Virus record (IMG/VR): IMGVR_UViG_2599185236_000001
Span: 1 to 64,000 of that record
Direction: 5' to 3' (one strand)
From: a virus
Taxonomy: Duplodnaviria > Caudoviricetes
Length of the DNA stretch: 64,000 bases
Part shown: positions 1 through 64,000 of the stretch, piece after piece
How the letters are laid out: each line of letters begins with the position of its first letter
Position numbering within the stretch: position 1 is the first letter of the stretch
The notes under the pieces: generated by a model
Seen by the model: the letters and a program-made list of their open reading frames with translations, nothing else
The model's database searches: none
Told to the model about the DNA's origin: nothing
Made by a program: the position numbers and the translations under genes

Positions 1-636
1 CTATCCATACCGCCTCAACGCCTCATCGACCTTCCCGAACAATGCCTCCGGTGCATTGTCGTTCGCGATGACAAGATCCTCATCGCCGCACCCACGCTCT
101 GATTCGTGATGCCCTGGAATGCCGCCGCGTCCTACCAGCTTGTAGATGTCGCCGCCGAGCCGTCGGATTGCCTGCGCCTCGTTCGGGAAGCGGCAGTCGT
201 CGACAACGACGCGGCCAGCCTGTGCCAGGATGTCTACAGCGCGCTCCCGCCATAGATTAATCCAGAAGCCGTCACCGATGCAGTTCCGGCCCCACTCCGT
301 ACCGAGCGTCTGCATCGCATGCCTTGGCGTCTTCCCTTGCAACAGAGTGCAGGCCTTCTCCTTGAGAGATCCTTCAATTTCCTCCTCAGTCAGGCCAATT
401 AGCCGCATCATATCCTTAAGCGGCCCGGCGAACTTCACGAGCGTGTAGCCGTGCTGCTCGACGAGGTAGCGCGTGGCCGTGGACTTGCCGCTGCCAGCCT
501 GGCCAGTGAAGGCGACGACCGGCGGGAGATTGTCGTTGGCAGGTTCGTACTTGCCGATTGCGGCGCCGAGCGCGTGCAGCTCGGTCGGAACGGCCGTGAT
601 GCAGCCGGGATCGTCGGAATGAATATCAATCAGCAT
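1..636 (-). CDS. deoxynucleoside monophosphate kinase (phage dNMP kinase family)
   Basis: P-loop AFTGQAGSGKST, KFAGPLKDM, TPRHAMQTLGTEWGR, VVVDDCRFPNEA and HESE motifs; ATG at 636 overlaps the upstream gene end. Confidence 0.88.
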   Translation of the reverse strand: MLIDIHSDDPGCITAVPTELHALGAAIGKYEPANDNLPPVVAFTGQAGSGKSTATRYLVEQHGYTLVKFAGPLKDMMRLIGLTEEEIEGSLKEKACTLLQGKTPRHAMQTLGTEWGRNCIGDGFWINLWRERAVDILAQAGRVVVDDCRFPNEAQAIRRLGGDIYKLVGRGGIPGHHESERGCGDEDLVIANDNAPEALFGKVDEALRRYG

Positions 637-847
637 TGAGCGCCTCCTCAATAATCTCTTCGTCGCAGAAGTTTTCTACGGCCAAATTTTGAAAGGTGGT
701 CGCCGGGTCCGAAACCTCTACGGCTGCGGCAAGCGCCATACGCATCCGCTCCAGGTAACGACGCCGCTCACCTCTAGGCATCGACAGCCAAGGCCGTCGG
801 TCGAACTCGGCCTCAGCCTTCGCCATAGCCAGCAAGATCTTGCTCAT
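626..847 (-). CDS. hypothetical phage protein
   Basis: 73-aa ORF with RBS, coupled to the kinase. Confidence 0.55.
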   Translation of the reverse strand: MSKILLAMAKAEAEFDRRPWLSMPRGERRRYLERMRMALAAAVEVSDPATTFQNLAVENFCDEEIIEEALNAD

Positions 848-855
848 AGTGCCTC

Positions 856-1122
856 CTATAGTTTTCTCGCGGGCGTGCCGGGCTTCACCACCGGCCGGAA
901 CCGGCGGACGTTGAATGGCGGATCCTCATCGCCGAACTCAGGGCAGACGCCGCGGTTAATGCCTTCCAGCCTCACGCCGATGTAGTCGCCGTTGAGGTAG
1001 CTGGTGACCTGGCCGACCCATCGGGCCTTGTAGATCGTGCCCGCTGTGATGCCGAGGTACTGCTCGGCGTAGATGCCATCATCCACGCATACGATGTCGT
1101 CGCCGGGTTTGATGTTGGTCAT
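856..1122 (-). CDS. hypothetical phage protein (small beta-rich)
   Basis: MTNIKPGDDIVCVDD...RRFRP; tight operon packing. Confidence 0.6.
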   Translation of the reverse strand: MTNIKPGDDIVCVDDGIYAEQYLGITAGTIYKARWVGQVTSYLNGDYIGVRLEGINRGVCPEFGDEDPPFNVRRFRPVVKPGTPARKL

Positions 1123-1265
1123 GATATCCACCCGCCCTTATTCTCTTCGCACTTGGCGAACCATGTCTCCTGTACCTTTTGGGCGCGCCTTAGCTGCATC
1201 TTTCGCACGGTCTTGTCGAAGCCAAAGAGGAATAGAACCCATTCCCACTGAGTGAAATTGCTCAC
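1119..1265 (-). CDS. small hypothetical protein
   Basis: GTGA and ATGA overlaps with both neighbours; 48 aa. Confidence 0.4.
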   Translation of the reverse strand: MSNFTQWEWVLFLFGFDKTVRKMQLRRAQKVQETWFAKCEENKGGWIS

Positions 1266-1837
1266 GACGCCCTCCCCAGCTTCGGCTCCTCGACGCCAAG
1301 TTCGGGCGGCTCGACGTAGACGATCGGCTTGCCAGCATTCAGAAAGCTTTCGAACTCGTACTTGAGGCCGACCGAATCCCACCAACCTCGCATCTCTAGA
1401 ACGATGAGCGAGGACGCAGCGTCGATCAGAGGCTGGTCCTGATCCTTCCAGAAGTCCCACGTGCGCGGCAGCTCCTGATAGCGGGTTACGGCATGGCCGT
1501 GGGCAATCGGGCAGTAGATCCGCATGCCTCGCGCCATGAGCTTGCCGGCGCACTCTGTGACGACACGCGCCGCCTCATCCATTCCTGCGTCGTACTTGGC
1601 ATATGGAGAGCCGAGATAGATGAAGCCTTGCAGCTTCGCCAGATCGTCCAGCGTGTGCAGCGGCTCGGTCTCCCTGTCACGTGCCGCCAGTTCCTTGGCG
1701 CTATACAGGTAGGGCTTGCCGCTGCCTGTAAGCCCACGGATGCTGGCCGGCACGTTGTCATTCGCGGCAACGTACTTGTCGAGCGGGCCGAATGTGGTTG
1801 TTACCAGATCTGCGGAAACGGTATAACCGGGCATCAT
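1262..1837 (-). CDS. DUF1937-like / nucleoside deoxyribosyltransferase-like protein
   Basis: FIYLGSPY, YCPIAHGH, W-x-Q-D-x-LIDAAS, GW-x-SVGLKYE, GKPIVY motifs. Confidence 0.75.
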   Translation of the reverse strand: MMPGYTVSADLVTTTFGPLDKYVAANDNVPASIRGLTGSGKPYLYSAKELAARDRETEPLHTLDDLAKLQGFIYLGSPYAKYDAGMDEAARVVTECAGKLMARGMRIYCPIAHGHAVTRYQELPRTWDFWKDQDQPLIDAASSLIVLEMRGWWDSVGLKYEFESFLNAGKPIVYVEPPELGVEEPKLGRAS

Positions 1838-2058
1838 GCGGCCTCCTTCTCGGCGATGATCTCAGCGCCGAGGATCACCATGCGGCGGCCTAGCTCGACG
1901 AGAGCGCGGCTGGCGCCGAGCAACTCGTGGTGCCGCTTGGTGGGTCGACCGAAGAAGGAGGCGGGCAAGCGCTCATGCTCCGATGCGATCTCCTCATGAT
2001 ATGCGTGCAGCAGTTTGTGCGCCTCTAGCAGGCCTTTATGCTTTGCAGCCTTGCTCAT
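1834..2058 (-). CDS. hypothetical phage protein
   Basis: ATGA-coupled 74-aa ORF. Confidence 0.55.
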   Translation of the reverse strand: MSKAAKHKGLLEAHKLLHAYHEEIASEHERLPASFFGRPTKRHHELLGASRALVELGRRMVILGAEIIAEKEAA

Positions 2059-2462
2059 GCGGCCTCCCGCTGATCCGTGATGATGTTAGACGACAGCCGC
2101 TTCATGGTCTCTACGAGCGGACTGACAAAATCCACCTCGATACCATTCTGCCGGCCGAGTTCGATCACGTCAGAAAGAGCGCCCATGAATTCCTTCATCC
2201 GGGTCTCTTCCGGCGAAGGCAACTTCGCGATGAATGCTTCCATCTTGCGCAGGACATCGGCCGGGGTTTTGCCTTTTATCCACTCGTATTTTGAGCCATA
2301 GGAAGTCTTCTTGTCGTCCCAGCTGAGATAGGCTTGCAGTTCTTCATTGGCGACGATGTTGAATTTCGCCACAGGATTGCGCAGGCCCTTCGCCGACATA
2401 GCGGCCGGCATTGCGTCGACGCGCTTCTGCACGTCATTGATGGTTGCTGGCTTGCTCATCAA
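2055..2462 (-). CDS. hypothetical phage protein
   Basis: coupled 135-aa ORF. Confidence 0.6.
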   Translation of the reverse strand: MMSKPATINDVQKRVDAMPAAMSAKGLRNPVAKFNIVANEELQAYLSWDDKKTSYGSKYEWIKGKTPADVLRKMEAFIAKLPSPEETRMKEFMGALSDVIELGRQNGIEVDFVSPLVETMKRLSSNIITDQREAA

Positions 2463-2926
2463 AACGCCTTCCCGCCAGCCTTGAGCCGGTTCTCGATCTT
2501 GTGGTCTTCGCGGTTGTCGTTGTAGGCCATCTTCTCGATGATCGCCCCGCCCAGGTCGTAGCCCATGAACGTTGCCAGGTCGCCGATGCGGATCATGGCG
2601 TCGGCAAGCTCGACCTCCATCATCTTCCGATGCGGCAGCTTGTCGTCGTCCATCTTCTTGCGAAAGCCTTCCATCGCCTCGCTGACCTCGGAGACGATGA
2701 GCATCAGCATCTCCGGCACGTTGCGATCCAGCGCTTTGCCGGTGGCAAGGTCTGTGTACCAGCCTGCCTTGCGGCTGCGGGCGTGGCAGTCGGCCGCAAA
2801 GATGTTGATAGCGGCGGCGTGGGTGTAGGCGGGTGCTGCGGATTGGGTGTTGTCGTTGGCTGCCTTTGTCAGGCGGTCACGTTCATAGGCTTGGTATTCT
2901 CTGTCCGTCTTAGCGTCAGGTATCAT
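2459..2926 (-). CDS. MazG-like / all-alpha NTP pyrophosphohydrolase
   Basis: LMLIVSEVSEAMEGFRK...EVELADAMIRIGDLA (ExxE...ELAD). Confidence 0.82.
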   Translation of the reverse strand: MIPDAKTDREYQAYERDRLTKAANDNTQSAAPAYTHAAAINIFAADCHARSRKAGWYTDLATGKALDRNVPEMLMLIVSEVSEAMEGFRKKMDDDKLPHRKMMEVELADAMIRIGDLATFMGYDLGGAIIEKMAYNDNREDHKIENRLKAGGKAF

Positions 2927-2983
2927 TCAAGTCTCCTCTGTGGTGGTAGTTGCCGCCGGATGGTGAGGCCGACGGCTTGGTGG

Positions 2984-3148
2984 TTAGATTGTGGTGAGTT
3001 TTTCGAGGAGCGCCTCGAACTCGGTCAAGTGAGCGTCTCGCGCCTTCATCTTCCCGTCGGCAACTTCTTGCGCGTTCCGGTCGAACTTCCTACTCACCAT
3101 CCAGGCGAGTGTTTCCATCTCCCAATCGCTGAGCTCGACGGTCTTCAT
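2984..3148 (-). CDS. small hypothetical protein
   Basis: ATGA overlap with upstream stop, RBS GAAGGAAG; 54 aa. Confidence 0.5.
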   Translation of the reverse strand: MKTVELSDWEMETLAWMVSRKFDRNAQEVADGKMKARDAHLTEFEALLEKLTTI

Positions 3149-4407
3149 GCCGCTTCCTTCACGGGCGCATTGTCGTTGGCCGCCGCATAGCGCCCTGCAA
3201 CCATCTCCGGCGTCATCACGCTCCGGCCGACTTCGCCAGCCTGCTTGTGGTAGAAGATGACCTTGGCGGATCGACCTGAGAGCCATCCGCCATTCGCTGC
3301 GTATGCGTCAGGCGCGGCGAGCGTCTCGTGTTGCTCCACCTTCATAAGGTTGGTGGTCTTCAATTCGTCGGAATGCCGATGACCAACGTGGGCGTAGCTG
3401 AAGCGCGTTCGGCCGTACGCCTCGCGGAATTTGCCGACGAAGACCGAATCGACGTTGCCAGTGCCACGGCGATGTCCGTGGTGGTAGAAGAGCGTGACTG
3501 CGCCATGCTCGATCATCGAGTAGGTGCCCGGGCTGGTGTCAACGCTGATGCGAGGCTCGTCCTCATAGAACGCCGACAGCATCTCTCGCAGCCAGACCTC
3601 GCTTGAGGGGTCGTGGTTCGCATCCGCCATGATTATGTCGACCTGCTCGTGCTTCAAAAGCAGCATGCCGATGACGCGCCGGACAATCCGGATTGCGGCG
3701 CGGACCATCTTGGGATAGCGCGTATCGCCGTCGAGTAGGTGACCGTGCTCCGGCGTGACACTCTTGAATGAGTCGTAATGTAAAAAATCTCCGAGCTGCG
3801 CGAACACGGCGCGGCGAGCAGGCGGCGCTACTGAGATGGCAGACGCAAACCAATCCATGACGAGCTTTTCACCGATCGACAGGTCGTAGTCTCCTGCCCC
3901 GGTCTCTTCGTTCCAGGCAAGTGCGCCTAGGTGAGCGTCGGTAATGGTGTACTGGCAGAGCAGATCTTCCTCAAAGTAGATGGGTGCCGCCACCGGCTCG
4001 GCGCGAGGTATCTCCTCTTTGAACGCCTCGACCGCCGCGTGCATGGCGGAAAGCTGAGCGGCCGAATCCGTCGCAGTCTTGATCCACTTCGCGACTTCCC
4101 TGCCCTGCCCGTCAACGAGGGCCGAGACGCCTTTGATGAACTGGCCTTGCGGTAGCTCGAAAACCTCGCCCGGTGCCTTCGTCTGCTTAATCCAGGCGTC
4201 GCCCTGCTTGCTGGCGATCGACTTGATAGCGAAGCCCGGCAGGACCGGATCCGTACCGAGCTGGCCGCGCTCGGCTGCACGATGGATGTACTTGTGGGCC
4301 GTCCCGTAGCCGACCCCCATAAGCTTGGCGACGGCACGGATGCTGTTGTGCTCGGCGTAAAGTCTGCCGGCCTGTTCGATGTTCTCGGGTGGGATGGGAT
4401 GGCTCAA
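3145..4407 (-). CDS. calcineurin-like metallophosphoesterase with N-terminal HTH
   Basis: TDAHLG, LGDFLHYD, ANHD, HHGH, GHRH motifs; N-terminal SIRAVAKLMGVGYGTAHKY helix-turn-helix; TTG start overlaps upstream stop. Confidence 0.78.
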   Translation of the reverse strand: MSHPIPPENIEQAGRLYAEHNSIRAVAKLMGVGYGTAHKYIHRAAERGQLGTDPVLPGFAIKSIASKQGDAWIKQTKAPGEVFELPQGQFIKGVSALVDGQGREVAKWIKTATDSAAQLSAMHAAVEAFKEEIPRAEPVAAPIYFEEDLLCQYTITDAHLGALAWNEETGAGDYDLSIGEKLVMDWFASAISVAPPARRAVFAQLGDFLHYDSFKSVTPEHGHLLDGDTRYPKMVRAAIRIVRRVIGMLLLKHEQVDIIMADANHDPSSEVWLREMLSAFYEDEPRISVDTSPGTYSMIEHGAVTLFYHHGHRRGTGNVDSVFVGKFREAYGRTRFSYAHVGHRHSDELKTTNLMKVEQHETLAAPDAYAANGGWLSGRSAKVIFYHKQAGEVGRSVMTPEMVAGRYAAANDNAPVKEAA

Positions 4408-4709
4408 GTGGTGGCCTCCTTGAGGGCGGCGTCGATGAGGCCAGACCAGACGCGATTGAACTTGTCGGGATACCCGTCGACACCGAGCGTGATGTTGCCG
4501 TCGCCACAGGAGAAGTCGTCGAAGTAGACGGAAATCTCGTTGGCAGCTTCGTGCAGGGCGGTAGATGGCTCCCGCATCGCTTCGAGGGCGGCGCGGGCGT
4601 GCGGCACGTAGTGCCTCCACCATTGGAAGCTGTTGTGCGATAGTTCGTCGGGATTTTTGCCGTCCTCGGTCGCGATAGCTCGCGCCGCCCGCTCAATCAT
4701 GCTGGTCAT
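4404..4709 (-). CDS. hypothetical phage protein
   Basis: RBS AGGAGAC; MIERAARAIA...ARAALEAMREP pattern typical of small phage proteins. Confidence 0.6.
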   Translation of the reverse strand: MTSMIERAARAIATEDGKNPDELSHNSFQWWRHYVPHARAALEAMREPSTALHEAANEISVYFDDFSCGDGNITLGVDGYPDKFNRVWSGLIDAALKEATT

Positions 4710-4761
4710 TAAGTCTCCTATGGTGATGGTGATTGGTGGCCGCATTCGCGCGGCCCGGTAG

Positions 4762-5415
4762 TTAAGCAGTCCGCCCCAGTAGCGCGCACACCTCGTGCGA
4801 CGGCACGACGAAACCGAACCCGATGAGCGAGGAAGAGAAGCCAAGCGGGACACTCATGACGCCGACGGTAATTCCGATTACATTCCCGTTGGCGTCGAAC
4901 GTGCCGCCGCCACTCTGGCCCATGACAGTCGTGATGTCCGTGACGAACACGGACTTCCAGGGTCCAATCGACCGAGGCTCGCCCGCTATTTTGCCTGTTG
5001 CAGTGACGAACTCGACGGCAAGCGGATTGCCGATCGACGTGATGGCCTCGCCTTTCGCAGCGGTGCGGCAATCCAGGCTGACCGCCGGCAGCATCTCCGG
5101 CGACGTGCGCAGCAGTGCGATATCGTAGGTCTTGTTGATCCAGAGGACATCGGCCGGGCGCGTCTTGCCGTCCTTCGTTTTCAGCTCCACGGTCGCAGCA
5201 TCTCCGGCGACGTGCGCAGCAGTAACGACAAATCCATTGCCGATGTGGACGCCAGAGCCGTGGCCGTTCTTAAGGATGACTTTGACCGTCGCCGTCTCGG
5301 TGGCTGGCGCGGCCATGTAAGTTTCGACGGATGCGGCGACCGTCGGTGCGCCGAAATATGCGGCGCTTGAGAGTGCGACTGCGAGGGCTGCGTATGCGAT
5401 GCGTCTGAGATTCAT
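4762..5415 (-). CDS. trypsin-like (S1) serine protease with N-terminal signal/TM segment
   Basis: GSGV, VTAAHV, DIALL and GQSGG catalytic triad motifs; hydrophobic N-terminus. Confidence 0.88.
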   Translation of the reverse strand: MNLRRIAYAALAVALSSAAYFGAPTVAASVETYMAAPATETATVKVILKNGHGSGVHIGNGFVVTAAHVAGDAATVELKTKDGKTRPADVLWINKTYDIALLRTSPEMLPAVSLDCRTAAKGEAITSIGNPLAVEFVTATGKIAGEPRSIGPWKSVFVTDITTVMGQSGGGTFDANGNVIGITVGVMSVPLGFSSSLIGFGFVVPSHEVCALLGRTA

Positions 5416-5478
5416 AGCGACGGTCTCCTCTGTTGTGGTGATGGTGACCGGACGCTGGTGGTTACATTAGGCAGTGTC

Positions 5479-5518
5479 AAAAACAAAAAAGCGCCCTCCG
5501 CGGTTAGGCAGAGGGCGC
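5479..5518 (-). terminator. intrinsic terminator (leftward)
   Basis: minus strand GCGCCCTC(TG)-loop-(CG)GAGGGCGC followed by TTTTTTGTTTT. Confidence 0.7.
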
Positions 5519-5726
5519 GCCGGGTTGAACTGTTCGTGAGCAATTGGTAAAACAGAGGCTTGTTCTCGTGGGGACGAGCACGGCCGGAGTGTGCACGTAG
5601 TTGCTCCGGCCGTTTTTACTGGAACGTTATCCTCACACGCGCATTCTATGATAGTCACGAGGGCAATGTCCCCGTCCCCACACGCGCCCGAGTTCAACCT
5701 CCGTCGAGCTCAATTGCCCTCGTGAC
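5510..5726. ncRNA. putative structured leader / antisense-type RNA element
   Basis: 14-bp perfect inverted repeat 5654-5667/5713-5726 whose loop holds complements of three 7-9 nt segments in 5513-5576; additional 10-bp hairpin 5580-5613. Confidence 0.4.
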
Positions 5727-5779
5727 GCCCCTTCCCGAGCTGAGCATCACAGTCGCATCTTGACTCCTGCGCCAAATTA

Positions 5780-5794
5780 GAACAAAAAGAGAAC
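5780..5794 (+). promoter_or_regulatory. alphaproteobacterial LexA box
   Basis: GAAC-aaaaaga-GAAC (GAAC-N7-GAAC) just upstream of the operon ending in SRAP. Confidence 0.75.
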
Positions 5795-5813
5795 TAAATG
5801 AAGAGGTGCACCT

Positions 5814-6047
5814 ATGGCCAGCGAGAAGTTCATCGTCCTCCAATTCAAGAAGAACCGAGGCCAGATCGTGCCGGGCGAGATGAGGCAGGCCTCGAATGCG
5901 GTCTCCGCCGAGAAGATTGCTGCCGCTATGGCACCGCGCGTCATTGGCGTCGCGGCTTACTCGGTCATGGTCGACGAAGAGACCGGCGACATGGCATCGC
6001 CACGCCTGATATCGCAGCACGGCGAGACAACCGACATCGCGGCGTGA
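5814..6047 (+). CDS. small hypothetical protein (SOS operon)
   Basis: RBS GAGG, 77 aa. Confidence 0.65.
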   Translation: MASEKFIVLQFKKNRGQIVPGEMRQASNAVSAEKIAAAMAPRVIGVAAYSVMVDEETGDMASPRLISQHGETTDIAA

Positions 6048-6089
6048 GCCTGACACGATTAGAGGATGGCGGCCGAGCTACGATCGGAC

Positions 6090-6398
6090 ATGAGAAAAAA
6101 TCAAATCGCCTTCGACAACTGGTGGTCCTGCCTCGCGCCCAACGAGCAGGCAGCACTGGATAAAGTTGCAGCCCGAAAATTGTTCAACGCTGGCTTCCGC
6201 TACGGTGTAGACGCTAATAAGCGCAAATTCGTTTTTATGATCGGTCGCCGCCGTATCACCGTAACGGCATCGAGCCGCGAAGCCGCTAAAAGGAGGGCAG
6301 AACAGGCCTTTAAGAAAAGGCTGGCTGCTGCTGGCAAGCCCCTACCCGCTGTAGGTTGGACGGCGCACCTAGCGTCCGAAGAGGCGACAGCGCGATGA
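6090..6398 (+). CDS. basic hypothetical protein
   Basis: ORF coupled to next gene by ATGA overlap. Confidence 0.5.
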   Translation: MRKNQIAFDNWWSCLAPNEQAALDKVAARKLFNAGFRYGVDANKRKFVFMIGRRRITVTASSREAAKRRAEQAFKKRLAAAGKPLPAVGWTAHLASEEATAR

Positions 6399-6607
6399 CA
6401 CCGGTCACGCTCCGCGAATTCCGAGGCGAGGCCATCGAGATATCTTGCGCTCGATGCAACAAGCACGCAACCCTCGATCGCAAAGCGCTCGTAAAGAAGT
6501 TCGGGGCGAAGATGAAGTTTGTTCAGTTAAGCCGCGTGCTGTCGATCGGATGCGAGAGACACGGAACTGGCCAATGTGAAGCGAGTTTTCCCGGTCTAAT
6601 GAAGTGA
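6395..6607 (+). CDS. small zinc-ribbon protein
   Basis: CxxC ... C ... C; RBS GAGG. Confidence 0.6.
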   Translation: MTPVTLREFRGEAIEISCARCNKHATLDRKALVKKFGAKMKFVQLSRVLSIGCERHGTGQCEASFPGLMK

Positions 6608-6640
6608 AGCTCACCGTCGTCGAGAACTGATGAGGCCTTT

Positions 6641-7297
6641 GTGTGTAATCTCTACAACGTTACGACCAACCAGGAAGCCCTGCGCGCGCTGACGAAGGCG
6701 CTCCGCGACAACCTCGGCAATCTTGAGCCGACACTCGATATTTTCCCCGACAGGCCAGCGCCCGTGGTGCGCAACACCGATGACGGGCGCGAAATGACGC
6801 GCCTGACCTGGGGCATGCCGACGCCGCCGAGCATCCTTCAGGGCAAGCCTGACACGGGAGTGACAAATATCCGCAATATCGCCTCGCCGCACTGGCGCCG
6901 CTGGCTCGGCCCACAGAACCGGTGCATCGTGCCGTGGACTACATTCTGCGAATACGAGGACACCAAGCCAAAGAAGACCAAGCGCTGGTTCGCGATCAAT
7001 GAGGATCGCCCGCTTGCCTTCTTCGCTGGCATCTGGACGGGGTGGAATGGCACGCGCGGGTCGATGAAGACGCCGCGCGGGGGTGAGCACCAGTTATTCG
7101 GCTTCCTCACGTGCGACCCAAATGCCGTGGTGAAGCCGATCCATCCGAAAGCAATGCCAGTCATTCTAACGACCGAGGAAGAATTAGAGGTATGGATGAA
7201 GGCGCCTTGGGAGGAAGCGAGCAGTCTGCAACGGCCGCTGCCCGACAACGAGCTCATCCTCCTGCCCGTCGAGGAGCAGCAGGGCAGTCTTTTATGA
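6641..7297 (+). CDS. SOS response-associated peptidase (SRAP/YedK/HMCES family)
   Basis: N-terminal M-C-N-L-Y, TNIRN, RCIVP...FCEY, FAGIW, HPKAMPVIL; C-terminal QGSLL. Confidence 0.92.
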   Translation: MCNLYNVTTNQEALRALTKALRDNLGNLEPTLDIFPDRPAPVVRNTDDGREMTRLTWGMPTPPSILQGKPDTGVTNIRNIASPHWRRWLGPQNRCIVPWTTFCEYEDTKPKKTKRWFAINEDRPLAFFAGIWTGWNGTRGSMKTPRGGEHQLFGFLTCDPNAVVKPIHPKAMPVILTTEEELEVWMKAPWEEASSLQRPLPDNELILLPVEEQQGSLL

Positions 7298-7437
7298 GTG
7301 ATGAGAGCCGAACCGCGCGCCTCAATGGCGTGTGACGTGGCCCGTCGAGCTCCGACAATATCTACGATTGATTTGATTGCCTCATCGCTTTGTGACAGTT
7401 AGATGACACGAAACTTTACCAGATCTGAGGTGATCCC

Positions 7438-7722
7438 ATGCATTCATTCAATTTCGCGTCCCTATCGCTCGATGAGCTCAAGGAGGTAAAACTGGATCTG
7501 GACAAGCATATAGCTGATCAGGTCGCCGTCAAACGAGCCGCTCTCCTGAAGGAATTAAGAGAACTCGAGGAAATCGGCACTAAAAGCGAGCCACGAGCGA
7601 AAACCAGTCACAAAACCTATATTGGACCCAACGGCAAAACCTGGAAAGGCCGGGGTCCCAAGCCAGCTTGGCTTAGAGAATTCGAGGAAAAGGGCGGGAA
7701 TTTGGCCGAGCTCATAATATAG
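7438..7722 (+). CDS. H-NS-like nucleoid-associated protein
   Basis: N-terminal LSLDEL coiled coil; C-terminal Y-x-GPNGKTWKGRGPKPAWL. Confidence 0.8.
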   Translation: MHSFNFASLSLDELKEVKLDLDKHIADQVAVKRAALLKELRELEEIGTKSEPRAKTSHKTYIGPNGKTWKGRGPKPAWLREFEEKGGNLAELII

Positions 7723-8058
7723 ACGCCGCCGCTTTTGCTGGCTTCCTCAGATCTCGGCTATCGGATGCGATTAATACGAGTAAAACGTTTGCGAGACATG
7801 GGTTTCGCCAGATTGGAAGAAAGCCTGGCAATCATCCAGTATTGCGCCGAGCATCAGCCCGGACTCTGCCGTAGCTTCCTTGGGACGCTGAGGCGCGGCT
7901 GGCAGCTGCCGAGATCGCGGATATGCTGAAGTAGCACCCTGTGATTATTCGTTCGTTGTTTTTACAACACTCACCTCCATTGCATTTCGAGCTTTCCTTC
8001 CCCATACGCTATCTAAAAGCTAGCAAGTTTGGTCGCTGCGGTTTGAACGGAATTGCCC

Positions 8059-8475
8059 ATGAGTTTAGAAACATCAGCCATCAAAACCACTATCATAAAC
8101 CTCTCTCGGGCAACTGGCCCTGATCGCTCACTCGATGCAGAGATTGCAGCAATCCTGGGCTGGACATCTCAGCCCGAACAATACGAAGACAAGGAAACCG
8201 GACAGACCCTTGTCAGACACTTATGGTATAATGAGGAGCGCCAGCTCGATAAGGTTCCGCGCTTTACTTGGAACCTAGATGTGGCGATGGAGCTATTGGA
8301 CCGAATGTCTCCCGACGCAGACGGCGGGTTTGGTTGGGAGCCCGGCGCGGCGTCAGCAAGCTTCGGAGGCCGCAAAGCCACAATGGCCAGCACTCCCACG
8401 ATAGCTGTGTGCATGCAGGCCTTACTCGCTAGGCTTCGCCAGCTAGATGCTTTAGCAGCTTCCACTAACAGGTAA
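8059..8475 (+). CDS. phage ABA-sandwich/NinX-like domain protein (copy 1)
   Basis: ATGPDRSLDAEIAAILGW...VPRFT...TPTIAVCMQAL. Confidence 0.55.
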   Translation: MSLETSAIKTTIINLSRATGPDRSLDAEIAAILGWTSQPEQYEDKETGQTLVRHLWYNEERQLDKVPRFTWNLDVAMELLDRMSPDADGGFGWEPGAASASFGGRKATMASTPTIAVCMQALLARLRQLDALAASTNR

Positions 8476-8481
8476 TATGAA

Positions 8482-9519
8482 ATGCAGAATGGACTGAATG
8501 GAATGCAAAGAACCGAACTCTCAGAGGTCTCCGCACATAAGGGAGCCGTGATCTTCCTTATGGATCGCTCGTACCTGCTTCCATTCAAGGTGATGATGCA
8601 CTCTCTTCGTGATGCGATCGAAAACAGGCAGGAAGATTTGGTGGTTCTCACTGATGACGCAACGCTAGTTGCTGACCCCTTCTTGAACCGTATATGCGAC
8701 AAAATCATCAAGATCGAAGACTCGCAACTGAAGCTGCTTAGGTCGATCGACCTTTCGTCTGTTCCTGACGAATTCAGACATCCAAAATATGGCGTTTACT
8801 GGTTCTTGAAGTTTCTAGTATTCGACAATTACGGATATGATTATCATCTCTACTTCGACACCGACATGCTGTGTCTCAACCGGTTCTTCAACTTCCGTGA
8901 CATCTACGCGCCTGAGCAGCGGTTTTCGGCATCTCCTACCATTGGCAAATCAGCGCTAGGGATCCCTAAGAGCTCGCGTGGCGAGGCACACGATGACGCA
9001 GAACGCAGTAGAATTGTAGAGACGACAAAGCTAATTGCATCACGTAACTACCGCTCAAATAGGTCAATCAATTCCGGTGTGATGAGCATTCCAAAGAGAT
9101 TGATTGGCGCCGATAGTGTGACAAGCTTGGTTCGTTTAGCGACTGAGAAATCATTCCGGCTGGAGCAAGAAGTCGTCCGCACTTGGGTTGCTGAGCTGGA
9201 CCCTGAGCTTTTTACCTGTCTTCCAATATGGTACAATATGCCCGAGCTTCCGTTAAGGGCCAGTGGCTATACCAACTCGATTGAGCGACTTCTGCCGTAT
9301 TCTTCGATCCTGCACTTCAACCTACACCCGAAACCTTGGAAGGGCGTAAGACAGGAAGACTGGGTTCATAGGATCTGGCATGATCACCGACAGCTGGCGG
9401 ACAACTGGATCGAACGGATGAGCGAAGCGCCCAAATTTGCCGAACGTTTGGCGACCCGCTATAAGATCGCCAAACGCGTTGTCAGCTCACGTGGGACGCT
9501 CAGCTCTGGATCGGAATGA
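8482..9519 (+). CDS. glycosyltransferase family 8
   Basis: LYFDTDML (DxD), INSGVM, EQEVV, LPIWYN, ILHF...KPW. Confidence 0.85.
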   Translation: MQNGLNGMQRTELSEVSAHKGAVIFLMDRSYLLPFKVMMHSLRDAIENRQEDLVVLTDDATLVADPFLNRICDKIIKIEDSQLKLLRSIDLSSVPDEFRHPKYGVYWFLKFLVFDNYGYDYHLYFDTDMLCLNRFFNFRDIYAPEQRFSASPTIGKSALGIPKSSRGEAHDDAERSRIVETTKLIASRNYRSNRSINSGVMSIPKRLIGADSVTSLVRLATEKSFRLEQEVVRTWVAELDPELFTCLPIWYNMPELPLRASGYTNSIERLLPYSSILHFNLHPKPWKGVRQEDWVHRIWHDHRQLADNWIERMSEAPKFAERLATRYKIAKRVVSSRGTLSSGSE

Positions 9520-10965
9520 GTAACGGCTCTGTAGGAATTGTTGTTTAAATTTTCGAAACCCGACATGACCGGCGCTGCCACCGCCGTCGTTTACGCAGAA
9601 AAATTTCAGCTTTTTGTACATTGCTCTCGACTGGAACGCTCGATAGTTCGTGTGACGAACTATCATAGACTCATCGTTTGCTTCTACTGCGGATCCTTTG
9701 TTCAGAGCGAAGTGATGATATAAAAACGATGCAACGGAGAGATCATCAGCGGTTCTAAACTTGGCCGCTCGTGTGCGGTGCAATTGCTCAGGCCAAGCTG
9801 TTTCAATCTCGTCAAATACGGACTTTTTAAACGCGTAAGGTGCATGTCGGTGGACTTGCGTTGGCCTAATCAAAAAACTAGATGCGATAAGGTTGGCACC
9901 GTTGACTGCAGCGTATTGCCACTCCTCAGCCTCGCCTGCGGCGCATAACTCCTCAAGATAAGGAACTGCGCCGTATGGCTCTAATCGGCTGATCGATCGC
10001 CCGTATTTCGTGAAGAAATCAGATCTCTGCACAAAGTCCGCAAGGAAAAAATCATCGTTGAAGTACAAGAAATTCTCTGACAGACCCGGAATCTTGTGAA
10101 GAAATGTCTCGATTGCATGAGAGTTGAAAGTTGGCAGGTACTGAGCGGGAATCACATCTTCGTGCATGACCCACTTCACGCGTTCACTTGGAACAAACCA
10201 TTCCGGCGGCTCGCAGTTAGATAGGATGTAAATTGTTGATACCCAGTGTGCATACGAATCGATCGACCGCAGGGAATACCTGAGCTCATCGGTCTGGTCG
10301 AACCGATCCTTATCCGCGGCAGGATGATGCGCGTGGATTTCATACAGTTCTCGCCATTTCTGGTCTGACGAATTTACCCACGTGTAGACAACGTCAATAG
10401 GCGAAGCTGGAATTATAGCCGCTTTGGAGCGCTGAGAAAGGCTTTCTCGCGACCGCCTCAACCTTTTCACTGGTGCTCGATCGCCTTGAGTGTGAAAGAA
10501 ATTTGCTGACTGCTTCCACAACGCGACCGAATAGCGGTCGATCAAAGTGCCGCTGGAGTCTACGATGGCCAACTCAACTCGCCCAGAGGTTGTCGGCTTC
10601 TGGACGAACGATTTGAACCTACCTCGCGTTAGATCCTTCCACTCTTTCTGATCAGCTAGATAAATATAGACTTTCTGCCCTGCGGAATCAGCGAGCTTCA
10701 GCAGTGCTTCAAAGATGAATGGAAAAGAGGCGGCGGCGAGGTCGATGTCCCGAGCGTCCCCGGATGCAGGGGCCGTAATGTTAAGGTTTACGGCCTCCAA
10801 CACGTCACCTGGCCCAGAGATCTGCCGTCCTTTGAACAATTTCTCGAAGACGCCTTCCCATGCCATAGCTTGCCGGGACGGAAGGATCATATGAGTAACA
10901 GGGTAGCGAGCGTTCAAGACGTCGCGCAATTTGACCGCGTAACGATCCAAAGATTTTTTGAGCAC
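9487..10965 (-). CDS. Stealth family (CpsY/SacB-type) hexose-1-phosphate transferase
   Basis: CR1 PIDVVYTWVN, CR2 DELRYSLRSI...PTFNSHAIE...FLYFNDDFF, CR3 HAPY...KFRTADD, CR4 FFCVND; start uncertain (GTG 10965 chosen; ORF open to 11079). Confidence 0.92.
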   Translation of the reverse strand: MLKKSLDRYAVKLRDVLNARYPVTHMILPSRQAMAWEGVFEKLFKGRQISGPGDVLEAVNLNITAPASGDARDIDLAAASFPFIFEALLKLADSAGQKVYIYLADQKEWKDLTRGRFKSFVQKPTTSGRVELAIVDSSGTLIDRYSVALWKQSANFFHTQGDRAPVKRLRRSRESLSQRSKAAIIPASPIDVVYTWVNSSDQKWRELYEIHAHHPAADKDRFDQTDELRYSLRSIDSYAHWVSTIYILSNCEPPEWFVPSERVKWVMHEDVIPAQYLPTFNSHAIETFLHKIPGLSENFLYFNDDFFLADFVQRSDFFTKYGRSISRLEPYGAVPYLEELCAAGEAEEWQYAAVNGANLIASSFLIRPTQVHRHAPYAFKKSVFDEIETAWPEQLHRTRAAKFRTADDLSVASFLYHHFALNKGSAVEANDESMIVRHTNYRAFQSRAMYKKLKFFCVNDGGGSAGHVGFRKFKQQFLQSRYSFRSRAERPT

Positions 10966-10973
10966 AAATGGTC

Positions 10974-11951
10974 CTATTTCGTAGTTGCAGTACTCTGACC
11001 AACTGAGGGTCGAAACTGCACATAAGTAGACTTGGCGCCGATGATCATCTGCTTGTGTTCGGCAGTCATCGCTTCCCAATGATCGAGTGCGTCGGAGCGT
11101 CGCTCGAAAAGCAGCGTTGTACCATCATAACGGGTAATACTCACCGTTTGAAAGAAAGATGAACTCGGCCGGAATAAGGCTCTGTAAAGTGTCCGAAATA
11201 CGACCACTTCACAATCTCTTCCGAACGCAGCCCTAATGCGCTCGTAGTAGTCGGCATCTTCGCTTACGCTCTCATGTCGGAAATACCCTACCTTCTCAAG
11301 AACCTCCGCCCTCGGAAACATCATAGAAATGATACACTTCATCGTACGGCGGTCGTTGAGACGAATCGTACGCCCAGCATCGTTCGTTCGAACGTAGTTA
11401 CAAGTCGCAAGCTTCTTGTTAGGAAACCGTTGCAAAGCACGGAATTGCATCTCTAGGCGGCTATTCACGCTCACATCGTCTCCGTCCTGGAATGCGATGT
11501 ACTGCCCTCTAGCCATCGAAAGTCCGATATTACGGGACAGTCCTGTGCCAAGTTGAGCGTGATTCTCGACTATCTTGATCCGAGGATCTCTTTCAGCCAT
11601 AGCGCGTATGACTTCTATGGAACGGTCATCGCTCGCGTCGTCGATAACGAGGACTTCAAGCGGCGGCATCGTTTGGCGCAGCATCGAGTTGATCGAGGCC
11701 TTGATCGTCGTCTCGTTATTTCGGGTCGCGATGATGACTGAAACGCATGGCTCGAAGTTACGACCGAAGCGGCGACGAATCATACGATATGGCCACAACG
11801 CCTCGTAGGCGATCTGCGGATCCGCAATAAGGTCAGAGAGCTTTCCTTTGAAATCCAGCCGTTCGTACCATCGCGAGACCGCAGGCCCTATCAATGGAAT
11901 GTCCCTTAGGGTCTGCGGTGGATAACGCCTGAATTTGTGTAACACGTTCAA
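10974..11951 (-). CDS. glycosyltransferase family 2
   Basis: VSVIIATRN, EVLVIDDAS, N-x-G-x-SRNIGL, YIAFQDGDD, EDADYY. Confidence 0.92.
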   Translation of the reverse strand: MNVLHKFRRYPPQTLRDIPLIGPAVSRWYERLDFKGKLSDLIADPQIAYEALWPYRMIRRRFGRNFEPCVSVIIATRNNETTIKASINSMLRQTMPPLEVLVIDDASDDRSIEVIRAMAERDPRIKIVENHAQLGTGLSRNIGLSMARGQYIAFQDGDDVSVNSRLEMQFRALQRFPNKKLATCNYVRTNDAGRTIRLNDRRTMKCIISMMFPRAEVLEKVGYFRHESVSEDADYYERIRAAFGRDCEVVVFRTLYRALFRPSSSFFQTVSITRYDGTTLLFERRSDALDHWEAMTAEHKQMIIGAKSTYVQFRPSVGQSTATTK

Positions 11952-12062
11952 TCTCTTCGATGTTCAGACGAGAGTGGTTGTACCAGCGGCGTCTTTGTGA
12001 CACTTTTATGACGTTTATGTAACATCGACAAATGCAGCGCAAGTCGGAGAGGTAGAACAATT

Positions 12063-12854
12063 TTGATTAGGCAACGACCTGTGCTTGGTTCCGCACTGGT
12101 AGCGGTAGTTGCGACCCTTGGTGGGGTTGAAGCCCGAGCATGGAATTACCAAGGCCATCAGGTTGTCGCTGAGGTTGCGGAAAGCTATCTGAGTCCCGAC
12201 GTCAGAGATCGGGTCGACGAGTTGTTGCGTTCCGAAGGCAAGACCAGGTTGGCTGATATTGCGACATGGGCGGATGAGATGCGTGACCTTGATCGGCCGA
12301 GGCAACCGTCTCATGCCATACGGCTCCCGTTGACCAACGAACACTACGTCCAAGAGCGGGACTGTCGGAACAAGAACTGCATCCTCGAAGCAATCAACGC
12401 TGATCTTGCGGCTCTCAAGGATGGAGAGAAAACGGTCGCCGCTCGGGTAGCAGCGCTCAAATATCTAACCCATTTCATTGGCGATCTACACCAGCCGTTG
12501 CATGCGAGTATCGACACGGGACAACAAAATGTTATTTTCGAAGGGAAAGAGATGACCTTGCACGGGGTATGGGATCGAGGCCTTATCCAGTGTCAAATCA
12601 ACAACGTCCGAACATTGCTTGAAACAGCGCCACCCTTCGATCGAAATGACGTCAATGTTGTTTCGTGGGCGGAGGAGTCCCGATCCATCGCCCGAGACTT
12701 CATATTCCCGAACTTCAACAAGAACACAAATCAGCCTGTCGTCTTGGAAGAAACCTACTGCAAAAAGTTCAGTGGTATTGTCGTAAGCCAACTACAGAAG
12801 GCGGGTCGACGTTTGGCAAATCTTTTGAACGCCAACGTGGCAAAGCAAAAGTAA
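12063..12854 (+). CDS. secreted S1/P1 zinc nuclease
   Basis: signal peptide ending EARA then W-N-Y-Q-G-H; WADE, HFIGDLHQPLH, LHGVWD, QLQKAGRRLA. Confidence 0.9.
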   Translation: MIRQRPVLGSALVAVVATLGGVEARAWNYQGHQVVAEVAESYLSPDVRDRVDELLRSEGKTRLADIATWADEMRDLDRPRQPSHAIRLPLTNEHYVQERDCRNKNCILEAINADLAALKDGEKTVAARVAALKYLTHFIGDLHQPLHASIDTGQQNVIFEGKEMTLHGVWDRGLIQCQINNVRTLLETAPPFDRNDVNVVSWAEESRSIARDFIFPNFNKNTNQPVVLEETYCKKFSGIVVSQLQKAGRRLANLLNANVAKQK

Positions 12855-12866
12855 GAGTTTAAGATC

Positions 12867-13292
12867 GTGAAGTCGCTAGCAGAAATTATCCAGATCTTGC
12901 GCGAATGCAATGGGCCAAGTCGTCATGTCGACTTTCAGATAGCGCAGCACCTTGGCTGGAAAGAGAACTCTAACAGGGTTTCGCGTAGCGGAGACAGCAA
13001 GACAGTTTGGCTTAATCCTGAAACGGCTCAGCCCGGCAAGGTGCCTGCGTTCACTAAAGAGCTGCAGCATTCCTTTAGGCTTTTACAATATATTTGCCCA
13101 GAGTACGCTGGTGCCGCAATCCGCAAGGGGAAAACTGCTATTGTACAGGTCGAGCACTATGAGCCATCGGAGGCTACGACCTTACCTCTCGCTATGTGCC
13201 AGGCAGCGCTGTTGGTTCTAGCTGACAGGTCCTCTCAAAACCTCCACGCTACAGGTTCCAACTCCAGCAATTCAGCTGGTGATGTCTGGTGA
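12867..13292 (+). CDS. phage ABA-sandwich/NinX-like domain protein (copy 2)
   Basis: NGPSRHVDFQIAQHLGW...VPAFT...TLPLAMCQAAL; visibly paralogous to 8059-8475. Confidence 0.55.
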   Translation: MKSLAEIIQILRECNGPSRHVDFQIAQHLGWKENSNRVSRSGDSKTVWLNPETAQPGKVPAFTKELQHSFRLLQYICPEYAGAAIRKGKTAIVQVEHYEPSEATTLPLAMCQAALLVLADRSSQNLHATGSNSSNSAGDVW

Positions 13293-13385
13293 CGATAGCG
13301 AAGTTTCTAGGGAAATACTTGCGAGCCCTAGCGCGGCACAGTGATCCGGCTTGCGCCTTGTCGCATGCCGGATCTCCTGATTCTG

Positions 13386-13709
13386 CTAAGGTCGTTTATC
13401 GCCGCTACCCTTATACCACCTGTTCCAATTCACGCCCTTCCCACGTTCGCGAGGATCGAACCATTCCCCGCCGTACCTATCTAGGAAGGCCTGCGCAGCA
13501 GGTTTGGTGGCGAAGCAGTGGATATTGTAATGCTCGTCTTCGTAGAAAACGGTATGGCCTCGATCGCACCTGAGAAGGCGGTTCTTCTTGCAAAACTCAG
13601 CCTGCTCGAAACCGAGCTCGCCCCGCGACAAGGTCTCCCTCAGTGCAATCTGGTGGGGCCAACCTCGATCAATCTCACTAGCGGTGAGTTCGCCTTTTCT
13701 TCTACTCAT
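13386..13709 (-). CDS. hypothetical protein (SOS-boxed)
   Basis: MSRRKGELTASEIDRGWPHQIAL...CFA...FDPRERGKG. Confidence 0.65.
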   Translation of the reverse strand: MSRRKGELTASEIDRGWPHQIALRETLSRGELGFEQAEFCKKNRLLRCDRGHTVFYEDEHYNIHCFATKPAAQAFLDRYGGEWFDPRERGKGVNWNRWYKGSGDKRP

Positions 13710-13718
13710 GCTGCATTT

Positions 13719-13733
13719 GTTCACTATTTGTTC
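13719..13733 (-). promoter_or_regulatory. alphaproteobacterial LexA box
   Basis: GTTC-actattt-GTTC 10 bp upstream of the 13709 start. Confidence 0.72.
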
Positions 13734-14012
13734 TAGGCGGTCAAGCGTGCGCCATACCTGAAATTTGCTAGGTAGACATGGATCAAATTGCTGGCACCAT
13801 AGCCTCAGCTCTGCACGTAGTTATCGCGAAACGACAGAGCGGGGCGAAAGTCCTGGCGGCCGTCCGGCGTGGAAAACGGTATGACCGCCTACTTGGAACT
13901 TTTGGATAGTGGCCTAGTTGAGGAGCTGTCGCTGCCGCGCCCCAGTTTCCGTCCCTAAGACGTATCCCACGGCGCTGGCGGTGACGCCATTCAGGATGGA
14001 AACTCCCCAATT

Positions 14013-14039
14013 AGCCCGCTTCGAGCGGGCTTCTTTTTG
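14013..14039 (+). terminator. intrinsic terminator
   Basis: AGCCCGCT-TCG-AGCGGGCT followed by TCTTTTTG. Confidence 0.65.
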
Positions 14040-14490
14040 TCGGCCGAAAACCCCGCATTGAAACAGGGGCGCTTAGTTGGCGGTTCTGCCCGTTCACACG
14101 AATTAATGGAAAAACTGGGGTACTGTACAGGAACTTCGACCCGCACTCGCGGTTGCTGGAAATATGAATGTCCGTCTGTTGCTTTTGCTACGCCACCTAA
14201 GCTCTAGATCCTTCAAAGAACCTCCAGCCGGTGTGGGTATGAAAACGATGATCGAAGCTCGGGATTGCGGTCTCATTGATTTCGACATGAACAGCAAACC
14301 GCTACGCGGTCGTCTTACACCTCTCGGTCTTGCGACCAGGAAAATAATTCCGCTCTCGCACTCTTGATCAGCGAGCAGCTACCATTCCGTCTGTTACCGT
14401 ACTGACTGAAAAACGGGCTATCTTAATCATACCATTTGCTTACTTTATGCTCATCGTTGGCGATTAGGTTGCAGGCGCCGGCGGCTGAGG

Positions 14491-14802
14491 GTGCTAGATG
14501 CCCCCGCCTGCATAAAGACGGGAGGTGGTTACGTGTACCCCCTCAAATCTACTACGATAACAAGCGATTCCGCTCTCCGCGAGACACTGCTGAGATGGGC
14601 TAAGCACCTCGCCAGTTCCGAGGTGGACCAAATTGCGCTCGTGGAACGCACCATCGCTGTCGCACTCGAAGAACCAGATACTCTGCTCTCAAGTACCGTC
14701 GAGCGCGGCTTGATGATGCTGATGCTTCGCATCGTTTGCGATGATGCAGGAAATCCGCCTGTCGGCACGACACCGAAGGGATCGAGCGCCCCGGGCCCTT
14801 AG
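14491..14802 (+). CDS. hypothetical protein
   Basis: helical ORF, start uncertain. Confidence 0.35.
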   Translation: MLDAPACIKTGGGYVYPLKSTTITSDSALRETLLRWAKHLASSEVDQIALVERTIAVALEEPDTLLSSTVERGLMMLMLRIVCDDAGNPPVGTTPKGSSAPGP

Positions 14803-14820
14803 TTTAGACCGCCCCGGCAT

Positions 14821-14849
14821 TCGATGTTAGGGCGGTGGGGGCTAAGGCT
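14821..14849. repeat. direct repeat, copy 1
   Basis: TCGATGTTAGGGCGGTGGGGGCTAAGGCT; matches 16034-16061 with 1 mismatch and 1 G indel. Confidence 0.85.
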
Positions 14850-15597
14850 ACGCCACTATGGTCAGAATGGCGAGCAAGTCGGTAGTGACCAGTGCTGCGA
14901 GAACATACGCCACGAACGCGCTCATCAACCTGCGTGAACGAGATGCGATCATATTCAAAAGGCTCTTGTTTCTCCAAGAACCCCAGCAAAGGTGAACACC
15001 TAGGGTGTCCGCTGATCGTTTGCCTGACAGCTTGAAACGAGAAAATTCGGGGTAGATCGAAGACGCGGGGAGAAGGGTTACAAAGTCCCTCCACTTCTCA
15101 GAGCTCGCGATGAAGAGGGATAGCGCGTGCGGCCCCGCTAGCAAAAGGACCTGCTTTTCACCGCCTTCCATTCGCTCGAAGGCACCCTCGACGAACTCAA
15201 GCCAGAACGGCAACTTAGGCTGAGATGCCATGAAGGCATTGCCAACCTTCCGCATCCCAATCCAATCATTGTGCTGCTCTTCCACGCCAAGAACAATCGT
15301 TGACCGGTGGAACGCCGGGTTCGGTTTTTTGAAAAACTTGTAGTCCGTGTCGACGTAAATCCCGCCCGCCTTATACAGGTAGAGGCATCTGGCGATGTCG
15401 GCCTTAATCACGCCCCGGCCAATTGAACGATAGGCTTCAACCCTGTGAGGCATGATTTCAGCGACAAGAGCTTCGTTTTCCTCGTCCCCCCAGAAGAGAA
15501 AGTCGTAATCGTTCAGGACGTTTCTGGCCCTCTTGATAACAACCTTTTCCTCTAGCGTAAGCGTGGCCGCAGTATGATGAATAATCTTAGGTATCAT
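14848..15597 (-). CDS. glycosyltransferase family 32 (DXD sugar-binding; OCH1-like)
   Basis: MIPKIIHHT, ADIARCLYLYKAGGIYVDTD, GP, H-x-x-x-GSW, C-terminal TM. Confidence 0.9.
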   Translation of the reverse strand: MIPKIIHHTAATLTLEEKVVIKRARNVLNDYDFLFWGDEENEALVAEIMPHRVEAYRSIGRGVIKADIARCLYLYKAGGIYVDTDYKFFKKPNPAFHRSTIVLGVEEQHNDWIGMRKVGNAFMASQPKLPFWLEFVEGAFERMEGGEKQVLLLAGPHALSLFIASSEKWRDFVTLLPASSIYPEFSRFKLSGKRSADTLGVHLCWGSWRNKSLLNMIASRSRRLMSAFVAYVLAALVTTDLLAILTIVA

Positions 15598-15713
15598 TAA
15601 TATAGCCTCAGCAATACTAATCTAACGCAACCAATAATCGGTGGCCGTGTCAATTGGAGACTTCATCGGTAAGGTTGTTTTCACGGGAAGTCGTGCCGAG
15701 GCAGCGCCCGACG

Positions 15714-15962
15714 CTAGGGAGCAGGGTCAGCGCTTGCGCGATATTCCCTCTCGCAACGAACGTAACACTGCTTTCTGTATCGCTCGGATCGTGGCTTGCA
15801 CACAACCTCACGATCATCCCCCTGAGACACGCAGTCGTTGACCATGAGATCGGCACCAAAGTCACAGGTATCCGACTTGCAGAACTTAGGCGATTCAGCG
15901 CGGGCCAAGCCACCTCCGGCGTAGACAATCAAGATGAGCCACAAGGCGCCATACTGCCGCAT
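15714..15962 (-). CDS. small secreted cysteine-rich protein
   Basis: RBS GGGAGGGAG, signal-like MRQYGALWLILIVYAGGGLARA, six Cys. Confidence 0.5.
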   Translation of the reverse strand: MRQYGALWLILIVYAGGGLARAESPKFCKSDTCDFGADLMVNDCVSQGDDREVVCKPRSERYRKQCYVRCEREYRASADPAP

Positions 15963-16033
15963 GCTCCCTCCCCAGATTGGAAGGAACATCATGACGCCGA
16001 GGAATCGGACGCGCATCACCCGCGCGGGTTAGG

Positions 16034-16061
16034 TCGACGTTAGGGCGGTGGGGCTAAGGCT
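16034..16061. repeat. direct repeat, copy 2
   Basis: TCGACGTTAGGGCGGTGGGGCTAAGGCT containing the acyltransferase stop codon. Confidence 0.85.
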
Positions 16062-18009
16062 GCAGATCGCCTAGTAGAATGTTGGAATTTTCGCGCGCCA
16101 GCCGCTTAGACGTTGTCTCGGTGATATGTCCGTTATCGAAATAGATCGGCTTGCCATCGAAAGTCATTGAGCAATCCATCGTGCAAATCTGGCTGAGTAG
16201 ATCCACGAACTGAAAGCCTTGCTTGTAGGCCGCTTGCTTTACAAGCTCATTCACTTGAACAATTTCATCAAGGTTCTCTGGCCCGAGATAGCTATCGCGA
16301 TTTCCGAAATACGACAAACGAGCGAGCCCACTTGGTAAGTTCATACGGGCGGCTGGCACAGGTCCGACTATCACGACGCGATGAGCAAGTGTCATATAGT
16401 CGGCAAATGCCCGGGCAATTTCCGAGGAGAAAGTGTCAACGTTTCGGCTCCAGTGGCCTACCCATGCTGCCTCAACAAGCAGCACGTCGACCGGATCTCT
16501 CTTCAATAACGCTGGCAGGTCTGCCTGGATCCGGCTGCAGATACCCCGTGCCTGCAGGAAGCCGCCCGACATACCCGGAACCGGCGGACACGAGTCAGCA
16601 CCAACAAAGACGCCACTAACGCCCTTGTGTCTTGCTTCCTCTGAAAGACCGTCAGCGAGAGCGGCGGCGGTCGAATCGCCCCACAAGACAAGCCTAACCG
16701 GCCCTTGCGATCCGAGCCTGCACTTGCTGAACTCCAATGTCTCCGGTGCCTCGAAACCTAGGCAGTGTCGAAAATTGCCATTATCCTTTCCAGCTGCTTC
16801 TATAGCTTGCACCGCATCTGGGACGCGCTGGGGGAAGCCCACGGTAAATAATAACACAGCCGCTATCGCCGAAATGAAGCTGGCAGCGCCGGCAGTTGCC
16901 GCCGTCCTGCGTAAAGGCCCCTTATCGGACTTCTTGCGGAAGGGCTGCTCGATGAAGCGCCACGAAAGAAACCCTAGTCCAACGCTTGCTGCGACGATCG
17001 CAATCGTTACCGCAAACGGCTCGTCATGGACCCATATGTAACGGACGAAAACAATAATGGGCCAATGCACAAGGTAGATTGAATAGGATGCTTGCCCAAG
17101 CGCTCGCACTGGAGGCAAAGACAGCGCCCGACATGTCCAGCTCTCCGGGTTTCTTAAACCGCCCCAAATCAGTGCCCCCGCGCCCAGGCACGGAAGCAAA
17201 GCCGTGAACCCGGGGAATATCGTCTTTGACGTAAACACAACTGCGGCGAACACAATGGCGATGAGACCAGCGACGGAGACCGCAGATGACAATATTGCTC
17301 CAGGCAAAAGCCTCGTTGAGGTCATTGCGATGAATGAGCCTATAAGAAATTCCCAAGCGCGGAACGGCACCAGATAGAACGTCGGCGTGGGTTTATAAAT
17401 TGCGCCCCAAACGCTTAGGACAAAACTTGCCACGAATACCACGACCAAAGCCGCCCAAAGAAGACCGTGGCGGTGCCTGAGCACCATCGTCAACAGAGGA
17501 AGTGCTAAATAAAACTGCCATTCGACGGCAAGTGTCCAAGTATGGAGGAATGGATTTGTCTCCAGCGTAGGAGAAAAATAGCTTGTTTGCTTCCAGAATA
17601 CGAAATTCTGTAGCATGAACGGCGCTGCAAAAAGCGATCTCGCAGCTTGCGCCGCCTCATCCGGAAGAAGGATTACTGATGAGAGGATGCCGGCCACAAC
17701 CATGGTAGCCAGATACGCTGGGAGAATTCGGCGACACCTTGCATACCAAAAGCTGCCGAACGAAAAGTTTTTCGAGAGGCAAATCCTAGTAATCAAAAAT
17801 CCCGAAATCACGAAAAACACGTCAACGCCGACGTAGCCGCCCGTAAGAGTCGTATTACTTATGTGGAACCATAAGACTAAGACTACTGCCAAAGCACGAA
17901 TGCCATCAACAAAGTCGAGGTAACGACCATCGCCCGCCGCGTGCAGCCGATTAGAAACAACCCTGGCGTCCACAAAAATCCCCAAAGTATCTGAAGAAAA
18001 TATCACCAA
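16054..18009 (-). CDS. O-acyltransferase, AT3-SGNH (OafA/OatA-type)
   Basis: DGIRALAV, GYVGVDVFFVISGFLIT, RCRRILP, HTWTLAVEWQFY, SYSIYLVHWP; C-terminal GDS...DNGH. Confidence 0.93.
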   Translation of the reverse strand: MVIFSSDTLGIFVDARVVSNRLHAAGDGRYLDFVDGIRALAVVLVLWFHISNTTLTGGYVGVDVFFVISGFLITRICLSKNFSFGSFWYARCRRILPAYLATMVVAGILSSVILLPDEAAQAARSLFAAPFMLQNFVFWKQTSYFSPTLETNPFLHTWTLAVEWQFYLALPLLTMVLRHRHGLLWAALVVVFVASFVLSVWGAIYKPTPTFYLVPFRAWEFLIGSFIAMTSTRLLPGAILSSAVSVAGLIAIVFAAVVFTSKTIFPGFTALLPCLGAGALIWGGLRNPESWTCRALSLPPVRALGQASYSIYLVHWPIIVFVRYIWVHDEPFAVTIAIVAASVGLGFLSWRFIEQPFRKKSDKGPLRRTAATAGAASFISAIAAVLLFTVGFPQRVPDAVQAIEAAGKDNGNFRHCLGFEAPETLEFSKCRLGSQGPVRLVLWGDSTAAALADGLSEEARHKGVSGVFVGADSCPPVPGMSGGFLQARGICSRIQADLPALLKRDPVDVLLVEAAWVGHWSRNVDTFSSEIARAFADYMTLAHRVVIVGPVPAARMNLPSGLARLSYFGNRDSYLGPENLDEIVQVNELVKQAAYKQGFQFVDLLSQICTMDCSMTFDGKPIYFDNGHITETTSKRLARENSNILLGDLQP

Positions 18010-18110
18010 CTTAGTTACTTGTAGGCTTTGTATAGCGCAAGGCGGATTGGATGGATTTCTCAGCTATCCTTAATCCTGATAGGGGGGTGCTATGATGGTC
18101 GACGTGCAAA

Positions 18111-18125
18111 GTTCATTTTCTGTTC
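18111..18125 (-). promoter_or_regulatory. possible LexA box upstream of acyltransferase
   Basis: GTTC-attttct-GTTC, intergenic, about 100 bp upstream of the start. Confidence 0.45.
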
Positions 18126-18172
18126 GTCTGCACGTCGAGCCAGTGAGACATAATGGTCTAACAGCTGCGGGG

Positions 18173-20758
18173 CTAAGCCGCCTTAGCCCATGAAGCCACA
18201 ACGGCGACAGCACCAGCGCTGCCCGTCGCCTCAAGCACGGCACTGGCCGAGGTATTCTTGATGCCCAGGACGCTCAGCACGGTCGAGTTGGTAGCATAGA
18301 GGATTTCACCACTATCGACATTCACACGGCTTTCTTCCGCAGCATGGGCATGGAAGGTGGAGCTCGTCGTCGAGAACATCGCAGCGGTGGCGACGATACC
18401 ACCCTCTCGCTTATCAACTTCGCTGTTCATAATCACGCTGTTGCCGATTGCGGAGATCGACCCGATCTTGAGCGGCGTTGGATTGATGCCGTACATCGGG
18501 ACCGCTTTCACACCCCAACGAACCGGCGTCGTCCCAACGGCGGCAACAGCCAAGGTGCCAGCTGTTCCCGTAGGAATAGCTGCGATAAACAGGCCCATGA
18601 ATGAGGCGCTGGGCGCGTCATAGGTGCTCTGGTGCAGATGGAGTTGCGTAAGCGGGATTGCCGCTCCACCGTCAGGCGTGAAGGTTGCCGTCAACGAAGT
18701 CAGGGCAGCAGTGGAGCGACCAGAGATGAAGAACGCGACGTATCTGTCAGAAGCCGCCGCATCGATCGCCAGAGAGGCGAAGGACGGCGTTGCCGTGTTT
18801 GTTGCCGTAACTGCACTTCCGACGATACCGAGCGTCGCATCTCCCGCAAGGTGAGCCCTCGACTTCACCTTCACCGTCATCTTGCCGACACGCTCGACTG
18901 CTGCAGCTGTGTCTGCTCCCTTGAACCCAAAGAACGGATACCAACGCTGCGTCATGTCGAAGTTGGTCATGAGGTTGCCGTTCGAAGATGTCATCTCCTG
19001 CAGCTCCGTACCACCTTCGCCTAGGATGTAAGCCCTGCCGCTGGTCGGGAACAGGCGAACGCCGACATGCTTCTTGGACGCGCCGGTCCCAAGTATGCTA
19101 GGGCCATAGCCGACGCCATAGTAGTAATCGGAGATGCTGGCTGCGATCGGCTGAGTGCCGCCGTCTACCGCCTGCAGCGCCATGGTGCCGTCAATGCCTT
19201 CGCCATTGCCTATGAAGATTGCGTCCGTCATCGCCGATCGAGCGGTCTTGCTGGTCGCAAAGCCGATATAGGGGACGCGGTACGCAGCAGCGGACGTGGT
19301 GATCCAGTCGTCGATGTAGATATCAACGTACTCAGTCACGGCAGGGTCAAAGCCGACATCTTCGAAGAGGTAATATTCCCCCTTCGTCGCCATCGTGCCA
19401 TCAACCGTCACGGAAAGTCCGTTCGCGCTGAATGATGCGGCCGGCAACGTCGAGCCAACCTTCACCTCAGTCAGACCGACAGGCAACGACGACGCGCCGG
19501 CAAAGTTGAACGACTTCACAGTCACATCAGCATCAACCGGCTTGTGAGGCGCAGGAGAGCGGAACCAGGTATTCTGCGGGCTTCTGAGCGACGTCGACGA
19601 GAGCGCAGATACCTTCGCGTTAGCACTAGTGGCCGCGTCGTAGGTGATCAGGCGTTTGTCACCGAAGGTCATGACGCCGACCGTACCGACTTCGCCCTGG
19701 TCATAACCGCTCGTGCCGCGCGCGACTACCAACTGCGGCTTGCCGAGCATCGTCTTGCCGTCGCCATCGAGAAGAATCTCGTAGATATCGCCAGGGCGCG
19801 CATTCGAACCGGAGCCTTGTGCAGCGAACTCGACGAGAGCTGAATAGCCCTGCCGGGTCTGCCGAATGCTGCCCACATCAATTTCAATCGCAGCAGCAGC
19901 AAACCAGTTGCTGGTCTGCGTGAAAGGGTTGGATGGGCTAAAGCGGCCGTTCCACTTACTCAGCGCACCGAGGAAGACAGGCGTTCCGGCGACAGGGTCA
20001 TCCCAGCCCCACATGCCCATCGTCGATCGGAACTGCCCACCGATGAGCGAATAGCCGACGTAGTTGTATGGGACGCGGTTGCGCGGGAAAGGATTCTCGG
20101 CCCACGTCATATAACCCTGATGACCATCCCCGATGGCCTCGGCCGTTGCGACCTGCATCAGCGGAACGTTTGGACCTGTCCAATTCACCCCGTCTACGGA
20201 GGTAGCGCGCAGGGTCGCTTGATTTCGCGCACCAGGAGCGCTGGTAAGCTGATATGTCATGACGAACGTAGAGCCGACCTTTCGAACACATGGCGTTTCG
20301 CACTGCCTGCCTACGCCGCCAGCGCCGGTATAGATCGGATTGGAGGCGGGCTTGCTCGCGATGTCGTCCAGCCAACCAGCCGTGACGGCTTCGTTATAAA
20401 GCTTCCAATTCGCCGGAACGGACGGATCAGCGACGCAGATATTGAGGTATATGCCACCGCTGCCCGTCGAGCCATTCAACGTGTCATCATGGTCTGACGA
20501 GAAATAGCTGAAGCAACGGTCTGGATATGCCGACGACGGAACGCGCAGGATATGGCGGGTCCAATAGTTGCCGTTGCCTGAGAGCATCTGCGACGGACGC
20601 GGCGCGATGGTGCCGAGCTTGGAAGCCGAATATGTCGAGCGCTGTATGGTCACGGCTGGGCTGATGACGGCCTCTTCCGGTCCATCTGGAGTGCCGGATG
20701 ACAGGTTGCCCCCCACCGCCCTGTATTGGGGCGCGGCCCAAAGCAGTGAGGGCGCCAA
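18173..20758 (-). CDS. tail fibre/tailspike with putative beta-propeller glycoside-hydrolase-like region
   Basis: 861 aa, G/S/T/A-rich and beta-rich; ETPCV-x-x-VG-x-x-FVMTY and YD-x-GEVG propeller-like repeats; last gene of virion block. Confidence 0.55.
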   Translation of the reverse strand: MAPSLLWAAPQYRAVGGNLSSGTPDGPEEAVISPAVTIQRSTYSASKLGTIAPRPSQMLSGNGNYWTRHILRVPSSAYPDRCFSYFSSDHDDTLNGSTGSGGIYLNICVADPSVPANWKLYNEAVTAGWLDDIASKPASNPIYTGAGGVGRQCETPCVRKVGSTFVMTYQLTSAPGARNQATLRATSVDGVNWTGPNVPLMQVATAEAIGDGHQGYMTWAENPFPRNRVPYNYVGYSLIGGQFRSTMGMWGWDDPVAGTPVFLGALSKWNGRFSPSNPFTQTSNWFAAAAIEIDVGSIRQTRQGYSALVEFAAQGSGSNARPGDIYEILLDGDGKTMLGKPQLVVARGTSGYDQGEVGTVGVMTFGDKRLITYDAATSANAKVSALSSTSLRSPQNTWFRSPAPHKPVDADVTVKSFNFAGASSLPVGLTEVKVGSTLPAASFSANGLSVTVDGTMATKGEYYLFEDVGFDPAVTEYVDIYIDDWITTSAAAYRVPYIGFATSKTARSAMTDAIFIGNGEGIDGTMALQAVDGGTQPIAASISDYYYGVGYGPSILGTGASKKHVGVRLFPTSGRAYILGEGGTELQEMTSSNGNLMTNFDMTQRWYPFFGFKGADTAAAVERVGKMTVKVKSRAHLAGDATLGIVGSAVTATNTATPSFASLAIDAAASDRYVAFFISGRSTAALTSLTATFTPDGGAAIPLTQLHLHQSTYDAPSASFMGLFIAAIPTGTAGTLAVAAVGTTPVRWGVKAVPMYGINPTPLKIGSISAIGNSVIMNSEVDKREGGIVATAAMFSTTSSTFHAHAAEESRVNVDSGEILYATNSTVLSVLGIKNTSASAVLEATGSAGAVAVVASWAKAA

Positions 20759-20788
20759 GCGACGCCCTCAGGTTGAGACTAGACCTCA

Positions 20789-21100
20789 TTATGCAGCCAC
20801 CCACTGAACCTTGTCGCCAGCGTCGGCGAAAACATCGACGTCAGTATTGGCCGGGACGAAGATACGCGGGCCGGTCGTAGCGTTGGGCGCGGCGCCGATT
20901 GCGAAGTATGCGTCAGCCGAGGAGCGCAGTCGGAATACGGGCTGGCCGAGCGTGTCGTGAACAACCGGCGCGACGCCTGTGGTCGAGACGCCAGTGGCCG
21001 GCGCTTCCGACCAGGTGATCTTGCCGAGGATTGCCTGCGACTTCTCGCGACGGAACGAGCCGGCATAGCCAGCGACAATGTGGACGCCAGAAAAGGCCAT
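20789..21100 (-). CDS. small virion-associated hypothetical protein
   Basis: RBS GAGGAG; beta-sandwich-like sequence. Confidence 0.55.
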   Translation of the reverse strand: MAFSGVHIVAGYAGSFRREKSQAILGKITWSEAPATGVSTTGVAPVVHDTLGQPVFRLRSSADAYFAIGAAPNATTGPRIFVPANTDVDVFADAGDKVQWVAA

Positions 21101-21122
21101 GTGAATCTCCTTGAGGAATGGA

Positions 21123-21641
21123 TTAGGCGCGCCAGCCGGCGGCCGTGTAGACGATGCGGCGGCTGGATCCGCCGAGGATCGCCGCGGTGAGACCGCCGAC
21201 GAGGCCGGTCAAAGTGAGCGAGAAGACGCCCAGCGAGGTCGGGGCGTAGATCAGGTAGGAACAGCCGGGCCAGACGTTGACCGTCGAAGGCGTGATGGTC
21301 ATCAGGCCGACTAGAGTAGACTGCAGTCTTATTTCTGGCGCCGTGAACAGCGGCAGGAGGGACATGGATCCGCTAGCCTGGCTACTGTCGATCGCGTAGT
21401 CGGTACGCTGCGGCCGCCAGTAATAGCTGTTGCCGTCGTACTCGCAGATCATGACGGTTCGAACAGCGCCGAAAACGTTGCTGATGCGGGCGTACATGCC
21501 AAGGTACGGCGCGCTCGCTGGGAAATTCGCGAGCAGGTTTTCGATGGTCTGGAACGTGCCGCCATTGATAAATGCCGGCACTTCCGTTTTCAGAGCGTAG
21601 GCGCTCAGGTTTGGCTGACGAGGTGCGATGATTGCCGGCAT
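21123..21641 (-). CDS. hypothetical (tail-associated) protein
   Basis: 172-aa ORF in operon. Confidence 0.55.
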   Translation of the reverse strand: MPAIIAPRQPNLSAYALKTEVPAFINGGTFQTIENLLANFPASAPYLGMYARISNVFGAVRTVMICEYDGNSYYWRPQRTDYAIDSSQASGSMSLLPLFTAPEIRLQSTLVGLMTITPSTVNVWPGCSYLIYAPTSLGVFSLTLTGLVGGLTAAILGGSSRRIVYTAAGWRA

Positions 21642-21644
21642 CGG

Positions 21645-21989
21645 TCAGCTCAACTTGTAGAGCGACATCGTGCCAGTGGTCTGCGCGGCGTTCGTCAGCG
21701 CGAATGGCAATAAAGACAGGCCGACCTCGACCGGGATTGTCACCGTGCCGCCACCTGCGAAGGTAAGCGTGGCGGTGCCTGCGGCAGAGCAGATGATAAG
21801 GACCGCCCTGCCCGACGTCGTGGCGCCGCTATAGGGCGCAACGTTGGTGTAGACTTCCCCGGCGGCATCGAGCGCGGCTCGGTCAGACGGCGTCATGGAA
21901 GTGGCGACAACCTCGGCATGCGTGCCGTCGCCCATATCCCGCATCATCCCAAGCAGCCCACTCAGTCTTGGAAACTTGGAATCTGCCAT
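21645..21989 (-). CDS. hypothetical (tail-associated) protein
   Basis: 114-aa ORF; TAATG overlap. Confidence 0.55.
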   Translation of the reverse strand: MADSKFPRLSGLLGMMRDMGDGTHAEVVATSMTPSDRAALDAAGEVYTNVAPYSGATTSGRAVLIICSAAGTATLTFAGGGTVTIPVEVGLSLLPFALTNAAQTTGTMSLYKLS

Positions 21990-22333
21990 TAGCCACTCCG
22001 CGTGGTGCGCGCCTTGGGCTGACCTTCGACAACGCGGTCAATGCGCAGCGTCATGGCATCGACGGCGCTCTTCACGCCGCTGATTGCCTCCATGATCTGC
22101 TCGGTGCTCTCGCGGTGGCCGGCCTTGGAGACATACGTCTCGGCCACGTGGAGCTTGTGGGCGGCAAGCTCTTCTCGAGCTAGGCTGGCGAGTGCGGTCG
22201 CCGCCCCCGCCGCCTCTGCGCCTTCCCTGCGGACGCTGCCGAGCTTAGAGTCGACGTACTTCCAGAGGCCGAAGATAAAGCCGAAGACGGCGATGAAGAA
22301 TCCGACCGCGGCCATGATTTCGGGGCCGGTCAT
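21989..22333 (-). CDS. single-TM coiled-coil membrane protein (holin/antiholin-like)
   Basis: N-terminal TM AVGFFIAVFGFIFGLW; next to lysis genes. Confidence 0.55.
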   Translation of the reverse strand: MTGPEIMAAVGFFIAVFGFIFGLWKYVDSKLGSVRREGAEAAGAATALASLAREELAAHKLHVAETYVSKAGHRESTEQIMEAISGVKSAVDAMTLRIDRVVEGQPKARTTRSG

Positions 22334-22629
22334 TTATCACCCCTCAGCGCCTCGTCGCGATCCACGATATAGTTGCGGAGCGCCAGGTGCCGCCGGTAGC
22401 AGGCGAGCAGTGCAGCGCGGTCTGTGATCCACAGCTCTTCGACCTGGGCCTGCGTCAAAGGGCCATGCTCCAGCAGCACCGGCCTGTCGCATGCCTTAAG
22501 CAGCGCGCTGTCCGGCGCCACGATCGCCGGCGGTTTCACCGGTGCGACGTTAACGGACTTGGTTGATACGCTGCACGCTGCCAGCACCAAGGCTAGGCTT
22601 GTCAGCATCAGGACCTTGCCGAGCTTCAC
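22330..22629 (-). CDS. o-spanin (Rz1-like lipoprotein)
   Basis: lipobox LAAC, Pro-rich, overlaps i-spanin. Confidence 0.7.
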   Translation of the reverse strand: MKLGKVLMLTSLALVLAACSVSTKSVNVAPVKPPAIVAPDSALLKACDRPVLLEHGPLTQAQVEELWITDRAALLACYRRHLALRNYIVDRDEALRGDK

Positions 22630-22933
22630 TGGCCAGCTTCCTTCTCAATTCGGTGTTGGCGGCCTGTTCGGCTTCGAGCTGCGCGATGGCTTCCGCCTCG
22701 CGCTTCTTCGCGGCGTTGTTCGCAATGGTCTGCCGGCGTTGTTCGTCGGCGTCTGCCTGGGCTGCGTCGCGGAGGATGGTGGCTATCTCAGCGTTCTTCA
22801 CGAGGGTGGCGGCCTGATAGCCGTCGTCATAAATCCTGCCGTGGATCCACCACGCGCCGGCCATGAGCGTGAGCAGCAGGACGAAGATGGCGAGGGCCTT
22901 TGCTGCGGTCTTGTTTGCGAGGAGCGCGATCAT
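22550..22933 (-). CDS. i-spanin (Rz-like)
   Basis: N-terminal TM plus coiled coil, directly after endolysin. Confidence 0.7.
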   Translation of the reverse strand: MIALLANKTAAKALAIFVLLLTLMAGAWWIHGRIYDDGYQAATLVKNAEIATILRDAAQADADEQRRQTIANNAAKKREAEAIAQLEAEQAANTELRRKLASEARQGPDADKPSLGAGSVQRINQVR

Positions 22934-23505
22934 GCCGACAGCCCCGACACGCAAAGCTCCGCCTCACCGATCCGCTGGGCGTCGCCCATCTCTCGGCGCT
23001 TCACAAGGCCGTTGACCACTCGGCCACCAGCCTTATTCCAAGCCGTTTGCGCTTCACACGCCGCGCGATATTGGCCGGCCTTGGCAAAGCGGGCAGCGGT
23101 CGAACCGCACATGCCGCCCACGCCGAAGTTGTAGGCGCCGGAAATCATTGAGGCCTGCACGCTCACCGGCATCTTGGTGAATCCGGCGATACATTTCGTC
23201 AGTGGCGTATAGTAGTCGGCCTTGATGCGCTCGATGAGCATGGCCTCGCACTGGGCGACCGTCTTGGTCATGCCAAGCTTCACGCCCTTGGTCTCGCCGT
23301 AGCAGATCGTCGGCACCTTCACGATGTCGAGATAGGCCCGAGTATGCAGGCCTTCCCACGGCTTGATGAGGTGGTCGACGGCAAGCGTCACTGACGCAGG
23401 CGTGCCGCCAGGCAGCAACGCGGCCGATCCGGCGAAGACAGCCGCCATCACCGCGGCAATCGCGCTCTTAGCCCGCCTCGACGGTAGGATCTTGTTGATT
23501 GGCAT
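22930..23505 (-). CDS. endolysin, GH24 lysozyme with SAR-like N-terminus
   Basis: WEG...YLD-x-V-x-VPTICYGET (E-8-D-5-T), YNFGVG, GLVKRR; Ala-rich N-terminal anchor. Confidence 0.92.
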   Translation of the reverse strand: MPINKILPSRRAKSAIAAVMAAVFAGSAALLPGGTPASVTLAVDHLIKPWEGLHTRAYLDIVKVPTICYGETKGVKLGMTKTVAQCEAMLIERIKADYYTPLTKCIAGFTKMPVSVQASMISGAYNFGVGGMCGSTAARFAKAGQYRAACEAQTAWNKAGGRVVNGLVKRREMGDAQRIGEAELCVSGLSA

Positions 23506-23704
23506 TCGCCTTTTCCTTTTCAGGTTGGGCAATGAGACGTGCACCCCAGGCACAGACCAGCAGCGCGATGGTGAGCCACCACGGAAGCCAGTCAGAGACA
23601 AAGGGAACGACGTTTAGGATGATGTCCGCTGCGGCAGCGATTTCAATCAGCCGCAGCGACCAGGCGCGGCGCGCGATGGCGCCGGCGTTCGGAAGGAGGT
23701 TCAT
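23468..23704 (-). CDS. holin-like membrane protein
   Basis: RRAWSLRL, two TM segments, ARLIAQP; upstream of endolysin. Confidence 0.65.
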   Translation of the reverse strand: MNLLPNAGAIARRAWSLRLIEIAAAADIILNVVPFVSDWLPWWLTIALLVCAWGARLIAQPEKEKANANQQDPTVEAG

Positions 23705-23769
23705 TGCTAACCTCGACAAATGATTTTATGGAAGGCGGTCATGCGCTAACGTAAACGCGAAGACTGACT

Positions 23770-23889
23770 ATGAAAAACAACTATGACTCGATAGCAGTTG
23801 TCATCAGCTGCATCACCATGGCGGGAATCCTCGCGGCCGTCGGTTGGATGGTCTTAGAGTTCAGCCTCTGGCTAGTAAGTTGGTCATAG
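23770..23889 (+). CDS. 39-aa membrane peptide (moron)
   Basis: MKNNYDSIAVVISCITMAGILAAVGWMVLEFSLWLVSWS. Confidence 0.35.
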   Translation: MKNNYDSIAVVISCITMAGILAAVGWMVLEFSLWLVSWS

Positions 23890-24010
23890 CCATGCTCACC
23901 ACATGGGAGGATATTCGCAGCTTTACGACTTCAGTTGTGCGAAAGTTGCTTACGGATACTGGACACCATCCATAGTCCAATGCTTCATTAGTCCCTCTGG
24001 GGAGGGAAAA

Positions 24011-24205
24011 ATGAAAACATCAATACTTGGACTCGCATTTGTTGTTGCGGGCGTCTGTCATGTGCTGCCCTCAGATTGGTATCGGGCGGCACTGCTTATA
24101 ATGTTTGGGGCGGGCCTGGTCTATTTCACAGAAGACTCGGACAAGCAGCCAAAGCGAAGTGCGGACGAAGAGCACGATCTCGACAGTGCTCTGACTGACG
24201 ATTAA
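24011..24205 (+). CDS. small 2-TM membrane protein (moron)
   Basis: RBS GGAGGG; MKTSILGLAFVV... with acidic tail. Confidence 0.55.
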   Translation: MKTSILGLAFVVAGVCHVLPSDWYRAALLIMFGAGLVYFTEDSDKQPKRSADEEHDLDSALTDD

Positions 24206-24429
24206 CGCACAAGGTCACGCCGCGAAGTAGCTGCCACCGAGGATGAGCCGAAGACCCGCCTTACTCGCTAGGAACTGCGTTGTGCTGGCGCTTCTTTCGT
24301 GCCGTAAGCGCTCGTCGCCGGCGTCAACAGGGATGAAGTTACCGGCGCGGTGAAGGCCAGCGTCGAGGTTGGTTGCTGGCCGTTCTACGCCATCACGGTG
24401 GTTGTTGTTTTCTTCAGCTGTAAGCGTAA

Positions 24430-25185
24430 TCAGACGGTGATCCCAAGATACTGCAAAGCCGCCTTAACTTGAGCCGACATCGCATCGACTTCAGCGTCGC
24501 TGATGTAGCGGTTGTAGATCGCCGTGAAGGCAACGTCGGCAAGGCCGGTGTACGCCGAACTAAACGAGCTTCCGATGCGAAGCTTGCCAGCGCCGACAAC
24601 GCGGGCCTGGGTGGTGTAGTTGTTCGCAGCCGATGCGCCGGTTGTGAGGTTGTCAGCCTGCGTTCGGTCATTGCGCGTGCGCGTGGCAATGAGGTTCCAT
24701 GCCGAAAGTGTAGCGGCAATATCACGACTTGCGGAAGTCACGGCCGAGGCTGATGCATCTGTGTAGCGCGATGCCGCGGACTTAATTACGGTCGGATCAT
24801 TCGCCGAGTAGACGCTAACGCCTGCCGTTCCTGCGTTTCCACCACCCACAGCGCCAGCTCCGAAGTTGCTAACGAACATTGGGGAATGAGCGGGATCGGC
24901 CATCGTGTCGGTGCTTCGCCCGGCCATGATGATAGTCAATGCCTCGCTATCCGATACGTCAGTCTGGAAATAGCTGGCGTTACCGGTGAAGCGAAGATAG
25001 CCGCCCTGCACGGCTGGCGCCCCGGAAACGACGGCGTCTACGCCGCCAACCGCGAGGTTACGGCGGGATTCCATGCCTCTGTTGAAAAACCAGAGACCCC
25101 TCAGACCATTGCTAACTGCCGCGTCGAACCCGATGGAGAGAGCCGAGGCATCTCCCTCGTAGACCATGATGTCAGTGCTTGCCAT
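24430..25185 (-). CDS. tail protein, LamG/concanavalin-A-like
   Basis: LRGLWFF, GYLRFTG, LRIGSS...DVAFTAIYNRYISDAEV. Confidence 0.6.
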   Translation of the reverse strand: MASTDIMVYEGDASALSIGFDAAVSNGLRGLWFFNRGMESRRNLAVGGVDAVVSGAPAVQGGYLRFTGNASYFQTDVSDSEALTIIMAGRSTDTMADPAHSPMFVSNFGAGAVGGGNAGTAGVSVYSANDPTVIKSAASRYTDASASAVTSASRDIAATLSAWNLIATRTRNDRTQADNLTTGASAANNYTTQARVVGAGKLRIGSSFSSAYTGLADVAFTAIYNRYISDAEVDAMSAQVKAALQYLGITV

Positions 25186-25202
25186 TTGTGGCTCCTGTCG
25201 AG

Positions 25203-26921
25203 TTAAAGCGTTTCTTGAGCCGCAGCTCCAGCGGCCGCCGCAAGGACTTCCGCAACAGCCGCGATATTGTAGGGGCCGAGATGGACCGCATCAGAAAGCT
25301 CCGCAGTTTTGATGCCGATGTCCGAGGTCGAGCCGGCCGCAAGCTCGAAGCCAACCTCTTGCGAAGCCATCGCCCAGGTTGGGACTATCCGGATGCTGGC
25401 ATTTGCCTGTGTTCTGACGAACCGGAGAAAACGCGTGAGAACCTCCACATACCGGCTGGACCAAAGCGCATCGCGTTCGCTTGAACGGGAAACCGGAGGG
25501 AACCACAGAACTATTTTGGTGGTTGGCTGCGCCGCCAGGATCTGACCGCACATGATGGTCAGGCCATCTAGGATGCCCGGACCAAGTTCCGACGACGAAA
25601 GATCACGAATATCGTTCGTTCCGAGGCCGATGAAGACGACGTTCGGCGCCGTGAGGGAGAAGCGGCTCAGGTAGAAGGCGTAGTCGAACACATACCCATT
25701 CCTGACGACCGAAGAACTATCCCCACCGGTGGCCGCGCGCAGGAACGGGTTCTGTGTCTGCTTCGACGTCTTGGCCGCAGCAAGATAGGAGGCCTCGGAA
25801 CCGGGAGCGATAACCGTGGCGCGGTTGGTCACCGCGTAGGTGAAGTCTCCAAACTCCCAGCCTTCGCGGCCCTCGCCTAGTGGACCAGTAGCGTCATTGG
25901 CTCCCTGATCGACCCCGGCTCCGTTTAGCGTGCCAACGAAGTTAATCGTGTAGCCGCGCTGAGAAGCCCGAATGTTCATTCTGGCTGCCATCTGTCGATT
26001 TGTGATGCTATCGCCGATCATGAGCGCGCGGACGGTGTTGCCGCTCGAAGGGCTCACTGGAACGGAAATCGCATTGAGGGTTGTCGCGTTACGAGTGTCG
26101 GCCGTTACCTCGTCTAGACGCGTTTGCAGCGTAACCGTCTGCGAGCATTTGGCCAGATCGACGACAAGATCATCATCGCCTGTTCGGCTATAGCTGGCAC
26201 GAATGCCACTAAGCGATGCCTCGCTATAGAGCGTAGCACGGATGCGAGACAGATCGCTGCGTTGCGTGAGAATGTTCCTTACGAACAGGTGCGTTTCATC
26301 GCCAACGAAACTCACAAGCGTGCCGCCGATCAATGGCTTGGCGTCAAACCCTTCATTAAGGTTCGAACCATGTGAAAGACCAGGCGCCCGAAGCTCCGTC
26401 TTGGTCAAAGAGAGGTATTTGAAGCCACGCCGATCGCGGATGTGAAATACTTCATCAGCACCCGAAGAACCCATCTCGAACCCCGCTGCGCTAAACCCAC
26501 GGGACTTCACGTATCCGCGGTTGTCGATGTATGCCCAAATGAAGCCCAAAGCATCTTTGATCGCGACGGGAATGTTTTGCATACCCCGTGCGATAAGCGA
26601 GGAGCGCTCGTCGACCTCTTCGTCGATGTTTGCCTGAAGCGCTATAGGGTCGATGACATCGCCCGTCCGGATCCAGGCCGAGCCATTCCAGTAGTATTCG
26701 CCCTTGTCCGCGCCAGCAGTGACCTGACCAGGCTGGCCAGTTCTCGTACCAGATCCCAAACCGGCCTTTGTGGTAGCGCGGATAAGCCCAGCTGCAGCTC
26801 CGACGAGGGAGGTTTCTATAGTTGTGCCAACCTGACGGATTGTAGACTTGTTCGGTCTTGTCGGATTGGTTGATGGACCGTCTGGCCAAGCAGAATTAAA
26901 GGCGTCGCGAATTGCACCCAT
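25203..26921 (-). CDS. tail protein with SGNH/GDSL esterase domain
   Basis: ALMIGDSIT, EGREGW, IGLGTND, DAVHLG. Confidence 0.82.
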   Translation of the reverse strand: MGAIRDAFNSAWPDGPSTNPTRPNKSTIRQVGTTIETSLVGAAAGLIRATTKAGLGSGTRTGQPGQVTAGADKGEYYWNGSAWIRTGDVIDPIALQANIDEEVDERSSLIARGMQNIPVAIKDALGFIWAYIDNRGYVKSRGFSAAGFEMGSSGADEVFHIRDRRGFKYLSLTKTELRAPGLSHGSNLNEGFDAKPLIGGTLVSFVGDETHLFVRNILTQRSDLSRIRATLYSEASLSGIRASYSRTGDDDLVVDLAKCSQTVTLQTRLDEVTADTRNATTLNAISVPVSPSSGNTVRALMIGDSITNRQMAARMNIRASQRGYTINFVGTLNGAGVDQGANDATGPLGEGREGWEFGDFTYAVTNRATVIAPGSEASYLAAAKTSKQTQNPFLRAATGGDSSSVVRNGYVFDYAFYLSRFSLTAPNVVFIGLGTNDIRDLSSSELGPGILDGLTIMCGQILAAQPTTKIVLWFPPVSRSSERDALWSSRYVEVLTRFLRFVRTQANASIRIVPTWAMASQEVGFELAAGSTSDIGIKTAELSDAVHLGPYNIAAVAEVLAAAAGAAAQETL

Positions 26922-26991
26922 GCGATTCTCCATAAGCAACCGGCCCGACCAAAGGCCGGAACCGTTGCTCCAAAAGTGATTGATTGATCCG

Positions 26992-29277
26992 TCACCCGAT
27001 ACGGCGGCAGGACACGTTGTCGATCGAAGCTCCAGCGGACGCCGTTGCGTAGACGGCTACGTCGGTTGACGTTCCATTGGCAGTCATCGTTTCGCTGTAG
27101 GTGCCCGTGGCCATCCTCGTGATCCCATCCACGACTGTGGATCCGACAAAGCGAGGACGCACTCCACCAGTGCCGCTAATTGCCGTAATCGTGTAGGTGA
27201 ACTCATATGACGCACCAGCAACAAGATCGGCTGGTTGTGATATCGCGCTTCCCGTTCCAGAAGCGTGCGCAGCTACGCCGCCGCCTATCGACCAGCCCGC
27301 GCCTTTCGACCAAACGCTATCCGACGAAAAGGCGCCATTGATGACGAGGTTTTGTCCAGGAACTGTCGAAATCACGTTGGCTGTGACCGACCAATCGCCG
27401 TAGCTACCGCCGCTCTCTTTGAAAGCGACCTGAACGTCTAGATTCTGGTTGCTAGGGACAACGTTGGTATTCAGATTAACAAACCCTCCGGAGGCCGAAG
27501 AGTCGGGAAATTCTTGAGATACCCAAGCTCCAGGCTGACCGTCGCCACGATCGGCAAGGCGATACCGGACGACAGGCGTGTAACTGTCTTCCTCCGGGTC
27601 GATGATGACGACGCGAACATAGACGCTCTGTCCACTCGCTCTAGCTTGAACCAGATTGATAACGGGGGTGAGAATGCCGACGACATTCGGCTTTGGCGGG
27701 ACAGGAGGCTGCTGCCCCTCGTCTACCGCTGGGTTCCAAGCGTCGATGTTGTCGGGGTGCTTCACGAAGTCCATAGAGAAGCCGCCCTTGGAGGGCGCGA
27801 ATACTGAACTTCGGTTCTCGATCAGCTTTCCGTTTAGGCGCGGCAGCCGCATAGGCGTTGCCAGCCTTACCCACCGGGCATAGACCGCATTGATGCCTGA
27901 CGTGCGGACGTTGATCGTCCCTCTTGCCTTTTCCAGGACACGCAACCAGTCACGCTTGCCGAGCTGTCGGGCCTGCCGCCAGTCCTGGCACCACTGGTAG
28001 TTTGCCTCCTTGGGGAGAACCCTGCCCGATGTCAGCTGCCGATCGACGTCCTCGAAGAAGTCAGTGTCTGTCGTCGTGTAGTCTGTCGCGGGATAGGTGA
28101 ACTTCGGAACGAGGCGATTGATTTCCTCGTCAAACGGCACGTCCTCTTGGATCTGATGGCCGACGATATCCGTATCCGACAGCGTCACGACGCGGCTCTC
28201 ACGGAACTTACCGACCGTGAGGATACGGGCGCCGTCGCCACGGGCCACCAAGTGACCGTCGCAGGTTGCGAGGATAGCGTTCAGTCCGGATTTGGGACCG
28301 TTCTCTGTCGTATCGTAGCCGTTGCACTGGTAGCGCTTGTGAGTACCACCGCCGGCGTTCGGCACGTCCTCGTCGCAAATGTCGGCCTCCTCCTTCCACA
28401 AATCGAGGACGGGCAAGAGCGCCTTGCGGTAGTCGAGCCGGAAACCGAACTCATTGAAGCATAGATGCCAGGCGCAGATCACCGCGCTGTTTTGCGTCCA
28501 CTTCCATGTAGCTGGATTAGTCGGGCTCTGCGTCGGGTCTCGGAAATCCCAGCATAGCGCATCGTCACTCTCGACTGACAGCATCGGGATGCCGTAAGGA
28601 AAGCGCTTTTGCTGGTTCTTGGCCTTGGTCGCAGACGCCCTGATGAAAAGAGATGCCTGACCGTCGCCGCGGTGGTTGTTGGTCCACAAGCCAGTCGACG
28701 AGAACCTAGACACCGCATCGGCGTAGGCCGTCTCTACCGGCAGCCCGAGGCGAGTTTCGATCCTGACGCTATCGCTCGCGTATCGTTTGCTGAGCCCATT
28801 GACGTAGCCGTCCGGCTTGACCGTCACTTCGTCGTCATGCAGCCAGAATCGATTGACGGACCTGATGCGATGGCCGCGAAGAGCCTGCACCATATAGGCA
28901 GTGACTTCGTTCTCGCTGGACTCGAAGAACATGAAGGCGCCGGCGCTGCGGTTTCTTCCGACGCCCCAGATACGGTACGGAATCGCCTGCTGTAGCGGAA
29001 ACTTACCGTTCTCCGGCTTCGGTGGCTCCGGCATCATCATCGCCTGGATGCCGATGGTCAGGGCTGTCGTTGCGATTGCGGTCGAGAGACCTACAGCAAC
29101 GTTGAGTGCCGTTCCGGTAAGACCGATGCCACTAAAAACAGCCGTAAATAGTGGCGTGAAAATCGGATCTCGGCGCGCGATCGGGTACATCACAGTCGTG
29201 CGACGGATCGCGTAGTCCCAGATCTCTCGCTGGAATGCCAGGTCGTAGCGGTGCGTATAAAAGCGCTCGTCTCTCAC
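26992..29277 (-). CDS. central tail / host-specificity protein with C-terminal carbohydrate-binding-like module
   Basis: position after NlpC; GRNRSAG, N-x-AVICAW, R-Y-x-CNG; NLVINGAFSSDSVW C-domain. Confidence 0.78.
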   Translation of the reverse strand: MRDERFYTHRYDLAFQREIWDYAIRRTTVMYPIARRDPIFTPLFTAVFSGIGLTGTALNVAVGLSTAIATTALTIGIQAMMMPEPPKPENGKFPLQQAIPYRIWGVGRNRSAGAFMFFESSENEVTAYMVQALRGHRIRSVNRFWLHDDEVTVKPDGYVNGLSKRYASDSVRIETRLGLPVETAYADAVSRFSSTGLWTNNHRGDGQASLFIRASATKAKNQQKRFPYGIPMLSVESDDALCWDFRDPTQSPTNPATWKWTQNSAVICAWHLCFNEFGFRLDYRKALLPVLDLWKEEADICDEDVPNAGGGTHKRYQCNGYDTTENGPKSGLNAILATCDGHLVARGDGARILTVGKFRESRVVTLSDTDIVGHQIQEDVPFDEEINRLVPKFTYPATDYTTTDTDFFEDVDRQLTSGRVLPKEANYQWCQDWRQARQLGKRDWLRVLEKARGTINVRTSGINAVYARWVRLATPMRLPRLNGKLIENRSSVFAPSKGGFSMDFVKHPDNIDAWNPAVDEGQQPPVPPKPNVVGILTPVINLVQARASGQSVYVRVVIIDPEEDSYTPVVRYRLADRGDGQPGAWVSQEFPDSSASGGFVNLNTNVVPSNQNLDVQVAFKESGGSYGDWSVTANVISTVPGQNLVINGAFSSDSVWSKGAGWSIGGGVAAHASGTGSAISQPADLVAGASYEFTYTITAISGTGGVRPRFVGSTVVDGITRMATGTYSETMTANGTSTDVAVYATASAGASIDNVSCRRIG

Positions 29278-29675
29278 GGGGAATACCTCCACGCAGCGAC
29301 GTGCTGCAGTGCCTTGGCCGACGCACCGCGCGGGCCGAGGACCGCCCAAAGCGGCCCGAAACGAATTGCTGAAACCTCGGCAAACTCGCCGCCGATTGGC
29401 GCGAGAACGACGCCGACGTCGCCGTCATGAGGCGCGTCAGTGCGAAGGAATTTGCGAGGGGAAAGGATCTGTTCGGCAAATCCGACGATGCCGCCTGCCT
29501 CGGCGAGAATGGCGTCGGCGCCCTCCTTCGAGGTGTAGCTGCCCCGGTAATTCAGGGCTGGGTCGAAGCCCCATCGACGGTTGATCCACGTCGCACAGAA
29601 TGTCGTGCAGTCGTCGCCACCCACCCCGCCCCACCGAAACCGGTGAGGCAGGCTGAGGAACTCAAGAAGTTCCAT
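29274..29675 (-). CDS. NlpC/P60-like tail protein (DUF6950-like)
   Basis: FRWG...DCTTFCATW...Y-R-G-S-Y...GDVG. Confidence 0.75.
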   Translation of the reverse strand: MELLEFLSLPHRFRWGGVGGDDCTTFCATWINRRWGFDPALNYRGSYTSKEGADAILAEAGGIVGFAEQILSPRKFLRTDAPHDGDVGVVLAPIGGEFAEVSAIRFGPLWAVLGPRGASAKALQHVAAWRYSP

Positions 29676-29689
29676 CGATCACCTGAAGA

Positions 29690-30292
29690 TTAGTAGCCGA
29701 GGCCCCACGAGGGCTGCACGCCGCGCCCGTAGCGGGAAGTGTTCTTGCAAAAGTCGTCGGTCGACGAGAGCGCCCGCTGCTGCGGCTGCGACCAGAGAGT
29801 GCGAGCGGGAATTGAACGCGTGGCCTCGCCGGTGACGACAGTCAAAGACAGCGTGATGCTAGGCGACTGGTCGCCCGTGGCGGTCGGAGAAGCCTCGCCA
29901 GTATGAGAAGCCGTTCCTTCCCAGATCGGGATGATGGCGCTCATCGGCTGGAAATATTGATCGAGCGTCGTGATGCCGAGCGTGACATTGGCACCGCGCA
30001 CCGCAGGGATGCTGTCCATCGTCTTTGCCGCAGTCGCCGGATCGATTCCGGAGAGCGTGAACTCGACGCTGTCCGCCGTGCCGTTCACCAGCACCTCGAG
30101 CGTCGGCAGCCCAATGAGGCGCCCTCCTCCGAGGTAAACCGTGCCTTCTGGATCGATGCTGTCGAAGCCGGCGGGGATGTCGTTGACGCCAAACCAGATG
30201 TGCAGCGCCGGATCGGTATCGATCCGCAGGAATATCCCTAGCTGGTGACTTCCTTGCAGCTCGTCGATGATGTGGTCTGGAACCCAACCCAT
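29690..30292 (-). CDS. minor tail (tip hub) protein
   Basis: position and YLGGG-x-LIGLP motif. Confidence 0.65.
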   Translation of the reverse strand: MGWVPDHIIDELQGSHQLGIFLRIDTDPALHIWFGVNDIPAGFDSIDPEGTVYLGGGRLIGLPTLEVLVNGTADSVEFTLSGIDPATAAKTMDSIPAVRGANVTLGITTLDQYFQPMSAIIPIWEGTASHTGEASPTATGDQSPSITLSLTVVTGEATRSIPARTLWSQPQQRALSSTDDFCKNTSRYGRGVQPSWGLGY

Positions 30293-31011
30293 CAGAAGGC
30301 CTCGGAAAACTGGATGTTTTGCTGAATGGAGTAAAATGCCTCCGAAACAGATGGCAGCGTAAAGCCGGCCCTGAACTTTGCGGCGAAACGCGGCCGAGCA
30401 AACTCGACACGAGTGCCTGACGGCGTTGCCTCGCGCAGAGGGATCGAAAGAGCCAGTGTGTAAACCGGGTTCGTCTCGCTGGTGACATCCAGGACGTCCC
30501 AATACCGATATGCGCGCCAGCCTTTAGCGGTCTCGTGATAAATCGAGAACCAGTCCGACCAACGAAGCGGCCGTGAGAGGCCGTAGACCCGCATCTTGAT
30601 GATGCCGGCGTTGAGCCCCGCCGACTGAACAAGCTCTCCGTAAACCGTGGCCTGGCTGTATCCTGATCCGTCGCTAAAGTAGGCGCCGTCGGAGTGCGGA
30701 ATGCCGCCGATCGTCGGCCGCTTGCCAGCGAACGGACCCCACCAATCGGTGATGATCGGCACGTTGATGAAGCGGAAGCCGCCAGTCAGCCTTGCGCCGA
30801 GCCAGTTGATATATTCGAACTGCTCCGGCTCGGTGATCTTGCATTCCTCGTAAGTGGAGGAGAGAGCCCCTCCTCCACTCATCTGGATTTCGATCGTCTC
30901 GCCCGTCCCGCTGCGCCCGCCGTCAACCGATGAGCCCATCACGTCGACAGAGGTGCGTAGCGGAGCAAGAAAGTCCGCCTCAAGAGTCGGCAGATTCAGG
31001 AATTTGGCCAT
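30292..31011 (-). CDS. distal tail protein
   Basis: directly downstream of tape measure. Confidence 0.65.
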   Translation of the reverse strand: MAKFLNLPTLEADFLAPLRTSVDVMGSSVDGGRSGTGETIEIQMSGGGALSSTYEECKITEPEQFEYINWLGARLTGGFRFINVPIITDWWGPFAGKRPTIGGIPHSDGAYFSDGSGYSQATVYGELVQSAGLNAGIIKMRVYGLSRPLRWSDWFSIYHETAKGWRAYRYWDVLDVTSETNPVYTLALSIPLREATPSGTRVEFARPRFAAKFRAGFTLPSVSEAFYSIQQNIQFSEAF

Positions 31012-31013
31012 CC

Positions 31014-34000
31014 TCAGCCTTTCATCGAAGTGAACTTTTGCTGGTTTGAGCCGAAGCCCGATCGCTGCTGCGACTGGTTGTATTGGCCGAGACCGTCGCT
31101 CACGCCCTGTTGAACAAGCATCCGGACATGATCATCGCCATTGGCGCCGTCTATGCGGACCACTAAGACGCCGGGCTGTCCGTTGTCGTTGGCTGCCGCT
31201 CGCGGGGAGCGCAGTGCGGGTGCCGATGGAACCGACGCGGGCGTCACAAGACCGCCCTCAGCGAAGCGCCCAACCTGGCCGCTGTTGATGGCGCGCAGGA
31301 GTGCGAGGTGCTTCTTGGTAGCGCTGGCACGTACGACGAACTCGCCATTCGAAAGCATCGCAGGGATGCTGTCGCTGGTGCCCGTCCCGGGACCGCGGAC
31401 ATCGCCGCCATCGGCAAATAGGCCGACCATTGGCGTGTACTTGGCGATCTGCGCGGCACTCAACCCGCCTCCAAAGAGGCCGGAGAAAATACCGCCAAGC
31501 CCGCCGACGCCGCCGCCGCCGCTTGGGGCGGATGGGGCTGCCGGAAAGAAGCTTGTCGAAAGCTGGCCCAGTTGGCCAAGGCCCTGCGTTGCTGCGCCTG
31601 AACTATCGGCAAGCTTGCCGAGCGCATCGGCCGCGCTAGTAGCGCGCTTCACCTGAAGTTCGGATGCGTTGACCCAAGCATTGGTGACAGCGTTGCCCGA
31701 ATTGCCCGATAGCATCTCAAGCTGCAGTTGCCCGCCGGCCATACGGGTCGATCCGGTTGCGAGGCCGACATGTCCGCCTGCCTGATCGGCACCAAGGCCG
31801 CGCGACTGCAAAAGCACGTCGCCGCGGAGAACCTGGCCGGGATCGACGGCCGAGCCCCAGTTCTGGAACGAGTTCGCGGTCAGCGAGCCAGAGCCCTTGA
31901 CGCCGATTTGCTCGAGCGAAGAGTTGACGAAGGCCGCACACCAAGCGGTCTGTGCCGCATTGATGTCGACGCCGCCCTGTTTCAGGTAGGCGTTGATTGA
32001 TCCCGCATTGCTACGCTCGTTGGCGCCGAGGAGCGCCGAGGCCTTGTCGACCGCGCCTCCGGCGCCTGCGCCCGCGGTCTTGCCGCCAAAAACGCTCGAA
32101 AGAAGTCCGCCACCCAAGGATGTGGCGCTGCTACCGATCGGCGAACCATTTCCGCCGCCAGTCATGATAGCTTTGAACAACTGACCAAGTACGTTCGACA
32201 GCTGCTTCTGCGCGGTATCCTTAAGCTCATTGAGGAAGACCTCGCCGAACGCCTTGCCGATATCGCCGCCGCTGTTCACGATGCCATTTGCTAGGCTGTC
32301 AGCGAATTGATCGATCGCCTCGTTCTGTCGCTCAAGCTGTTGCGACTGCCTGATCTGGCCAGCCTCCTGGCTGTTCATATCGGTCGGTAGGCCGTACTGC
32401 TTGAGCGTCGTATAGATCTGTTGATCCTGCGACGTCATCGAGTTGTAACGACGCTGCTCCAGCAGATCCTGCGACAGCTTGGCCTTGGCCAACTCGGCCG
32501 AATACTGCTTGTAGAGCGCGACTTTCTTCTCTAGCTCGGCGCGCTGCGCCTCACTGAGGGACCGGCCTTTGTCCTCGGCCTGCTGGAATAGATCCAGCGC
32601 GAACCGCGCGGTGTCTGCTTCGATACCGAACTTGCCGAGAAGGTCGATCTCCTGCTGCATCTGCGCGAGGCGATCGTCTGCCGACTTTTTCAGGTCGCGG
32701 TATGCATTGGCGGATCGCTGGGCGGCTGTCTCGGCTTTCTTGTCGGTAGGCAGTGCCTCAAGCTCGCGCAGGGGTCTACCCTGCGGTACAGGACCAACCT
32801 CCGGCGTCATGAAGCCGGGGTTTTGGATATTCTCGTCCCAAGGCTGAGCGTTGGTTTCCGGCTTGCCTGTCGCAGGATTATAACTGCGCCAGGTCGTTAC
32901 CGGCAAATTGCGGCTAGCCGCATCGTTTACCTTGCCCACGTTCTCGGATGCCGACAGAGCGGATGTCGACAGCTCGTCAAACATCTTCTTCCAGTCGGCG
33001 AGAGCAGGAATACCCGAGCTGTTGATTGCTGCGGCAAGGGCATCCTGTACGCTCTTGACGTCTTGCGCCTCCAGCTTTCCATCTGCCGCAGACTTAGCGA
33101 ACTGCTCAAAAGCGGACTGCAGCCGCTTGATGACCTCGTCTGCCTCCCCGGCAGATCGAAGGTCTTGAACGAGTGCGGAGACAGAAATGCGAGCATCTTC
33201 TAGCTGCTTCTTTGTGTCTTCGAGAGTCTTCTCGTTGATCAGGGCCACGCCAGCCTTAAGGTCGGCCGCATCCTGCGCCCGCGCCAATTGCTCGGCGTAT
33301 TCCCTAAGCGCGGGGACCGCGTCGCCCCATTTGTCGGCGACCGACTGGATAAGCTGCGCTTGCTCCTTGAGCTTCTCCGACGCGCTATTGCTATCGGAAA
33401 GGACGCCGGAGAAGTAAGCTACGGCCGCCGCAGTCGCACCAATCGCCCCAATTGTGATAAGCGATATGGGATTGACCAACTGCATGAAGGCGCCAGCGAC
33501 AGCTGGACCAATACGCTCGCCGCTCGCTCGAATGTCGTTGAAGACTTGCGCGACCTGCGGACCCTGCTGGAGGGCAACGGTATACCATGGCATGAATGCC
33601 GCAGTAGCGGCTACGTCGAAGCCCTGCGCAGCAAGGTTGGACGTGTTGAACGAATTTCCACGGCTCATTGTGACCGTGGCTTGCAGTGCCTGATTTCGAC
33701 CCTTGATTGCCGCAGTCGATGCCAGGGCAGCCTGTCGTTCGCGCGAAATAGCCGTAGCCATCTCGTCAGCCGAGATCGCGCCTAGAGCATGCGCCCGCTT
33801 GATGTCTGCGACGGCCGACTTGTAGTTGTTGATCGTGTTGAACAGAGGCGAGTAGCGAGCACGAAGGCGCTCAAGCTCTTTGCCTTGGTCGGCGAGTGCG
33901 CCGGTCCATTCTTTAGCGGCGCTGGTTCCGATCCCAACCATGCCGTTGATGCGATTCTGTAGGCTGGTGGTCAGGGAGCTGTCGACCGAACGACCAACGT

Positions 34001-34130
34001 TGTCGAACTGCTTCTTGACCGATCCAGCAAGCGTGCCGAGATCTTGCTCGATGCGCTTGATGCTGCGGCGAAGTGTAGCTTGGTCGGTCGAAATGCTGAT
34101 AATCAGGTCATCGGAGTTATCGACCGCCAT
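31014..34130 (-). CDS. tape measure protein with TIGR02594/CHAP-like domain
   Basis: 1038 aa helical; NLAAQGFDV...QQGPQ lambda-type motif; TAWCAAFVN...GGHVG...SGN. Confidence 0.92.
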   Translation of the reverse strand: MAVDNSDDLIISISTDQATLRRSIKRIEQDLGTLAGSVKKQFDNVGRSVDSSLTTSLQNRINGMVGIGTSAAKEWTGALADQGKELERLRARYSPLFNTINNYKSAVADIKRAHALGAISADEMATAISRERQAALASTAAIKGRNQALQATVTMSRGNSFNTSNLAAQGFDVAATAAFMPWYTVALQQGPQVAQVFNDIRASGERIGPAVAGAFMQLVNPISLITIGAIGATAAAVAYFSGVLSDSNSASEKLKEQAQLIQSVADKWGDAVPALREYAEQLARAQDAADLKAGVALINEKTLEDTKKQLEDARISVSALVQDLRSAGEADEVIKRLQSAFEQFAKSAADGKLEAQDVKSVQDALAAAINSSGIPALADWKKMFDELSTSALSASENVGKVNDAASRNLPVTTWRSYNPATGKPETNAQPWDENIQNPGFMTPEVGPVPQGRPLRELEALPTDKKAETAAQRSANAYRDLKKSADDRLAQMQQEIDLLGKFGIEADTARFALDLFQQAEDKGRSLSEAQRAELEKKVALYKQYSAELAKAKLSQDLLEQRRYNSMTSQDQQIYTTLKQYGLPTDMNSQEAGQIRQSQQLERQNEAIDQFADSLANGIVNSGGDIGKAFGEVFLNELKDTAQKQLSNVLGQLFKAIMTGGGNGSPIGSSATSLGGGLLSSVFGGKTAGAGAGGAVDKASALLGANERSNAGSINAYLKQGGVDINAAQTAWCAAFVNSSLEQIGVKGSGSLTANSFQNWGSAVDPGQVLRGDVLLQSRGLGADQAGGHVGLATGSTRMAGGQLQLEMLSGNSGNAVTNAWVNASELQVKRATSAADALGKLADSSGAATQGLGQLGQLSTSFFPAAPSAPSGGGGVGGLGGIFSGLFGGGLSAAQIAKYTPMVGLFADGGDVRGPGTGTSDSIPAMLSNGEFVVRASATKKHLALLRAINSGQVGRFAEGGLVTPASVPSAPALRSPRAAANDNGQPGVLVVRIDGANGDDHVRMLVQQGVSDGLGQYNQSQQRSGFGSNQQKFTSMKG

Positions 34131-34140
34131 GCGAGCATCC

Positions 34141-34172
34141 TAAAAAGAAGGCCCGCGTGGTGGCGGGCCTTG
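34141..34172 (-). terminator. hairpin terminator next to inverted moron
   Basis: AAGGCCCGC-gtggtg-GCGGGCCTT with A-tract on left. Confidence 0.5.
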
Positions 34173-34179
34173 GAGGTGT

Positions 34180-34422
34180 GTGGTGAAACTATCGATAGGA
34201 TTGGCGCTGCTAGTCAGCGCGACATCAACGTATGCGCAGGCGCTACCGCCTGTACCGAAGGACGACGATACGCATGCCGCCAAGGCACACGCATGCGCTG
34301 TGGCCATCAGTGAGGTCTACGGATGGCAGCTTGGTCCGGCAAAACGTCTCCGAGATTGGTGCCGCCAAAATGACTTCATCACATACAAACAGCAGCTCGA
34401 AGCTGAGAGGATGGTGCGCTAA
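34180..34422 (+). CDS. small secreted protein (moron, opposite strand)
   Basis: signal peptide ending STYA; three Cys. Confidence 0.55.
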   Translation: MVKLSIGLALLVSATSTYAQALPPVPKDDDTHAAKAHACAVAISEVYGWQLGPAKRLRDWCRQNDFITYKQQLEAERMVR

Positions 34423-34661
34423 CCAAACCTAGCCAGCAGCGCGGCCATTTCGTTCTCGGTCGGCGCCGCAGTCGACTTCTCAGTCTCGCCGCCCTGTGCG
34501 TCGTTGTGGCCGTTAATGGCCTCAAAGAACTCAGTCATGGTCGACGACCAGAAGTCGGCAGGCCTCCACTTGAGGCCGCCGATCCCGATGCGCATCCATT
34601 GCCGCCAAGGGAATGGATCTTCTTTCGCTACGCCGCCTGACTGGCGGCTTCCGCGTTTCCC
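34419..34661 (-). CDS. tail assembly chaperone, T part (frameshift product)
   Basis: PFPWRQWMRIGIGGLKWRPADFWSST; -1 frame relative to G gene. Confidence 0.75.
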   Translation of the reverse strand, partial: GKRGSRQSGGVAKEDPFPWRQWMRIGIGGLKWRPADFWSSTMTEFFEAINGHNDAQGGETEKSTAAPTENEMAALLARFG

Positions 34662-34987
34662 TCGTCTTCTCCATCGAAATGGTGAGCGAGGACGGCCATG
34701 AAGGCGATGCGACATGCACCGAAGTGCTTAAGCTTAAGCTTGTGAATTGCCTCGAGCGGCTTGCCCTTTACGGTCAGGAGCTCGATGCCGGCCACCGTAG
34801 CGGCCGCCTCCACGTCCGACAGACGGAGGAATAGGTCATTCAGCGACTTGCACTGCAGGCGCGTGGATACGGCCGACAGGCGGCCCATCTCTGCGGCAAG
34901 CACAAGCGGCACGTCGTCGACCCACAGCGATACCTCGCCGCGGGCCTCGTTGACGTCCAAGGGGAAAGGCTTCTCCTCTACAGCCAT
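34628..34987 (-). CDS. tail assembly chaperone (gpG-like)
   Basis: NEARGEVSL...LAAEMG; follows tail tube gene. Confidence 0.8.
   Translation of the reverse strand: MAVEEKPFPLDVNEARGEVSLWVDDVPLVLAAEMGRLSAVSTRLQCKSLNDLFLRLSDVEAAATVAGIELLTVKGKPLEAIHKLKLKHFGACRIAFMAVLAHHFDGEDEGNAEAASQAA
34655..34661 (-). other. -1 programmed frameshift slippery site G-GGA-AAC
   Basis: in-frame XXXYYYZ heptamer near end of G; the -1 frame is open into T. Confidence 0.75.
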
Positions 34988-34990
34988 CGA

Positions 34991-35422
34991 TTATGCCTCC
35001 GCCGTGAATTCAAGCGGCGCAGCGGCTTCGAACGTCGCGCTGAACTGAAGGTCGTTTTCCATATCGCCGGTTGCCTGGAAGTTCGTCACGAAGAACGAGC
35101 CTTCGAAGGTGCCGAGGCCTGGGACGATGACTTGAGCGTTGAAGACCGTCGCCTCGATGACGTGAACCATGAAGGCCTTCATGGCGACGCTCGATACGAA
35201 CGTGCCGGAGCCCTGGAATGTGCGGCTGACAATGCCCGGCCGACCGGTCTTCTGGACCGCCTCACCGGGATTGGTGCAGCTTGGTTTGGTCGTGTCGACC
35301 GAATTCGCCGAGAGATCGAAGCTGCGATCCTTCAGGCCGCAAAGGTTAGAGAATACCTCTGGATCGAGGCCATTTCCGAGTTTGATGAGCAGCAGTCTGC
35401 CGAGCTGTTCGCCGAGCGCCAT
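34991..35422 (-). CDS. major tail tube protein
   Basis: LLLIKLGNG...VDTT...GSGTF...VPGLGTFEGSF. Confidence 0.88.
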   Translation of the reverse strand: MALGEQLGRLLLIKLGNGLDPEVFSNLCGLKDRSFDLSANSVDTTKPSCTNPGEAVQKTGRPGIVSRTFQGSGTFVSSVAMKAFMVHVIEATVFNAQVIVPGLGTFEGSFFVTNFQATGDMENDLQFSATFEAAAPLEFTAEA

Positions 35423-35452
35423 GAGATACTCCAGATGTAAGAGATGCGCCGG

Positions 35453-35860
35453 CTAGGCCAGCGGTTTGTGAACCGAGGCCACGAGTTCGATGACTGCGTG
35501 GCTCGTAAGGCCGTCAGCGTCGCGGAACGTCCGCGAGGTACGGCAAAGGATGGACACCAGCCGATAGGACGGCAGGGTCAGAGGCGCGAGATGAAGGCTT
35601 TCCTTCACCGCCGACGCGATGCGTTTGACTTCCGGATATCCGACTGCCTGCGACCATGCGTGCAGGGTCAGGTAGACCTTTTCACCGGTGACGCATTCGA
35701 CGTCATCCTGGATGGACTGCGCCTCACCGATCGTCACGTAGGGGAACGTCACCGGTGACGGCGGCTGGTCGTAGACGCGCTTGCTGACGAGCGCCGTGAG
35801 CAGCACGTCAGCGCGAAGGCGCGTATTCACCGCGCCCTGTAGTTCAAGTTCGGCTGACAT
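35453..35860 (-). CDS. tail terminator (DUF3168)
   Basis: VYDQPP...FPYVTIG...LHAWS...D-x-DG-x-T-x-HA. Confidence 0.85.
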   Translation of the reverse strand: MSAELELQGAVNTRLRADVLLTALVSKRVYDQPPSPVTFPYVTIGEAQSIQDDVECVTGEKVYLTLHAWSQAVGYPEVKRIASAVKESLHLAPLTLPSYRLVSILCRTSRTFRDADGLTSHAVIELVASVHKPLA

Positions 35861-35862
35861 CG

Positions 35863-36351
35863 CTACCCTCTGCGGGCCTCGCGCACCGCCTTATTGACCG
35901 CAGCGAGAATCATCCGCCGAATTCTCGGCTTGGCTGCTCGGTAGGTCGGAAAGATGTGAGGCTGCGCCGGCATACCGGGGTGCATCTTGACCTGCGAAAT
36001 GGTCGCCTGCTTTTTGCCCGCGACAGTTCCGCCGCCTTTTGTCGTGTAGTGCGGAGCCGTACCGAACTCGAGAAAGCGCCATATGAACTTGGCGAAGATG
36101 CCAGTGGCGCCGGGATCCTTGGTCGCTCGCGTGCCGACCTGCTCTTGGGCCGGACGGCTCGACAGTAAATCGCCGTCGATGCTCTCCATGTAGTCGAGCG
36201 TCGCTCCGGTTGGAGCGCGACTGCGAATCTCGTCGGCCAGCATGTCGGCGGCTTTGAGTTTCGCCTCGGCGGTGTACTTCTCGACGTTCGGCGCCAGCTG
36301 GTTAAGCCGGCGCATAAGAGCGTCGCGGCCGCGCAGCTCGGCGGTCATCAT
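35863..36351 (-). CDS. HK97 gp10-like tail completion protein
   Basis: APTG...WRFLEFGT...MPAQP. Confidence 0.85.
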   Translation of the reverse strand: MMTAELRGRDALMRRLNQLAPNVEKYTAEAKLKAADMLADEIRSRAPTGATLDYMESIDGDLLSSRPAQEQVGTRATKDPGATGIFAKFIWRFLEFGTAPHYTTKGGGTVAGKKQATISQVKMHPGMPAQPHIFPTYRAAKPRIRRMILAAVNKAVREARRG

Positions 36352-36692
36352 GCCGCTTCACCCTGCGTCGCCAGAATATCGATGGTGCGATTCTTCTGAT
36401 CCATGTCGGCGACTGACGTGATGTTGAAAATTCGGAACGGATCGCGCTTGTCGACGATGCGCCAAGCCGTCGTGACGTCTCGCGCCGCGGCGCAGCTCGG
36501 AATGCGAACGACGTATGGCTGAGTGCCTGTGAGGCGCGCCGCGATAACGGGCTCGCTGCCCTTCATCGGAATGAGCTCGGCGGTAGTCTCGAAGACCGTG
36601 GCGAACGCGTCCGACTGTGGATTGCCGTACTCATCTTCTCCCTCGCCCCGCTTCTGCATCAGCAGACGCTGGCGTCGAGCGCCGGCACTCAT
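36348..36692 (-). CDS. head closure protein (SPP1 gp16-like)
   Basis: AGARRQRL...DEYGNP...WRIVD. Confidence 0.8.
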   Translation of the reverse strand: MSAGARRQRLLMQKRGEGEDEYGNPQSDAFATVFETTAELIPMKGSEPVIAARLTGTQPYVVRIPSCAAARDVTTAWRIVDKRDPFRIFNITSVADMDQKNRTIDILATQGEAA

Positions 36693-36811
36693 GCGCGCCA
36701 GCCCCAGATCTTCCACGCGAAGTTCACTGCGGATGCCCAGCTTTCGCCGAGATCAGCGCCGATCTTCACGTCGAGCACGAATTGGTGCGCTGACTGAGCA
36801 AACTTGATCAT
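36689..36811 (-). CDS. small hypothetical protein
   Basis: ATGA overlaps at both ends, 40 aa. Confidence 0.4.
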   Translation of the reverse strand: MIKFAQSAHQFVLDVKIGADLGESWASAVNFAWKIWGWRA

Positions 36812-36987
36812 TTCGGCCTCTTTGGTGCTGGGACTTTCGACGCAGCGCCTTTGGCGACGGCATCGTTGGCGCAATCGCGCGTCACGGAATAGCGACCGTC
36901 CTTGTGTGGGCCGCCGTCAGCCTTGTAGGCAATGCTCGTGCCCGGCGTGGCTTTCCAGACGTGGCGGCGTGTAAAGCGGACCCACAT
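36808..36987 (-). CDS. small hypothetical protein
   Basis: MWVRFTRRHVWK...; TGATG overlap; 59 aa (below ORF-track cutoff). Confidence 0.55.
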   Translation of the reverse strand: MWVRFTRRHVWKATPGTSIAYKADGGPHKDGRYSVTRDCANDAVAKGAASKVPAPKRPK

Positions 36988-37580
36988 CAGGCACCTCGCC
37001 AGTTGCGATGAGGCATCAGAAGGGCCTTGGAAGCCATTGGCATCTCGACGAGTTTGCCGTCGCCAACTTCCTCACGATTTTCGAACCAGTGCCCGATCAT
37101 CAGCAGAATTGCGTGCTTTATGCCCTTCGGCACATCGTCGTACCCAGCAGTGAAGGTGATGCGGATCACTTCCGGCTCGCAATCAGTAGATGGCCACGAA
37201 GAGCTGCGAGCTGGCTTGATGTAGCCCGGCTGTGTCGAGCCAACGCCGAAGACGCGGTAATCACTGATTTCGCCGTCGATGCCGTCTGATCCGATGAACT
37301 CCACCGTATCGACAGCCAGCAACGGGGCGAGAGGCAAGTGGAGCCTGCCCGACCGGCCGTTGTCGTCACTGCAAGGGAACCGATCCAGACTGAGCTGCCA
37401 CGTCTGTGGAGCGATTGCCCTTCCGAGCCAGCCATCTGCTCCATCGATCATTCCGACGGCAGTATCGACGAGGGCTTCGATATAATCGTCCTCGTCGTCA
37501 TGAAGAACACGGAGATGTGTCTTTGCTTCGGCCAGCGACACCACAGGCGCCGCCGGTGGCGTCACTAGCTTGAGCATCAT
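36987..37580 (-). CDS. head-tail connector (gp6-like)
   Basis: VSLAEAKTHLRV...DD-x-YI...KHAILLMIGHWFENRE. Confidence 0.88.
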   Translation of the reverse strand: MMLKLVTPPAAPVVSLAEAKTHLRVLHDDEDDYIEALVDTAVGMIDGADGWLGRAIAPQTWQLSLDRFPCSDDNGRSGRLHLPLAPLLAVDTVEFIGSDGIDGEISDYRVFGVGSTQPGYIKPARSSSWPSTDCEPEVIRITFTAGYDDVPKGIKHAILLMIGHWFENREEVGDGKLVEMPMASKALLMPHRNWRGA

Positions 37581-37774
37581 TATTTCCCGCGCTTCTTGGG
37601 GGCCTGAGGCGCGCCCTCGCCGTCTTCCGCGTCGGCCTCTACGTCAACACTGATGAAGCCCTCTCCGACAAGGCCATCGGTAGCGGCGCCAAAGTCACGT
37701 TCGTCACCCGTAACCAGGCTCTCGATCGTGAAACCGTCCGATGCGAAATCGAACGGCTTGATGACGACAGCCAT
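37580..37774 (-). CDS. small head-region protein
   Basis: 64 aa, coupled. Confidence 0.55.
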   Translation of the reverse strand: MAVVIKPFDFASDGFTIESLVTGDERDFGAATDGLVGEGFISVDVEADAEDGEGAPQAPKKRGK

Positions 37775-38160
37775 TAGGCCACCGGTGCGAGGCTGGCGTG
37801 TCCACCGATTACGACGGCGTCAGCGGCGATCGACGTGCCGGAGCTGAGCGTCAGGACCGGGCGGACATATCGCTTGGTTCCCTTGTATCCCACCTTGATC
37901 GAAGCCGAGGCGGACAGAGAGGCGGGAAAAGCGCCGAGCAGGTCGCCGGCTGCCACGTCCGTAAAGGTCGAGTTATCATCCGATTCCTGCAGCTTCGGAA
38001 CCATCACCGCGGCACCGACGATGGCGCCTGCATTGATGATGACAGTGGCGGAATTGTAGGGGCGAAGGTCGACGCCAGAGCCGTTGACCGATGCGGACTG
38101 AACCGCCGGTGCGATCGACTGGATTACGCCGATGCTGTTGTAAAGATCACGTTTTGCCAT
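37774..38160 (-). CDS. head decoration/cement-like protein
   Basis: GVDL...KLQESDD...KVGY-x-G-x-KRYVR; follows MCP. Confidence 0.65.
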   Translation of the reverse strand: MAKRDLYNSIGVIQSIAPAVQSASVNGSGVDLRPYNSATVIINAGAIVGAAVMVPKLQESDDNSTFTDVAAGDLLGAFPASLSASASIKVGYKGTKRYVRPVLTLSSGTSIAADAVVIGGHASLAPVA

Positions 38161-38208
38161 GTGGCCTAACTCCTTGAAAGATGCGGGGCGCCGTAGCGCC
38201 CCTTGTGA

Positions 38209-39606
38209 TTAGGCCGAGGTGACCATGAGCTTGACGGCTTCGAAGTTCACGACGTCGCCACCGACGCGGCGGCGGTTGTAGAACTTGACGTACGGCTTGG
38301 CGGTCAGGTTGTCGCGCAGCAGCGTCAGGCCGAGACGGTCGACGATGGTGTATGCTGCCTTGAAGTCACCGAAAGCCACCGGAAGCGAACCAGCTGCGAT
38401 TGCCGGCATGTCTTCACAGCGATTGACTGCGAAACCCAGGATCGTCGCCGGCTGGCCGCCCTTGATGTCACCCATCTGCCAGAGGTAGTTGCCCTGGCCA
38501 TCCTTGAGCTTCATGGCGTCGCGGACGGTGGTCCGCTTCATCAGGAAGTTGGCGTTCTGGGTGTAGTAGTCCTTCAGCGCGAAGACGAGGTTGTAGAAGG
38601 CGTCAGCGGTGATGGCAGTCGCACCACCGGAGACAATCTGCTCGATCTTGCCGTTTTCGAGGTGACCGTCGGCGCCGGACGTTGCCCAGTTGCCGTAGCT
38701 CAAGAGACCGCGCGGTTTGTTGACACCGTCACCGGTGAAGAATGCGCTGGCCTCGATGCGGCCCATGCGTTCGCCTACCTTGTTGCCGACCCACGCCTCA
38801 ATATCGAGGCCAGCGTCTTCCAACATGTTCTGCGTCACGCGCGGCTCAGCGAACATCTCATGAGCGAAGATCTTGGATACGCCGAGCTGCGACGTCGACG
38901 TTTCCGACGGTGCCTGGGTCTCGCCTACCCAGCCGCCGAAGCCAAATTCGCCTTCGTCGCGCGGGATTTCAAGTTCCTTGCCGCCGATCGTCTCGACCGT
39001 TGCGAGAGCGCGTAGATTCGAAGTCTCGAAGATGCGCTGGATGATGCGGCTGGAGACCGTCTTCGGGACAAGGTAGCCGCCGTCCGGATCGGAGCCGGTC
39101 TGCATTGCTGCCTGTACCGGGCCAGGCATAGCCGCGTCGGAGCGAGCGCGCATGTACGGCGCAAATGCCGCCGAGTAAGCCGCATAGGCCTCTTCGTCGG
39201 CGACGATCTCGGTGTTGATGCCGAGCTTGCCGGCGTTGGCCAGCTGCGCCTTTGCGAATTCGAATGCGGCCTTTGCGTCAGCCGCGCCTTCATCGCCTGC
39301 CCAGCCGCCGTTACCCGGGCGCTTTAGGACCGCGTCGATCTTGTCGACGTCGGCGGAAACAGCAACGATGCTGTCCGTGGCAGCCTTCAGCGATGCCTCC
39401 AGAGCGGCATGCTTGGTCTCAACGGCAGCAACGAGGGTGTCGATCTTGTTAACGGCGATCGGGTCGCCATCCTTGCCGTACTTGTCGAGCGTCGCGCGGA
39501 GCTCGTTAAGTTCGCGGCGGGTGTTGTCGTTGGCAGCACGGAAGTCATTGCCGAAGCGGGTAACTTCCGCCGAAATGGCGTCGATATTTTCCTGAGAAAC
39601 GGGCAC
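38209..39606 (-). CDS. major capsid protein, HK97 fold
   Basis: N-terminal coiled-coil delta domain, DGGYLVP, F-x-TGDG-x-NKPRG, FGDF...YTIVDR, RRVGG. Confidence 0.95.
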   Translation of the reverse strand: MPVSQENIDAISAEVTRFGNDFRAANDNTRRELNELRATLDKYGKDGDPIAVNKIDTLVAAVETKHAALEASLKAATDSIVAVSADVDKIDAVLKRPGNGGWAGDEGAADAKAAFEFAKAQLANAGKLGINTEIVADEEAYAAYSAAFAPYMRARSDAAMPGPVQAAMQTGSDPDGGYLVPKTVSSRIIQRIFETSNLRALATVETIGGKELEIPRDEGEFGFGGWVGETQAPSETSTSQLGVSKIFAHEMFAEPRVTQNMLEDAGLDIEAWVGNKVGERMGRIEASAFFTGDGVNKPRGLLSYGNWATSGADGHLENGKIEQIVSGGATAITADAFYNLVFALKDYYTQNANFLMKRTTVRDAMKLKDGQGNYLWQMGDIKGGQPATILGFAVNRCEDMPAIAAGSLPVAFGDFKAAYTIVDRLGLTLLRDNLTAKPYVKFYNRRRVGGDVVNFEAVKLMVTSA

Positions 39607-39615
39607 GAGTGCCTC

Positions 39616-40479
39616 CTATGATTGGGTGTGGAATGCGGCGCGGGCCTTTGCGAGGGCCTCTGCCAAACCTGAAAGCTTCACGTCGCCAGCATCCCGCGTG
39701 GCCTGAATGTCGCTTGTGTCGACTTCGCGCATTGCTGCGCGAGCCTTTGAGCGAGACCACCCAGCGTCCTGCGTGAGTGCTCGTTCCATGTCTCGTTTTG
39801 TGGGCTGGGTGTCGGACGTGTCGTCGTCTTCCCATAGCAGGGCTTTCGGCACATGGCCGAAAACGGAAAGGTCAAACTTCGCCTGCGGCTCCGCCGTCAA
39901 TCCGATGGACGTGGCAAAACCGGCGTCTTTGGCTTCTCGTGCAGTCAGCCAAGTCTCGTCATCCATCATCTGCTTGATGGCGCGGATCCCTGTCGTGGTG
40001 CGAGCCGCGTAGGTTCGGGCCAATGCGTCATCGATCTTACCGAGAACAGTGGCAACATCAGACAGGTCGTGCCTGTTGCCGACGCCAATGGTCCAAGCGT
40101 TGTGGATCATGAACATTGCGTTGTCTGCGATGACGATCTCGTCACCGGCCATGGCGATGATGGAAGCGATGGATGCCGCCAAGCCGACCACCTCGACCTT
40201 TACCTTGCCGTCGTAAGCAAGGAGGTCGTTGTAGATCGAGATGCCGTCAAACACGTCGCCGCCTGGCGAGTTGATCCGCAGCGTAATGTCGCCGCTGACT
40301 TGGGAAAGCTGAGACCGGAATGACCGGGCGTTGACGCCCCAATAGCCGATTTCATCGTAGAGGTGGATAACCGTTCCGGAGCTCTCCGCCTTGGCTTCAA
40401 ATTTGGTGCCTACAGCGCGCGCAAAGAATCGGTCACGGCGCTCTCCCGCTCGGGGCGCGCCGACGTCAATTTTATCCAT
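39616..40479 (-). CDS. prohead protease, ClpP-like (S14)
   Basis: LYDEIG, INSPGGDVFDG, GLAASIAS, FMIHNAW, ETWLTA. Confidence 0.93.
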   Translation of the reverse strand: MDKIDVGAPRAGERRDRFFARAVGTKFEAKAESSGTVIHLYDEIGYWGVNARSFRSQLSQVSGDITLRINSPGGDVFDGISIYNDLLAYDGKVKVEVVGLAASIASIIAMAGDEIVIADNAMFMIHNAWTIGVGNRHDLSDVATVLGKIDDALARTYAARTTTGIRAIKQMMDDETWLTAREAKDAGFATSIGLTAEPQAKFDLSVFGHVPKALLWEDDDTSDTQPTKRDMERALTQDAGWSRSKARAAMREVDTSDIQATRDAGDVKLSGLAEALAKARAAFHTQS

Positions 40480-40487
40480 GAGGGATC

Positions 40488-41720
40488 CTATTTCGCCGCA
40501 TTGTCGTTGGCGGGCGACGGAGCTGGCTTGTCGACCTGAATAGCGGGGTTCTCGAACACATCACCGCCCTCACGGGGGTTCATGTTCTCCTTGATGCGGG
40601 CCTCGTTCGCACTCATCCATTTGTTCTGGATGGCGGATGAGTAGGCCTCGTACCGCGCTTTTGTGTCGCCTCGCAGCATCGCGTCAATGAGGAACTCGCA
40701 GAAGTAACCCTCTGCTCTGTCCCTCTCGGTCAGCAGGTCTCGGTTGATTGCCTGCTCCCATCGCACCAGCCAAGGCCGAAGGCTATGAATGATGAAGTCC
40801 AGGGTCTGGAATTCGATGTTTGAGAAGGTCGCCTTCTCGAGATCGTTGACCAGGTGAGCAGGGACGCGGAAAATGCCGGCGATCTCAGATCGTTGGAACT
40901 TGCGACCATCGATGAACTCGGCATCCTTGGGTGCGATGTTCATCGAAATCCATTCCATCCCCTCCTCGAGGATGATCGGCTTGCCGCTGTTCTCCAAACC
41001 AGCGTAACGCTCGGAGAACTGCTGGCGCAGATTTTCCGTGGCTATCGGCCCGATGACCTTTGGGTGCTTCAACACGCCGGTTGGCTTGACGCCGTTCCGG
41101 TACATGTTGGAACCAAATGATTCGGCGGCCATACCAAGGCCGATTGCCTCCCGCGCGAGCGAGATCATTGATCGCCCAACATAGCCCTTCGGCAATGGAC
41201 CACGTATGTGGTGCATGTCTTTCGAAGTGAGCTTGGCCTTCGTGTTGTCAGGCATGGTCGCCTCGTACTTCGGTGACCAGTCCATAGCCTGCGTGATCGT
41301 CACGCCGTCTGGGTTAAGTGGAATAAGCCCGATCGCTTGCCCGAGCCGATTACGCTCGACGTAGCTGTAGCCGTTGCCACGCAGCGATAGGTTGACCATC
41401 GTGCCTTCGGCATATTCGAACGCGGAATTCCACCCGTTAGCCTGATCGTGCAGCACCTTGTAGAGTGGATGCTCGGTGGCTCGGTCTTTTCCGCCATCCT
41501 TGCGCCTCTTGTAGAGGATGCAAGGAAGGCTGGCGACACTCTCGGCAAGTACGCGCACGCAGATCAACACCGTCGTGTAGCGTAGGGCAGTCTCGGGCGA
41601 GACGTAAACTCCTGTCGCAGCGAGGTTCCCACCGCTCTGCAGCTTTGCCCATTCATCCATGGGCAAGCTGGTGATCTCAGCTCGGGGGCGCATAAGCGCG
41701 CCGAAAATTCCAGCCATCAA
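40488..41720 (-). CDS. portal protein, HK97 family
   Basis: HPLYKVLH...N, L-x-GNGY, LEEGM...KDAEF, FRVP-x-HL, NEAR-x-x-EN. Confidence 0.95.
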   Translation of the reverse strand: MMAGIFGALMRPRAEITSLPMDEWAKLQSGGNLAATGVYVSPETALRYTTVLICVRVLAESVASLPCILYKRRKDGGKDRATEHPLYKVLHDQANGWNSAFEYAEGTMVNLSLRGNGYSYVERNRLGQAIGLIPLNPDGVTITQAMDWSPKYEATMPDNTKAKLTSKDMHHIRGPLPKGYVGRSMISLAREAIGLGMAAESFGSNMYRNGVKPTGVLKHPKVIGPIATENLRQQFSERYAGLENSGKPIILEEGMEWISMNIAPKDAEFIDGRKFQRSEIAGIFRVPAHLVNDLEKATFSNIEFQTLDFIIHSLRPWLVRWEQAINRDLLTERDRAEGYFCEFLIDAMLRGDTKARYEAYSSAIQNKWMSANEARIKENMNPREGGDVFENPAIQVDKPAPSPANDNAAK

Positions 41721-41896
41721 TCACCGCCATTGTTGCGGGCGTCGAGCAGAACTCCCGCCAGGATTAAAAGCCCACCGACGATGAAGCCGGCAGGCGGATA
41801 GATCATCCATGAGCCAATAGCGATGGATGCTACTGCGGAAACGCCGACGGCATCTCGCGCAAGGACGGCAAGAGTTGCCGCGCTTGGGAATGTCAT
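41717..41896 (-). CDS. small 2-TM protein between terminase and portal
   Basis: MTFPSAATLAVLARDAVG...PPAGFIVGGLLILAGVLL; ATGA overlaps. Confidence 0.6.
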   Translation of the reverse strand: MTFPSAATLAVLARDAVGVSAVASIAIGSWMIYPPAGFIVGGLLILAGVLLDARNNGGD

Positions 41897-43473
41897 AGTT
41901 CGACGAATCCTCGTGTTTCATAGACCGACGGTCCAGATCCACCTTCGTAGGTGCCGGCCATCGCCGTCGCCATCGTCAGCGCCACAGCACCGTCGATACG
42001 TCCTCTGGACTTCTGCTTGTCGAGCTTGCGGTTGCCGCTCGGATCCTGCTTCACCGTTGCATTCATCACGCACATGGTGAGTACGGGATGACCGCCATGC
42101 GCGAGCTTTTTGTTGAGCACCATGCTCTCGAGCTCCCGTATGGCAGGAGACATGGAAGCGAAGCCCTGGCCAAACTGCTCGAAGATGGCTTCATCACCCT
42201 CAAGCTGCTCCTCGGTGAAACCGACCTTGAGCAACCAAGGTTTGAGGTGGCGCCAGTTCCAGCGGTCGAACGCTATCTTGCGGATGTCGAGCTGCTGTTG
42301 AAGCTCAAAAAGATGAGACGCGACAAACTCGTAGTCGACGGTCGGCCCTGGCGTCGTCTCAAGGAACCGCTGACCGTCTTCGTCTGGCTTATTCCAGATG
42401 TCGTACGGAACGCGGTCGGCTTTGGCCTTTTCGCGCAGCGCCTCGCCAGGCAACCAAAATGTCGGCTTGACGTGCCAGACCGTGCCCGCGTCCGTTTCCT
42501 TCGGCGCCATAAGCACTAGGGACGTCAAGTCAGATACTTCGGACAGATCGAGGCCGCCGAAAACGGGCAGTCCTTTGAAGTCGTCGACTGCGCTCTCGCA
42601 AGCGCGCCAGACGGTTGGCGGGAACAGTGGGGCTGAGGCATCGATACGCTGATTGAGGAATAGCCAGCGAAAGCTGGCCTCCTTCGTCGGCATGCGCATG
42701 GCCAGCTGCGAGAAGTCTTCGACGTCCTTGACCGAACGGAAAACGCCAAGCGCTGGATTGGCTGCGGCCCACCCTGCCCGGTCGTTGAGCTCACACTCAA
42801 CCGGCGCGGTGTAGATATGCGAAACGATGCGTGGATCCTTTGACGTCTCGGCGTCGTCGATCCAGCGCGAGAAAAGGTCGTTGTCAGTGGCGGCCTGCGT
42901 CGAGATGGCGAACAGCATCGCCCGGCCCTCGTAGGCTCCCTGCGACGTCTCGATCGCCTCAACGAAATCATCTGTCGGGCCTTTGATCTGGCCGACCTCG
43001 TCAAGAATGGCGAGAATGGGCGAACCGCCATGCGCGCTCTTCGCCTCAGCCGAACTGGCCTGGTACTCGACGTTCTTGGCGAGGCCGACAATCATCTTCG
43101 CAGATGGAACGATGCGCGCGAGCTTTGAGAGCTCAGGCGACATCATGATCATTTTTGCACTGTAATTGAATACTTCGGCAGCCTGTTTGCGGGAGCGAGC
43201 GCCAGAGACAATTCGGCCGTTCTGGTACGCCTCAGGCCCAACGATGTGGGCCAATAGAAGACAGGCAATTAGACCTGTCTTGCCGTTCTTACGGGCAATC
43301 GACAGATAAGCGCGAGATGTGCCGACCGGATTGTCGTAGACGGCGAGGATGAACTTCTTCTGGAAGTCCAGCAGCTTTACCGGCTTGCCGAGTAATGTCC
43401 CTTCGGGGACGAGGCAGTAGCGCTCCACGAACGCAATGACGCGCTCGCCGCGTGTCATCGGCTTCTTTGCCAT
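41893..43473 (-). CDS. terL: terminase large subunit
   Basis: LLDFQK, SIARKNGKT, LDEVG, ISTQ, GLDLS, FDRW, RIDGAVA. Confidence 0.95.
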   Translation of the reverse strand: MAKKPMTRGERVIAFVERYCLVPEGTLLGKPVKLLDFQKKFILAVYDNPVGTSRAYLSIARKNGKTGLIACLLLAHIVGPEAYQNGRIVSGARSRKQAAEVFNYSAKMIMMSPELSKLARIVPSAKMIVGLAKNVEYQASSAEAKSAHGGSPILAILDEVGQIKGPTDDFVEAIETSQGAYEGRAMLFAISTQAATDNDLFSRWIDDAETSKDPRIVSHIYTAPVECELNDRAGWAAANPALGVFRSVKDVEDFSQLAMRMPTKEASFRWLFLNQRIDASAPLFPPTVWRACESAVDDFKGLPVFGGLDLSEVSDLTSLVLMAPKETDAGTVWHVKPTFWLPGEALREKAKADRVPYDIWNKPDEDGQRFLETTPGPTVDYEFVASHLFELQQQLDIRKIAFDRWNWRHLKPWLLKVGFTEEQLEGDEAIFEQFGQGFASMSPAIRELESMVLNKKLAHGGHPVLTMCVMNATVKQDPSGNRKLDKQKSRGRIDGAVALTMATAMAGTYEGGSGPSVYETRGFVEL

Positions 43474-43524
43474 ATGTGTACTTCACCCTCGCGTGCGCGC
43501 AATGCGCGATCGCGCGCGAGGCCG

Positions 43525-43989
43525 TCATCCAGGCCTAGCCAGCAGGTCATCCTCTAAGGGGTTGTTGCCCTCGATTCCCTTGGCCGCTTCGCGCCTCTTT
43601 GCTGCGTCTCTTGCCTCGCCCTGTTGAGCCCTAGCGTGCAGGGCCAGAGATCGACGAAAGGAAAGGATGCTGGCCGCGTGCATCTGCACGATTGTTTTGC
43701 GCGGATTGGCGACGGGCGTGCCTTTCTCGCTGTAGGAGACGCCGCCCTCATCGCGAAGGAGAGCTTGCTCCCGCACGAGGTCGGCCATCGTCCTAGCGAG
43801 CATGGCGGCAAGCTCAAGCTGATGGTCGGACCATTCCGACCGAGCGAACTCGGCAACCACGTTTCGGAAGAACGGCTCATCGCCCTCATCGAGCGGGACG
43901 TTGCTCGGCGGCAGGATCTCGATTGTGGCCTTGGCCATGACGCGCACGGCTTCAGCCGCGCTGTCGATGCGCGCCTTCCTCTTCGCCAT
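43525..43989 (-). CDS. terS: terminase small subunit (P27-like)
   Basis: EGGV...G-x-PVANP...LAL; upstream of terL. Confidence 0.8.
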   Translation of the reverse strand: MAKRKARIDSAAEAVRVMAKATIEILPPSNVPLDEGDEPFFRNVVAEFARSEWSDHQLELAAMLARTMADLVREQALLRDEGGVSYSEKGTPVANPRKTIVQMHAASILSFRRSLALHARAQQGEARDAAKRREAAKGIEGNNPLEDDLLARPG

Positions 43990-44025
43990 GTCGTGTATCC
44001 TCCTACGTGATGGACCGCCCCAGAA

Positions 44026-44050
44026 CGAACACATTGCTCACGGATTGTTT
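44026..44050 (+). promoter_or_regulatory. possible EcfG/RpoE2-type promoter
   Basis: cGAAC-N16-GTTT upstream of DUF982 gene. Confidence 0.35.
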
Positions 44051-44078
44051 CATGCTGTAACGATTGATGGAGAAACCA

Positions 44079-44285
44079 ATGTCCAAAGAGTGGTCACACC
44101 CGGTTCGCCTGAATGACGGTGGTCTTATCATCACGATTGCTACGGCAGCTCAGGCCAGCAACTTTATGCGGCACGCAAAGCTCAGCTCTCGTTGGGCTGA
44201 TGCGCTGGCAAAATGCTCAGCCGCGGCTGATGGTCGGCTGTCACATGATGAAGCGCGTCTGGCCTTTCTAAAGGCAGCGCACTAA
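44079..44285 (+). CDS. DUF982-like protein
   Basis: W-x-HPV...A-x-x-F...AL-x-x-C-x-AA-x-G...ARLAFLKAA. Confidence 0.65.
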   Translation: MSKEWSHPVRLNDGGLIITIATAAQASNFMRHAKLSSRWADALAKCSAAADGRLSHDEARLAFLKAAH

Positions 44286-44434
44286 GGCGCCTTCTAGTAC
44301 CAAAAACCTACCACTCGCGCGCTTGCGCACGCGGGAGGCAAAAAACTGTGTTTGGGTTTGCGTTGTTGGACACCGCCGGTACGCGTCGCCGTCGGGCCAG
44401 ACTTTCGACCGCCCCCTCCCCGCCTCATCGGCCT

Positions 44435-44459
44435 GGAACGCCTTGGCGTTCTGCTGGTT
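44435..44459 (+). promoter_or_regulatory. EcfG/RpoE2-type promoter
   Basis: GGAAC-N16-GGTT followed by AGGAGGAG RBS. Confidence 0.5.
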
Positions 44460-44481
44460 TGGCTTATAGGAGGAGTTACTA

Positions 44482-44583
44482 ATGCACAGACGACATCGAA
44501 ACACCCGAGAACTTGCGCACTACGTTGGCCTTAACGTTGCGCTAGCCCTGCTCATCGGATCACTCGCGTGGATGGCGCACTAG
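44482..44583 (+). CDS. 33-aa single-TM peptide
   Basis: strong RBS; MHRRHRNTRELAHYVGLNVALALLIGSLAWMAH. Confidence 0.5.
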   Translation: MHRRHRNTRELAHYVGLNVALALLIGSLAWMAH

Positions 44584-44587
44584 TTAG

Positions 44588-44935
44588 CTATCCAAGTTCG
44601 ATCGGATACCCGTCGACCCCTATGACCGCGACCTTCTTGCCGCGCTCCATCACCTGCTTGGCGCTGTTGTGGTGGTGAGCGCAAAGCGACTGCAGGTTCA
44701 GTGGGTCATGGAATAGTTCAAGGTCGCCTTTGTGCGCCTTGCGATGGTCGACGACCTCGGCAGCCGTGATGTCCTCGGTGATCAGACAGAACTCGCAAAG
44801 CGGCTGAACCGCAAGCTGATGCTGGCGTAGCCGCTTCCATGCTGCTGTCTGGTAGAGGTGGTGCCAGGTGGACTTGGTTGCGGGGGCTGGACTTGAACCA
44901 GCGACCTCTTGGTTATGAGCCAAGCGAGCTACCAT
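44588..44935 (-). CDS. HNH endonuclease (packaging-associated)
   Basis: LY-x-x-x-AW-x-x-LR, PLCEFC, VVDH, H, NLQSLC-x-x-HHN; start lies within tRNA. Confidence 0.85.
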   Translation of the reverse strand: MVARLAHNQEVAGSSPAPATKSTWHHLYQTAAWKRLRQHQLAVQPLCEFCLITEDITAAEVVDHRKAHKGDLELFHDPLNLQSLCAHHHNSAKQVMERGKKVAVIGVDGYPIELG

Positions 44936-44951
44936 GCTGCTCTACCCCGCA
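44875..44951 (-). tRNA. tRNA-Met (CAT), initiator-like
   Basis: 77 nt TGCGGGGTAGAGCAGCATGGTAGCTCGCTTGGCTCATAACCAAGAGGTCGCTGGTTCAAGTCCAGCCCCCGCAACCA; cloverleaf, encoded CCA, A11-U24. Confidence 0.93.
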
Positions 44952-45050
44952 TTACTTGGAATGACCGCTCCAAATACCCATATGTTGATCACGAGCGGCC
45001 GCCACGGTGCGTGGCCATTGTCTGGCCGCTTCATCTCAAGGAGACAATCC

Positions 45051-45212
45051 ATGACAGAACGAGAAGGCGCCTCGGCGCCAGCGCCTGCCTATGAACCGAA
45101 GGTACTAGCCAAGAAGTTCAGGATACCTGTCGAAGATGCAGTCAAAATCATCGACGAGTATGGCTCAGACCGTAAGGCCATCGACAAAGCCGCTCGCCGT
45201 ATCGCGGCTTAA
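45051..45212 (+). CDS. small hypothetical protein
   Basis: RBS AAGGAGAC; LAKKFRIPVEDAVKII. Confidence 0.6.
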   Translation: MTEREGASAPAPAYEPKVLAKKFRIPVEDAVKIIDEYGSDRKAIDKAARRIAA

Positions 45213-45549
45213 AAACAAAAGCGGCGATCTCGACCCGATGGGGAGACCGCCGCAGGACTACCTGTCGCGAGAGGAGGCGCGCCAGGTAATGGGGATGCAG
45301 CGTACGGCGAAGGCCATGTTGCGGGCCAGGCCCTAGACGCTGCGAATAGATGCACCCAGCCACTGCTCGTCAGCAGCGCCCTCACGTTAATTCGTGACGT
45401 TAGGCATATGCTCGCCATGGTGACGGTACGAAACCCGGCACGATTGAAAGCACAGAGGACTAGGGTGCTCATGAATGCCGCCGTGGTCCGCTATGCGGCT
45501 CGACACGGCAGGCTGCCCAAAATAATATGACTAATTATCGCGCTTCACG

Positions 45550-45574
45550 GGAACCGAATATCAACTAGCGTGTT
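45550..45574 (+). promoter_or_regulatory. EcfG/RpoE2-type promoter
   Basis: GGAAC-N16-TGTT upstream of small TM ORF. Confidence 0.45.
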
Positions 45575-45608
45575 GATATGCCGTTTTTCCATCACAAGCG
45601 GTCCCGTC

Positions 45609-45740
45609 ATGCATCTCGTCTATATCGCTGTCGCAATCGCAACGTTCGCCATGCTGATCTACTCAACGGCGCTGATGCCGATCTATACAGCTTACCCATT
45701 CTCATACTCATCTGAGTTCGTCACCACAGTGCGCATGTGA
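45609..45740 (+). CDS. 43-aa membrane peptide
   Basis: MHLVYIAVAIATFAMLIYSTALMP... Confidence 0.35.
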   Translation: MHLVYIAVAIATFAMLIYSTALMPIYTAYPFSYSSEFVTTVRM

Positions 45741-45868
45741 TTGGGTTGTATAGTTACGCCCGGCTCACGTCGTGGCCGAGCGTCCGTCGCAACATCGGTG
45801 CGTCCGGAGAGGTGTGGGGCACCTATCGGCAACCCCTTCACCTATACAGGTGGCAACTTCGCAGAAAG

Positions 45869-46786
45869 TCAGGCCGATTTGGCGTACCGCGCCAATTCGA
45901 GTGCTTCTGCGAAATTATCGTTGGCAGCTATGAGAAGACGCCTTCCCGCCTCGATCGCATACTGACCTTTGAAGCCTCGGGCTTGCCCGATCTCTTTCAG
46001 GTTCCGCGCCTTGCTCGCCTGCGTCAGAACGTCGAAGTGATCGTCGGCCATGTATCCGACGGCCTCGTGCCATGACCTGCGCTGCTCAGTCTCCGACACC
46101 ACATCCTGCCAGGCCATCGATCCACCGCCGGCGCATGTCGTCTTTCGCATGCCGAGGAAGCTATCGGCCACCTTCTGCGATCCGCAGGGCAGCCCATCCG
46201 GATAGCGCGTGATCAGCTTGCTGACATTACCGGCCTTGGCGTAGGCGTCTGCCAGGATCCGCTTCGCTTCCTCGCGGCTGATCTGCTGGCGTGGCTGGCG
46301 CTTCCGGGACGCCGTAACGTACCGACCCTTCCGGGTCTTGAGCATCTCGGCGAAATAGTCATTGCTGTCCGTCAGCTCCTGCGAGTTCTCGTCGCCGCCG
46401 CGTTGCGCCCGTTCCTTGTCGACCGTGCCGAGCATGGCGCCGGTCGGCATCCGATCCTGGAACGTGACGACCTTGCCGTCGATCGTGACCTTCATGGCCT
46501 GCTCGGTCTGTGTGCCGTCGGAGAAGCGCAAGCGACCGATGCAAACGGTCTGACCTGCATCGTTGCGATTTACCGGGCCAGCTTTGACCTGCTTCATCAT
46601 CTCCTCGACCGAGGGCGAAATATCCCAGAGCCGTTCGGTCTTGAGGTCGGCAACGTCTTCCGGGTTGTTGTCGTTGGCCGGTGTGATGGTCCAGTTGGTC
46701 TGGATCGGCTCCGGCTCATGGTCCGGCGCGGTAGCGAAGGTCAGGAGCGCGTCGAGCTGCTCGGCAAGTGATCCGTGTCTGGCCAT
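45869..46786 (-). CDS. phage protein, possible late transcription regulator
   Basis: RBS GAGGAGAC; C-terminal HTH-like LKEIGQARG; last gene of early operon. Confidence 0.6.
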   Translation of the reverse strand: MARHGSLAEQLDALLTFATAPDHEPEPIQTNWTITPANDNNPEDVADLKTERLWDISPSVEEMMKQVKAGPVNRNDAGQTVCIGRLRFSDGTQTEQAMKVTIDGKVVTFQDRMPTGAMLGTVDKERAQRGGDENSQELTDSNDYFAEMLKTRKGRYVTASRKRQPRQQISREEAKRILADAYAKAGNVSKLITRYPDGLPCGSQKVADSFLGMRKTTCAGGGSMAWQDVVSETEQRRSWHEAVGYMADDHFDVLTQASKARNLKEIGQARGFKGQYAIEAGRRLLIAANDNFAEALELARYAKSA

Positions 46787-46824
46787 GTGGTCTCCTCTGT
46801 GTGGTGGTGATGCCTCTTGCGACG

Positions 46825-47310
46825 CTAGGCGGCTTTGGTCCAGTTCGCGGCGATCCAAGCGAGGACCAGATCAACAGCCTGCCTCGCTGCATCGTTGGGG
46901 GTAATGGCTGAAACAACCTCGACGTGGTGCCCGATCTTGGCGAGCGCAGCGTGACGTTCCTTTTGCTGCGGGCTGAGCCGGCCTTTGCCAACCTTGTTCT
47001 CGATCATCCGGATCTGACCGTTGGCAAGATAGATGCGGACGTCCGGTTCGCCTGGCGTCATTCCAGCGGAAATTGCCTCTTGCTGGGCACGCGGACCACG
47101 CTTGGCCGCGTTCTGATCTCCAGCTAGCAGGAACTGCTTGCCGTACTCAGGCATGGATCGAAGCGACCGAACCTGAGCCGCCTGCAACTCCCATTCCTTC
47201 GGTAAGGCTGCTTTGGTCGTGACCTTGCCGCTGGCCGACGTGCGGATGATGGTACGGACGCCTTTGATGCGGACAGTCTGCTGGGTGGGTTTGGGCAACG
47301 GTTCCTCCAT
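46825..47310 (-). CDS. VRR-NUC nuclease
   Basis: EWELQ...GM-x-PG-x-PD...IE-x-K-x-x-x-GRLS-x-x-Q. Confidence 0.85.
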   Translation of the reverse strand: MEEPLPKPTQQTVRIKGVRTIIRTSASGKVTTKAALPKEWELQAAQVRSLRSMPEYGKQFLLAGDQNAAKRGPRAQQEAISAGMTPGEPDVRIYLANGQIRMIENKVGKGRLSPQQKERHAALAKIGHHVEVVSAITPNDAARQAVDLVLAWIAANWTKAA

Positions 47311-47374
47311 TTCGCCGATGAAGGATTATGCGACAGCGGGCGGGTTTGGTCAGGTTGTATTCCAGCCGCCCGTT

Positions 47375-47566
47375 TGCACGGTGCACGGTGCCCGAATAAT
47401 TTTCTTGAGAACCGTGCGCGCAGCACACCGCCCTGCACGGTTGCACGGTAATGGGTATATATAAATATATACCCTTATGACCGTGCACTAACCGGGCAGC
47501 GTTGTGCAGGTGTCTCCGCCCGGATATGCACGGATAATGCACGGTTTTTGAAAGTGCATCCGTGCA
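47375..47566. repeat. putative replication origin: TGCACGG repeats around an AT-rich palindrome
   Basis: TGCACGG at 47375, 47382, 47434, 47442, 47527, 47538; inverted CCGTGCA at 47481, 47560; GGGTATATAT-AA-ATATATACCC at 47453-47474. Confidence 0.7.
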
Positions 47567-47607
47567 GTATCAGGGGTTGTATTGGGCGATTGTGGAGGTT
47601 GTGCCCA

Positions 47608-48885
47608 TCAGTCTTTCTGCAAACCTCTGATGTCCTTTCCCGTAAGCGAGACCTCTCCGCCTGGCAGCTTGAGATTGAGAGCGGACGCGCGTCCGAGGAT
47701 GGCAGAGGCCAAGTAGTCGGCGGGATGCATATCGGCACCATCGTCTTTTTCGCTTTTTGAAAAAAGATTTCGGGATATTGTTTCAAGCAGGTGTTCCGGC
47801 ATCGGCCTATCCTGAGAAAGCTTCCATTCCAGCGCCGCCTCCACGACCCAACTAGCCCGGTCGATGTCGAGGTCAAACTGCTTTAACTGAAACTCTGCGT
47901 CCGCGTACCGCTCAAACCAACGATTCATCCACCTCAAGTACCACGCGACAATGCCCAGCATCGCTAGTGTAGCAGTCGCAGGCTTGATCCCTGCAACCGC
48001 TACCTGCAAGGTGGAAGCACCAGTAGGCACCTGCGAAAATTCGATGGTTAAGAATACGATCAGTGCGAAAAGAGCCATCAGCACGCATACGACAATTACA
48101 TGAATCGGCCGCCGGTTTGCTTTAGTTTCCGGCGTGACCTTAAGACTATCTCCTCGTTGTGCAATTTTGGCTTTAAGGTCCCGGTGCAGTTCACGACGAG
48201 CATGGGTGTTACTTCTGTCGTCTAGTTCTTTCTGTAATGCGGATATACGATCTCGCTCAGCTAAAAGTTCGAATTCTCGCTCGCGAATTTTAGCGTCGGC
48301 CCGTTCTCTTGCTTTGGTCGCTTCGGCCTCTAAAGCTTCTCGTCTACGAGCGAAATCGACCTCTAACTCTATTCTCGCCCTGCTCGCTTCCTTACCGATA
48401 TCAAGCGCCATTTGCTGCAATTGAGCATTTTGACGGTGGTGGGACGCCAGCACATCTCGGAACAACTTCGGATTCTTGAAAAGCGAAGCAACACCCTCGT
48501 CGTCGCGCCCGAATGTTTCGCCGATCCTTATGCGCAAGGATGTGAAGATATCATCTGGAAGCGCCAAATCTGGACGACCATTTTCAGGTGCATGGTTTGA
48601 TATTGTGAGGCTGTCATACAAGAGACCGTCAGCATTAGCGCCCGACCCTCGGTCGACAGTAATGGAAAAGTGGTCTCTCATCGCCCGCGCGTTGATCACC
48701 GTCGTAATACCGTCGCTGGGAAAATTATCAGGCTCCACATCATCGACTGCTACGGTTACAGATCCCGCGCCGTTTATTGTCGTCAACTGGATATTAGGTG
48801 CTTTGATTATCGCGCAAGCATCGCGAAAAAACTGGACCAGAGCTCTATCATTAACCTTTGGCACCATTGTCTGCGTCGATGGCAT
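47608..48885 (-). CDS. coiled-coil plus 2-TM membrane protein of unknown function (inserted)
   Basis: long E/R/A coiled coil, two hydrophobic helices, more AT-rich than flanks. Confidence 0.75.
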   Translation of the reverse strand: MPSTQTMVPKVNDRALVQFFRDACAIIKAPNIQLTTINGAGSVTVAVDDVEPDNFPSDGITTVINARAMRDHFSITVDRGSGANADGLLYDSLTISNHAPENGRPDLALPDDIFTSLRIRIGETFGRDDEGVASLFKNPKLFRDVLASHHRQNAQLQQMALDIGKEASRARIELEVDFARRREALEAEATKARERADAKIREREFELLAERDRISALQKELDDRSNTHARRELHRDLKAKIAQRGDSLKVTPETKANRRPIHVIVVCVLMALFALIVFLTIEFSQVPTGASTLQVAVAGIKPATATLAMLGIVAWYLRWMNRWFERYADAEFQLKQFDLDIDRASWVVEAALEWKLSQDRPMPEHLLETISRNLFSKSEKDDGADMHPADYLASAILGRASALNLKLPGGEVSLTGKDIRGLQKD

Positions 48886-48980
48886 CGTTCTCTCCAGCAA
48901 TAACCTAGCAAGACAAATCACACGAAAAAGCCGCCGCGCATAGTTGCACGACGGCCTCATCTACAATCATTTCACATGGC

Positions 48981-51206
48981 TCAAGCTGCCCTGACGAACA
49001 CCGCCATCTCTCGCCGGATCGGGTCGCGCTCCTCCACCTCGACGAGAGCACCCTCCTTGAACAGTGCCGTGACGACAGTGCCGGCTTTCTTCCTCGCCGC
49101 AGTGTCCTCTAGGTCGAGCCCCATGGCATAGGCCACGGCCGCGCCGACCCAGTTCTTGGCCTTGGCCGACTTCTTGTAGTCAGAGCCGCCTACTGCTGCC
49201 AGGATTGCCTGCCGCTGCTCTGCGGTTAGCTCGCCTGCCACTTCTTCCGCACTAGGCCACTGCCACTCCGTCACGACCGGCGCGAAATCCTGCGGCTTCG
49301 TCAAGCCGCGCCCGTTGCCCAGAGGCACGCCCTCAAGCTTGCGCCAGTCCAGGCGCGACGACAGCGGCGTAAGGTTCGACTTGCCGTATGTCACCGAGAA
49401 GTGACTCATGCGATCCTCAGGCTTTACGCCCGCCTCTGCCGCCTGCTCCGGCGACATCCGGTTAAGCACGCGCACCGAGCGAGCCGCGCCGATCAGCGAC
49501 ACCGCTCCTCGGGCGTCTTCCACTGTCGCCTCGCGATCCGCCACTTTCCGCAAGTGGTGCACGATGTCGATGCTGCAGTTGGTATAGTCCGCAATCTGCG
49601 CCCATAGCTTCGCGACCTTGTCGATCGCGCCGTTGTCGTTCTCGTTGACGCCGTGGGTGGACACAAACGGATCAACGATCATGACGTCGATGCCGTACCG
49701 CTCAATCTGCTCCACAACTGCCTCAACGATCGGCTGCTGGATCCGCACGCCGGCCTTCTTGTCCTCGATGGCGACGCAAAGCTCCTGCTCGCGGCCGCTG
49801 TCCAGGAACAGATGGCCTTCGATGTCCTCCGGCTTGAGGTTGTAGTGGATGCACGCCGCCATGATGCGTCGCTCCATTTCGTCGCGCGGATCCTCCGCAT
49901 TGAACACCCAAACCTTGAGACGCTGCGGCGGCTTGGTGCCGAGCAGTGCCCTGCCCGACGTCATGGCCAGTGCCTCGGCGATGCTGCTGGACGTCTTGCC
50001 GAGGCCCCCGGGGCTGACCGTGACCGACACGTATTTTCGGATGAAGTGCGAGCCATAGGCGAACTCGCGCCGCGGAATCGTGGCAGGATCGATCCACTTG
50101 AAGGCCGTGGCGGTGATGGGGGAGGAAGGCACGTTGTCGTTGGCCGCGTTCCCGCTTGGGATCACATCATCCGTTTCCGGCACGTCCGGCTCCGAATTTT
50201 CCCGTACGGGATCGTCGGCGACCAGCTCGCTCACCACATCCTCATCGACCCTCGCCTCCAGAGCCCTCGCCTTCTCTAGCCCACGCTGAATCATCCGCGT
50301 GATGTCGACCAGGCGCGTGTTGTCTTGCGGTTGGAAATCCGGCTCCGGAATGTGCCGCGGCTGCGCAATGCCAGCCTTCAGCCCGTTCTCGATCGTCTTG
50401 CAGCACCGCGACCAGTCCCTGCCCCAGCCGCGCGCCACGTCCTGCAGCAAGGCGCGCGCCTCAGCCTCCGGCAGTGCACCGGCGCCGACGAAAGTGCCGA
50501 GCGCGAACGCTGCGTCATTCAAGCTGTTGTTGCGGTTGCCCATCGGAGCGCCGGCAAGGTCGGCAAGCTCCCGGTCGACGGCAGCGTCGACGTAGGCGTT
50601 ATTGGTCGCCGATGACGCCGTGTACTTGCTGTGCGTCGGCGCCGACTTCGGTAGCAGCAAATCCAGCAACCACGCAGGCGCGTCTGCGATCTCGCGCACG
50701 TCGTCCACCCACTTGTACTGCCGACCATTCGCCATCGTGCTGCCGGCCGCCACCACGTAGCCGCCCTCAGACCGGATATCGACGCCGGCGCCAAGAGCGC
50801 CGCGGTTGCGAGTGCCCACGACGTACTTGAAGTAGATGTGCATCCCACCGTTCGGGCTGATGACACGCGCCGTTTCTGGCAGCGGGCCGTGCTCGGCCTG
50901 CATCTCGTCCAGCCACAGGAAGCCGTTCGAACCGCCGGGCTTGTTATCGATGTCCAGGGCGAAGAAGCCCGTCGGCGATCCCGTCGGCAGACCGACGGCC
51001 GCGTCGGGCCAATCCGTCCACCAGCGGTCAAGGATCCGGGCAAAACGCGTGGCTGCCTTGAAACCATTCGTGGTTAGCGGGGTTTTCTCGCCGAGCATGA
51101 TGATTTCGCCGTGTTGGTCGACGTGCTCCTCGGCGTGCGAACGGCACGGAAAGACCGGCCAGCCTTGTTCGGTGTAGTGCTGGGCTAATTCAAGCGGCGT
51201 TTGCAA
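48981..51206 (-). CDS. bifunctional primase-polymerase fused to RecA/AAA_25 helicase
   Basis: GWPVFPC, KTP-x-x-x-NGF, ALDIDNK, SPNGGMHIYF, DIRSEGGYVV; SPGGLGKTS, IVDPFVS, IVHH; TTG start with GAGGAG. Confidence 0.92.
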   Translation of the reverse strand: MQTPLELAQHYTEQGWPVFPCRSHAEEHVDQHGEIIMLGEKTPLTTNGFKAATRFARILDRWWTDWPDAAVGLPTGSPTGFFALDIDNKPGGSNGFLWLDEMQAEHGPLPETARVISPNGGMHIYFKYVVGTRNRGALGAGVDIRSEGGYVVAAGSTMANGRQYKWVDDVREIADAPAWLLDLLLPKSAPTHSKYTASSATNNAYVDAAVDRELADLAGAPMGNRNNSLNDAAFALGTFVGAGALPEAEARALLQDVARGWGRDWSRCCKTIENGLKAGIAQPRHIPEPDFQPQDNTRLVDITRMIQRGLEKARALEARVDEDVVSELVADDPVRENSEPDVPETDDVIPSGNAANDNVPSSPITATAFKWIDPATIPRREFAYGSHFIRKYVSVTVSPGGLGKTSSSIAEALAMTSGRALLGTKPPQRLKVWVFNAEDPRDEMERRIMAACIHYNLKPEDIEGHLFLDSGREQELCVAIEDKKAGVRIQQPIVEAVVEQIERYGIDVMIVDPFVSTHGVNENDNGAIDKVAKLWAQIADYTNCSIDIVHHLRKVADREATVEDARGAVSLIGAARSVRVLNRMSPEQAAEAGVKPEDRMSHFSVTYGKSNLTPLSSRLDWRKLEGVPLGNGRGLTKPQDFAPVVTEWQWPSAEEVAGELTAEQRQAILAAVGGSDYKKSAKAKNWVGAAVAYAMGLDLEDTAARKKAGTVVTALFKEGALVEVEERDPIRREMAVFVRAA

Positions 51207-51261
51207 AGACAGTCTCCTCCGCTGCATTTCTATCTGGTCCTGGCGTTCGAAATCGAGAAAC

Positions 51262-52101
51262 TTGCCTCGGATGAGAATCATGAGAGGAATCTGGATGCCG
51301 TGGGGATTTGAGCGGGGTCACATCTACAACAGGCGCAGAGACATTCACGGTCGATTCAAAGGACAGGAGCGAGGAGGCATCGCGACGCCGGCCGGTTATC
51401 CCATCGTCTTTATCTTCACTGGCCTCGGAGGGCTCGACCACGGTTACAGCGATCGCTGGCGTCCCGACGGTGTCTTCGAGTACTTTGGCGAGGGCCAGAA
51501 GGGAGACATGAAGCTCAGCAAGGGCAACCTTGCGATCGCGGAGCACGCGGTTCGCGGCAAGAGCCTTCTCCTCTTCAATCTCCTCGCAAACACGATCCAG
51601 TTCGAAGACGAGATGGTTTTTGAGAACTACCATATTGAGCGAGCACCCGACTCGCACGGAGATATGAGAGATGCAATCGTCTTCGAGCTCCGACGTCTGG
51701 AGGAAGTCGTCGACGCTACCGAGAGCGCGCTGCCGGCCTTTCCACCTGCGGCTTCCCTCGATGATCTTCGACTGGCCGCCATGGCTGCAGCAAAGGCTGC
51801 GCCGAGTAGCAAAATGACCAGCGCAACCGTTTACGAGCGGAGCAGAAAGGTTCGTGACTATGTCCTCGCCCGTTGCGGTGGGAAGTGCGAGCATTGCCGA
51901 AAAGATGCTCCTTTCCTGCGCTCCAACGGCTCGCCGTATCTCGAGCCTCACCATATCCGCCGGCTGTCTGACGGCGGGCCGGACGATCCGAGATTCGTTA
52001 TTGCACTTTGTCCGAACTGCCATCGTGAAGCCCATTTCGGTGACGTGGTAGGGCTTCGACAGACCCACCTCGCCAAGATGAAGGCAATCGAGGTCCTGTG
52101 A
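51262..52101 (+). CDS. SRA-like domain + HNH endonuclease (McrA-like type IV restriction enzyme)
   Basis: GGIATP...YSDRW...FEYFGEGQKGDM; C-terminal CEHC...PYLEPHH...GGPD...ALCPNCHREAH; start may be 51295. Confidence 0.8.
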   Translation: MPRMRIMRGIWMPWGFERGHIYNRRRDIHGRFKGQERGGIATPAGYPIVFIFTGLGGLDHGYSDRWRPDGVFEYFGEGQKGDMKLSKGNLAIAEHAVRGKSLLLFNLLANTIQFEDEMVFENYHIERAPDSHGDMRDAIVFELRRLEEVVDATESALPAFPPAASLDDLRLAAMAAAKAAPSSKMTSATVYERSRKVRDYVLARCGGKCEHCRKDAPFLRSNGSPYLEPHHIRRLSDGGPDDPRFVIALCPNCHREAHFGDVVGLRQTHLAKMKAIEVL

Positions 52102-52109
52102 TGGTACGC

Positions 52110-52511
52110 TCATGCCGCCACCCCACGGATTTCCGCCAGCTTAGCCCGCGTCTGCTCAACGGTCAGTATTGGTGTAGGCATATATTGCACATGATACAGC
52201 CAGCCATCGAACAGCTCATAGACTGCAAAGCATGAGAGTAAGCCCCACCTGATTTCACGGCCCACGCCAGCTCCGATCGAACCATCGGTGAACCGCATGA
52301 AGGCAAGCCTGTCGCAGGACTCCACCACCTTCTTGAAGTAGTCCATGCCCTCACGGTCATAGCCATCCTGGTGGCGGGGCTGGTCAGGGTTCTCGATTTC
52401 AAGCGGCTGAGTTGAGCGCTCTTCCGCCCAATACTTTCGTAACGCCGCAATCGCAGCCGCCTGCCGCTCCGTCCCGTAGTCCGTGACCGGGTGCGCCAGA
52501 TAGATCCTCAT
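52110..52511 (-). CDS. nucleoside 2-deoxyribosyltransferase-like protein
   Basis: MRIYLAHP...NPD...SCD...GAGVGREI. Confidence 0.55.
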   Translation of the reverse strand: MRIYLAHPVTDYGTERQAAAIAALRKYWAEERSTQPLEIENPDQPRHQDGYDREGMDYFKKVVESCDRLAFMRFTDGSIGAGVGREIRWGLLSCFAVYELFDGWLYHVQYMPTPILTVEQTRAKLAEIRGVAA

Positions 52512-53452
52512 GCTGCCTCCTCGTAATCGACCATGCAGCCGCAACCGCTGGATCCTGGTTCGTATTCAAAGATGAACTGCGGCTTTGCCAGCATCCGCTC
52601 GGCAAACTCGTCGAGCGAGAGCGGCTTCTTGACGTTGTCGTTCGCACGGTCGGTGAGCATCGTCACCGGCTTGCCGATGTACTCAGCCAGCTTGCGCTCC
52701 ATCATAGCGTCGTAGGCATAGCGCTCCGGATCCGCATAGAAGCGGTTCTGATAGTGAGCGTGGCCGGCCTTAATGCAAAAGCCACCACAGTTGTTGTGGA
52801 TGTAGTTCTTGCGGTAGAGCCGTGGTCGCTCAATTCCGGCCTTTGCAAGGTAGACGAACGCACCGATATCGCCCTCGAAAGTGCCTAGTAGCGGCGCCTC
52901 ATATTGCCATCCGGCCGCCATCTGCCGCTGCGCCAATACGTGATATCGATGCGCCTCATCTGGCCCGATGCCGACGCAGATGATATCGGCCGCCTTGTCG
53001 GCATTCACATCAAGCCAAGCGGCAAGAAAGTCTCGCTTTAGCACCTTCGAGCAAGGATCGATCCGGCTGTTGCCCAAAAACTTTCGATCCCGGAAAACTT
53101 CCCACGGATCGCGCCCCTCAACGAGCCAAGTCAGTTCCGGCATCACTTCCGCCACGTCGGCGCGAAGCTGGGCGAGGAAGGCTCGCCATTCCGGGTTGCC
53201 GGCGTAAGTGGCGATGTCAAACTCACCCAACACGCGGTAGTCTGGAAAGTCTGATGCCCTCGGTAGCACGTTGGAGACGTCGCGATCGATGAGGTGGGCA
53301 ATGCCCTCGATGAGAAACCGGTAGCAGTCGGCATCCTCGTATAGCGTGTCAGCGAAGAGGAAGCGGTGCTCCTCATTAGGGTGTGCGGCCATATCGACTT
53401 TGGCGGCCAGCCAGGAGCCGGCTCCGCCACTAACGCTATGGTATCTGGTCAA
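52508..53452 (-). CDS. PAPS-reductase-like PP-loop (adenine nucleotide alpha hydrolase) protein
   Basis: SVSGG-x-GS, FADT-x-x-ED, CS-x-x-LK, GI-x-x-DE, HNNCGGFCIKAG, GCGC; TTG start. Confidence 0.75.
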   Translation of the reverse strand: MTRYHSVSGGAGSWLAAKVDMAAHPNEEHRFLFADTLYEDADCYRFLIEGIAHLIDRDVSNVLPRASDFPDYRVLGEFDIATYAGNPEWRAFLAQLRADVAEVMPELTWLVEGRDPWEVFRDRKFLGNSRIDPCSKVLKRDFLAAWLDVNADKAADIICVGIGPDEAHRYHVLAQRQMAAGWQYEAPLLGTFEGDIGAFVYLAKAGIERPRLYRKNYIHNNCGGFCIKAGHAHYQNRFYADPERYAYDAMMERKLAEYIGKPVTMLTDRANDNVKKPLSLDEFAERMLAKPQFIFEYEPGSSGCGCMVDYEEAA

Positions 53453-53790
53453 AAAGGCGCCTCCCCTTTTCTGATCACTTCCCTCAACTTGTCGGCGCAA
53501 CCCTTCCAGATCGCGGCGCAGAAGATGAGCACTTGCTCTTCGCTCCATTCGGCTAGGTCGCTGCCGAACTCGTCGACCAGAGGCCCGGCCGCTTCCATGC
53601 CGCCCATGCGAGCCTCTAGCTCGTAAGGATCGAAACGGCGGACGCGCTTCAGCTGCTCGATGAGGATGACGCATTCCTGGCAGAGGTATCTGGGCTCTTT
53701 GCCGTCACCGATACCAATGCCGATCGCGTGACGGCCGCAGCAGTTGCAAACGGCCGGTGTGTCTCCGACTTTGGTGGGTTGGAAGGTCAT
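53449..53790 (-). CDS. zinc-finger protein (DUF6511-like)
   Basis: CNCC...CQEC; ends EAPF. Confidence 0.6.
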   Translation of the reverse strand: MTFQPTKVGDTPAVCNCCGRHAIGIGIGDGKEPRYLCQECVILIEQLKRVRRFDPYELEARMGGMEAAGPLVDEFGSDLAEWSEEQVLIFCAAIWKGCADKLREVIRKGEAPF

Positions 53791-53861
53791 GAGAAACTCC
53801 TTCGAATCCGGTTGCATAATGGTTTTTGCGCTGGCAGGTTGCCCCCGGCTGGGGAAGCAAT

Positions 53862-54572
53862 ATGACGAATTGGAAACGATGGCTTATCGCGCTTTGGGCA
53901 GCGTGGATGTTGCTTGCATACATTTTTGCTTGGCAGAGAGCGACTTGCGGCCTGCCTTGGGAAGTCGCGTGCTGGGTGAGCGGCTGGCAAGGTCTCGGTG
54001 ACGTAATTCTGCTCGGCTGGGTAAAGGACTATCAGGAACTTCTTGCGGGACTCGCTGCGCTCGGCGGTGGTGCAGCGGTCGTCATCGCGTATCGTATGCA
54101 AGCTCGAGACACCGCAAACGCTATGGCAAAGGCAGCAAAATTGGACGCAATCAACTCTTGTAACCTTTCCTCTCAACGATTTATCGACCTGGCATTTGAC
54201 ATCGCGCATGGGCCTAACTTCGGCGCTAATTTCAACAGCGACCTCATCGTCGCCAGCTACCCACGATTTTCGACGATCGACACAATGCTGGCGACGGTCA
54301 CTATGGCAACGCTGAGAGACGTTTTGGGCTTCGTCTCTGTTCAGCCAACCAGTGACATCAGAGGTCGCCACATTACTGCCGCGGAGTGCTACGCCATCGC
54401 TAGGATATTGGATTTCGTGGGCAACAATCTCGACGAAGCTGGTACCTTCGATTTCAAGGGTACGGTGGATATCCCGCCGGCCACTTTGCGGAGCCACCTC
54501 GCATTCCTTGCCGTGAAGCCAGAGGCGTTGGGAACGTTGCGTCTTTTTTTCGATTGGAACAATCGGGAGTAG
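53862..54572 (+). CDS. N-terminal 2-TM membrane protein (moron, opposite strand)
   Basis: WLIALWAAWMLLAYIFAW and LLAGLAALGGGAAVVIAY. Confidence 0.65.
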   Translation: MTNWKRWLIALWAAWMLLAYIFAWQRATCGLPWEVACWVSGWQGLGDVILLGWVKDYQELLAGLAALGGGAAVVIAYRMQARDTANAMAKAAKLDAINSCNLSSQRFIDLAFDIAHGPNFGANFNSDLIVASYPRFSTIDTMLATVTMATLRDVLGFVSVQPTSDIRGRHITAAECYAIARILDFVGNNLDEAGTFDFKGTVDIPPATLRSHLAFLAVKPEALGTLRLFFDWNNRE

Positions 54573-54577
54573 CACGT

Positions 54578-55408
54578 TCATGCGGCCTCCCCGAAAAGAT
54601 CCGCCTGGATAGGCGCGTTGTCATTTGCGACCACCGGCGTCGGCACAGGCTCGACAACCACCGTGTGGTCCGGCTCGAAATCAACGCTAACGATCTCGCA
54701 CATCGGCGAAACGCCCTTCCAGTCGTTGATGTAGAATCCCGTATCGATGCCGCAGCCAGCGTCGAAGTGAAGCCCGGTCAGCTCCTGAAACTTGACCGCC
54801 TTGCCATCTTGCTGGCGCCGGTAGTGGCCGCCGCCGCTGAAGTTGAAGCCCGCCGACATCTGCGGCACAATGAAGGCGCCCTCACAGGCGAGGTGAGACG
54901 CGATGTCGATAACGTGGAATTCAAAGTCCCTGCCACTGTATCGCGGTGCATTCTTTTCGCGCTTGATATTGCCGAATGGCGGATTGCTGATGGCCACATC
55001 GAACTGGCCGAGATCCATGCCCAGCACGTCCAGCACGTCGGCGAGGATCCATTCCGCTTCCGGCAGAATCTTCTGCCCGACAGCCAGGTAATCCGGATTC
55101 CGCTCGACGCAGGTAATGCGCGCCCTCTGATGGCTGCGATGCCAGCAGGCATACGAGAGCATGCCGATGCCGGCGCATAGATCGATGATCCGGCCGCCGT
55201 ACCCGCCCTGCCCGATCGCATCGATCGTGAAGTCGAAGGCCATGTCGTATGGCGTGAAGAAAGCGCCCGCCGCACCGTTGACGTGGTTGGCGCCCTCGTT
55301 CCAATTCTTCAGCACGAAGTCCTTGTCGTCTTCGGTAAGGACCGGCTTAGTCAGCAGATCGCATGCCTGCGCATGCGCCTTCGCTTGAGCCTTTGTGAGC
55401 TTGGCCAT
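54578..55408 (-). CDS. amino-(N6A/N4C) DNA methyltransferase, class I SAM
   Basis: GAFFTP, IIDLCAGIG, VERNP, ISNPPFG. Confidence 0.85.
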   Translation of the reverse strand: MAKLTKAQAKAHAQACDLLTKPVLTEDDKDFVLKNWNEGANHVNGAAGAFFTPYDMAFDFTIDAIGQGGYGGRIIDLCAGIGMLSYACWHRSHQRARITCVERNPDYLAVGQKILPEAEWILADVLDVLGMDLGQFDVAISNPPFGNIKREKNAPRYSGRDFEFHVIDIASHLACEGAFIVPQMSAGFNFSGGGHYRRQQDGKAVKFQELTGLHFDAGCGIDTGFYINDWKGVSPMCEIVSVDFEPDHTVVVEPVPTPVVANDNAPIQADLFGEAA

Positions 55409-55983
55409 CAGGCGGCCCTCAGTAGGTCACCGGCCGGTGAATTATCGTTGGCGGCCTCGAACTTCCCAACCTGATTGCCCCACGCCGACCAGCCGGCCCA
55501 AGCCTGCCGAGCGAATAGCTCGAGGTAAGGGCCGCCGACGAGCTTCTCGATCCGGCCATACTGCTCGTCGGGCTTTCGGCTATGCTCGCGGCGCGGCGCG
55601 CGGATCACAGAGCGGACGCCACGGGACAGACGGCGCGGCTTGCCTCGCTTGAACAGGTGGCAGACTTCCACCTCCTGGCGCGTCCAGTAGCCCATGCCCA
55701 TCCTTCCTTTGTCCCAGACGAAGGCGATCGACACCGGCTTGAAGCCCCAAGCCGCGGCCACTTCGATGGCGGCTCCCTGCAGGTGGCTGACGGTCCACAT
55801 GAACAGGAGGCAGTCCTTCGCCGCTACGTCAGCAACGGGCAACGCTGTGATGTCGGCGAGCGACATGACGTCGTAGGGTTGCCCCCCCCGGGCCGGAGCC
55901 ACGCTCTTCTTGCCGTAGGTTCTGAACGCCCACGGCGGATCAGCAAGGATGGCGCCGAAGCGCCCCTCTGGTAAGGGATTCAT
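55408..55983 (-). CDS. MT-A70 family adenine methyltransferase
   Basis: ILADPPW, LFMW, WGF, GMGYWTR...E, HSRKP, YLELFAR. Confidence 0.9.
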   Translation of the reverse strand: MNPLPEGRFGAILADPPWAFRTYGKKSVAPARGGQPYDVMSLADITALPVADVAAKDCLLFMWTVSHLQGAAIEVAAAWGFKPVSIAFVWDKGRMGMGYWTRQEVEVCHLFKRGKPRRLSRGVRSVIRAPRREHSRKPDEQYGRIEKLVGGPYLELFARQAWAGWSAWGNQVGKFEAANDNSPAGDLLRAA

Positions 55984-56022
55984 ATAGTCTCCTCTTGTGG
56001 TGCTTTGCGCGGTGGTGGCGCG

Positions 56023-56337
56023 CTACAGTGTGCGGAGCAACTGCGTAGCCGCGAGACGAAGGCCGGCCGCGCTTGCGCCGTGGTGAGTGGCGGCAACTGC
56101 GGCCTTTGCGCGGATGTCCGCACCGGTGCGTGGCTCATCTTTGGCGATCTCGCCGCAAGCAGCAGCTTGCTTGTCGTGCCATTCGGCGGCTATGTAGTAG
56201 GCCTCTGCCTTCTTCTTTTTCTCGGCCGCCACCATTGCGATGATGCGGGCGGCTTGGACGGCTGCGCTGCCGCGGGCGATCATGACGGTTTTGGTCATGT
56301 GGATGACAGCGCAGGATTCGGCTTCGTGGCGCTCCAC
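56023..56337 (-). CDS. hypothetical phage protein
   Basis: Ala-rich ORF in operon. Confidence 0.45.
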   Translation of the reverse strand: MERHEAESCAVIHMTKTVMIARGSAAVQAARIIAMVAAEKKKKAEAYYIAAEWHDKQAAACGEIAKDEPRTGADIRAKAAVAATHHGASAAGLRLAATQLLRTL

Positions 56338-56597
56338 CTACCGTGCCGCTCCATCTCGTGGAGTGTTAGCTTCATGCCCGAGCACTTCGACGTGCCGATA
56401 TACTCCATGCGACCGGATGAGTTGAAAAGGGATGCCGTTACGAATCCTCCCTCAACAAGTTCGTCCATTGCGGATGACGCGCGGTCACTCAAAACGCTTT
56501 GTGCGCCCTCTCCGCCGATCTTCAATGAACTCTTTTCTCCGTGCGCGAAGAATGTCGTCATAAGCGCTCGTGCATCGATCGATAGCTTGATCATCAC
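56295..56597 (-). CDS. hypothetical phage protein
   Basis: coupled ORF. Confidence 0.5.
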   Translation of the reverse strand: MMIKLSIDARALMTTFFAHGEKSSLKIGGEGAQSVLSDRASSAMDELVEGGFVTASLFNSSGRMEYIGTSKCSGMKLTLHEMERHGRWSATKPNPALSST

Positions 56598-57322
56598 CGA
56601 GCAACCTTCTCTTCCACCACCCGGAACCCAGGCAGCTCACGCGCACCGGCCCGCACCCGCTCATTTGCGAGCGATAAGGCCAGCGCCATGAACTCGACTG
56701 GCGCAAGCGTGTACGCCCACTCAAGAGCGGCTTCTTCGTCGGCTATCTCCGCCGACCACACCGACCTTAACCCCGTCCCAGTCGTCGCCGCCTTGTCGGC
56801 ACGCTTCGCACCGCGCTCCATCTTCTTCGCGTCGGCAAGAAGTTCCTCGGCCTCTTCGCGAGCGGCAAGGTTGCCGGAGGAAGATCTGATCGCCGCCTCT
56901 GCAGCCTCTTTTGCAGCTGCTGCTTCGGCGGCCTGCTTGGCAGCTTCCGCTGCCTTCTCGTCCGCAACCTTCTTGCGCCAAGGCGCGAGAAGAGCACCGA
57001 GCGTCGACTTGGCGAGATCGACCTTGCCCTTCTTCGGCTGGATGTAGGGGTTATAACGCGATTGCACCGCGGCAACCTGGTCGTCGAGCGGCTTCTTATC
57101 CTCGACGCGCAGCGCGTCGGCTTTCTTGCCGGCCTCGTGCAGCCCGTCGTACAGCTTCTCGATCGCGTCGTGCATCTCCTGGCTGGAGATGGCCTCGCCG
57201 TCGGCCCAGTTCTTGGCCTCTTCGTAGAGGTCGTCGATCTCGGTGAAGATGGCGATGTAGGGTGGTTGGTTGTGCGTCTTCGGCACGGAGCCGGCGATGT
57301 CGGTGGGGTTGAACTCGGTCAT
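56594..57322 (-). CDS. coiled-coil phage protein (Gam/Gp157-like, uncertain)
   Basis: long helix, KKPL...I-x-P, TGLRSVW, GARELPGF. Confidence 0.6.
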   Translation of the reverse strand: MTEFNPTDIAGSVPKTHNQPPYIAIFTEIDDLYEEAKNWADGEAISSQEMHDAIEKLYDGLHEAGKKADALRVEDKKPLDDQVAAVQSRYNPYIQPKKGKVDLAKSTLGALLAPWRKKVADEKAAEAAKQAAEAAAAKEAAEAAIRSSSGNLAAREEAEELLADAKKMERGAKRADKAATTGTGLRSVWSAEIADEEAALEWAYTLAPVEFMALALSLANERVRAGARELPGFRVVEEKVAR

Positions 57323-57807
57323 GCGGCCACCTGCGGCGGTATCCGGCGAGCAAGCTCTGCATTGACCTTATTCTGCGCGGCTTCGTGAGTCGCTTCATCG
57401 ACCTCGAAGTCGTCGTCGCTGTCGGCATCTTCCGCCGCTGGAAGAATAGCGTAGTAGCGCGTCTCGATGATGCCGCCGCGAGAAACCGCAGCAACTGTGC
57501 CGTCCTTATCCCATTCCAAGACCTCGAACGGGTTTTCGACGCACGCGTCGGAAGAAGTGTCATCTTCCGGCCAGTACCACTGGCACCCATTCACTTTTCT
57601 TTGAAGGTCAGCCACCTGCTCACGAAGGGCAGCAATCTCATATGCGAGCGCCACATGGAGGTTGTCGGGACCGCTACCGCGGAACGCCGGCCACTCCTCA
57701 CCGTAGCGAAGTGCCTCCCATGTGCCCGGTGATGTCTGTTGGATGGTGTACTTGCCGTCATTGACGGTCACCGAAATCAGGCCGTCGTCGGCCGCTCTCT
57801 CGCTCAT
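57319..57807 (-). CDS. hypothetical phage protein
   Basis: RBS GAGGAGAC before MSERAAD. Confidence 0.55.
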   Translation of the reverse strand: MSERAADDGLISVTVNDGKYTIQQTSPGTWEALRYGEEWPAFRGSGPDNLHVALAYEIAALREQVADLQRKVNGCQWYWPEDDTSSDACVENPFEVLEWDKDGTVAAVSRGGIIETRYYAILPAAEDADSDDDFEVDEATHEAAQNKVNAELARRIPPQVAA

Positions 57808-57897
57808 CTTCGTCTCCTCTTGTGGTGTGGTCTTCTTCGGCGCTGGTGGGCGCTTCATGCTCATGACAACGGCGGTTACATTGGCCATCGTCAACCG

Positions 57898-59691
57898 TCA
57901 GAACGGGATGTCATCCCAATCTTCTTGCATCCACGCAGGCTTGTTGTCGTTCGCCGGCGGCTCGTCGTCGTCGTTGGCTGCGCCATAGTCGCCGACCACA
58001 TGAGAAACCACGTCCCAATACCGATCCCTCGGTTTGACCATGATCTCCGCTGTCTCTTTCAACTCGGTCTGGCGCTCCAACCACTCCAAAACGCTTCGAG
58101 GGAACGGCCGCTGGCCTGCATGGGCAAGCCAAAACCTATCCGCCTTAGTTTTGGCGAAGCCGGAATGCTCGGGGCACAGCCACTCGTTGATGGCCGTCAT
58201 GCCAGACATGTAAGTGACTTTGACTGACGGCGGCTTGTCGCCCTTCCCTTCATGGAAGCGGAATGTGCGGCTCGTAACGTCGCGCGAATCCGGCTCGGCC
58301 ATCGTCATGATTGGCACGTCGGCGGCGTTCGCAGCGATCTTCGGGCTGTCATCGATGTCAAACTCGAACCCGCAGCAGGTGCAGATGCGAGCCGAGGCGT
58401 GCAGCTTCTCGCCGCAGCCTGGTTCGCCATGCTTGTCGAAGCCATCCTGCGGGCAGATCTTCATCGGCGCTTCGCCGTCGCCGCTACCCGGCTCCTTCGG
58501 CTCAACCATATCGACCGGCCCATGCTTGTCGACGAGGCCGGCGAAGTCCAGCACGAGGCAGGACGGCTTAGGCCCGGCAGCAATAGCGGCGCGGCGCTCC
58601 TCCGGCGTCTCCAACGACATGCCTGGCGCGTAAAGCACGCGAGTGCCCCTTCCCATCATCTGCAGGTAAAGGCTCGCGCTAAGCGTCGGCCGGAGCGCCG
58701 CAATGAGATCCACGCCCTTGTGATTGAATCCCGTCGTCAAGACTGAGTTGTTGGTCAGAGCGCGGATGCGATAGGCCTTGAAATCCTCGATGATCCGGCG
58801 GCGCTCCTCTTTCGGAGTGTCACCGGTGATGGTCTCGCAGCTGATGCCGCGCGACCGTATCTCGTCGCGGACGTGCTCGGCATGCTCGACACCGGAGCAG
58901 AAGCAAAGCCAAGACCGTTTGTCGGCGCCCTTGGCCACTATCTCATCGACTGCGGCGCGCGTGACGTCCATCTTGTCAACGGCAGCCTGTAGCGCCGACT
59001 GCTTGAAGTCGCCTCCGAGCTTGCCGACTCCCTTGGTGCTGAGCTCGAGAGCGGTATGCTTCGATGACAGCGGGGCGAGGTAGCCATCCCGCACGCCATC
59101 GGCGATGCCGTAGGTATAGACGACGCGGTCGAACATGCGATCGTCTCCCTGGTCGAGGCGACCGCTGTCCAGTCGAAATGGCGTTGCGGTCAGGCCGACA
59201 ATCTTAAAATCCGGATTAACTTCACGCATGACGCGAAAGAACTGGCCGTACTGAGTGTCGCTGTTCTTCGGGATCAAGTGGCATTCGTCGACCAGCACTA
59301 CGTCGATGGGTCGGTCGAAGATCTTCTCGCCGTCGACGACGCGGGCGCCGCAGATCAGGTCCGCCTTGTTCCAGACAGTCTGAATGCCAGCAAAAATGAT
59401 CTGACTGCGCGCGTCTCGGCGGTTAAGGCCGGCTGAGAAGATGCCCGCCGGCGCAAAGGGCCAGACGCCGAGTAGCTCGAGGTAATTCTGCTCAATGAGC
59501 TCGGCCACGTGGGTGACTACCATAATACGCATGTCGGGCCAGCCCTCGACGAGCTGTTGGATGACGGTGGCCATTACCATCGACTTGCCCGTACCGGTAG
59601 CGAGGTCGATCAGCGGATTGCCAGCCTCCTCTCCCCAATAGTCGAACAGCGCCGCAACGGCGTCTTCCTGATAGTACCGCAGCCCCATCAA
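57898..59691 (-). CDS. superfamily II DEAD/DEAH helicase with zinc ribbon
   Basis: LRYYQ, LATGTGKS, VDECH, GLTATP, QMMGRGTR, LDFAG, KICP...CTCC; ends DDIPF. Confidence 0.95.
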   Translation of the reverse strand: MMGLRYYQEDAVAALFDYWGEEAGNPLIDLATGTGKSMVMATVIQQLVEGWPDMRIMVVTHVAELIEQNYLELLGVWPFAPAGIFSAGLNRRDARSQIIFAGIQTVWNKADLICGARVVDGEKIFDRPIDVVLVDECHLIPKNSDTQYGQFFRVMREVNPDFKIVGLTATPFRLDSGRLDQGDDRMFDRVVYTYGIADGVRDGYLAPLSSKHTALELSTKGVGKLGGDFKQSALQAAVDKMDVTRAAVDEIVAKGADKRSWLCFCSGVEHAEHVRDEIRSRGISCETITGDTPKEERRRIIEDFKAYRIRALTNNSVLTTGFNHKGVDLIAALRPTLSASLYLQMMGRGTRVLYAPGMSLETPEERRAAIAAGPKPSCLVLDFAGLVDKHGPVDMVEPKEPGSGDGEAPMKICPQDGFDKHGEPGCGEKLHASARICTCCGFEFDIDDSPKIAANAADVPIMTMAEPDSRDVTSRTFRFHEGKGDKPPSVKVTYMSGMTAINEWLCPEHSGFAKTKADRFWLAHAGQRPFPRSVLEWLERQTELKETAEIMVKPRDRYWDVVSHVVGDYGAANDDDEPPANDNKPAWMQEDWDDIPF

Positions 59692-60230
59692 GCAGCCCGC
59701 CTTTGCAGACGAGCGACGAGAACGGCCCGGGCACGCTCTTCCTTCTGGCGAACGTTCTCTTTGCTCGTGCCGTTCTCGTCTCCGATGTCGGAAAGCAGTT
59801 CGCCGGCCGCGCGACGCAGCACGATGTTTCCGTTCGGGATGCGCTGCAGACGATCAACGACCTCCGCGAGATCGGCGCGAACGAACTGCTCCGGCTGCAC
59901 ACGCAGTTGCGCGCATCTGTTCTCAAGAGGCGCAACGTCATCGCCGACCATGGCATCAATCGAGACTTCAGGCGCGTTGCGCATCTGGCGCCGCTCGCGC
60001 TTGCGCATCCCACTCGCCACGCTCTCCATGACGAGTTGCGCCCATGTCCGGAACGTCTCCATTCTGCATGTGCCGGCACGCCGCAGCATGGCAATCATCG
60101 ATTCCTGCAAAAGATCGTCAGCCTTCTGACGGTCGCGTGTGATTATGCGCGCCTTGCGACGGAGCATAGGAAGGTAGGCGACAAGCGCGGCGTCAAAGCC
60201 GGTCGGCCTGTTGTCATTCGCCGGGATCAT
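59688..60230 (-). CDS. ECF-like RNA polymerase sigma factor
   Basis: region 2 LP-x-LRRKAR...ADDLLQE...FRTW; region 4 LSDIG...KENVRQ-x-E-x-RAR. Confidence 0.7.
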   Translation of the reverse strand: MIPANDNRPTGFDAALVAYLPMLRRKARIITRDRQKADDLLQESMIAMLRRAGTCRMETFRTWAQLVMESVASGMRKRERRQMRNAPEVSIDAMVGDDVAPLENRCAQLRVQPEQFVRADLAEVVDRLQRIPNGNIVLRRAAGELLSDIGDENGTSKENVRQKEERARAVLVARLQRRAA

Positions 60231-60249
60231 GGCGGTCTCCTCTGTGGTG

Positions 60250-61179
60250 TTAGGCGGTGGTGGCGCCGTCGATCCAAATCTCGCCGTTGGCGAGACGGTA
60301 GGTGATGGTTTCGGCGTCCTCGTCGACGTCGACCTGCTCGCCCGGCACCATGGCCGGGATCGTCAGGTGCGTCGGGCACGCCTCTTTCTGCTCGTCGAAT
60401 GAGATCGGCTTGGCCCAACGGGCGCAGGACCAGTGCCCGTCGCCGCCCATCTCTGGCGTCGAATGGATGCAAGACCTGCAGGTGACGCGCGGCCAGGCTT
60501 GCTGTTTGCAAACCGGCTTGTGCTTGCAGAACAAGCACTCGAACCATTCCGGATCTTCGCTGATGCGTGAGGGCGGCTCCGGCGAATCGATGATGCGCTC
60601 AAGGCGCGCCAGCAGTCGCAGGCAGAACTCGGCGTCGTATTCGATGCGCTCGGCGTAGAGCGTGTCGTCGTCCTTGCAGCTGACAAGGTAAAGGCACCGG
60701 GTAAGGCCGAAGGCGTGCATTCCCAGCTGGCACTGACCGTAGTGAAGCGGCTTGGCCTTCTGACAGCCGTCCTTAACGATCAGCTTCATGCCCTTGGCAT
60801 TGCTCGATTTAAACTCGAGGAGATGTTCGGTCTTCGGCGCCTCGACGACGCCCATGGCCTTGCCGTCGCACTTTCCTCGTACATGGCTGCCGACGAGGCG
60901 AATGCGATCCTGCTGGCCGTACACGTCGACGCCGATCCGTTCGAGATCAGCAACGAGGCGGTCTTCCTCGATGTTGCCAGTCTCAAACAGGCGCAGCTGG
61001 CGGCCGTGATGCTTTTCCAGTGGGCTAGCCCATCGGAAGGCGTACCACAGCTGGCGGTCACAAGGTGCGTTCGCTTCGCCGACCGAGATGCCGAGGCTGT
61101 CCCACGAATTGGCCGCGGCTTCATAGGCAGCGAAGATGGCGCGGACGGTGCTGGATTCAGGGCGTGGAAGTGGGGCCAT
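60250..61179 (-). CDS. Cas4-like PD-(D/E)xK exonuclease
   Basis: CDRQLW, GKCDG...LEFKS, HYGQCQ, C-x2-C-x5-C and CRSC. Confidence 0.85.
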   Translation of the reverse strand: MAPLPRPESSTVRAIFAAYEAAANSWDSLGISVGEANAPCDRQLWYAFRWASPLEKHHGRQLRLFETGNIEEDRLVADLERIGVDVYGQQDRIRLVGSHVRGKCDGKAMGVVEAPKTEHLLEFKSSNAKGMKLIVKDGCQKAKPLHYGQCQLGMHAFGLTRCLYLVSCKDDDTLYAERIEYDAEFCLRLLARLERIIDSPEPPSRISEDPEWFECLFCKHKPVCKQQAWPRVTCRSCIHSTPEMGGDGHWSCARWAKPISFDEQKEACPTHLTIPAMVPGEQVDVDEDAETITYRLANGEIWIDGATTA

Positions 61180-61466
61180 TATGCCCCACCCCCGAACGCA
61201 AACAGCGGCGACGTAGCAAGCGCAGATTGATGGCCGCGCTGATCGCCAGACCTGACGTAAGTCGTCCAGATCTCCTTGCCGTCCCGTGTCACCGGGTGCA
61301 TCTCGGCGACGCTGTAATCAACGTCGTCGATCTCTTCGGCATCGATGTGGAAGTCATCCTTATCGACTTTCGCCTCGATCATCGCCTCCGCATCTTCCTT
61401 AGAAGGAGCCTCGACGACCTCGGTGCTGCGCCCTTGGAACCGGTAGTCAATCAGGAACTTGGCCAT
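61179..61466 (-). CDS. hypothetical phage protein
   Basis: coupled 95-aa ORF. Confidence 0.55.
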   Translation of the reverse strand: MAKFLIDYRFQGRSTEVVEAPSKEDAEAMIEAKVDKDDFHIDAEEIDDVDYSVAEMHPVTRDGKEIWTTYVRSGDQRGHQSALATSPLFAFGGGA

Positions 61467-61469
61467 GAG

Positions 61470-62528
61470 CTACACCCGAACCGGCATCAAGACGCCGTCC
61501 CAGCCAGCCAAGCCACCGGTGATGACCGCAGCACCGCCACCATCCGAAAGCGCCATCGTGACCTCTCCTGCAGGCAGGACATTGAACAGGTCGCGCACGT
61601 ACTGGCTGTTGAAGCCGACATAGAAAGGCTCGCCGCTGTATTCCGCGGCAACCTCGTCCTCCGCCTCGCCGGCATCAGATCGAGCCGCCAGGGCGATTGA
61701 ACCTGGCGCGATGCTCAGCTTAACCGACCGGCCTTTCTCCGACGAGACAGTCACAACGCGTTCGGCCGCCTTCATCATCTCGTCGCGGTTGACGGTGATG
61801 ATCTTGTCGTTGTCACGCGGGATGACGCGCTGATAGTCTGGGAATGTGCCATCGATCAGATTGGCGGTCAGGCTGATGTCGGCATGCTGGATGCGGATCT
61901 TCTCCTGCGAGACCGAAACCGTCACCTCGCCTTTCGGCAGCAGGCCGACGGTCTTGCGCCCCACGATGACGCCGGCGAACTCCGGAACGACCGGGCCACG
62001 GTTGCGCGCGAGCCGGTGGCCGTCAGTAGCCACAGCTACCGCCTTGCCGTCGACGACGTGGAAGTAGACGCCCCCGAGATAATAGCGGGTCTCCTCTGTC
62101 GAGATGGCGAACGCAACTGGCGCGAACAGGCCGGCAAGGTCGATGTCAAACTCGGCGTCGAATGTGCCCTTGCCGAGGATGTCAGGAAAGTCCGACGCCG
62201 GCAGGGTTTCCAGCTTGAACTTGCTTCGGCCCGACTTCACCTCAAGGCGGTTGTCTACCAGTGAGATGGAAATGTCGGCTGCGCTTGCCTTGCGGACGAT
62301 TTCGCCGAGCAGCTTGGCGCTGACGGTCGTTGTGCCGGCTTTCTGGACATCGGCTTCGGCGCTGGCCGTTGCCTGGATGTCGAGGTCTGTCGCTGTCACC
62401 TTGAGAGTGCCACCCTCGGCCTCCAGCAGGATATTGGACAGGATTGGAATGGTGTTTCTGGCTTCGACGACCTTGCCCACGGCGCCGACGACGCGCGCGA
62501 GTTCGGTGCGGCTGATATTCAGCTGCAT
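61470..62528 (-). CDS. dnaN: DNA polymerase III beta sliding clamp homolog
   Basis: PILSNILL, ATDLD, DFP, AISTEETRYYLGGVY, VATDGHRLA, LIDGTFPDY-x-RVIP, GFNSQY, LMPVRV. Confidence 0.93.
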   Translation of the reverse strand: MQLNISRTELARVVGAVGKVVEARNTIPILSNILLEAEGGTLKVTATDLDIQATASAEADVQKAGTTTVSAKLLGEIVRKASAADISISLVDNRLEVKSGRSKFKLETLPASDFPDILGKGTFDAEFDIDLAGLFAPVAFAISTEETRYYLGGVYFHVVDGKAVAVATDGHRLARNRGPVVPEFAGVIVGRKTVGLLPKGEVTVSVSQEKIRIQHADISLTANLIDGTFPDYQRVIPRDNDKIITVNRDEMMKAAERVVTVSSEKGRSVKLSIAPGSIALAARSDAGEAEDEVAAEYSGEPFYVGFNSQYVRDLFNVLPAGEVTMALSDGGGAAVITGGLAGWDGVLMPVRV

Positions 62529-62585
62529 GATGGTCTCCTCTTGTGGTGTAAAGGCGAGCCGATGGTGAGGCGGCCCGCATTAGAG

Positions 62586-62663
62586 TTAGCGGAGCGCGAC
62601 CCAGACGAACGCCACGAAGGCGAACGCACCGGCCGCGCTGGCGAAGGCGTCAGGCCAACCCAT
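62586..62663 (-). CDS. 25-aa hydrophobic peptide
   Basis: MGWPDAFASAAGAFAFVAFVWVALR, overlapping the upstream stop. Confidence 0.3.
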   Translation of the reverse strand: MGWPDAFASAAGAFAFVAFVWVALR

Positions 62664-63232
62664 CACTTGTTGCCCCAGGGCCGGCGCGTGGTGCCCGCAG
62701 CTGCGCCACCGGCGGGCTTGCTGGCCGCATTGTCGTTTGCAGCCGTACGCTGCTGTCGGTTGTCGTTTGCCGGAGCCGACCGCTGCGCAGGCTGGTTCGG
62801 GTCGATCTCGGCGGCCGGTACATTGCCTTCGTCCGGATAAAAGAAGCGCTTGATCTCGTTGCGCGGCTCGTAGCCCTCGCGCGGTTTCTCGACGCCGACC
62901 TTTGCCGTGAACGAGATGAAATGAAGCTCGTCGGAGTCGTTGACCTCGTTGAGGCCGATGGCGCGGCACAGTTTCGCGAGATCGCGCTGGCCGATCTCCT
63001 GCGCCGTGGAGTTGGCGTTTTCGAGGTTGATGTTCGCGAAGATCTTCCGACCCTTGAACTCCGACGGCTCGACGACGTCGTAGGTGAGCTTGAGGATGGT
63101 TCCGTTGCCCTTAGCCGTCGGCTTCACCTCGGAGGCCGAAACCTCCAGCACATAAGTGCCGTTCGGCAGGTTGCTGCCGCGCTGTTCGGTGTCGTGATCC
63201 TGAGCATTAAATCTTTGACCAAGTCCGGCCAT
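62663..63232 (-). CDS. DUF669 single-stranded DNA-binding protein
   Basis: LPNGTY, GRKIF...N, IG-x-x-x-LAKLCRA, RNEIK. Confidence 0.8.
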   Translation of the reverse strand: MAGLGQRFNAQDHDTEQRGSNLPNGTYVLEVSASEVKPTAKGNGTILKLTYDVVEPSEFKGRKIFANINLENANSTAQEIGQRDLAKLCRAIGLNEVNDSDELHFISFTAKVGVEKPREGYEPRNEIKRFFYPDEGNVPAAEIDPNQPAQRSAPANDNRQQRTAANDNAASKPAGGAAAGTTRRPWGNK

Positions 63233-63261
63233 GCGTAGTCTCCTTCTGTGGTGAGTTGGTG

Positions 63262-63408
63262 TTAGGCGTAGTAGCGGAAAGGTCCGCTGCTATAGGGGCT
63301 GACGATGCGCTCGCGCTGCACGGTCTCAAGCCAAGCCAGTCGCTTGCCGCGCAAAGTGCGGACGACGACCGGGAACCAGGCGAACCAGCTTTCCTTCTCG
63401 ACGAACAT
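63262..63408 (-). CDS. small hypothetical protein
   Basis: MFVEKESWFAWFPV...WLETV; TAATG overlap. Confidence 0.5.
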   Translation of the reverse strand: MFVEKESWFAWFPVVVRTLRGKRLAWLETVQRERIVSPYSSGPFRYYA

Positions 63409-64000
63409 TAGGCTGCCACTCCCGTAGGCGCCGGAAAGTGCTTCGAGAGTTCGGCGAACCCCTGCCCCTTCTTGTACGGAATGGCATCGGGCATGCTGTA
63501 CCGGTTCTTGGCATTGAAGCCGGCGCCCTCGTTCAGGTGGACCTGCCGCTCCTTGCCGCCCTCAGCGTGCGCCACCTTCGTCTGTCGCGCGACTTCCTTC
63601 TCCTTGATGGACACGCGGTAGTTCATGAAGGCGACGATGTCGGACTTCTCGCGGACCAGCGCATTGGCGCGCTTGTGAAGCTTCGGCTGGTATCGGCTGT
63701 AGGGGTCCGTCACCGGGCTGTCGAAGCGAACGATTTCCGGGTGGGCGAGCATGACGACGCAGATCCCGCGCTGCGCCAGAGCCGATACGGCTGCCATGAG
63801 CTCGTTCCACTCGGTATCGGCCTCGACGTAGCCCTTACCGAATCCGGCCTCTTCGATGGTCGCGACGCCGATGCGCTGGCACGTGGCGCGCCAGACGAGT
63901 GGCTCGAGGCCGTCGAGGCTGTCCAGGATGACGGTCTTGCGGTCGTGCTCCTCTGTGAGCAGTTCGCCGAAGATGTCGAGCAGTTCGTCGAAGCTCTCGA
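63408..64000 (-). CDS. AAA_24 ATPase (Sak4-like recombinase), 5' end outside window
   Basis: TVILDSLDGLE, GFGKGY, LAH-x-EI...DPYSRY, E-x-SD-x-V-x-F, AKNRY. Confidence 0.85.
   Translation of the reverse strand, partial: ESFDELLDIFGELLTEEHDRKTVILDSLDGLEPLVWRATCQRIGVATIEEAGFGKGYVEADTEWNELMAAVSALAQRGICVVMLAHPEIVRFDSPVTDPYSRYQPKLHKRANALVREKSDIVAFMNYRVSIKEKEVARQTKVAHAEGGKERQVHLNEGAGFNAKNRYSMPDAIPYKKGQGFAELSKHFPAPTGVAA

Follow-up and report, generated by a model that had tools for sequence, protein, structure and literature searches.

The tetrapeptide Ala-Asn-Asp-Asn (ANDN), the head of the host tmRNA (SsrA) tag, is encoded in about 18 unrelated proteins of a temperate rhizobial prophage of ~71 kb related to phage 16-3. 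It occurs 21 times across the prophage, every time in frame, against 0.15 copies expected, and is a short linear peptide motif under selection at the protein level. We put at roughly 60% the probability that the copies act as genome-encoded SspB-docking sites and complete ssrA-like degrons; as far as the sequences indicate, they probably tie the lifetime of their carriers to the host SspB-ClpXP system. A literature search retrieved no paper describing such genome-encoded copies of the tag head across phage proteins.

Census of the motif

Six-frame translation of the window (the whole stretch of DNA analysed, 64,000 nucleotides) recovered 18 ANDN copies in 15 proteins, exclusively on the minus strand and each in frame with a long ORF (Table 1). 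No out-of-frame, antisense or non-coding copy was present in the window. These are the sites that a preliminary description of this DNA had listed as always in frame on the coding strand. Its annotation of the 15 carriers also stands for the most part, except that the supposed regulator at 45869-46858 belongs to phrog_36072, a family of unknown function.

Table 1. ANDN sites, tag-like C-termini and proteases in and next to the window
Feature	Position	Strand	Protein (ORF)	Site in protein and remarks
ANDN	55-66	-	dNMP kinase (1-651)	residues 196-199; 17 residues from C-terminus
ANDN	529-540	-	dNMP kinase	residues 38-41, immediately N-terminal of P-loop domain
ANDN	1754-1765	-	DUF1937 protein (1262-1837; domain 73-175)	residues 25-28; kept in G018, NV1.1.1, X2_25
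ANDN	2849-2860	-	MazG-like pyrophosphatase (2459-2926)	residues 23-26
Full tag-like C-terminus	3145-3186	-	phosphoesterase/DNA-repair-exonuclease-like, phrog_704 (3145-4623)	A-ANDN (ANDN 3169-3180) + 7 residues ending Ala-Ala
S1-like protease	4762-5415
ANDN	31182-31193	-	tape measure protein (31014-34130)	residues 980-983 of 1038
ANDN	39523-39534	-	major capsid protein (38209-39606)	residues 25-28, N-terminal of Phage_capsid domain (176-462); kept in G274 orthologue
ClpP-like prohead protease	39616-40479
ANDN	40500-40511	-	portal protein (40488-41720; domain 50-379)	residues 404-407 of 410
ANDN	45914-45925	-	phrog_36072 protein (45869-46858)	residues 312-315 of 329
ANDN	46667-46678	-	phrog_36072 protein	residues 61-64; near-invariant across 121 homologues
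ANDN	50133-50144	-	Prim-Pol/AAA_25 protein (48981-51281)	residues 380-383, interdomain linker; C-terminus Ala-Ala
ANDN	52634-52645	-	PAPS-reductase-like protein (52508-53674)	residues 344-347 of 388; C-terminus Ala-Ala
Tag-like C-terminus	54578-54628	-	class I methyltransferase (54578-55408)	ANDN (54617-54628), clamp-binding-like DLF motif, Ala-Ala
Full tag-like C-terminus	55408-55452	-	MT-A70 methyltransferase (55408-55983; domain 9-171)	A-ANDN (ANDN 55441-55452) + 10 residues ending Ala-Ala
ANDN	57943-57954	-	SF2 helicase (57898-59691; domains 2-351)	residues 580-583 of 597; tail ends SSB-tip-like DDIPF
ANDN	60210-60221	-	sigma factor (59688-60230; region 2 from residue 18)	residues 4-7; C-terminus Ala-Ala
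ANDN x2	62729-62770 (62729-62740, 62759-62770)	-	SSB-like DUF669 protein (62663-63232; domain 18-120)	residues 155-168 of 189, C-terminal tail
ANDN, 3 further copies	C30:128408, 131657, 131779			just beyond window end

No tetrapeptide of the prophage proteome was a stronger outlier than ANDN, with 19 copies observed versus 0.147 expected (Poisson P ~1e-33), close to the ~0.1 estimated earlier from composition; the runner-up, an unrelated tetrapeptide, reached P ~1e-5. Long ORFs of the host contain six copies in 2.03 million residues, and the density in the prophage is ~300 times that in host proteins. Elsewhere in the 6.87 Mb genome, only 21 matches to GCNAAYGAYAAY were detected, including the tmRNA gene. 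The distribution shows a module bias: moron and tail-fibre genes, which occupy a copy-free stretch of 28 kb (3181-31181), contain none, and a gap this long has P ~5e-4.

Selection on the peptide

A set of 130 ANDN sites was drawn from seven related phages, orthologous sites within it being non-independent. These sites use 22 of the 32 possible codon spellings, and the codons vary only at third positions, as had been noted for the window. On the coding strand the DNA 8-mer AAYGAYAA is present 23 times, versus three on the other, nearly always as the in-frame motif. Residue -1 is mostly Ala (73 sites) or Pro (36), +1 is variable and +2 is Pro in 52 of the 130, so that the fuller consensus reads [Ala/Pro]-Ala-Asn-Asp-Asn-x-Pro. 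Both -1 and +2 are conserved as amino acids, with third bases free. Within the motif, C-ending codons are mildly favoured relative to the background (GAC, 80% versus 60%).

The motifs are concentrated at protein ends, with 56 of the 130 in the last 25 residues versus 15.6 expected; fewer lie internally than expected (26 observed versus 76). In agreement with the placement described earlier, the sites fall outside Pfam domains, in termini and linkers. ANDN is near-invariant in homologue families while the phosphoesterase flanks vary. ANDN followed by 7 or 9 residues and [AV]A is kept in 101 of 120 phosphoesterase homologues, and distant homologues (<50% identity) lack the tail in all but one case, indicating that it is an add-on. 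The helicase site is likewise conserved among relatives and is tandem in G018, G274, 16-3 and NV1.1.1. The flanks of the phrog_36072 copies are conserved, and these copies may be structured. ANDN is short, lies beyond folded domains amid variable flanks, occurs in 15 unrelated families and has been gained or lost independently of the domain, as expected of a short linear motif; it shows none of the frame independence, presence in non-coding DNA or conservation of all bases that would characterize a DNA or RNA motif.

Tag-like C-termini and the host machinery

The host tmRNA tag, decoded from the genome, is (A)ANDNNAKGYALAA, and its first five residues, A-A-N-D-N, are identical to the (A)ANDN found in the phage. 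In proteobacteria the tag head is the docking site of SspB, an adaptor that hands substrates to ClpXP. The host sspB gene adjoins ssrA, and its product matches the solved Agrobacterium and Caulobacter SspB and retains the conserved C-terminal motif; ClpX is also present, with its zinc-finger domain. Within the order, 40 of 41 genomes proved to contain SspB. The only SspB match in the genome is the host copy, and the phage lineage carries no SspB gene.

ANDN followed by 7-12 residues and a terminal Ala-Ala was found in five of 112 prophage proteins versus none of 5960 host ORFs, and this layout accounts for about a quarter (5/21) of the prophage copies. In the seven phages, 32 motifs lie at most 13 residues from the C-terminus, most commonly at distances of 9 and 7 residues; in host tags the head is 9 or 8 residues from the end. 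Of these 32 short tails, 26 end in Ala and 22 in AA or VA. In 16-3 and TM3_3_14B the portal protein closes with ANDN, 8-9 residues and Ala-Ala, most phrog_36072 homologues have an Ala-Ala end 9-10 residues beyond the C-terminal ANDN, and the tail layout of the class I methyltransferase recurs in relatives. The association extends to distant motifs: among proteins whose ANDN lies over 25 residues away from the C-terminal end, 17 of 39 finish in Ala-Ala versus 63 of 575 ANDN-free proteins (Fisher P 9e-7), a roughly fourfold excess over other phage proteins. The sigma factor is one case of a distant ANDN with such an end; 18 of its 23 homologues end in Ala-Ala and only seven contain ANDN.

The link to the SsrA tag proposed in the preliminary description is thus upheld by the start of the host tag, the presence of SspB and ClpX, the whole tag layout in several proteins and the tie to Ala-Ala C-termini. 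Of the purposes suggested there, timed turnover, SspB titration and recruitment of ClpX as a remodeller are all conceivable. The phage copies are mimics of the tag and not true tmRNA tags, since every copy is encoded in frame inside an ordinary ORF. A search with Rfam detected no tmRNA-like RNA in the window.

Distribution across phages

Phage 16-3 and its relatives contain 18-20 copies each, and the ANDN-dense contigs in IMG/VR are all 16-3-like. The trait was missing in the eight other phages and prophages checked. The G321 prophage, RHph_Y5A, Sphingomonas phage MMDA13 and Rhodobacter phage RcSpartan, all from alphaproteobacterial hosts, do not have it, and two of the hosts of phages or prophages lacking the trait were shown to carry an ANDN tag. 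Searches of IMG/VR for tandem ANDEN and tandem ANDDN gave zero hits and one hit, respectively, and three Pseudomonas phages had none. The ANDN trait is confined to one lineage. No co-variation between motif and tag was found, so a lineage-specific reader encoded by the phage is conceivable.

Proposed function and alternatives

We favour the explanation that the phage encodes, in ANDN, a copy of the host tag's head. A motif placed 7-12 residues before Ala-Ala would reproduce the whole tag, that is, the SspB site, the spacer and the ClpX degron. Such tails occur in this phage on nucleases, on small DNA-binding proteins and on two DNA methyltransferases, and in relatives on an HNH protein neighbouring Xis, a Cas4-like nuclease and portal proteins; constitutive instability of these proteins is probable. 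Copies at N-termini, in linkers and in tails with other ends probably just tether the protein to SspB, which would help ClpX to engage a distant Ala-Ala end or would compete for limiting SspB. The SspB binding and ClpXP degradation that we infer could serve for clearing leaky lytic proteins in lysogens, for timing or for coupling to the ribosome-rescue load of the host. Several observations speak against this explanation. The canonical geometry is seen in only about one copy in four, N-terminal and internal sites misfit the textbook hand-off from SspB to ClpX, and the motif occurs in capsid, portal and tape measure, virion proteins with a long life. The consensus also departs from the tag, +1 being variable (Asn in the host tag) and the +2 Pro being absent from host tags. 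The trait is missing from other phages of alphaproteobacterial hosts and belongs to a single lineage, without co-variation. Finally, the mild excess of C-ending codons and the non-independence of orthologous sites weigh on the same side.

Some of these points would be accommodated if ANDN docked a phage-encoded hub, such as a phage sliding clamp, an SSB-like protein or another protein of the early or replication module, that brings proteins of the phage together in a single complex; the resemblance to the tmRNA tag would then be coincidental. The trait is restricted to phages with one common early module and absent in others whose hosts have the same tag, the tag has neither the +2 Pro nor the variable +1, replication proteins are numerous among the carriers, and the methyltransferase tails include the clamp-binding-like DLF motif. 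However, we consider a hub unlikely, as it leaves unexplained the exact match to the first residues of the host tag, the Ala-Ala at native tag spacing and the association of ANDN with Ala-Ala. Moreover, five phages that have the helicase/Cas4 module in common show no enrichment, and the motif also occurs in structural proteins from different, non-homologous head modules.

The preliminary description had offered as an alternative that a phage protease, either the S1-like or the ClpP-like prohead enzyme, recognizes or cleaves ANDN. Both are encoded in the window, the classically processed capsid, portal and tape measure proteins have one copy each, and the 16-3 protease p036 itself bears one, but we now regard this as very improbable. 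In the regions compared by tblastn, the ANDN-rich phages do not all share any one protease: the S1-like enzyme was not detected in the prophage region of G274, the only one in which the ClpP-like enzyme was. The carriers are for the most part early proteins with no structural role. Several motifs are at residues 4-10, or just 3-9 residues short of an end, so that a cut there would achieve nothing, and the Ala-Ala ends are unexplained. We give still less credence to a nucleic-acid signal, whether a DNA site (methylase, regulator, Chi-like or a recombination linker at gene boundaries) or an RNA or translation feature. AAY-GAY-AAY consists entirely of codons read by queuosine-modified tRNAs, the copies cluster near gene ends of a mosaic genome, and C-ending codons are mildly over-used in the motif. 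Nevertheless, the coding strand carries in frame all 21 prophage copies as well as those examined in relatives, an outcome with a chance of ~(1/3)^18 for a frame-blind DNA site. The restriction of variation to synonymous positions over 22 spellings, the conservation of -1 and +2 as amino acids, the lack of copies in non-coding DNA and of a tmRNA-like element in the window, and the link to Ala-Ala C-termini, which has no nucleic-acid account, all argue against such a signal.

Comparison with known systems

The native alphaproteobacterial SsrA/SspB/ClpXP system (Caulobacter SspB-alpha structures 2QAS/2QAZ) and the complete phage copies have the first five residues, the C-terminal Ala-Ala and a spacer of 7-10 residues in common, with adaptor and protease present in the host. 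The native tag is added by trans-translation, whereas the phage motif is encoded within genes, in ~18 proteins of one phage; in contrast to the tag, most phage copies sit at N-termini, within linkers or in tails that end otherwise, and +2 Pro is preferred. Flynn et al. reportedly described, in 2003/2004 (the 2004 paper being cited in PMC5587285), ClpX C-motif-1 degrons that are genome-encoded and substrates that SspB binds naturally, among them MuA, an RseA fragment and other proteins with LAA-like C-termini. These proteins also occur in nature and reach ClpXP through an ssrA-like C-terminus or SspB, but they lack the AANDN head and are single cases, unlike the proteome-wide motif in the phage. 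The contact of RseA with SspB is made through an unrelated sequence.

Engineered split ssrA degrons and proteolytic queueing use separable SspB- and ClpX-binding parts and couple many proteins via a single limiting protease, as the phage motif may (PMC12013620; bioRxiv 10.1101/2023.11.08.566101). Those degrons are man-made, in E. coli, whereas the phage arrangement is natural and conserved in one lineage. Pseudomonas phage pf16, which encodes an SspB homologue (PMC5587285), resembles the present case in that both phages would act on one and the same adaptor route. It carries the adaptor, however, while the 16-3-like lineage carries the putative ligand of the adaptor. Eukaryotic viruses mimic short linear motifs of their hosts, similarly through short, convergently gained motifs that copy a host signal in disordered ends of unrelated proteins, although in another domain of life and with other machinery. 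To our knowledge, proteome-wide mimicry of a short linear motif has so far not been described for any phage. The full-tag tails, their retention in phosphoesterase homologues and the excess of Ala-Ala ends in proteins with a distant ANDN are newly found here.

ANDN in the prophage proteome

The window occupies positions 61767-125766 of contig C30 within a 6.9 Mb Rhizobiaceae genome, and the genes of its prophage lie mostly on the minus strand. The preliminary description reported 18 in-frame copies of ANDN; six-frame translation gave exactly the same positions. The plus strand has none, and each of the minus-strand copies is read in the frame of a long ORF. The same prophage holds three further copies shortly past the window end. 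In over-representation ANDN leads the tetrapeptides of the prophage proteome by a wide margin (19 observed versus 0.147 expected, P ~1e-33); the next unrelated tetrapeptide has P ~1e-5, and Ala precedes nearly every NDN. The long ORFs of the host contain 6 ANDN in 2.03 million residues, a density about 300 times lower than that of the prophage. Matches to GCNAAYGAYAAY in the remaining genome number 21, one of which is the tmRNA gene, while two fall in a single repeat protein.

The motifs lie outside Pfam domains, consistent with the placement in termini and linkers described earlier. Among 130 sites in seven related phages (this prophage, the G018 and G274 prophages of two other genomes, 16-3, RHph_TM3_3_14B, NV1.1.1 and RHph_X2_25), the final 25 residues hold 56 motifs versus 15.6 expected and internal positions are depleted (26 versus 76 expected), although statistics pooled over related phages overstate independence. 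A 28 kb stretch free of ANDN (P ~5e-4 for a gap of this length) contains O-antigen-modifying morons and tail-fibre genes.

Features of the prophage, its host and related genomes (window positions unless a contig or phage is named; domains and motifs in residues)
Feature	Location	Domain	ANDN
DUF1937 protein		73-175	25
Phosphoesterase	3145-4623
Capsid		176-462	25
Portal		50-379	404
HNH-endonuclease ORF	44588-44935
tRNA-Met gene	44875-44951
phrog_36072 protein	45869-46858		two copies (46667-46678, 45914-45925)
Prim-Pol / AAA_25 protein		33-204 and 389-581	380
Class I methyltransferase	54578-55408
Methyltransferase tail	54578-54628
MT-A70 methyltransferase	55408-55983	9-171	178
Helicase		2-351	580
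SF2 helicase C-terminus	57898-57921
Sigma factor	59688-60230	region 2 from 18	4
Beta-clamp	61470-62528
DUF669 SSB-like protein		18-120	155 and 165
Host tmRNA gene	C26:203591-203955
Host sspB-ssrA	G000:C26:203014-203955
sspB-ssrA, other genome	G033:C4:855950-856801
Tail stack, G018 prophage	G018:C1:1226923
Tail stack, 16-3	52619
Tail stack, RHph_TM3_3_14B	36794
Tail stack, RHph_X2_25	41318
Four-copy ANDN cluster	G003:C24:993-16365
72-aa ORF outside prophage	G000:C21:349224		near C-terminus

Tag-like C-termini

The decisive observation linking the motif to the tmRNA tag is that many carriers appear to reproduce the whole tag layout. An ending made of ANDN, 7-12 residues and Ala-Ala occurs in five prophage proteins (the phosphoesterase, the two methyltransferases and a pair of small proteins encoded shortly beyond the window) and in none of 5960 host ORFs. 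Across the seven phages, 32 motifs lie at most 13 residues from the C-terminus, most commonly at distances of 9 and 7; the protein ends in Ala in 26 of these cases and in AA or VA in 22. Spacer length did not cleanly track the length of the host tag: nine residues follow ANDN in the tags of the G000 (present) and G018 hosts and eight in that of G274, whose phage tails have 7, 7 and 10.

An Ala-Ala end is present in 17 of 39 proteins whose ANDN is over 25 residues away from the C-terminus, compared with 63 of 575 proteins without ANDN in these phages (Fisher P 9e-7, inflated by orthologues). Such ends are present in 20 of 112 predicted proteins of the prophage (17.9%; C30:61767-133300) versus 4.4% of host ORFs (P 8e-8). 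The G018 prophage shows a smaller excess (9.9%) and the G274 prophage a non-significant one (6.8%); for both, per-protein counts are rough because genes were taken as greedy ORF calls and not from a gene finder. The sigma factor combines ANDN at residues 4-7 with an Ala-Ala end; 18 of 23 homologues share this end, and seven of the 23 members carry ANDN, in a variable segment ahead of the conserved N-terminal core.

Phosphoesterase homologues at 60-94% identity come from genera that include Mesorhizobium, Sinorhizobium, Ensifer, Rhizobium and Neorhizobium. In 101 of 120, the C-terminus consists of A-ANDN, a variable stretch of 7 or 9 residues and Ala-Ala or Val-Ala, and about a dozen lack the tail entirely. 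Homologues below 50% identity nearly all stop before it, indicating that the tail is a clade-specific add-on, and no other tag heads were found in these distant homologues. In the phrog_36072 protein, previously called a regulator, both motifs are nearly invariant in 121 homologues, most of which end in Ala-Ala 9-10 residues past the second motif. Its 45914 copy (A-ANDN-FAE) was considered as a tmRNA gene remnant and rejected, as it has no RNA match and forms a conserved part of this protein family.

Host tmRNA tag, SspB and ClpX

The E. coli tag is bound by SspB at its AAND..NY part and by ClpX at its terminal LAA. Work in Caulobacter reportedly emphasised the spacing between the two sites as important, with which the narrow 7-10 residue spacers of the phage tails agree. 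The host tmRNA gene, detected by the Rfam alpha_tmRNA model (ARAGORN returned no tmRNA from this genome), encodes ANDNNAKGYALAA, so that the mature tag starts A-ANDN, bearing out the likeness proposed earlier. The sspB gene adjoins it directly downstream, and at least one further genome of the order shows this arrangement. Among 41 genomes of the order, SspB was detected in 40. The host protein retains a conserved C-terminal motif and has matches among solved structures, namely an Agrobacterium protein (2NYS, E 4e-91) and Caulobacter SspB-alpha (2QAS/2QAZ); the host also has ClpX with a zinc-finger domain.

Distribution among phages

ANDN occurs 20 times each in the G018 prophage (same genus), Sinorhizobium phage NV1.1.1 and RHph_X2_25, 18 times each in Rhizobium phage 16-3 and RHph_TM3_3_14B, and 13 times in the G274 prophage (another genus). 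These relatives have orthologous sites as well as new ones, such as those in Xis, the HNH protein and the Cas4-like nuclease of 16-3, whose carriers include Xis, nucleases, the portal and the helicase. ANDN-rich phages have the early/replication module in common and differ in their structural modules, and ANDN-dense IMG/VR contigs were all of the same 16-3-like kind. Only 0-1 copies were detected in the G321 prophage (whose host has an ANDN tag), RHph_Y5A, Sphingomonas phage MMDA13, Rhodobacter phage RcSpartan and Pseudomonas phages MiCath, PAJD-1 and Iggy; the three Pseudomonas phages have a helicase/Cas4 module in common with ANDN-rich phages. Co-variation probes in IMG/VR with tandem gamma-type tag heads retrieved no locus for ANDEN and one, of low complexity, for ANDDN. 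Together with the control phages, these probes mark the trait as lineage-specific and brought no evidence of co-variation.

Two other ANDN occurrences were noted. A four-copy coding cluster, carried by a single small contig from a congeneric genome, may represent part of another 16-3-like prophage. A 72-aa host ORF outside the prophage, with P-ANDN near its C-terminus in an acidic Trp-rich tail, may belong to another mobile element.

Interpretation of the motif

We conclude that selection acts on ANDN as a peptide. The coding strand has 23 copies of the DNA core AAYGAYAA and the opposite strand 3, nearly all being the in-frame motif, and the third-position variation noted earlier extends to 22 of the 32 possible spellings across the 130 sites. 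Motif flanks have no DNA similarity but common residues: position -1 is Ala or Pro in 109 of 130 sites and +2 is Pro in 52. A nucleic-acid signal could be read into the excess of C-ending codons over background at these sites (AAC 81% versus 67%, GAC 80% versus 60%, GCC 47% versus 36%), which may stem from the shared ancestry of non-independent orthologues. Rfam matched only a tRNA in the window; ANDN as a DNA motif was rejected, and DNA or RNA readings as a whole are barely credible. The host tmRNA is likewise spelled AAC-GAC-AAC.

Recognition by a phage protease, the alternative offered in the preliminary description, is very improbable and was rejected: gene content, compared by tblastn in the retrieved regions, reveals no protease common to all ANDN-rich phages, and many motifs lie within a few residues of a protein end. 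A phage-encoded reader of ANDN in the shared early module would be less implausible, albeit still unlikely, since it leaves both the Ala-Ala ends and the identity with the tag head unexplained.

On the simplest account, ANDN is a genome-encoded candidate SspB-docking site, which with C-terminal Ala-Ala at native spacing would form a complete ssrA-like predicted degron. The complete-tag carriers (nucleases, DNA methyltransferases, small DNA binders and portal) fit this account, as does the absence of the motif from lysogen-expressed moron genes; in portal subunits, the C-terminal tag would be hidden once assembled. At N-terminal and linker copies, SspB tethering could help ClpX engage a remote Ala-Ala end. 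Alternatively, these copies could compete for limiting SspB, resembling engineered proteolytic queueing (PMC12013620).

We tentatively propose, with a probability of about one in four, that the 16-3 lineage of temperate rhizobial phages regulates its whole proteome through mimicry of the host tmRNA tag. Between about one fifth and one third of phage proteins would wait in a single SspB-ClpXP queue alongside host ssrA-tagged waste. Leaky lytic proteins would be erased through it in lysogens, and its saturation, whether following induction or under overloaded ribosome rescue, would let phage protein levels rise together, giving lytic development a built-in threshold and stress sensor.

To our knowledge, no phage has previously been found in nature to encode a host quality-control degron across many of its proteins, and the motif would be the first such case if it docks SspB. 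It was not described in the literature retrieved on ANDN, SspB with phage or degron, and the phage 16-3 genome, nor in those parts of the AP-16-3/16-3 genome paper that a term search covered. Should this hold, bacteria would have their own equivalent of the motif mimicry that eukaryotic viruses practise. The split ssrA tags and proteolytic queueing of synthetic biology would have a natural parallel, and rhizobial genetics would gain native degrons. The annotation and expression of carrier proteins would change too, because tagged tails may destabilise them in rhizobia. Phage 16-3 and Sinorhizobium meliloti offer a classic, genetically tractable system for a direct test.

Other features of carrier proteins and neighbouring genes

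The methyltransferase tails stack ANDN, a clamp-binding-like x-DLF and Ala-Ala, a combination also present in four relatives (table) and in IMG/VR loci L117, L119, L126 and L136; the methyltransferase tail of one relative has an exact QLSLF in place of x-DLF. The phage encodes its own beta-clamp, and clamp binding might shield the putative degron of these tails. The C-terminus of the SF2 helicase bears an acidic tip, D-D-I-P-F (DGIPF, DEIPF or DEVPF in relatives), resembling the C-terminal tip of bacterial SSB; the SSB-like DUF669 protein of the phage has a basic RPWG end instead. The tRNA-Met gene, predicted by both ARAGORN and Rfam, and the HNH-endonuclease ORF share a strand and overlap at the 5' end of the ORF, whose first ATG falls inside the tRNA.

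What the first reader, a model, noticed from the sequence alone, without database searches (positions are those of the whole stretch)
55..62770. Phage-wide ANDN peptide motif copying the alphaproteobacterial tmRNA (SsrA) tag, in 15 unrelated proteins
Seen: ANDN, usually AANDN or PANDN, occurs 18 times. Codon positions are dNMP kinase (55-66, 529-540), DUF1937 (1754-1765), MazG-like (2849-2860), phosphoesterase (3169-3180), tape measure (31182-31193), capsid (39523-39534), portal (40500-40511), regulator (45914-45925, 46667-46678), Prim-Pol (50133-50144), PAPS-reductase-like (52634-52645), MTase (54617-54628), MT-A70 (55441-55452), helicase (57943-57954), sigma factor (60210-60221) and SSB (62729-62740, 62759-62770). 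It is always in frame on the coding strand. Codons differ only at third positions (GCC/GCG/GCA, AAC/AAT, GAC/GAT, AAC/AAT), which points to selection on the peptide rather than a DNA repeat. Most copies sit in termini or linkers, and none is in the accessory island. A rough composition estimate gives about 0.1 expected copies in this coding length. Known: the Caulobacter SsrA tag is AANDNFAEEFAVAA, the E. coli tag is AANDENYALAA, and the SspB adaptor binds the N-terminal part of the tag to deliver substrates to ClpXP. Inference: the phage hard-codes SspB-docking sites into many proteins, either to time their turnover, to titrate host SspB/ClpXP, or to recruit ClpX as a remodeller. An alternative is that ANDN is a recognition site for a phage protease (the ClpP-like prohead protease or the S1 protease at 4762-5415); portal, capsid and tape measure are classic processed substrates.
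Basis: partly seen in the sequence, partly recalled or inferred. Interest (0 to 1): 0.92.

Follow-up and report, generated by a model that had tools for sequence, protein, structure and literature searches.

The report
Phage proteins carry host destruction tag
A rhizobial prophage related to the classic phage 16-3 encodes the invariant head (Ala-Asn-Asp-Asn), and often the Ala-Ala end, of its host's tmRNA 'destroy-me' tag in flexible parts of about a fifth of its proteins, which probably links them to the host SspB-ClpXP protease, though no binding or degradation has been measured.

Summary
Confirmed. ANDN occurs 18 times in 15 genes of the window and 21 times in 18 of about 91 genes of the 72-kb prophage (0.17 expected; host proteome 9 observed, 10.4 expected). 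All copies are in frame on the coding strand. ANDN and terminal AA were the constant parts of 29 Rhizobiales tmRNA tags; the host has tmRNA, adjacent sspB, and clpX. Across six 16-3-like phages the distance from ANDN to the C-terminus peaks at 13 residues, the host tag's length; 22 of 24 sites at 11-16 residues end in xA. The motif is gained and lost among portal orthologues and stays fixed over a variable spacer in 91 of 120 MT-A70 homologues. 16-3-like temperate phages carry 18-26 copies; other phages tested carry 0-2. The ClpP-type prohead protease is ruled out as reader and the S1 protease is unlikely. Best reading: built-in SspB docking sites that make mostly early proteins ClpXP substrates (0.6); binding and purpose are untested. 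I found no paper describing it, but this scan has already noted the same motif in 21 findings from at least 19 genomes, so this is another instance, not a first sighting.

The parts
55..66 (-). ANDN at residue 191 of 211 in dNMP kinase (1-636); the only site inside a Pfam envelope among those with a Pfam match
529..540 (-). ANDN at residue 33 of dNMP kinase, N-terminal extension
1754..1765 (-). ANDN at residue 25 of the DUF1937 protein (1262-1837), before the domain (73-175)
2849..2860 (-). ANDN at residue 23 of the MazG-like pyrophosphatase (2459-2926)
3145..3183 (-). Full tag-like C-terminus of the phosphoesterase/exonuclease (3145-4407): ANDN 11 residues from the end, terminal AA; orthologues have it at 13 residues, ending VA
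31182..31193 (-). ANDN at residue 980 of 1038 in the tape measure protein, Pro/Ala-rich linker
39523..39534 (-). ANDN at residue 25 of the HK97-type capsid precursor (38209-39606), in the N-terminal scaffold region, about 150 residues before the capsid domain (176-462)
40488..40514 (-). Portal C-terminal tail: ANDN 7 residues from the end, ends AAK; homologues carry ANDN at 11-15 residues with AA
45914..45925 (-). ANDN 18 residues from the end of a 305-aa protein of unknown function (45869-46786, phrog_36072); conserved in relatives
46667..46678 (-). Second ANDN (residue 37) of the same 305-aa protein; conserved in relatives
50133..50144 (-). ANDN in the acidic linker between the Prim-Pol and AAA_25 domains (48981-51281); the protein ends AA; absent from a 79%-identical orthologue
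52634..52645 (-). ANDN 45 residues from the end of the PAPS-reductase-like protein (52508-53674); the protein ends AA
54578..54628 (-). Methyltransferase tail (54578-55408): ANDN 16 residues from the end, then clamp-binding-like QADLF, then AA
55408..55455 (-). MT-A70 methyltransferase tail (55408-55983): ANDN 14 residues from the end, terminal AA; 91 of 120 homologues keep ANDN in the last 25 residues
57943..57954 (-). ANDN 18 residues from the end of the SF2 helicase (57898-59688), followed by an SSB-tail-like DDIPF end
60210..60221 (-). ANDN at residue 4 of the sigma-70-like factor (59688-60230); the protein ends AA
62729..62770 (-). Two ANDN copies, 10 residues apart, in the C-terminal tail of the DUF669 (SSB-like) protein (62663-63232)
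39616..40479 (-).
4762..5415 (-).
61470..62528 (-). Phage-encoded DNA Pol III beta clamp, a clade marker shared by the large ANDN-rich phages; a candidate phage partner (rival)

Best explanation
ANDN is a short linear motif that mimics the SspB-binding head of the host tmRNA (ssrA) tag. The phage encodes it in flexible tails, linkers and loops. Host SspB-alpha would bind the motif and tether the protein to ClpX, which engages a C-terminal Ala-Ala (or xA) end and degrades the protein. In five proteins ANDN and AA form a complete tag of native length; in three (Prim-Pol, PAPS-like protein, sigma factor) ANDN is internal and the AA end is distant, an RseA-like layout. The likely effect is short, SspB-dependent lifetimes for early DNA-handling proteins (methyltransferases, nucleases, primase, sigma factor), which would suit a temperate phage that must clear them to enter or keep lysogeny. 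The three virion sites lie in parts expected to be enclosed on assembly, so they would mark only unassembled or ejected subunits. Shown: enrichment, peptide-level selection, match to both constant tag ends and to the tag's spacing, repeated gain and loss, and presence of the host machinery. Inferred: SspB binding, degradation, and purpose.
For: 21 observed against 0.17 expected, host 9 against 10.4, frame-locked. The host tag is ANDN plus 9 residues ending AA. All 29 tags found beside sspB in 31 genomes of the order start ANDN and end AA, with variable middles. Host sspB is an SspB-alpha (phmmer E 4e-91 to 2NYS, 1e-35 to Caulobacter 2QAS) and clpX is present. In six phages the distance from ANDN to the end peaks at 13 (10 sites), and 22 of 24 sites at 11-16 end in xA. 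Here 5 of 5 such genes end AA against 18 of 86 others (p = 7e-4). MT-A70: ANDN is fixed in the tail of 91 of 120 homologues over a spacer variable in sequence and length, most ending AA, CA or VA; 19 of 27 lacking the tail copy have ANDN in a loop after DPPW, against 7 of 93 with it. Portal: 21 of 120 carry it, with at least 10 gains or losses forced by supported branches. Early proteins are favoured, 18 against 3 (p = 0.004). The same layout occurs in satellite-like elements and in a different phage clade with AND[NDE]. Terminal AA is necessary but often not sufficient for ClpXP degradation (PMC10862746), and weak ends become SspB-dependent degrons when tethered (DAS+4; PMC8138137, PMC9382460).
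Against: There are no binding or stability data. Ten of the 18 carriers do not end in AA (helicase IPF, SSB GNK, kinase RYG), so they need another ClpX grip or do something else. Terminal AA often overlaps or abuts the next start codon (17 of 23), so translational coupling explains part of the AA excess, although coupled host genes end AA in only 5.6%. The trait is clade-restricted: the temperate phage Cd and the rhizobial phages ppBeUSDA76-1, RHph_Y5A, RHph_TM3_3_9 and X2_26 have 0-1 copies, although SspB was found in all 61 genomes of the order searched. The MT-A70 compensation did not reach significance on independent pairs because the tree is unresolved. An earlier AI note reports ANDN in a Pseudomonas phage, whose host tag I recall starting ANDD or ANDE; I did not check it. 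The primary papers on which residues SspB-alpha binds were not available to me.
Confidence: 0.6

Rival explanations
1. Decoy or titration: the many ANDN sites, especially on abundant capsid precursor and SSB, soak up the scarce SspB and so change host proteolysis, or shield the phage proteins that have no ClpX end.
For: Ten of 18 carriers lack an AA end. Tandem pairs 8-10 residues apart in SSB and helicase tails could engage both sites of an SspB dimer. E. coli has only about 50-350 SspB dimers per cell (PMC9382460).
Against: A decoy needs one abundant protein, not 18 different low-copy enzymes. Selection keeps AA at the native distance. Late proteins are depleted of the motif.
Confidence: 0.12
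2. ANDN docks on another host reader of the tag head (ClpA, Lon, FtsH or an unknown factor) rather than SspB.
For: ssrA-tagged proteins are also degraded by ClpAP, Lon and FtsH (PMC8138137), and upstream tag elements matter for ClpA (PMC10862746). Similar motifs appear in high-GC viral contigs of unknown host.
Against: sspB lies next to ssrA in 29 of 31 loci, and ANDN is the constant head there, which fits an SspB-alpha site.
Confidence: 0.1
3. ANDN is a docking motif for a phage-encoded hub of the 16-3 clade (the beta clamp, the KOW-repeat/bL12-like 443-aa protein, or another clade gene); the likeness to the tag is secondary.
For: All large ANDN-rich phages carry the clamp, the five named relatives checked also carry the KOW/bL12-like gene, and ANDN-free X2_26 showed neither in the 50 kb examined. 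ANDN often precedes other linear motifs (QADLF, DDIPF).
Against: It does not explain the AA end at tag spacing. Satellite-like elements (G087, G089) and a DnaB-type clade (G088, G093) carry the motif with no clamp found, though these are fragments. No phage SspB or tmRNA was found.
Confidence: 0.09
4. ANDN is a cleavage site for a phage protease (the ClpP-type prohead protease or the S1 protease).
For: An S1 protease is present in this phage and in six ANDN-rich relatives, and absent from X2_26. Portal, capsid and tape measure protein are classic processed substrates.
Against: No ClpP-family gene was found in five ANDN-rich phages. No S1 protease was found in G097 and G098 (11 ANDN each; 90% and 100% complete) or G109. 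The S1 protease has a signal-like N-terminus. Most sites are in cytoplasmic early proteins, many 7-21 residues from the end.
Confidence: 0.04
5. A DNA- or RNA-level repeat (uptake, recombination or binding site, or copied ssrA fragments) that merely translates as ANDN.
For: C-ending codons are somewhat more frequent in the motif than in the background.
Against: Near-matches are confined to the sense frame. All synonymous codons are used, and GCA, the first codon of the host tag, is 20% against 16% in the background. The spacer varies in whole codons.
Confidence: 0.02

Closest known systems
Native alphaproteobacterial tmRNA (ssrA) tag read by SspB-alpha and ClpXP (Caulobacter AANDNFAEEFAVAA, PMC9393093; SspB structures 2QAS, 2QAZ, 2NYS)
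   Same: Same constant head ANDN and terminal AA, same 12-14 residue layout in five proteins; the host has the full machinery.
   Different: Encoded in the phage's own genes rather than added by trans-translation; 16 of 21 copies are not complete tags; the middle of the tag is not conserved.
RseA(1-108), a natural SspB-delivered ClpXP substrate of E. coli with a C-terminal VAA (PMC8138137, citing Flynn 2004)
   Same: A gene-encoded SspB site with a separate C-terminal ClpX degron, as inferred for Prim-Pol, the PAPS-like protein and the sigma factor.
   Different: RseA is a single host regulator exposed by cleavage, and its SspB site is not an ssrA copy (from memory); here the site is the tag head, spread over about 20% of a viral proteome.
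Engineered DAS+4 and other SspB-conditional degrons (PMC8138137, PMC9382460)
   Same: An SspB site plus a weak C-terminal degron and a variable spacer gives adaptor-dependent decay.
   Different: Synthetic and E. coli-type; the present case is natural and untested.
Single phage proteins with ClpX signals (MuA C-terminus, lambda O N-terminus; PMC8138137)
   Same: Phage replication or transposition proteins handed to host ClpX.
   Different: One protein each, recognised directly by ClpX, with no SspB motif and no proteome-wide pattern.
Rhizobium phage 16-3 group (16-3, RHph_TM3_3_14B, RHph_X2_25, NV1.1.1, AP-16-3)
   Same: Same early module and gene order (Sak4-like AAA protein, DUF669, beta clamp, exonuclease, sigma factor, helicase, methyltransferases, primase) and 18-26 motif copies each.
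   Different: This prophage has a ClpP-type prohead protease and a capsid closer to Azospirillum phage Cd, and carries ANDN in three virion proteins.

Membership tests
Native tmRNA-added ssrA tag | Added to nascent chains by tmRNA, not encoded in the gene | tested here: not met
   All copies are in the DNA, in frame; the prophage has no tmRNA
Native tmRNA-added ssrA tag | Head identical to the host tag head (ANDN) | tested here: met
Native tmRNA-added ssrA tag | Terminal AA about 12-14 residues from the head | tested here: met
   Met for 5 of 21 copies here (11-16 residues); peak at 13 across six phages; not met for the other 16 copies
SspB-ClpXP substrate (ssrA- or RseA-type) | Host encodes SspB and ClpX | tested here: met
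SspB-ClpXP substrate (ssrA- or RseA-type) | Motif in an accessible, unstructured segment | tested here: inconclusive
   11 of 12 sites in proteins with a Pfam match lie outside the envelope; the single-sequence fold was unusable
SspB-ClpXP substrate (ssrA- or RseA-type) | Direct binding to SspB | not testable with these tools
SspB-ClpXP substrate (ssrA- or RseA-type) | SspB- and ClpX-dependent degradation | not testable with these tools
   Needs half-life measurements
Prohead or S1 protease cleavage site | The protease co-occurs with the motif | tested here: not met
   ClpP family in 0 of 5 rich relatives; no S1 protease in G097, G098, G109
Prohead or S1 protease cleavage site | Site at the scaffold/capsid boundary | tested here: not met
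   ANDN at residue 25; the capsid domain starts near 176
DNA-level dispersed repeat (DUS-, HIP1- or Chi-like) | Independent of frame and strand, fixed nucleotide sequence | tested here: not met
16-3-like temperate rhizobiophage | Shared early replication module and a tyrosine integrase | tested here: met

The most novel reading that the evidence does not exclude
The phage uses SspB-ClpXP occupancy as a sensor. About 18 early proteins share one adaptor queue with the host's tmRNA-tagged proteins, so when ribosome stalling floods SspB they would all be stabilised together. That would couple the lysis-lysogeny outcome to host translation stress at the level of protein stability, across the proteome.
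Probability: 0.15. Interest if true: 0.9.

Novelty: new variant of a known kind. Interest (0 to 1): 0.74.

Why it matters
Phage use of host proteases is known one protein at a time. A phage lineage that evolves the same host-adaptor motif into a fifth of its proteins, gains and loses it gene by gene, and has it at alternative positions within one protein family would be a new scale of linear-motif mimicry in bacteria. It would supply the first large natural substrate set for SspB-alpha, whose role beyond tmRNA tags is unclear. It is directly testable in a classical system: phage 16-3 of Sinorhizobium meliloti has 18 copies. It also gives natural sequence diversity for designing degrons for rhizobia.

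Tried and rejected
A single-sequence AlphaFold model of the SSB had pLDDT 37 and was uninformative. The primary SspB-alpha papers were not held, so residue-level specificity rests on memory and on tag conservation. Nine literature searches and a check of a recent prophage survey found no description of ANDN in phage proteins; the library lacks most subscription journals. Eight gamma- and betaproteobacterial phages had 0-2 AND[NKDE]. The scan sees only close pairs, so absence is not shown. The independent-pairs test of MT-A70 compensation was underpowered. The T-depleted 6-kb tract beside the prophage was considered as retroelement (DGR)-type mutagenesis and rejected as an assembly overlay. No phage-encoded SspB or tmRNA was found.

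Full report
Observation. Six-frame translation gives exactly the 18 ANDN sites listed, all on the minus strand, and gene calling places them in frame in 15 genes. The window is G000:C30:61767-125766, most of a prophage of about 72 kb (C30 about 60856-133306) with a tyrosine integrase at its right end. Three further copies lie outside the window, giving 21 in 18 of about 91 genes. Composition predicts 0.17; the host proteome has 9 against 10.4 expected; ANDN is the most enriched tetrapeptide (log10 p = -36); permutations and single substitutions are at background apart from overlaps with ANDN itself. Near-matches to the DNA consensus are confined to the sense frame and all synonymous codons are used. 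Selection therefore acts on the peptide.

Context. The closest helicase in the same genus lies in Neorhizobium sp. JUb45, so the host is a rhizobium of that genus. The phage belongs to the 16-3 group by its early module. Whole-genome counts are 18 ANDN for 16-3, 18 for RHph_TM3_3_14B and 20 for RHph_X2_25. With a slightly looser pattern, AP-16-3 has 26 and NV1.1.1 has 22. The JUb45 prophage region has about 20. By contrast RHph_X2_26, which shares helicase, primase, exonuclease and SSB but has no tyrosine integrase, has 0; the temperate Azospirillum phage Cd has 1; three other rhizobial phages and eight gamma- or betaproteobacterial phages have 0-2. The trait is lineage-specific. It is also found in satellite-like elements (in the capsid scaffold linker, terminase tail and tape measure protein) and, as AND[NDE] with AA ends, in a separate DnaB-type clade.

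Match to the host tag. The host tmRNA encodes ANDN plus nine residues ending AA. sspB lies directly downstream and is an SspB-alpha close to Agrobacterium 2NYS and Caulobacter 2QAS; clpX is present. In 29 of 31 sspB loci across the order a tmRNA was found alongside; all begin ANDN and end AA, with variable middles, 12-13 residues in all. The phage proteins reproduce these two constant elements. Pooling 104 sites from six phages, the distance from ANDN to the C-terminus peaks at 13, and 22 of 24 sites at 11-16 residues end in xA (these sites include orthologues and are not all independent). In this prophage all five genes with ANDN at 11-16 residues end AA, against 18 of 86 others (p = 7e-4). 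One caveat: 17 of 23 AA-ending phage genes overlap or abut the next start codon, so translational coupling contributes, but coupled host genes end AA in only 5.6% of cases.

Evolution of the sites. Among 120 portal homologues, 66 end AA and 21 carry ANDN in the tail, with intermediates such as ANEN and SDN. A tree of the portal core needs 13 changes, at least 10 forced by well-supported branches. An exonuclease 84% identical to ours has a tag-like extension in 16-3 that ours lacks, and our Prim-Pol linker site is missing from a 79%-identical orthologue. In MT-A70, 91 of 120 homologues keep ANDN in the last 25 residues over a spacer that varies in sequence and length (mostly 10-16 residues to the end) and most end AA, CA or VA. 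Of 27 without the tail copy, 19 have ANDN in the loop after the catalytic DPPW, against 7 of 93 with it (Fisher p = 1e-10, uncorrected). The tree is too poorly resolved for an independent test, so this compensation is suggestive only. The pattern is what a position-flexible docking motif paired with a C-terminal degron would give.

Mechanism. From established knowledge, SspB binds the tag head and tethers the substrate to ClpX, which grips terminal AA (PMC8138137, PMC9382460). AA alone is often a weak degron (PMC10862746), and weak ends become SspB-dependent when a head is supplied (DAS+4). I infer that ANDN recruits SspB-alpha and that carriers with xA ends are degraded by ClpXP. The carriers are mostly early DNA-handling proteins (18 early against 3 virion sites, p = 0.004), for which fast clearance would help a temperate phage. 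The three virion sites (capsid scaffold region, portal tail, tape measure protein) should be enclosed after assembly, by analogy with HK97-type heads, so they would mark only free or ejected subunits. That step and the link to lysogeny are inference; the lifestyle link rests on one contrast (X2_26), and Cd is a temperate counter-example. Ten carriers lack an AA end; for them tethering might feed weaker ClpX signals, or merely occupy SspB.

Rivals. The ClpP-type prohead protease is absent from five ANDN-rich relatives. The S1 protease travels with most of the clade but is missing from two ANDN-rich proviruses and from G109, and it has a signal-like N-terminus. A phage hub (the beta clamp, or a KOW-repeat protein with a bL12-like end) is not excluded, but it does not explain the AA ends at tag spacing. 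Titration and alternative host readers remain open.

Novelty. No paper in the searchable library describes this. This scan has recorded the same motif in 21 findings from at least 19 genomes; these are unchecked AI notes and are not counted as evidence. I reached the same reading before opening them. Verdict: a real and striking feature, a new deployment of a known degradation pathway, mechanism probable but unmeasured.

Noticed in passing
G000:C30:133306-139371 (outside the window, right prophage junction): A 6,066-bp ungapped overlay of the prophage's left end (C30:60856-66921, including window 1-5155) with the host flank: A kept 100%, C about 80%, G about 45%, T about 13%. Taking the alphabetically first base of the phage and host-orthologue sequences predicts 87-89% of positions. 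It is an assembly artefact, not hypermutation, and suggests that excised circular phage was present in the sequenced culture.
   Followed up: yes
G000:C30:60856-60880 (L011 about 2856-2880): The attachment core lies just upstream of a chpT-like gene (recognised from its translation, near a ctrA-like gene) and reads TTAA-N7-TTTA on the minus strand, resembling a CtrA box; relatives show the empty site.
   Followed up: partly
window 57898-57921 (-): The SF2 helicase ends in an SSB-tail-like acidic DDIPF (DEVPF in 16-3-like phages), while the DUF669 SSB lacks such a tail.
   Followed up: partly
window 54593-54607 (-) and 61470-62528 (-): Methyltransferase tails carry a clamp-binding-like QADLF/QLSLF between ANDN and AA, and the phage encodes its own beta clamp.
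   Followed up: partly
L012:1757-3088 (-) (G000:C30:126757-128088): A 443-aa early protein with repeated KOW/SH3-like modules and a C-terminal bL12-like domain (ESM Atlas 0.91 to a cluster 48% PF00542), shared by all five named ANDN-rich relatives checked. From memory, the bL12 C-terminal fold resembles ClpS.
   Followed up: partly
IMG/VR loci L016-L095 and L388-L499: Many viral contigs carry tmRNA genes (37 of 80 and 59 of 112 loci by ARAGORN), often low-GC and two-piece, with tags starting ANDN or ANDD.
   Followed up: no
L136 and L138-L167: sspB lies next to ssrA in 29 of 31 Rhizobiales loci.
   Followed up: yes
L243, L199, L059: Satellite-like elements with a fused protease-capsid gene carry ANDN in the scaffold linker, the same structural place as in this phage's capsid.
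   Followed up: partly
window 44588-44951 (-): A tRNA-Met gene (44875-44951) overlaps the start of a 115-aa ORF just upstream of the terminase genes.
   Followed up: no
window 16054-18009 (-): Acyltransferase-3/SGNH protein in the low-GC accessory region, a probable surface-glycan modifier.
   Followed up: no
window 51295-52101 (+): An antisense HNH gene inserted between early genes; a 53%-identical copy occurs in satellite-like locus L199.
   Followed up: no

Follow-up and report, generated by a model that had tools for sequence, protein, structure and literature searches.

A C-terminal mimic of the host ssrA tag on a prophage metallophosphoesterase, a candidate SspB-assisted degron for ClpXP

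A prophage related to the temperate Rhizobium phage 16-3 encodes a metallophosphoesterase whose C-terminus is a 13-residue tail, AAANDNAPVKEAA, that combines the head of the host's own tmRNA tag with a terminal Ala-Ala. We analyzed a window of 64,000 nucleotides (positions 1 to 64,000 of the IMG/VR record IMGVR_UViG_2599185236_000001), which belongs to a prophage located on contig C30 of a 6.9-Mb genome; a megablast search of positions 1-24000 of the window against phages returned no match. The tail mimics the tag, is conserved as a peptide, is kept independently of the neighboring gene, and is modeled as flexible, and the host encodes both SspB and ClpX. The reading that we favor, and consider moderately probable, is that the tail is encoded in the genome, has been selected as a mimic of the host ssrA tag, and most likely serves as an SspB-assisted ClpXP degron. 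If so, the tailed phosphoesterase would be bound by SspB, degraded by ClpXP, and short-lived, and the tail would presumably benefit the phage.

The reverse complement of positions 3145-3186 reads GCG GCG GCC AAC GAC AAT GCG CCC GTG AAG GAA GCG GCA TGA and translates as A-A-A-N-D-N-A-P-V-K-E-A-A-stop. This direct reading confirms the original prediction that the protein ends in ANDN, a short spacer, and AA; the full order is AANDN, five free residues, and AA (Table 1). The same stretch also carries signals for the next gene, as had been cautioned for its terminal KEAA. For this copy the caution is correct: the Lys-Glu codons (AAGGAA, 3154-3159) double as the Shine-Dalgarno sequence of the next gene, 5 nt before an ATG that overlaps the phosphoesterase stop codon as ATGA (3145-3148). 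The product of the downstream ORF matched neither Pfam nor PHROG.

Table 1. Coordinates in the window of the phosphoesterase gene, the parts of its tail, the adjoining ORF, and two further tag-like tails.
Feature	Position	Strand	Details
Metallophosphoesterase gene	3145..4407	-	420 aa; start TTG at 4407, stop TGA 3145-3147
Tag-mimic tail AAANDNAPVKEAA, 13 residues	3148..3186	-	Direct reading; stop 3145-3147
Head A-A-N-D-N	3169..3183	-	Same residues as the first five of the host ssrA tag when added (tmRNA Ala, then ANDN)
Free spacer A-P-V-K-E	3154..3168	-	Junction read from sequence; columns variable among homologs
Terminal Ala-Ala (GCG GCA)	3148..3153	-	Tail end ...KEAA-stop
Downstream 54-aa ORF, no known family	2984..3148	-	ATG overlaps stop as ATGA
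Second complete tag-like tail ANDNAPIQADLFGEAA	54581..54628	-	On DNA methyltransferase
Third complete tag-like tail AANDNSPAGDLLRAA	55411..55455	-	On second DNA methyltransferase

The tmRNA tag of the host is ANDNNAKGYALAA, and the tail shares its AANDN head when the tmRNA-borne Ala is included. Among 27 native tags sampled across the host's class, 25 begin with ANDN and every one has AA at its end. These tags are 10-13 residues long with a free middle, and the residue that precedes their final AA is Leu, Val, Ala, Met, or Ile. The phosphoesterase tail spans 11 residues from ANDN, so that the near tmRNA-tag length and layout attributed to it hold; its homologs mostly span 11 or 13. Like the ClpX C-motif-1 end of a bipartite ssrA-type degron, the tail carries a free C-terminal Ala-Ala. 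The residue before this AA is Glu, however, and not one of the hydrophobic residues of native tags. The description of the tail as a "complete" SsrA-like tag is therefore borne out for its head, its AA end, and its length, but not for the residue that precedes the AA. Recent capture of an ssrA gene is an unlikely origin, because the ANDN and AA anchors alone match and the spacer APVKE is unrelated to NAKGYAL.

A single SspB gene (PF04386, E 8.5e-47) directly adjoins ssrA in the host, and the host genome yielded no further SspB-like protein. The encoded protein is a close relative of SspBs of solved structure, being ~90% identical to Agrobacterium SspB (PDB 2NYS) and homologous to Caulobacter SspB-alpha (PDB 2QAS/2QAZ). 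SspB was found in 40 of the 41 genomes sampled from the host's order, and its C-terminal peptide VVSLDxFRKK, which is likely the ClpX tether, is conserved across the sampled genomes. Host ClpX has a zinc-finger N-domain (zf-C4_ClpX, E 2.1e-20). In E. coli, SspB contacts the seven residues that open the tag and ClpX contacts its end (PMC9963277); we took the determinants of SspB-alpha recognition from these E. coli data together with homology to the solved structures.

These features suggest a model in which the AANDN head would dock into the peptide groove of host SspB, which would in turn be tethered to ClpX through the ClpX N-domain. Next, the free carboxyl end of the Ala-Ala would enter the ClpX pore, and ClpXP would unfold and degrade the phosphoesterase. 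A pentapeptide screen in E. coli found terminal Ala-Ala to be dominant among ClpXP-dependent degrons; LVA ends also functioned in that screen, and AA ends were often weak when the residues upstream were poor (PMC10862746). Because polar or charged residues, and not the hydrophobic ones of native tags, precede the AA of the tail, its ClpX signal is probably weak on its own. A weak ClpX end would make turnover depend largely on SspB, and the head would matter accordingly.

The gene list gives the phosphoesterase as an ORF of 492 aa (3145-4623), which is overlong; translation starts at the TTG at 4407. This codon has an AAGGAGG Shine-Dalgarno sequence and overlaps the stop codon of the upstream gene as TTGA. 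The resulting protein has the same length as its ortholog in phage 16-3, p044, with which it shares 52% identity over 415 compared residues. An N-terminal helix-turn-helix (weak Pfam HTH_29/HTH_23 match, residues 12-48) is followed by a calcineurin-like core that resembles Mre11 and SbcD. The protein matches PHROG 704, named "DNA repair exonuclease" (E 2.5e-121); it had no match to Pfam Metallophos at E 0.01, and a PDB sequence search returned no match. The metal-binding motifs (DxH, GD, GNH[DE], H, GHxH) are present, and across 24 sequences the residues D157-x-H159, G206-D207, N264-H265-D266, H309-H312, and G342-H343-x-H345 are invariant. An AlphaFold2 model (mean pLDDT 70) gave Mre11, Rv0805, GpdQ, YfcE, and SbcD as its best Foldseek matches, with E values of 2e-5 to 1e-3 and modest TM scores. 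The Mre11/SbcD-like fold and the name of PHROG 704 together suggest an enzyme of the DNA-repair type with a putative nucleotide-acting role.

In the same model, the globular part closes with a short helix (residues 400-403), its last secondary-structure element, which follows a strand at 391-398. The pLDDT falls below 50 at residues 407-414 and averages ~50 over the last 20 residues; DSSP assigns a low-confidence helix to residues 414-419. Since the residues with pLDDT <50 lie beyond the last globular element, the model depicts the tail as a flexible, disordered appendage outside the fold with an exposed terminus.

Conservation of the tail was examined in the 120 closest database homologs, which are 60-95% identical. 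In 101 of them ANDN is followed by 6-10 residues (7 in 49 tails, 9 in 34). The last residue is Ala in 99 of these 101 tails, of which 75 end in AA and 23 in VA, and the residue immediately before ANDN is Ala in 96. Both the spacer and the linker that precedes the head vary widely. The residue before the final two is Arg in 38 of the 101 tails, Ala in 21, Met in 11, Lys in 8, and Val in 5. Pro occupies position +2 in 70 tails, a placement that is rare in native tags. Positions -4 and -3 are rich in Arg and Glu, a preference that is confounded with the Shine-Dalgarno sequence of the next gene; the overlap may shape the spacer. The tail of p044 in phage 16-3 is ...ANDNVPASERRVA.

The tail is present in 16-3 and Rhizobium phage RHph_TM3_3_14B and absent from the homologs in coliphages Rtp and smaasur, Klebsiella phage KP36, and Vibrio, Ruegeria, and Dinoroseobacter phages. 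No AND... head was found in the C-termini of two coliphage homologs, one Klebsiella phage homolog, and one Vibrio phage homolog, and most tailless phage homologs end a few residues past a conserved ...GEVGR...PEM... block. We built a quick IQ-TREE phylogeny from the globular part only, leaving out the tails and rooting at the midpoint alone. All 30 rows with ANDN and an [AV]A end fall in one 40-row Hyphomicrobiales clade, which contains both the subclade of the window protein and that of 16-3; the state of the tail requires about six changes on the tree. Rows outside the clade, from gamma- and betaproteobacterial prophages and enterobacterial phages, have either AA only (8) or neither feature (8).

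Cluster representatives at 50% identity gave proportions that are rough because the C-terminal block pattern recognized 68 of 150 proteins: 2 of the 68 have the full tail, 10 have AA only, 6 have another xA end, and 50 have neither. Within our sample, the tail is confined to copies from Hyphomicrobiales genomes and rhizobial phages, and many gamma- and betaproteobacterial prophage copies have a terminal AA without the ANDN head. The tree and the representative counts indicate that a terminal AA is the broader habit among prophage copies of the phosphoesterase, to which the ANDN head was added in a lineage whose hosts use ANDN tags. Absence of the tail from most homologs had been named as grounds for abandoning the idea. 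By that test the idea is not refuted, as 101 of the 120 closest homologs retain the tail. It is missing from most distant members of the family, which fits an add-on matched to the host.

The phosphoesterase tail is one case of a habit that extends across the proteome of the phage. The window contains the ANDN-coding pattern GCNAAYGAYAAY 18 times, compared with 0.23 expected from shuffles, and every one of these sites lies in frame within a long ORF of the minus strand. Of the 42 ANDN-coding sites in the 6.9-Mb genome, 21 lie within ~70 kb of prophage; sites outside the prophage are scattered and not tag-like, apart from one, the tmRNA gene itself. Phage 16-3 likewise has 18 ANDN copies. Those in the window are distributed over 15 proteins: a dNMP kinase, a deoxyribosyltransferase-like protein, MazG, the metallophosphoesterase, a primase-polymerase, a PAPS-reductase-like protein, two methyltransferases, a helicase, a sigma factor, an SSB-like protein, one protein of unknown function, and the virion proteins tape measure, major head protein, and portal. 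The two methyltransferases end in complete tag-like tails of their own (Table 1). Many other copies are internal or N-terminal, or reside on virion proteins, and ANDN is also found beside other tail motifs such as QADLF and DDIPF. A literature search turned up no report of phage proteins with an encoded AANDN motif. Terminal AA is likewise enriched, ending 23% of prophage ORFs of at least 150 aa as opposed to 3.6% of ORFs in the host.

A simple C-terminal degron explains none of the internal, N-terminal, and virion copies of ANDN, which suggests that the head has uses besides that of a C-terminal degron. One such use would be to bind SspB and/or ClpX for a purpose other than turnover of the tailed protein, either as a decoy that occupies SspB-ClpXP or as a scaffold built on dimeric SspB. 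As decoys, the ANDN proteins would jointly shield other phage proteins or disturb host quality control. Such a role would accommodate the 18 copies in 15 proteins, many of them placed where they are unable to act as C-terminal degrons, as well as the frequency of AA ends in the prophage; moreover, ClpXP is described as saturable, with substrates forming a queue (PMC12013620). The phosphoesterase tail, however, unites both anchors at native spacing on a free C-terminus, a layout for delivery that goes beyond mere binding, and a decoy would have no need of the exact terminal Ala found in 99 of 101 homolog tails. We therefore consider a decoy or scaffold role unlikely for this tail.

It is also conceivable that ANDN docks onto a different partner altogether (a phage hub, a virion or assembly factor, or a host protein), in which case its likeness to the ssrA tag would be coincidental and the terminal AA would have a separate role. 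The copies in portal, major head protein, and tape measure and those next to QADLF and DDIPF are compatible with such a partner, and binding to SspB is itself a prediction. We nevertheless regard this explanation as quite improbable, given that the five residues are identical to the head of the host's own tag, which is near-invariant in the class. Within the sample we examined, the motif is seen exclusively together with hosts belonging to that class, and in the tail it is paired with the second anchor of the tag at native spacing. The host genome, with its one SspB, also offered no second SspB-like protein as a candidate partner.

The anchors are selected at the level of the peptide and were not created by the overlap at the gene junction. 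Across 32 genomic copies that include flanking DNA, the head's codons are about evenly divided between synonyms (AAC 13 and AAT 19 for the first Asn, GAT 15 and GAC 17 for Asp, AAC 15 and AAT 17 for the second Asn), and all four Ala codons are used both in the head and for the terminal Ala. The next gene overlaps as ATGA or GTGA in 20 of the 32 copies. The remaining 12 stop at TAA, TAG, or TGA without a start overlap, yet they end in AA or VA, and the Ala end is then kept through GCC or GCT codons. The window and 16-3 have different downstream genes, as do most of the genomic loci, which affirms that the tail is kept when the downstream gene differs: it occurs in homologs with many different neighbors, with or without the start overlap. 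Host ORFs that stop within ATGA or GTGA end in AA in 4.5% of cases, close to the overall host frequency given above.

These counts leave it highly improbable that a DNA or RNA motif (GCCAACGACAA), or a cassette coupling a Shine-Dalgarno sequence to ATGA, gave rise to the tail as a by-product: the AAGGAA of the Lys-Glu codons, the last Ala codon shared with ATGA, and the 20 overlapping copies speak for such an origin, but a DNA-level motif is rejected by the single reading frame of every ANDN and the even use of synonymous codons, and the coupling cassette is largely refuted by differing downstream genes, by the 12 overlap-free tails that keep their Ala end, and by the low host baseline.

The favored reading, an SspB-assisted ClpXP degron, places the tail beside several known systems. 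It resembles the native alphaproteobacterial ssrA/SspB/ClpXP system in its (A)ANDN head, AA end, length class, and free middle. Native tags are added by trans-translation, whereas the phosphoesterase tail is encoded in the gene; native tags are hydrophobic before the AA, whereas the tail is polar or charged there and homologous tails often have Pro after ANDN-x. Mycobacteriophages with integration-dependent immunity have ssrA-like tags on Int and on viral Rep that are reported to have been tested experimentally (Broussard et al. 2013, summarized in PMC9635641), and these tags too are described as ssrA-like C-termini encoded by temperate phages for ClpXP-type proteolysis. Those tags are on switch proteins; the tail described here is on an enzyme of the DNA-repair type, carries a copy of the adaptor-binding head, forms part of a proteome-wide pattern, and is known from sequence. 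The VAA-ended RseA(1-108) fragment of E. coli is described as a natural substrate of SspB-assisted ClpXP that arises without tmRNA and combines an SspB-binding stretch with a [V/A]AA signal (PMC8138137). Cleavage exposes the RseA degron, and the stretch of RseA that binds SspB bears no relation to the ssrA head, whereas the head of the phosphoesterase tail is a literal copy and its end is constitutive. The Int and Rep tags and RseA(1-108) are the closest precedents from nature. Engineered ssrA variants with an intact SspB-binding head and a weakened ClpX end are reported to be adaptor-dependent (PMC3064785), and on paper the tail follows the same logic. The variants are synthetic, derived from E. 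coli, and characterized by measured kinetics; the tail is natural.

It is tempting to speculate that the phosphoesterase and ~20 other phage proteins with ANDN and/or AA ends compete with the ssrA-tagged products of the host for SspB-ClpXP. Ribosome stalling would then flood the protease and stabilize replication and repair enzymes, and through this the phage would read translational stress and tune its induction or replication. We give this extension little credence at present, but it raises the idea that the levels of phage proteins are tied to how heavily the host is loaded with stalled-ribosome products.

Genome-encoded ClpX degrons, including those on phage switch proteins, are already known. 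What sets this case apart is a literal two-part copy of the host tmRNA tag, including its adaptor-binding head, that is under purifying selection in a large family of phage enzymes and is matched to the class of the host. The system lends itself to experiment, consisting of one tail with two anchors in a model phage, 16-3, with a model host. If the degron reading is true, the tails offer natural adaptor-dependent degrons for use in rhizobia, and phages plug ordinary enzymes into the clean-up pathway of trans-translation.

C-terminal Ala is found in 45% of prophage ORFs of at least 150 amino acids, compared with 14.9% in the remaining genome, and C-terminal Ala-Ala in 23% compared with 3.6%. 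For these counts the prophage was taken as C30:55–135 kb of the host assembly, which comprises the window (1–64,000) and sequence beyond it. Both excesses are seen with and without start-codon overlap.

Other proteins encoded in the window that carry ANDN near their C-termini include a methyltransferase and a helicase (see table). The methyltransferase tail contains QADLF between its ANDN head and AA end, a stretch that looks like a β-clamp-binding motif. The helicase ends in an acidic, SSB-like DDIPF tip that is C-terminal to an ANDN; helicase p088 of phage 16-3 contains ANDN twice and ends in ELDDEVPF. Two further complete tag-like tails and an N-terminal ANDN lie past the window's end, so the prophage extends beyond it. 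The prophage also carries a tRNA-Met gene similar to those of Rhodobacter and Caulobacter phages.

Features of the prophage and host genome (G000)
Feature	Location	Strand	Detail
tRNA-Met gene	window 44875-44951	-	within prophage
Methyltransferase tail, ANDNAPIQADLFGEAA	window 54581-54628	-	ANDN head, QADLF, AA end
Helicase (PHROG 16) C-terminus, ANDNKPAWMQEDWDDIPF	window 57901-57954	-	ANDN, then acidic tip
Complete tag-like tail, ...AANDNRLPEMAVAA-stop	C30:128408	-	just beyond window end
Complete tag-like tail, ...PANDNRRPQRQRAA-stop	C30:131657	+	just beyond window end
N-terminal ANDN, MSKIPANDN	C30:131779		just beyond window end
Host sspB and tmRNA genes (L001, L076)	C26:203014-203955		sspB directly adjoins tmRNA gene, same strand

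The mechanically listed ORF at window 3145–4623 (minus strand) is longer than the metallophosphoesterase gene; its first 72 codons lie outside the gene, whose TTG start overlaps the end of the upstream gene (4404–4406) in a TTGA.

In prophages of gamma- and betaproteobacteria, the 11 copies of the enzyme lack ANDN, but 8 of them (L047, L048, L049, L051, L052, L054, L055, and L057) have a short AA end such as MLAAA, MLEAA, or KGEAA. This distribution suggests a bare ClpX-type end that predates the full tag mimic or occurs more widely.
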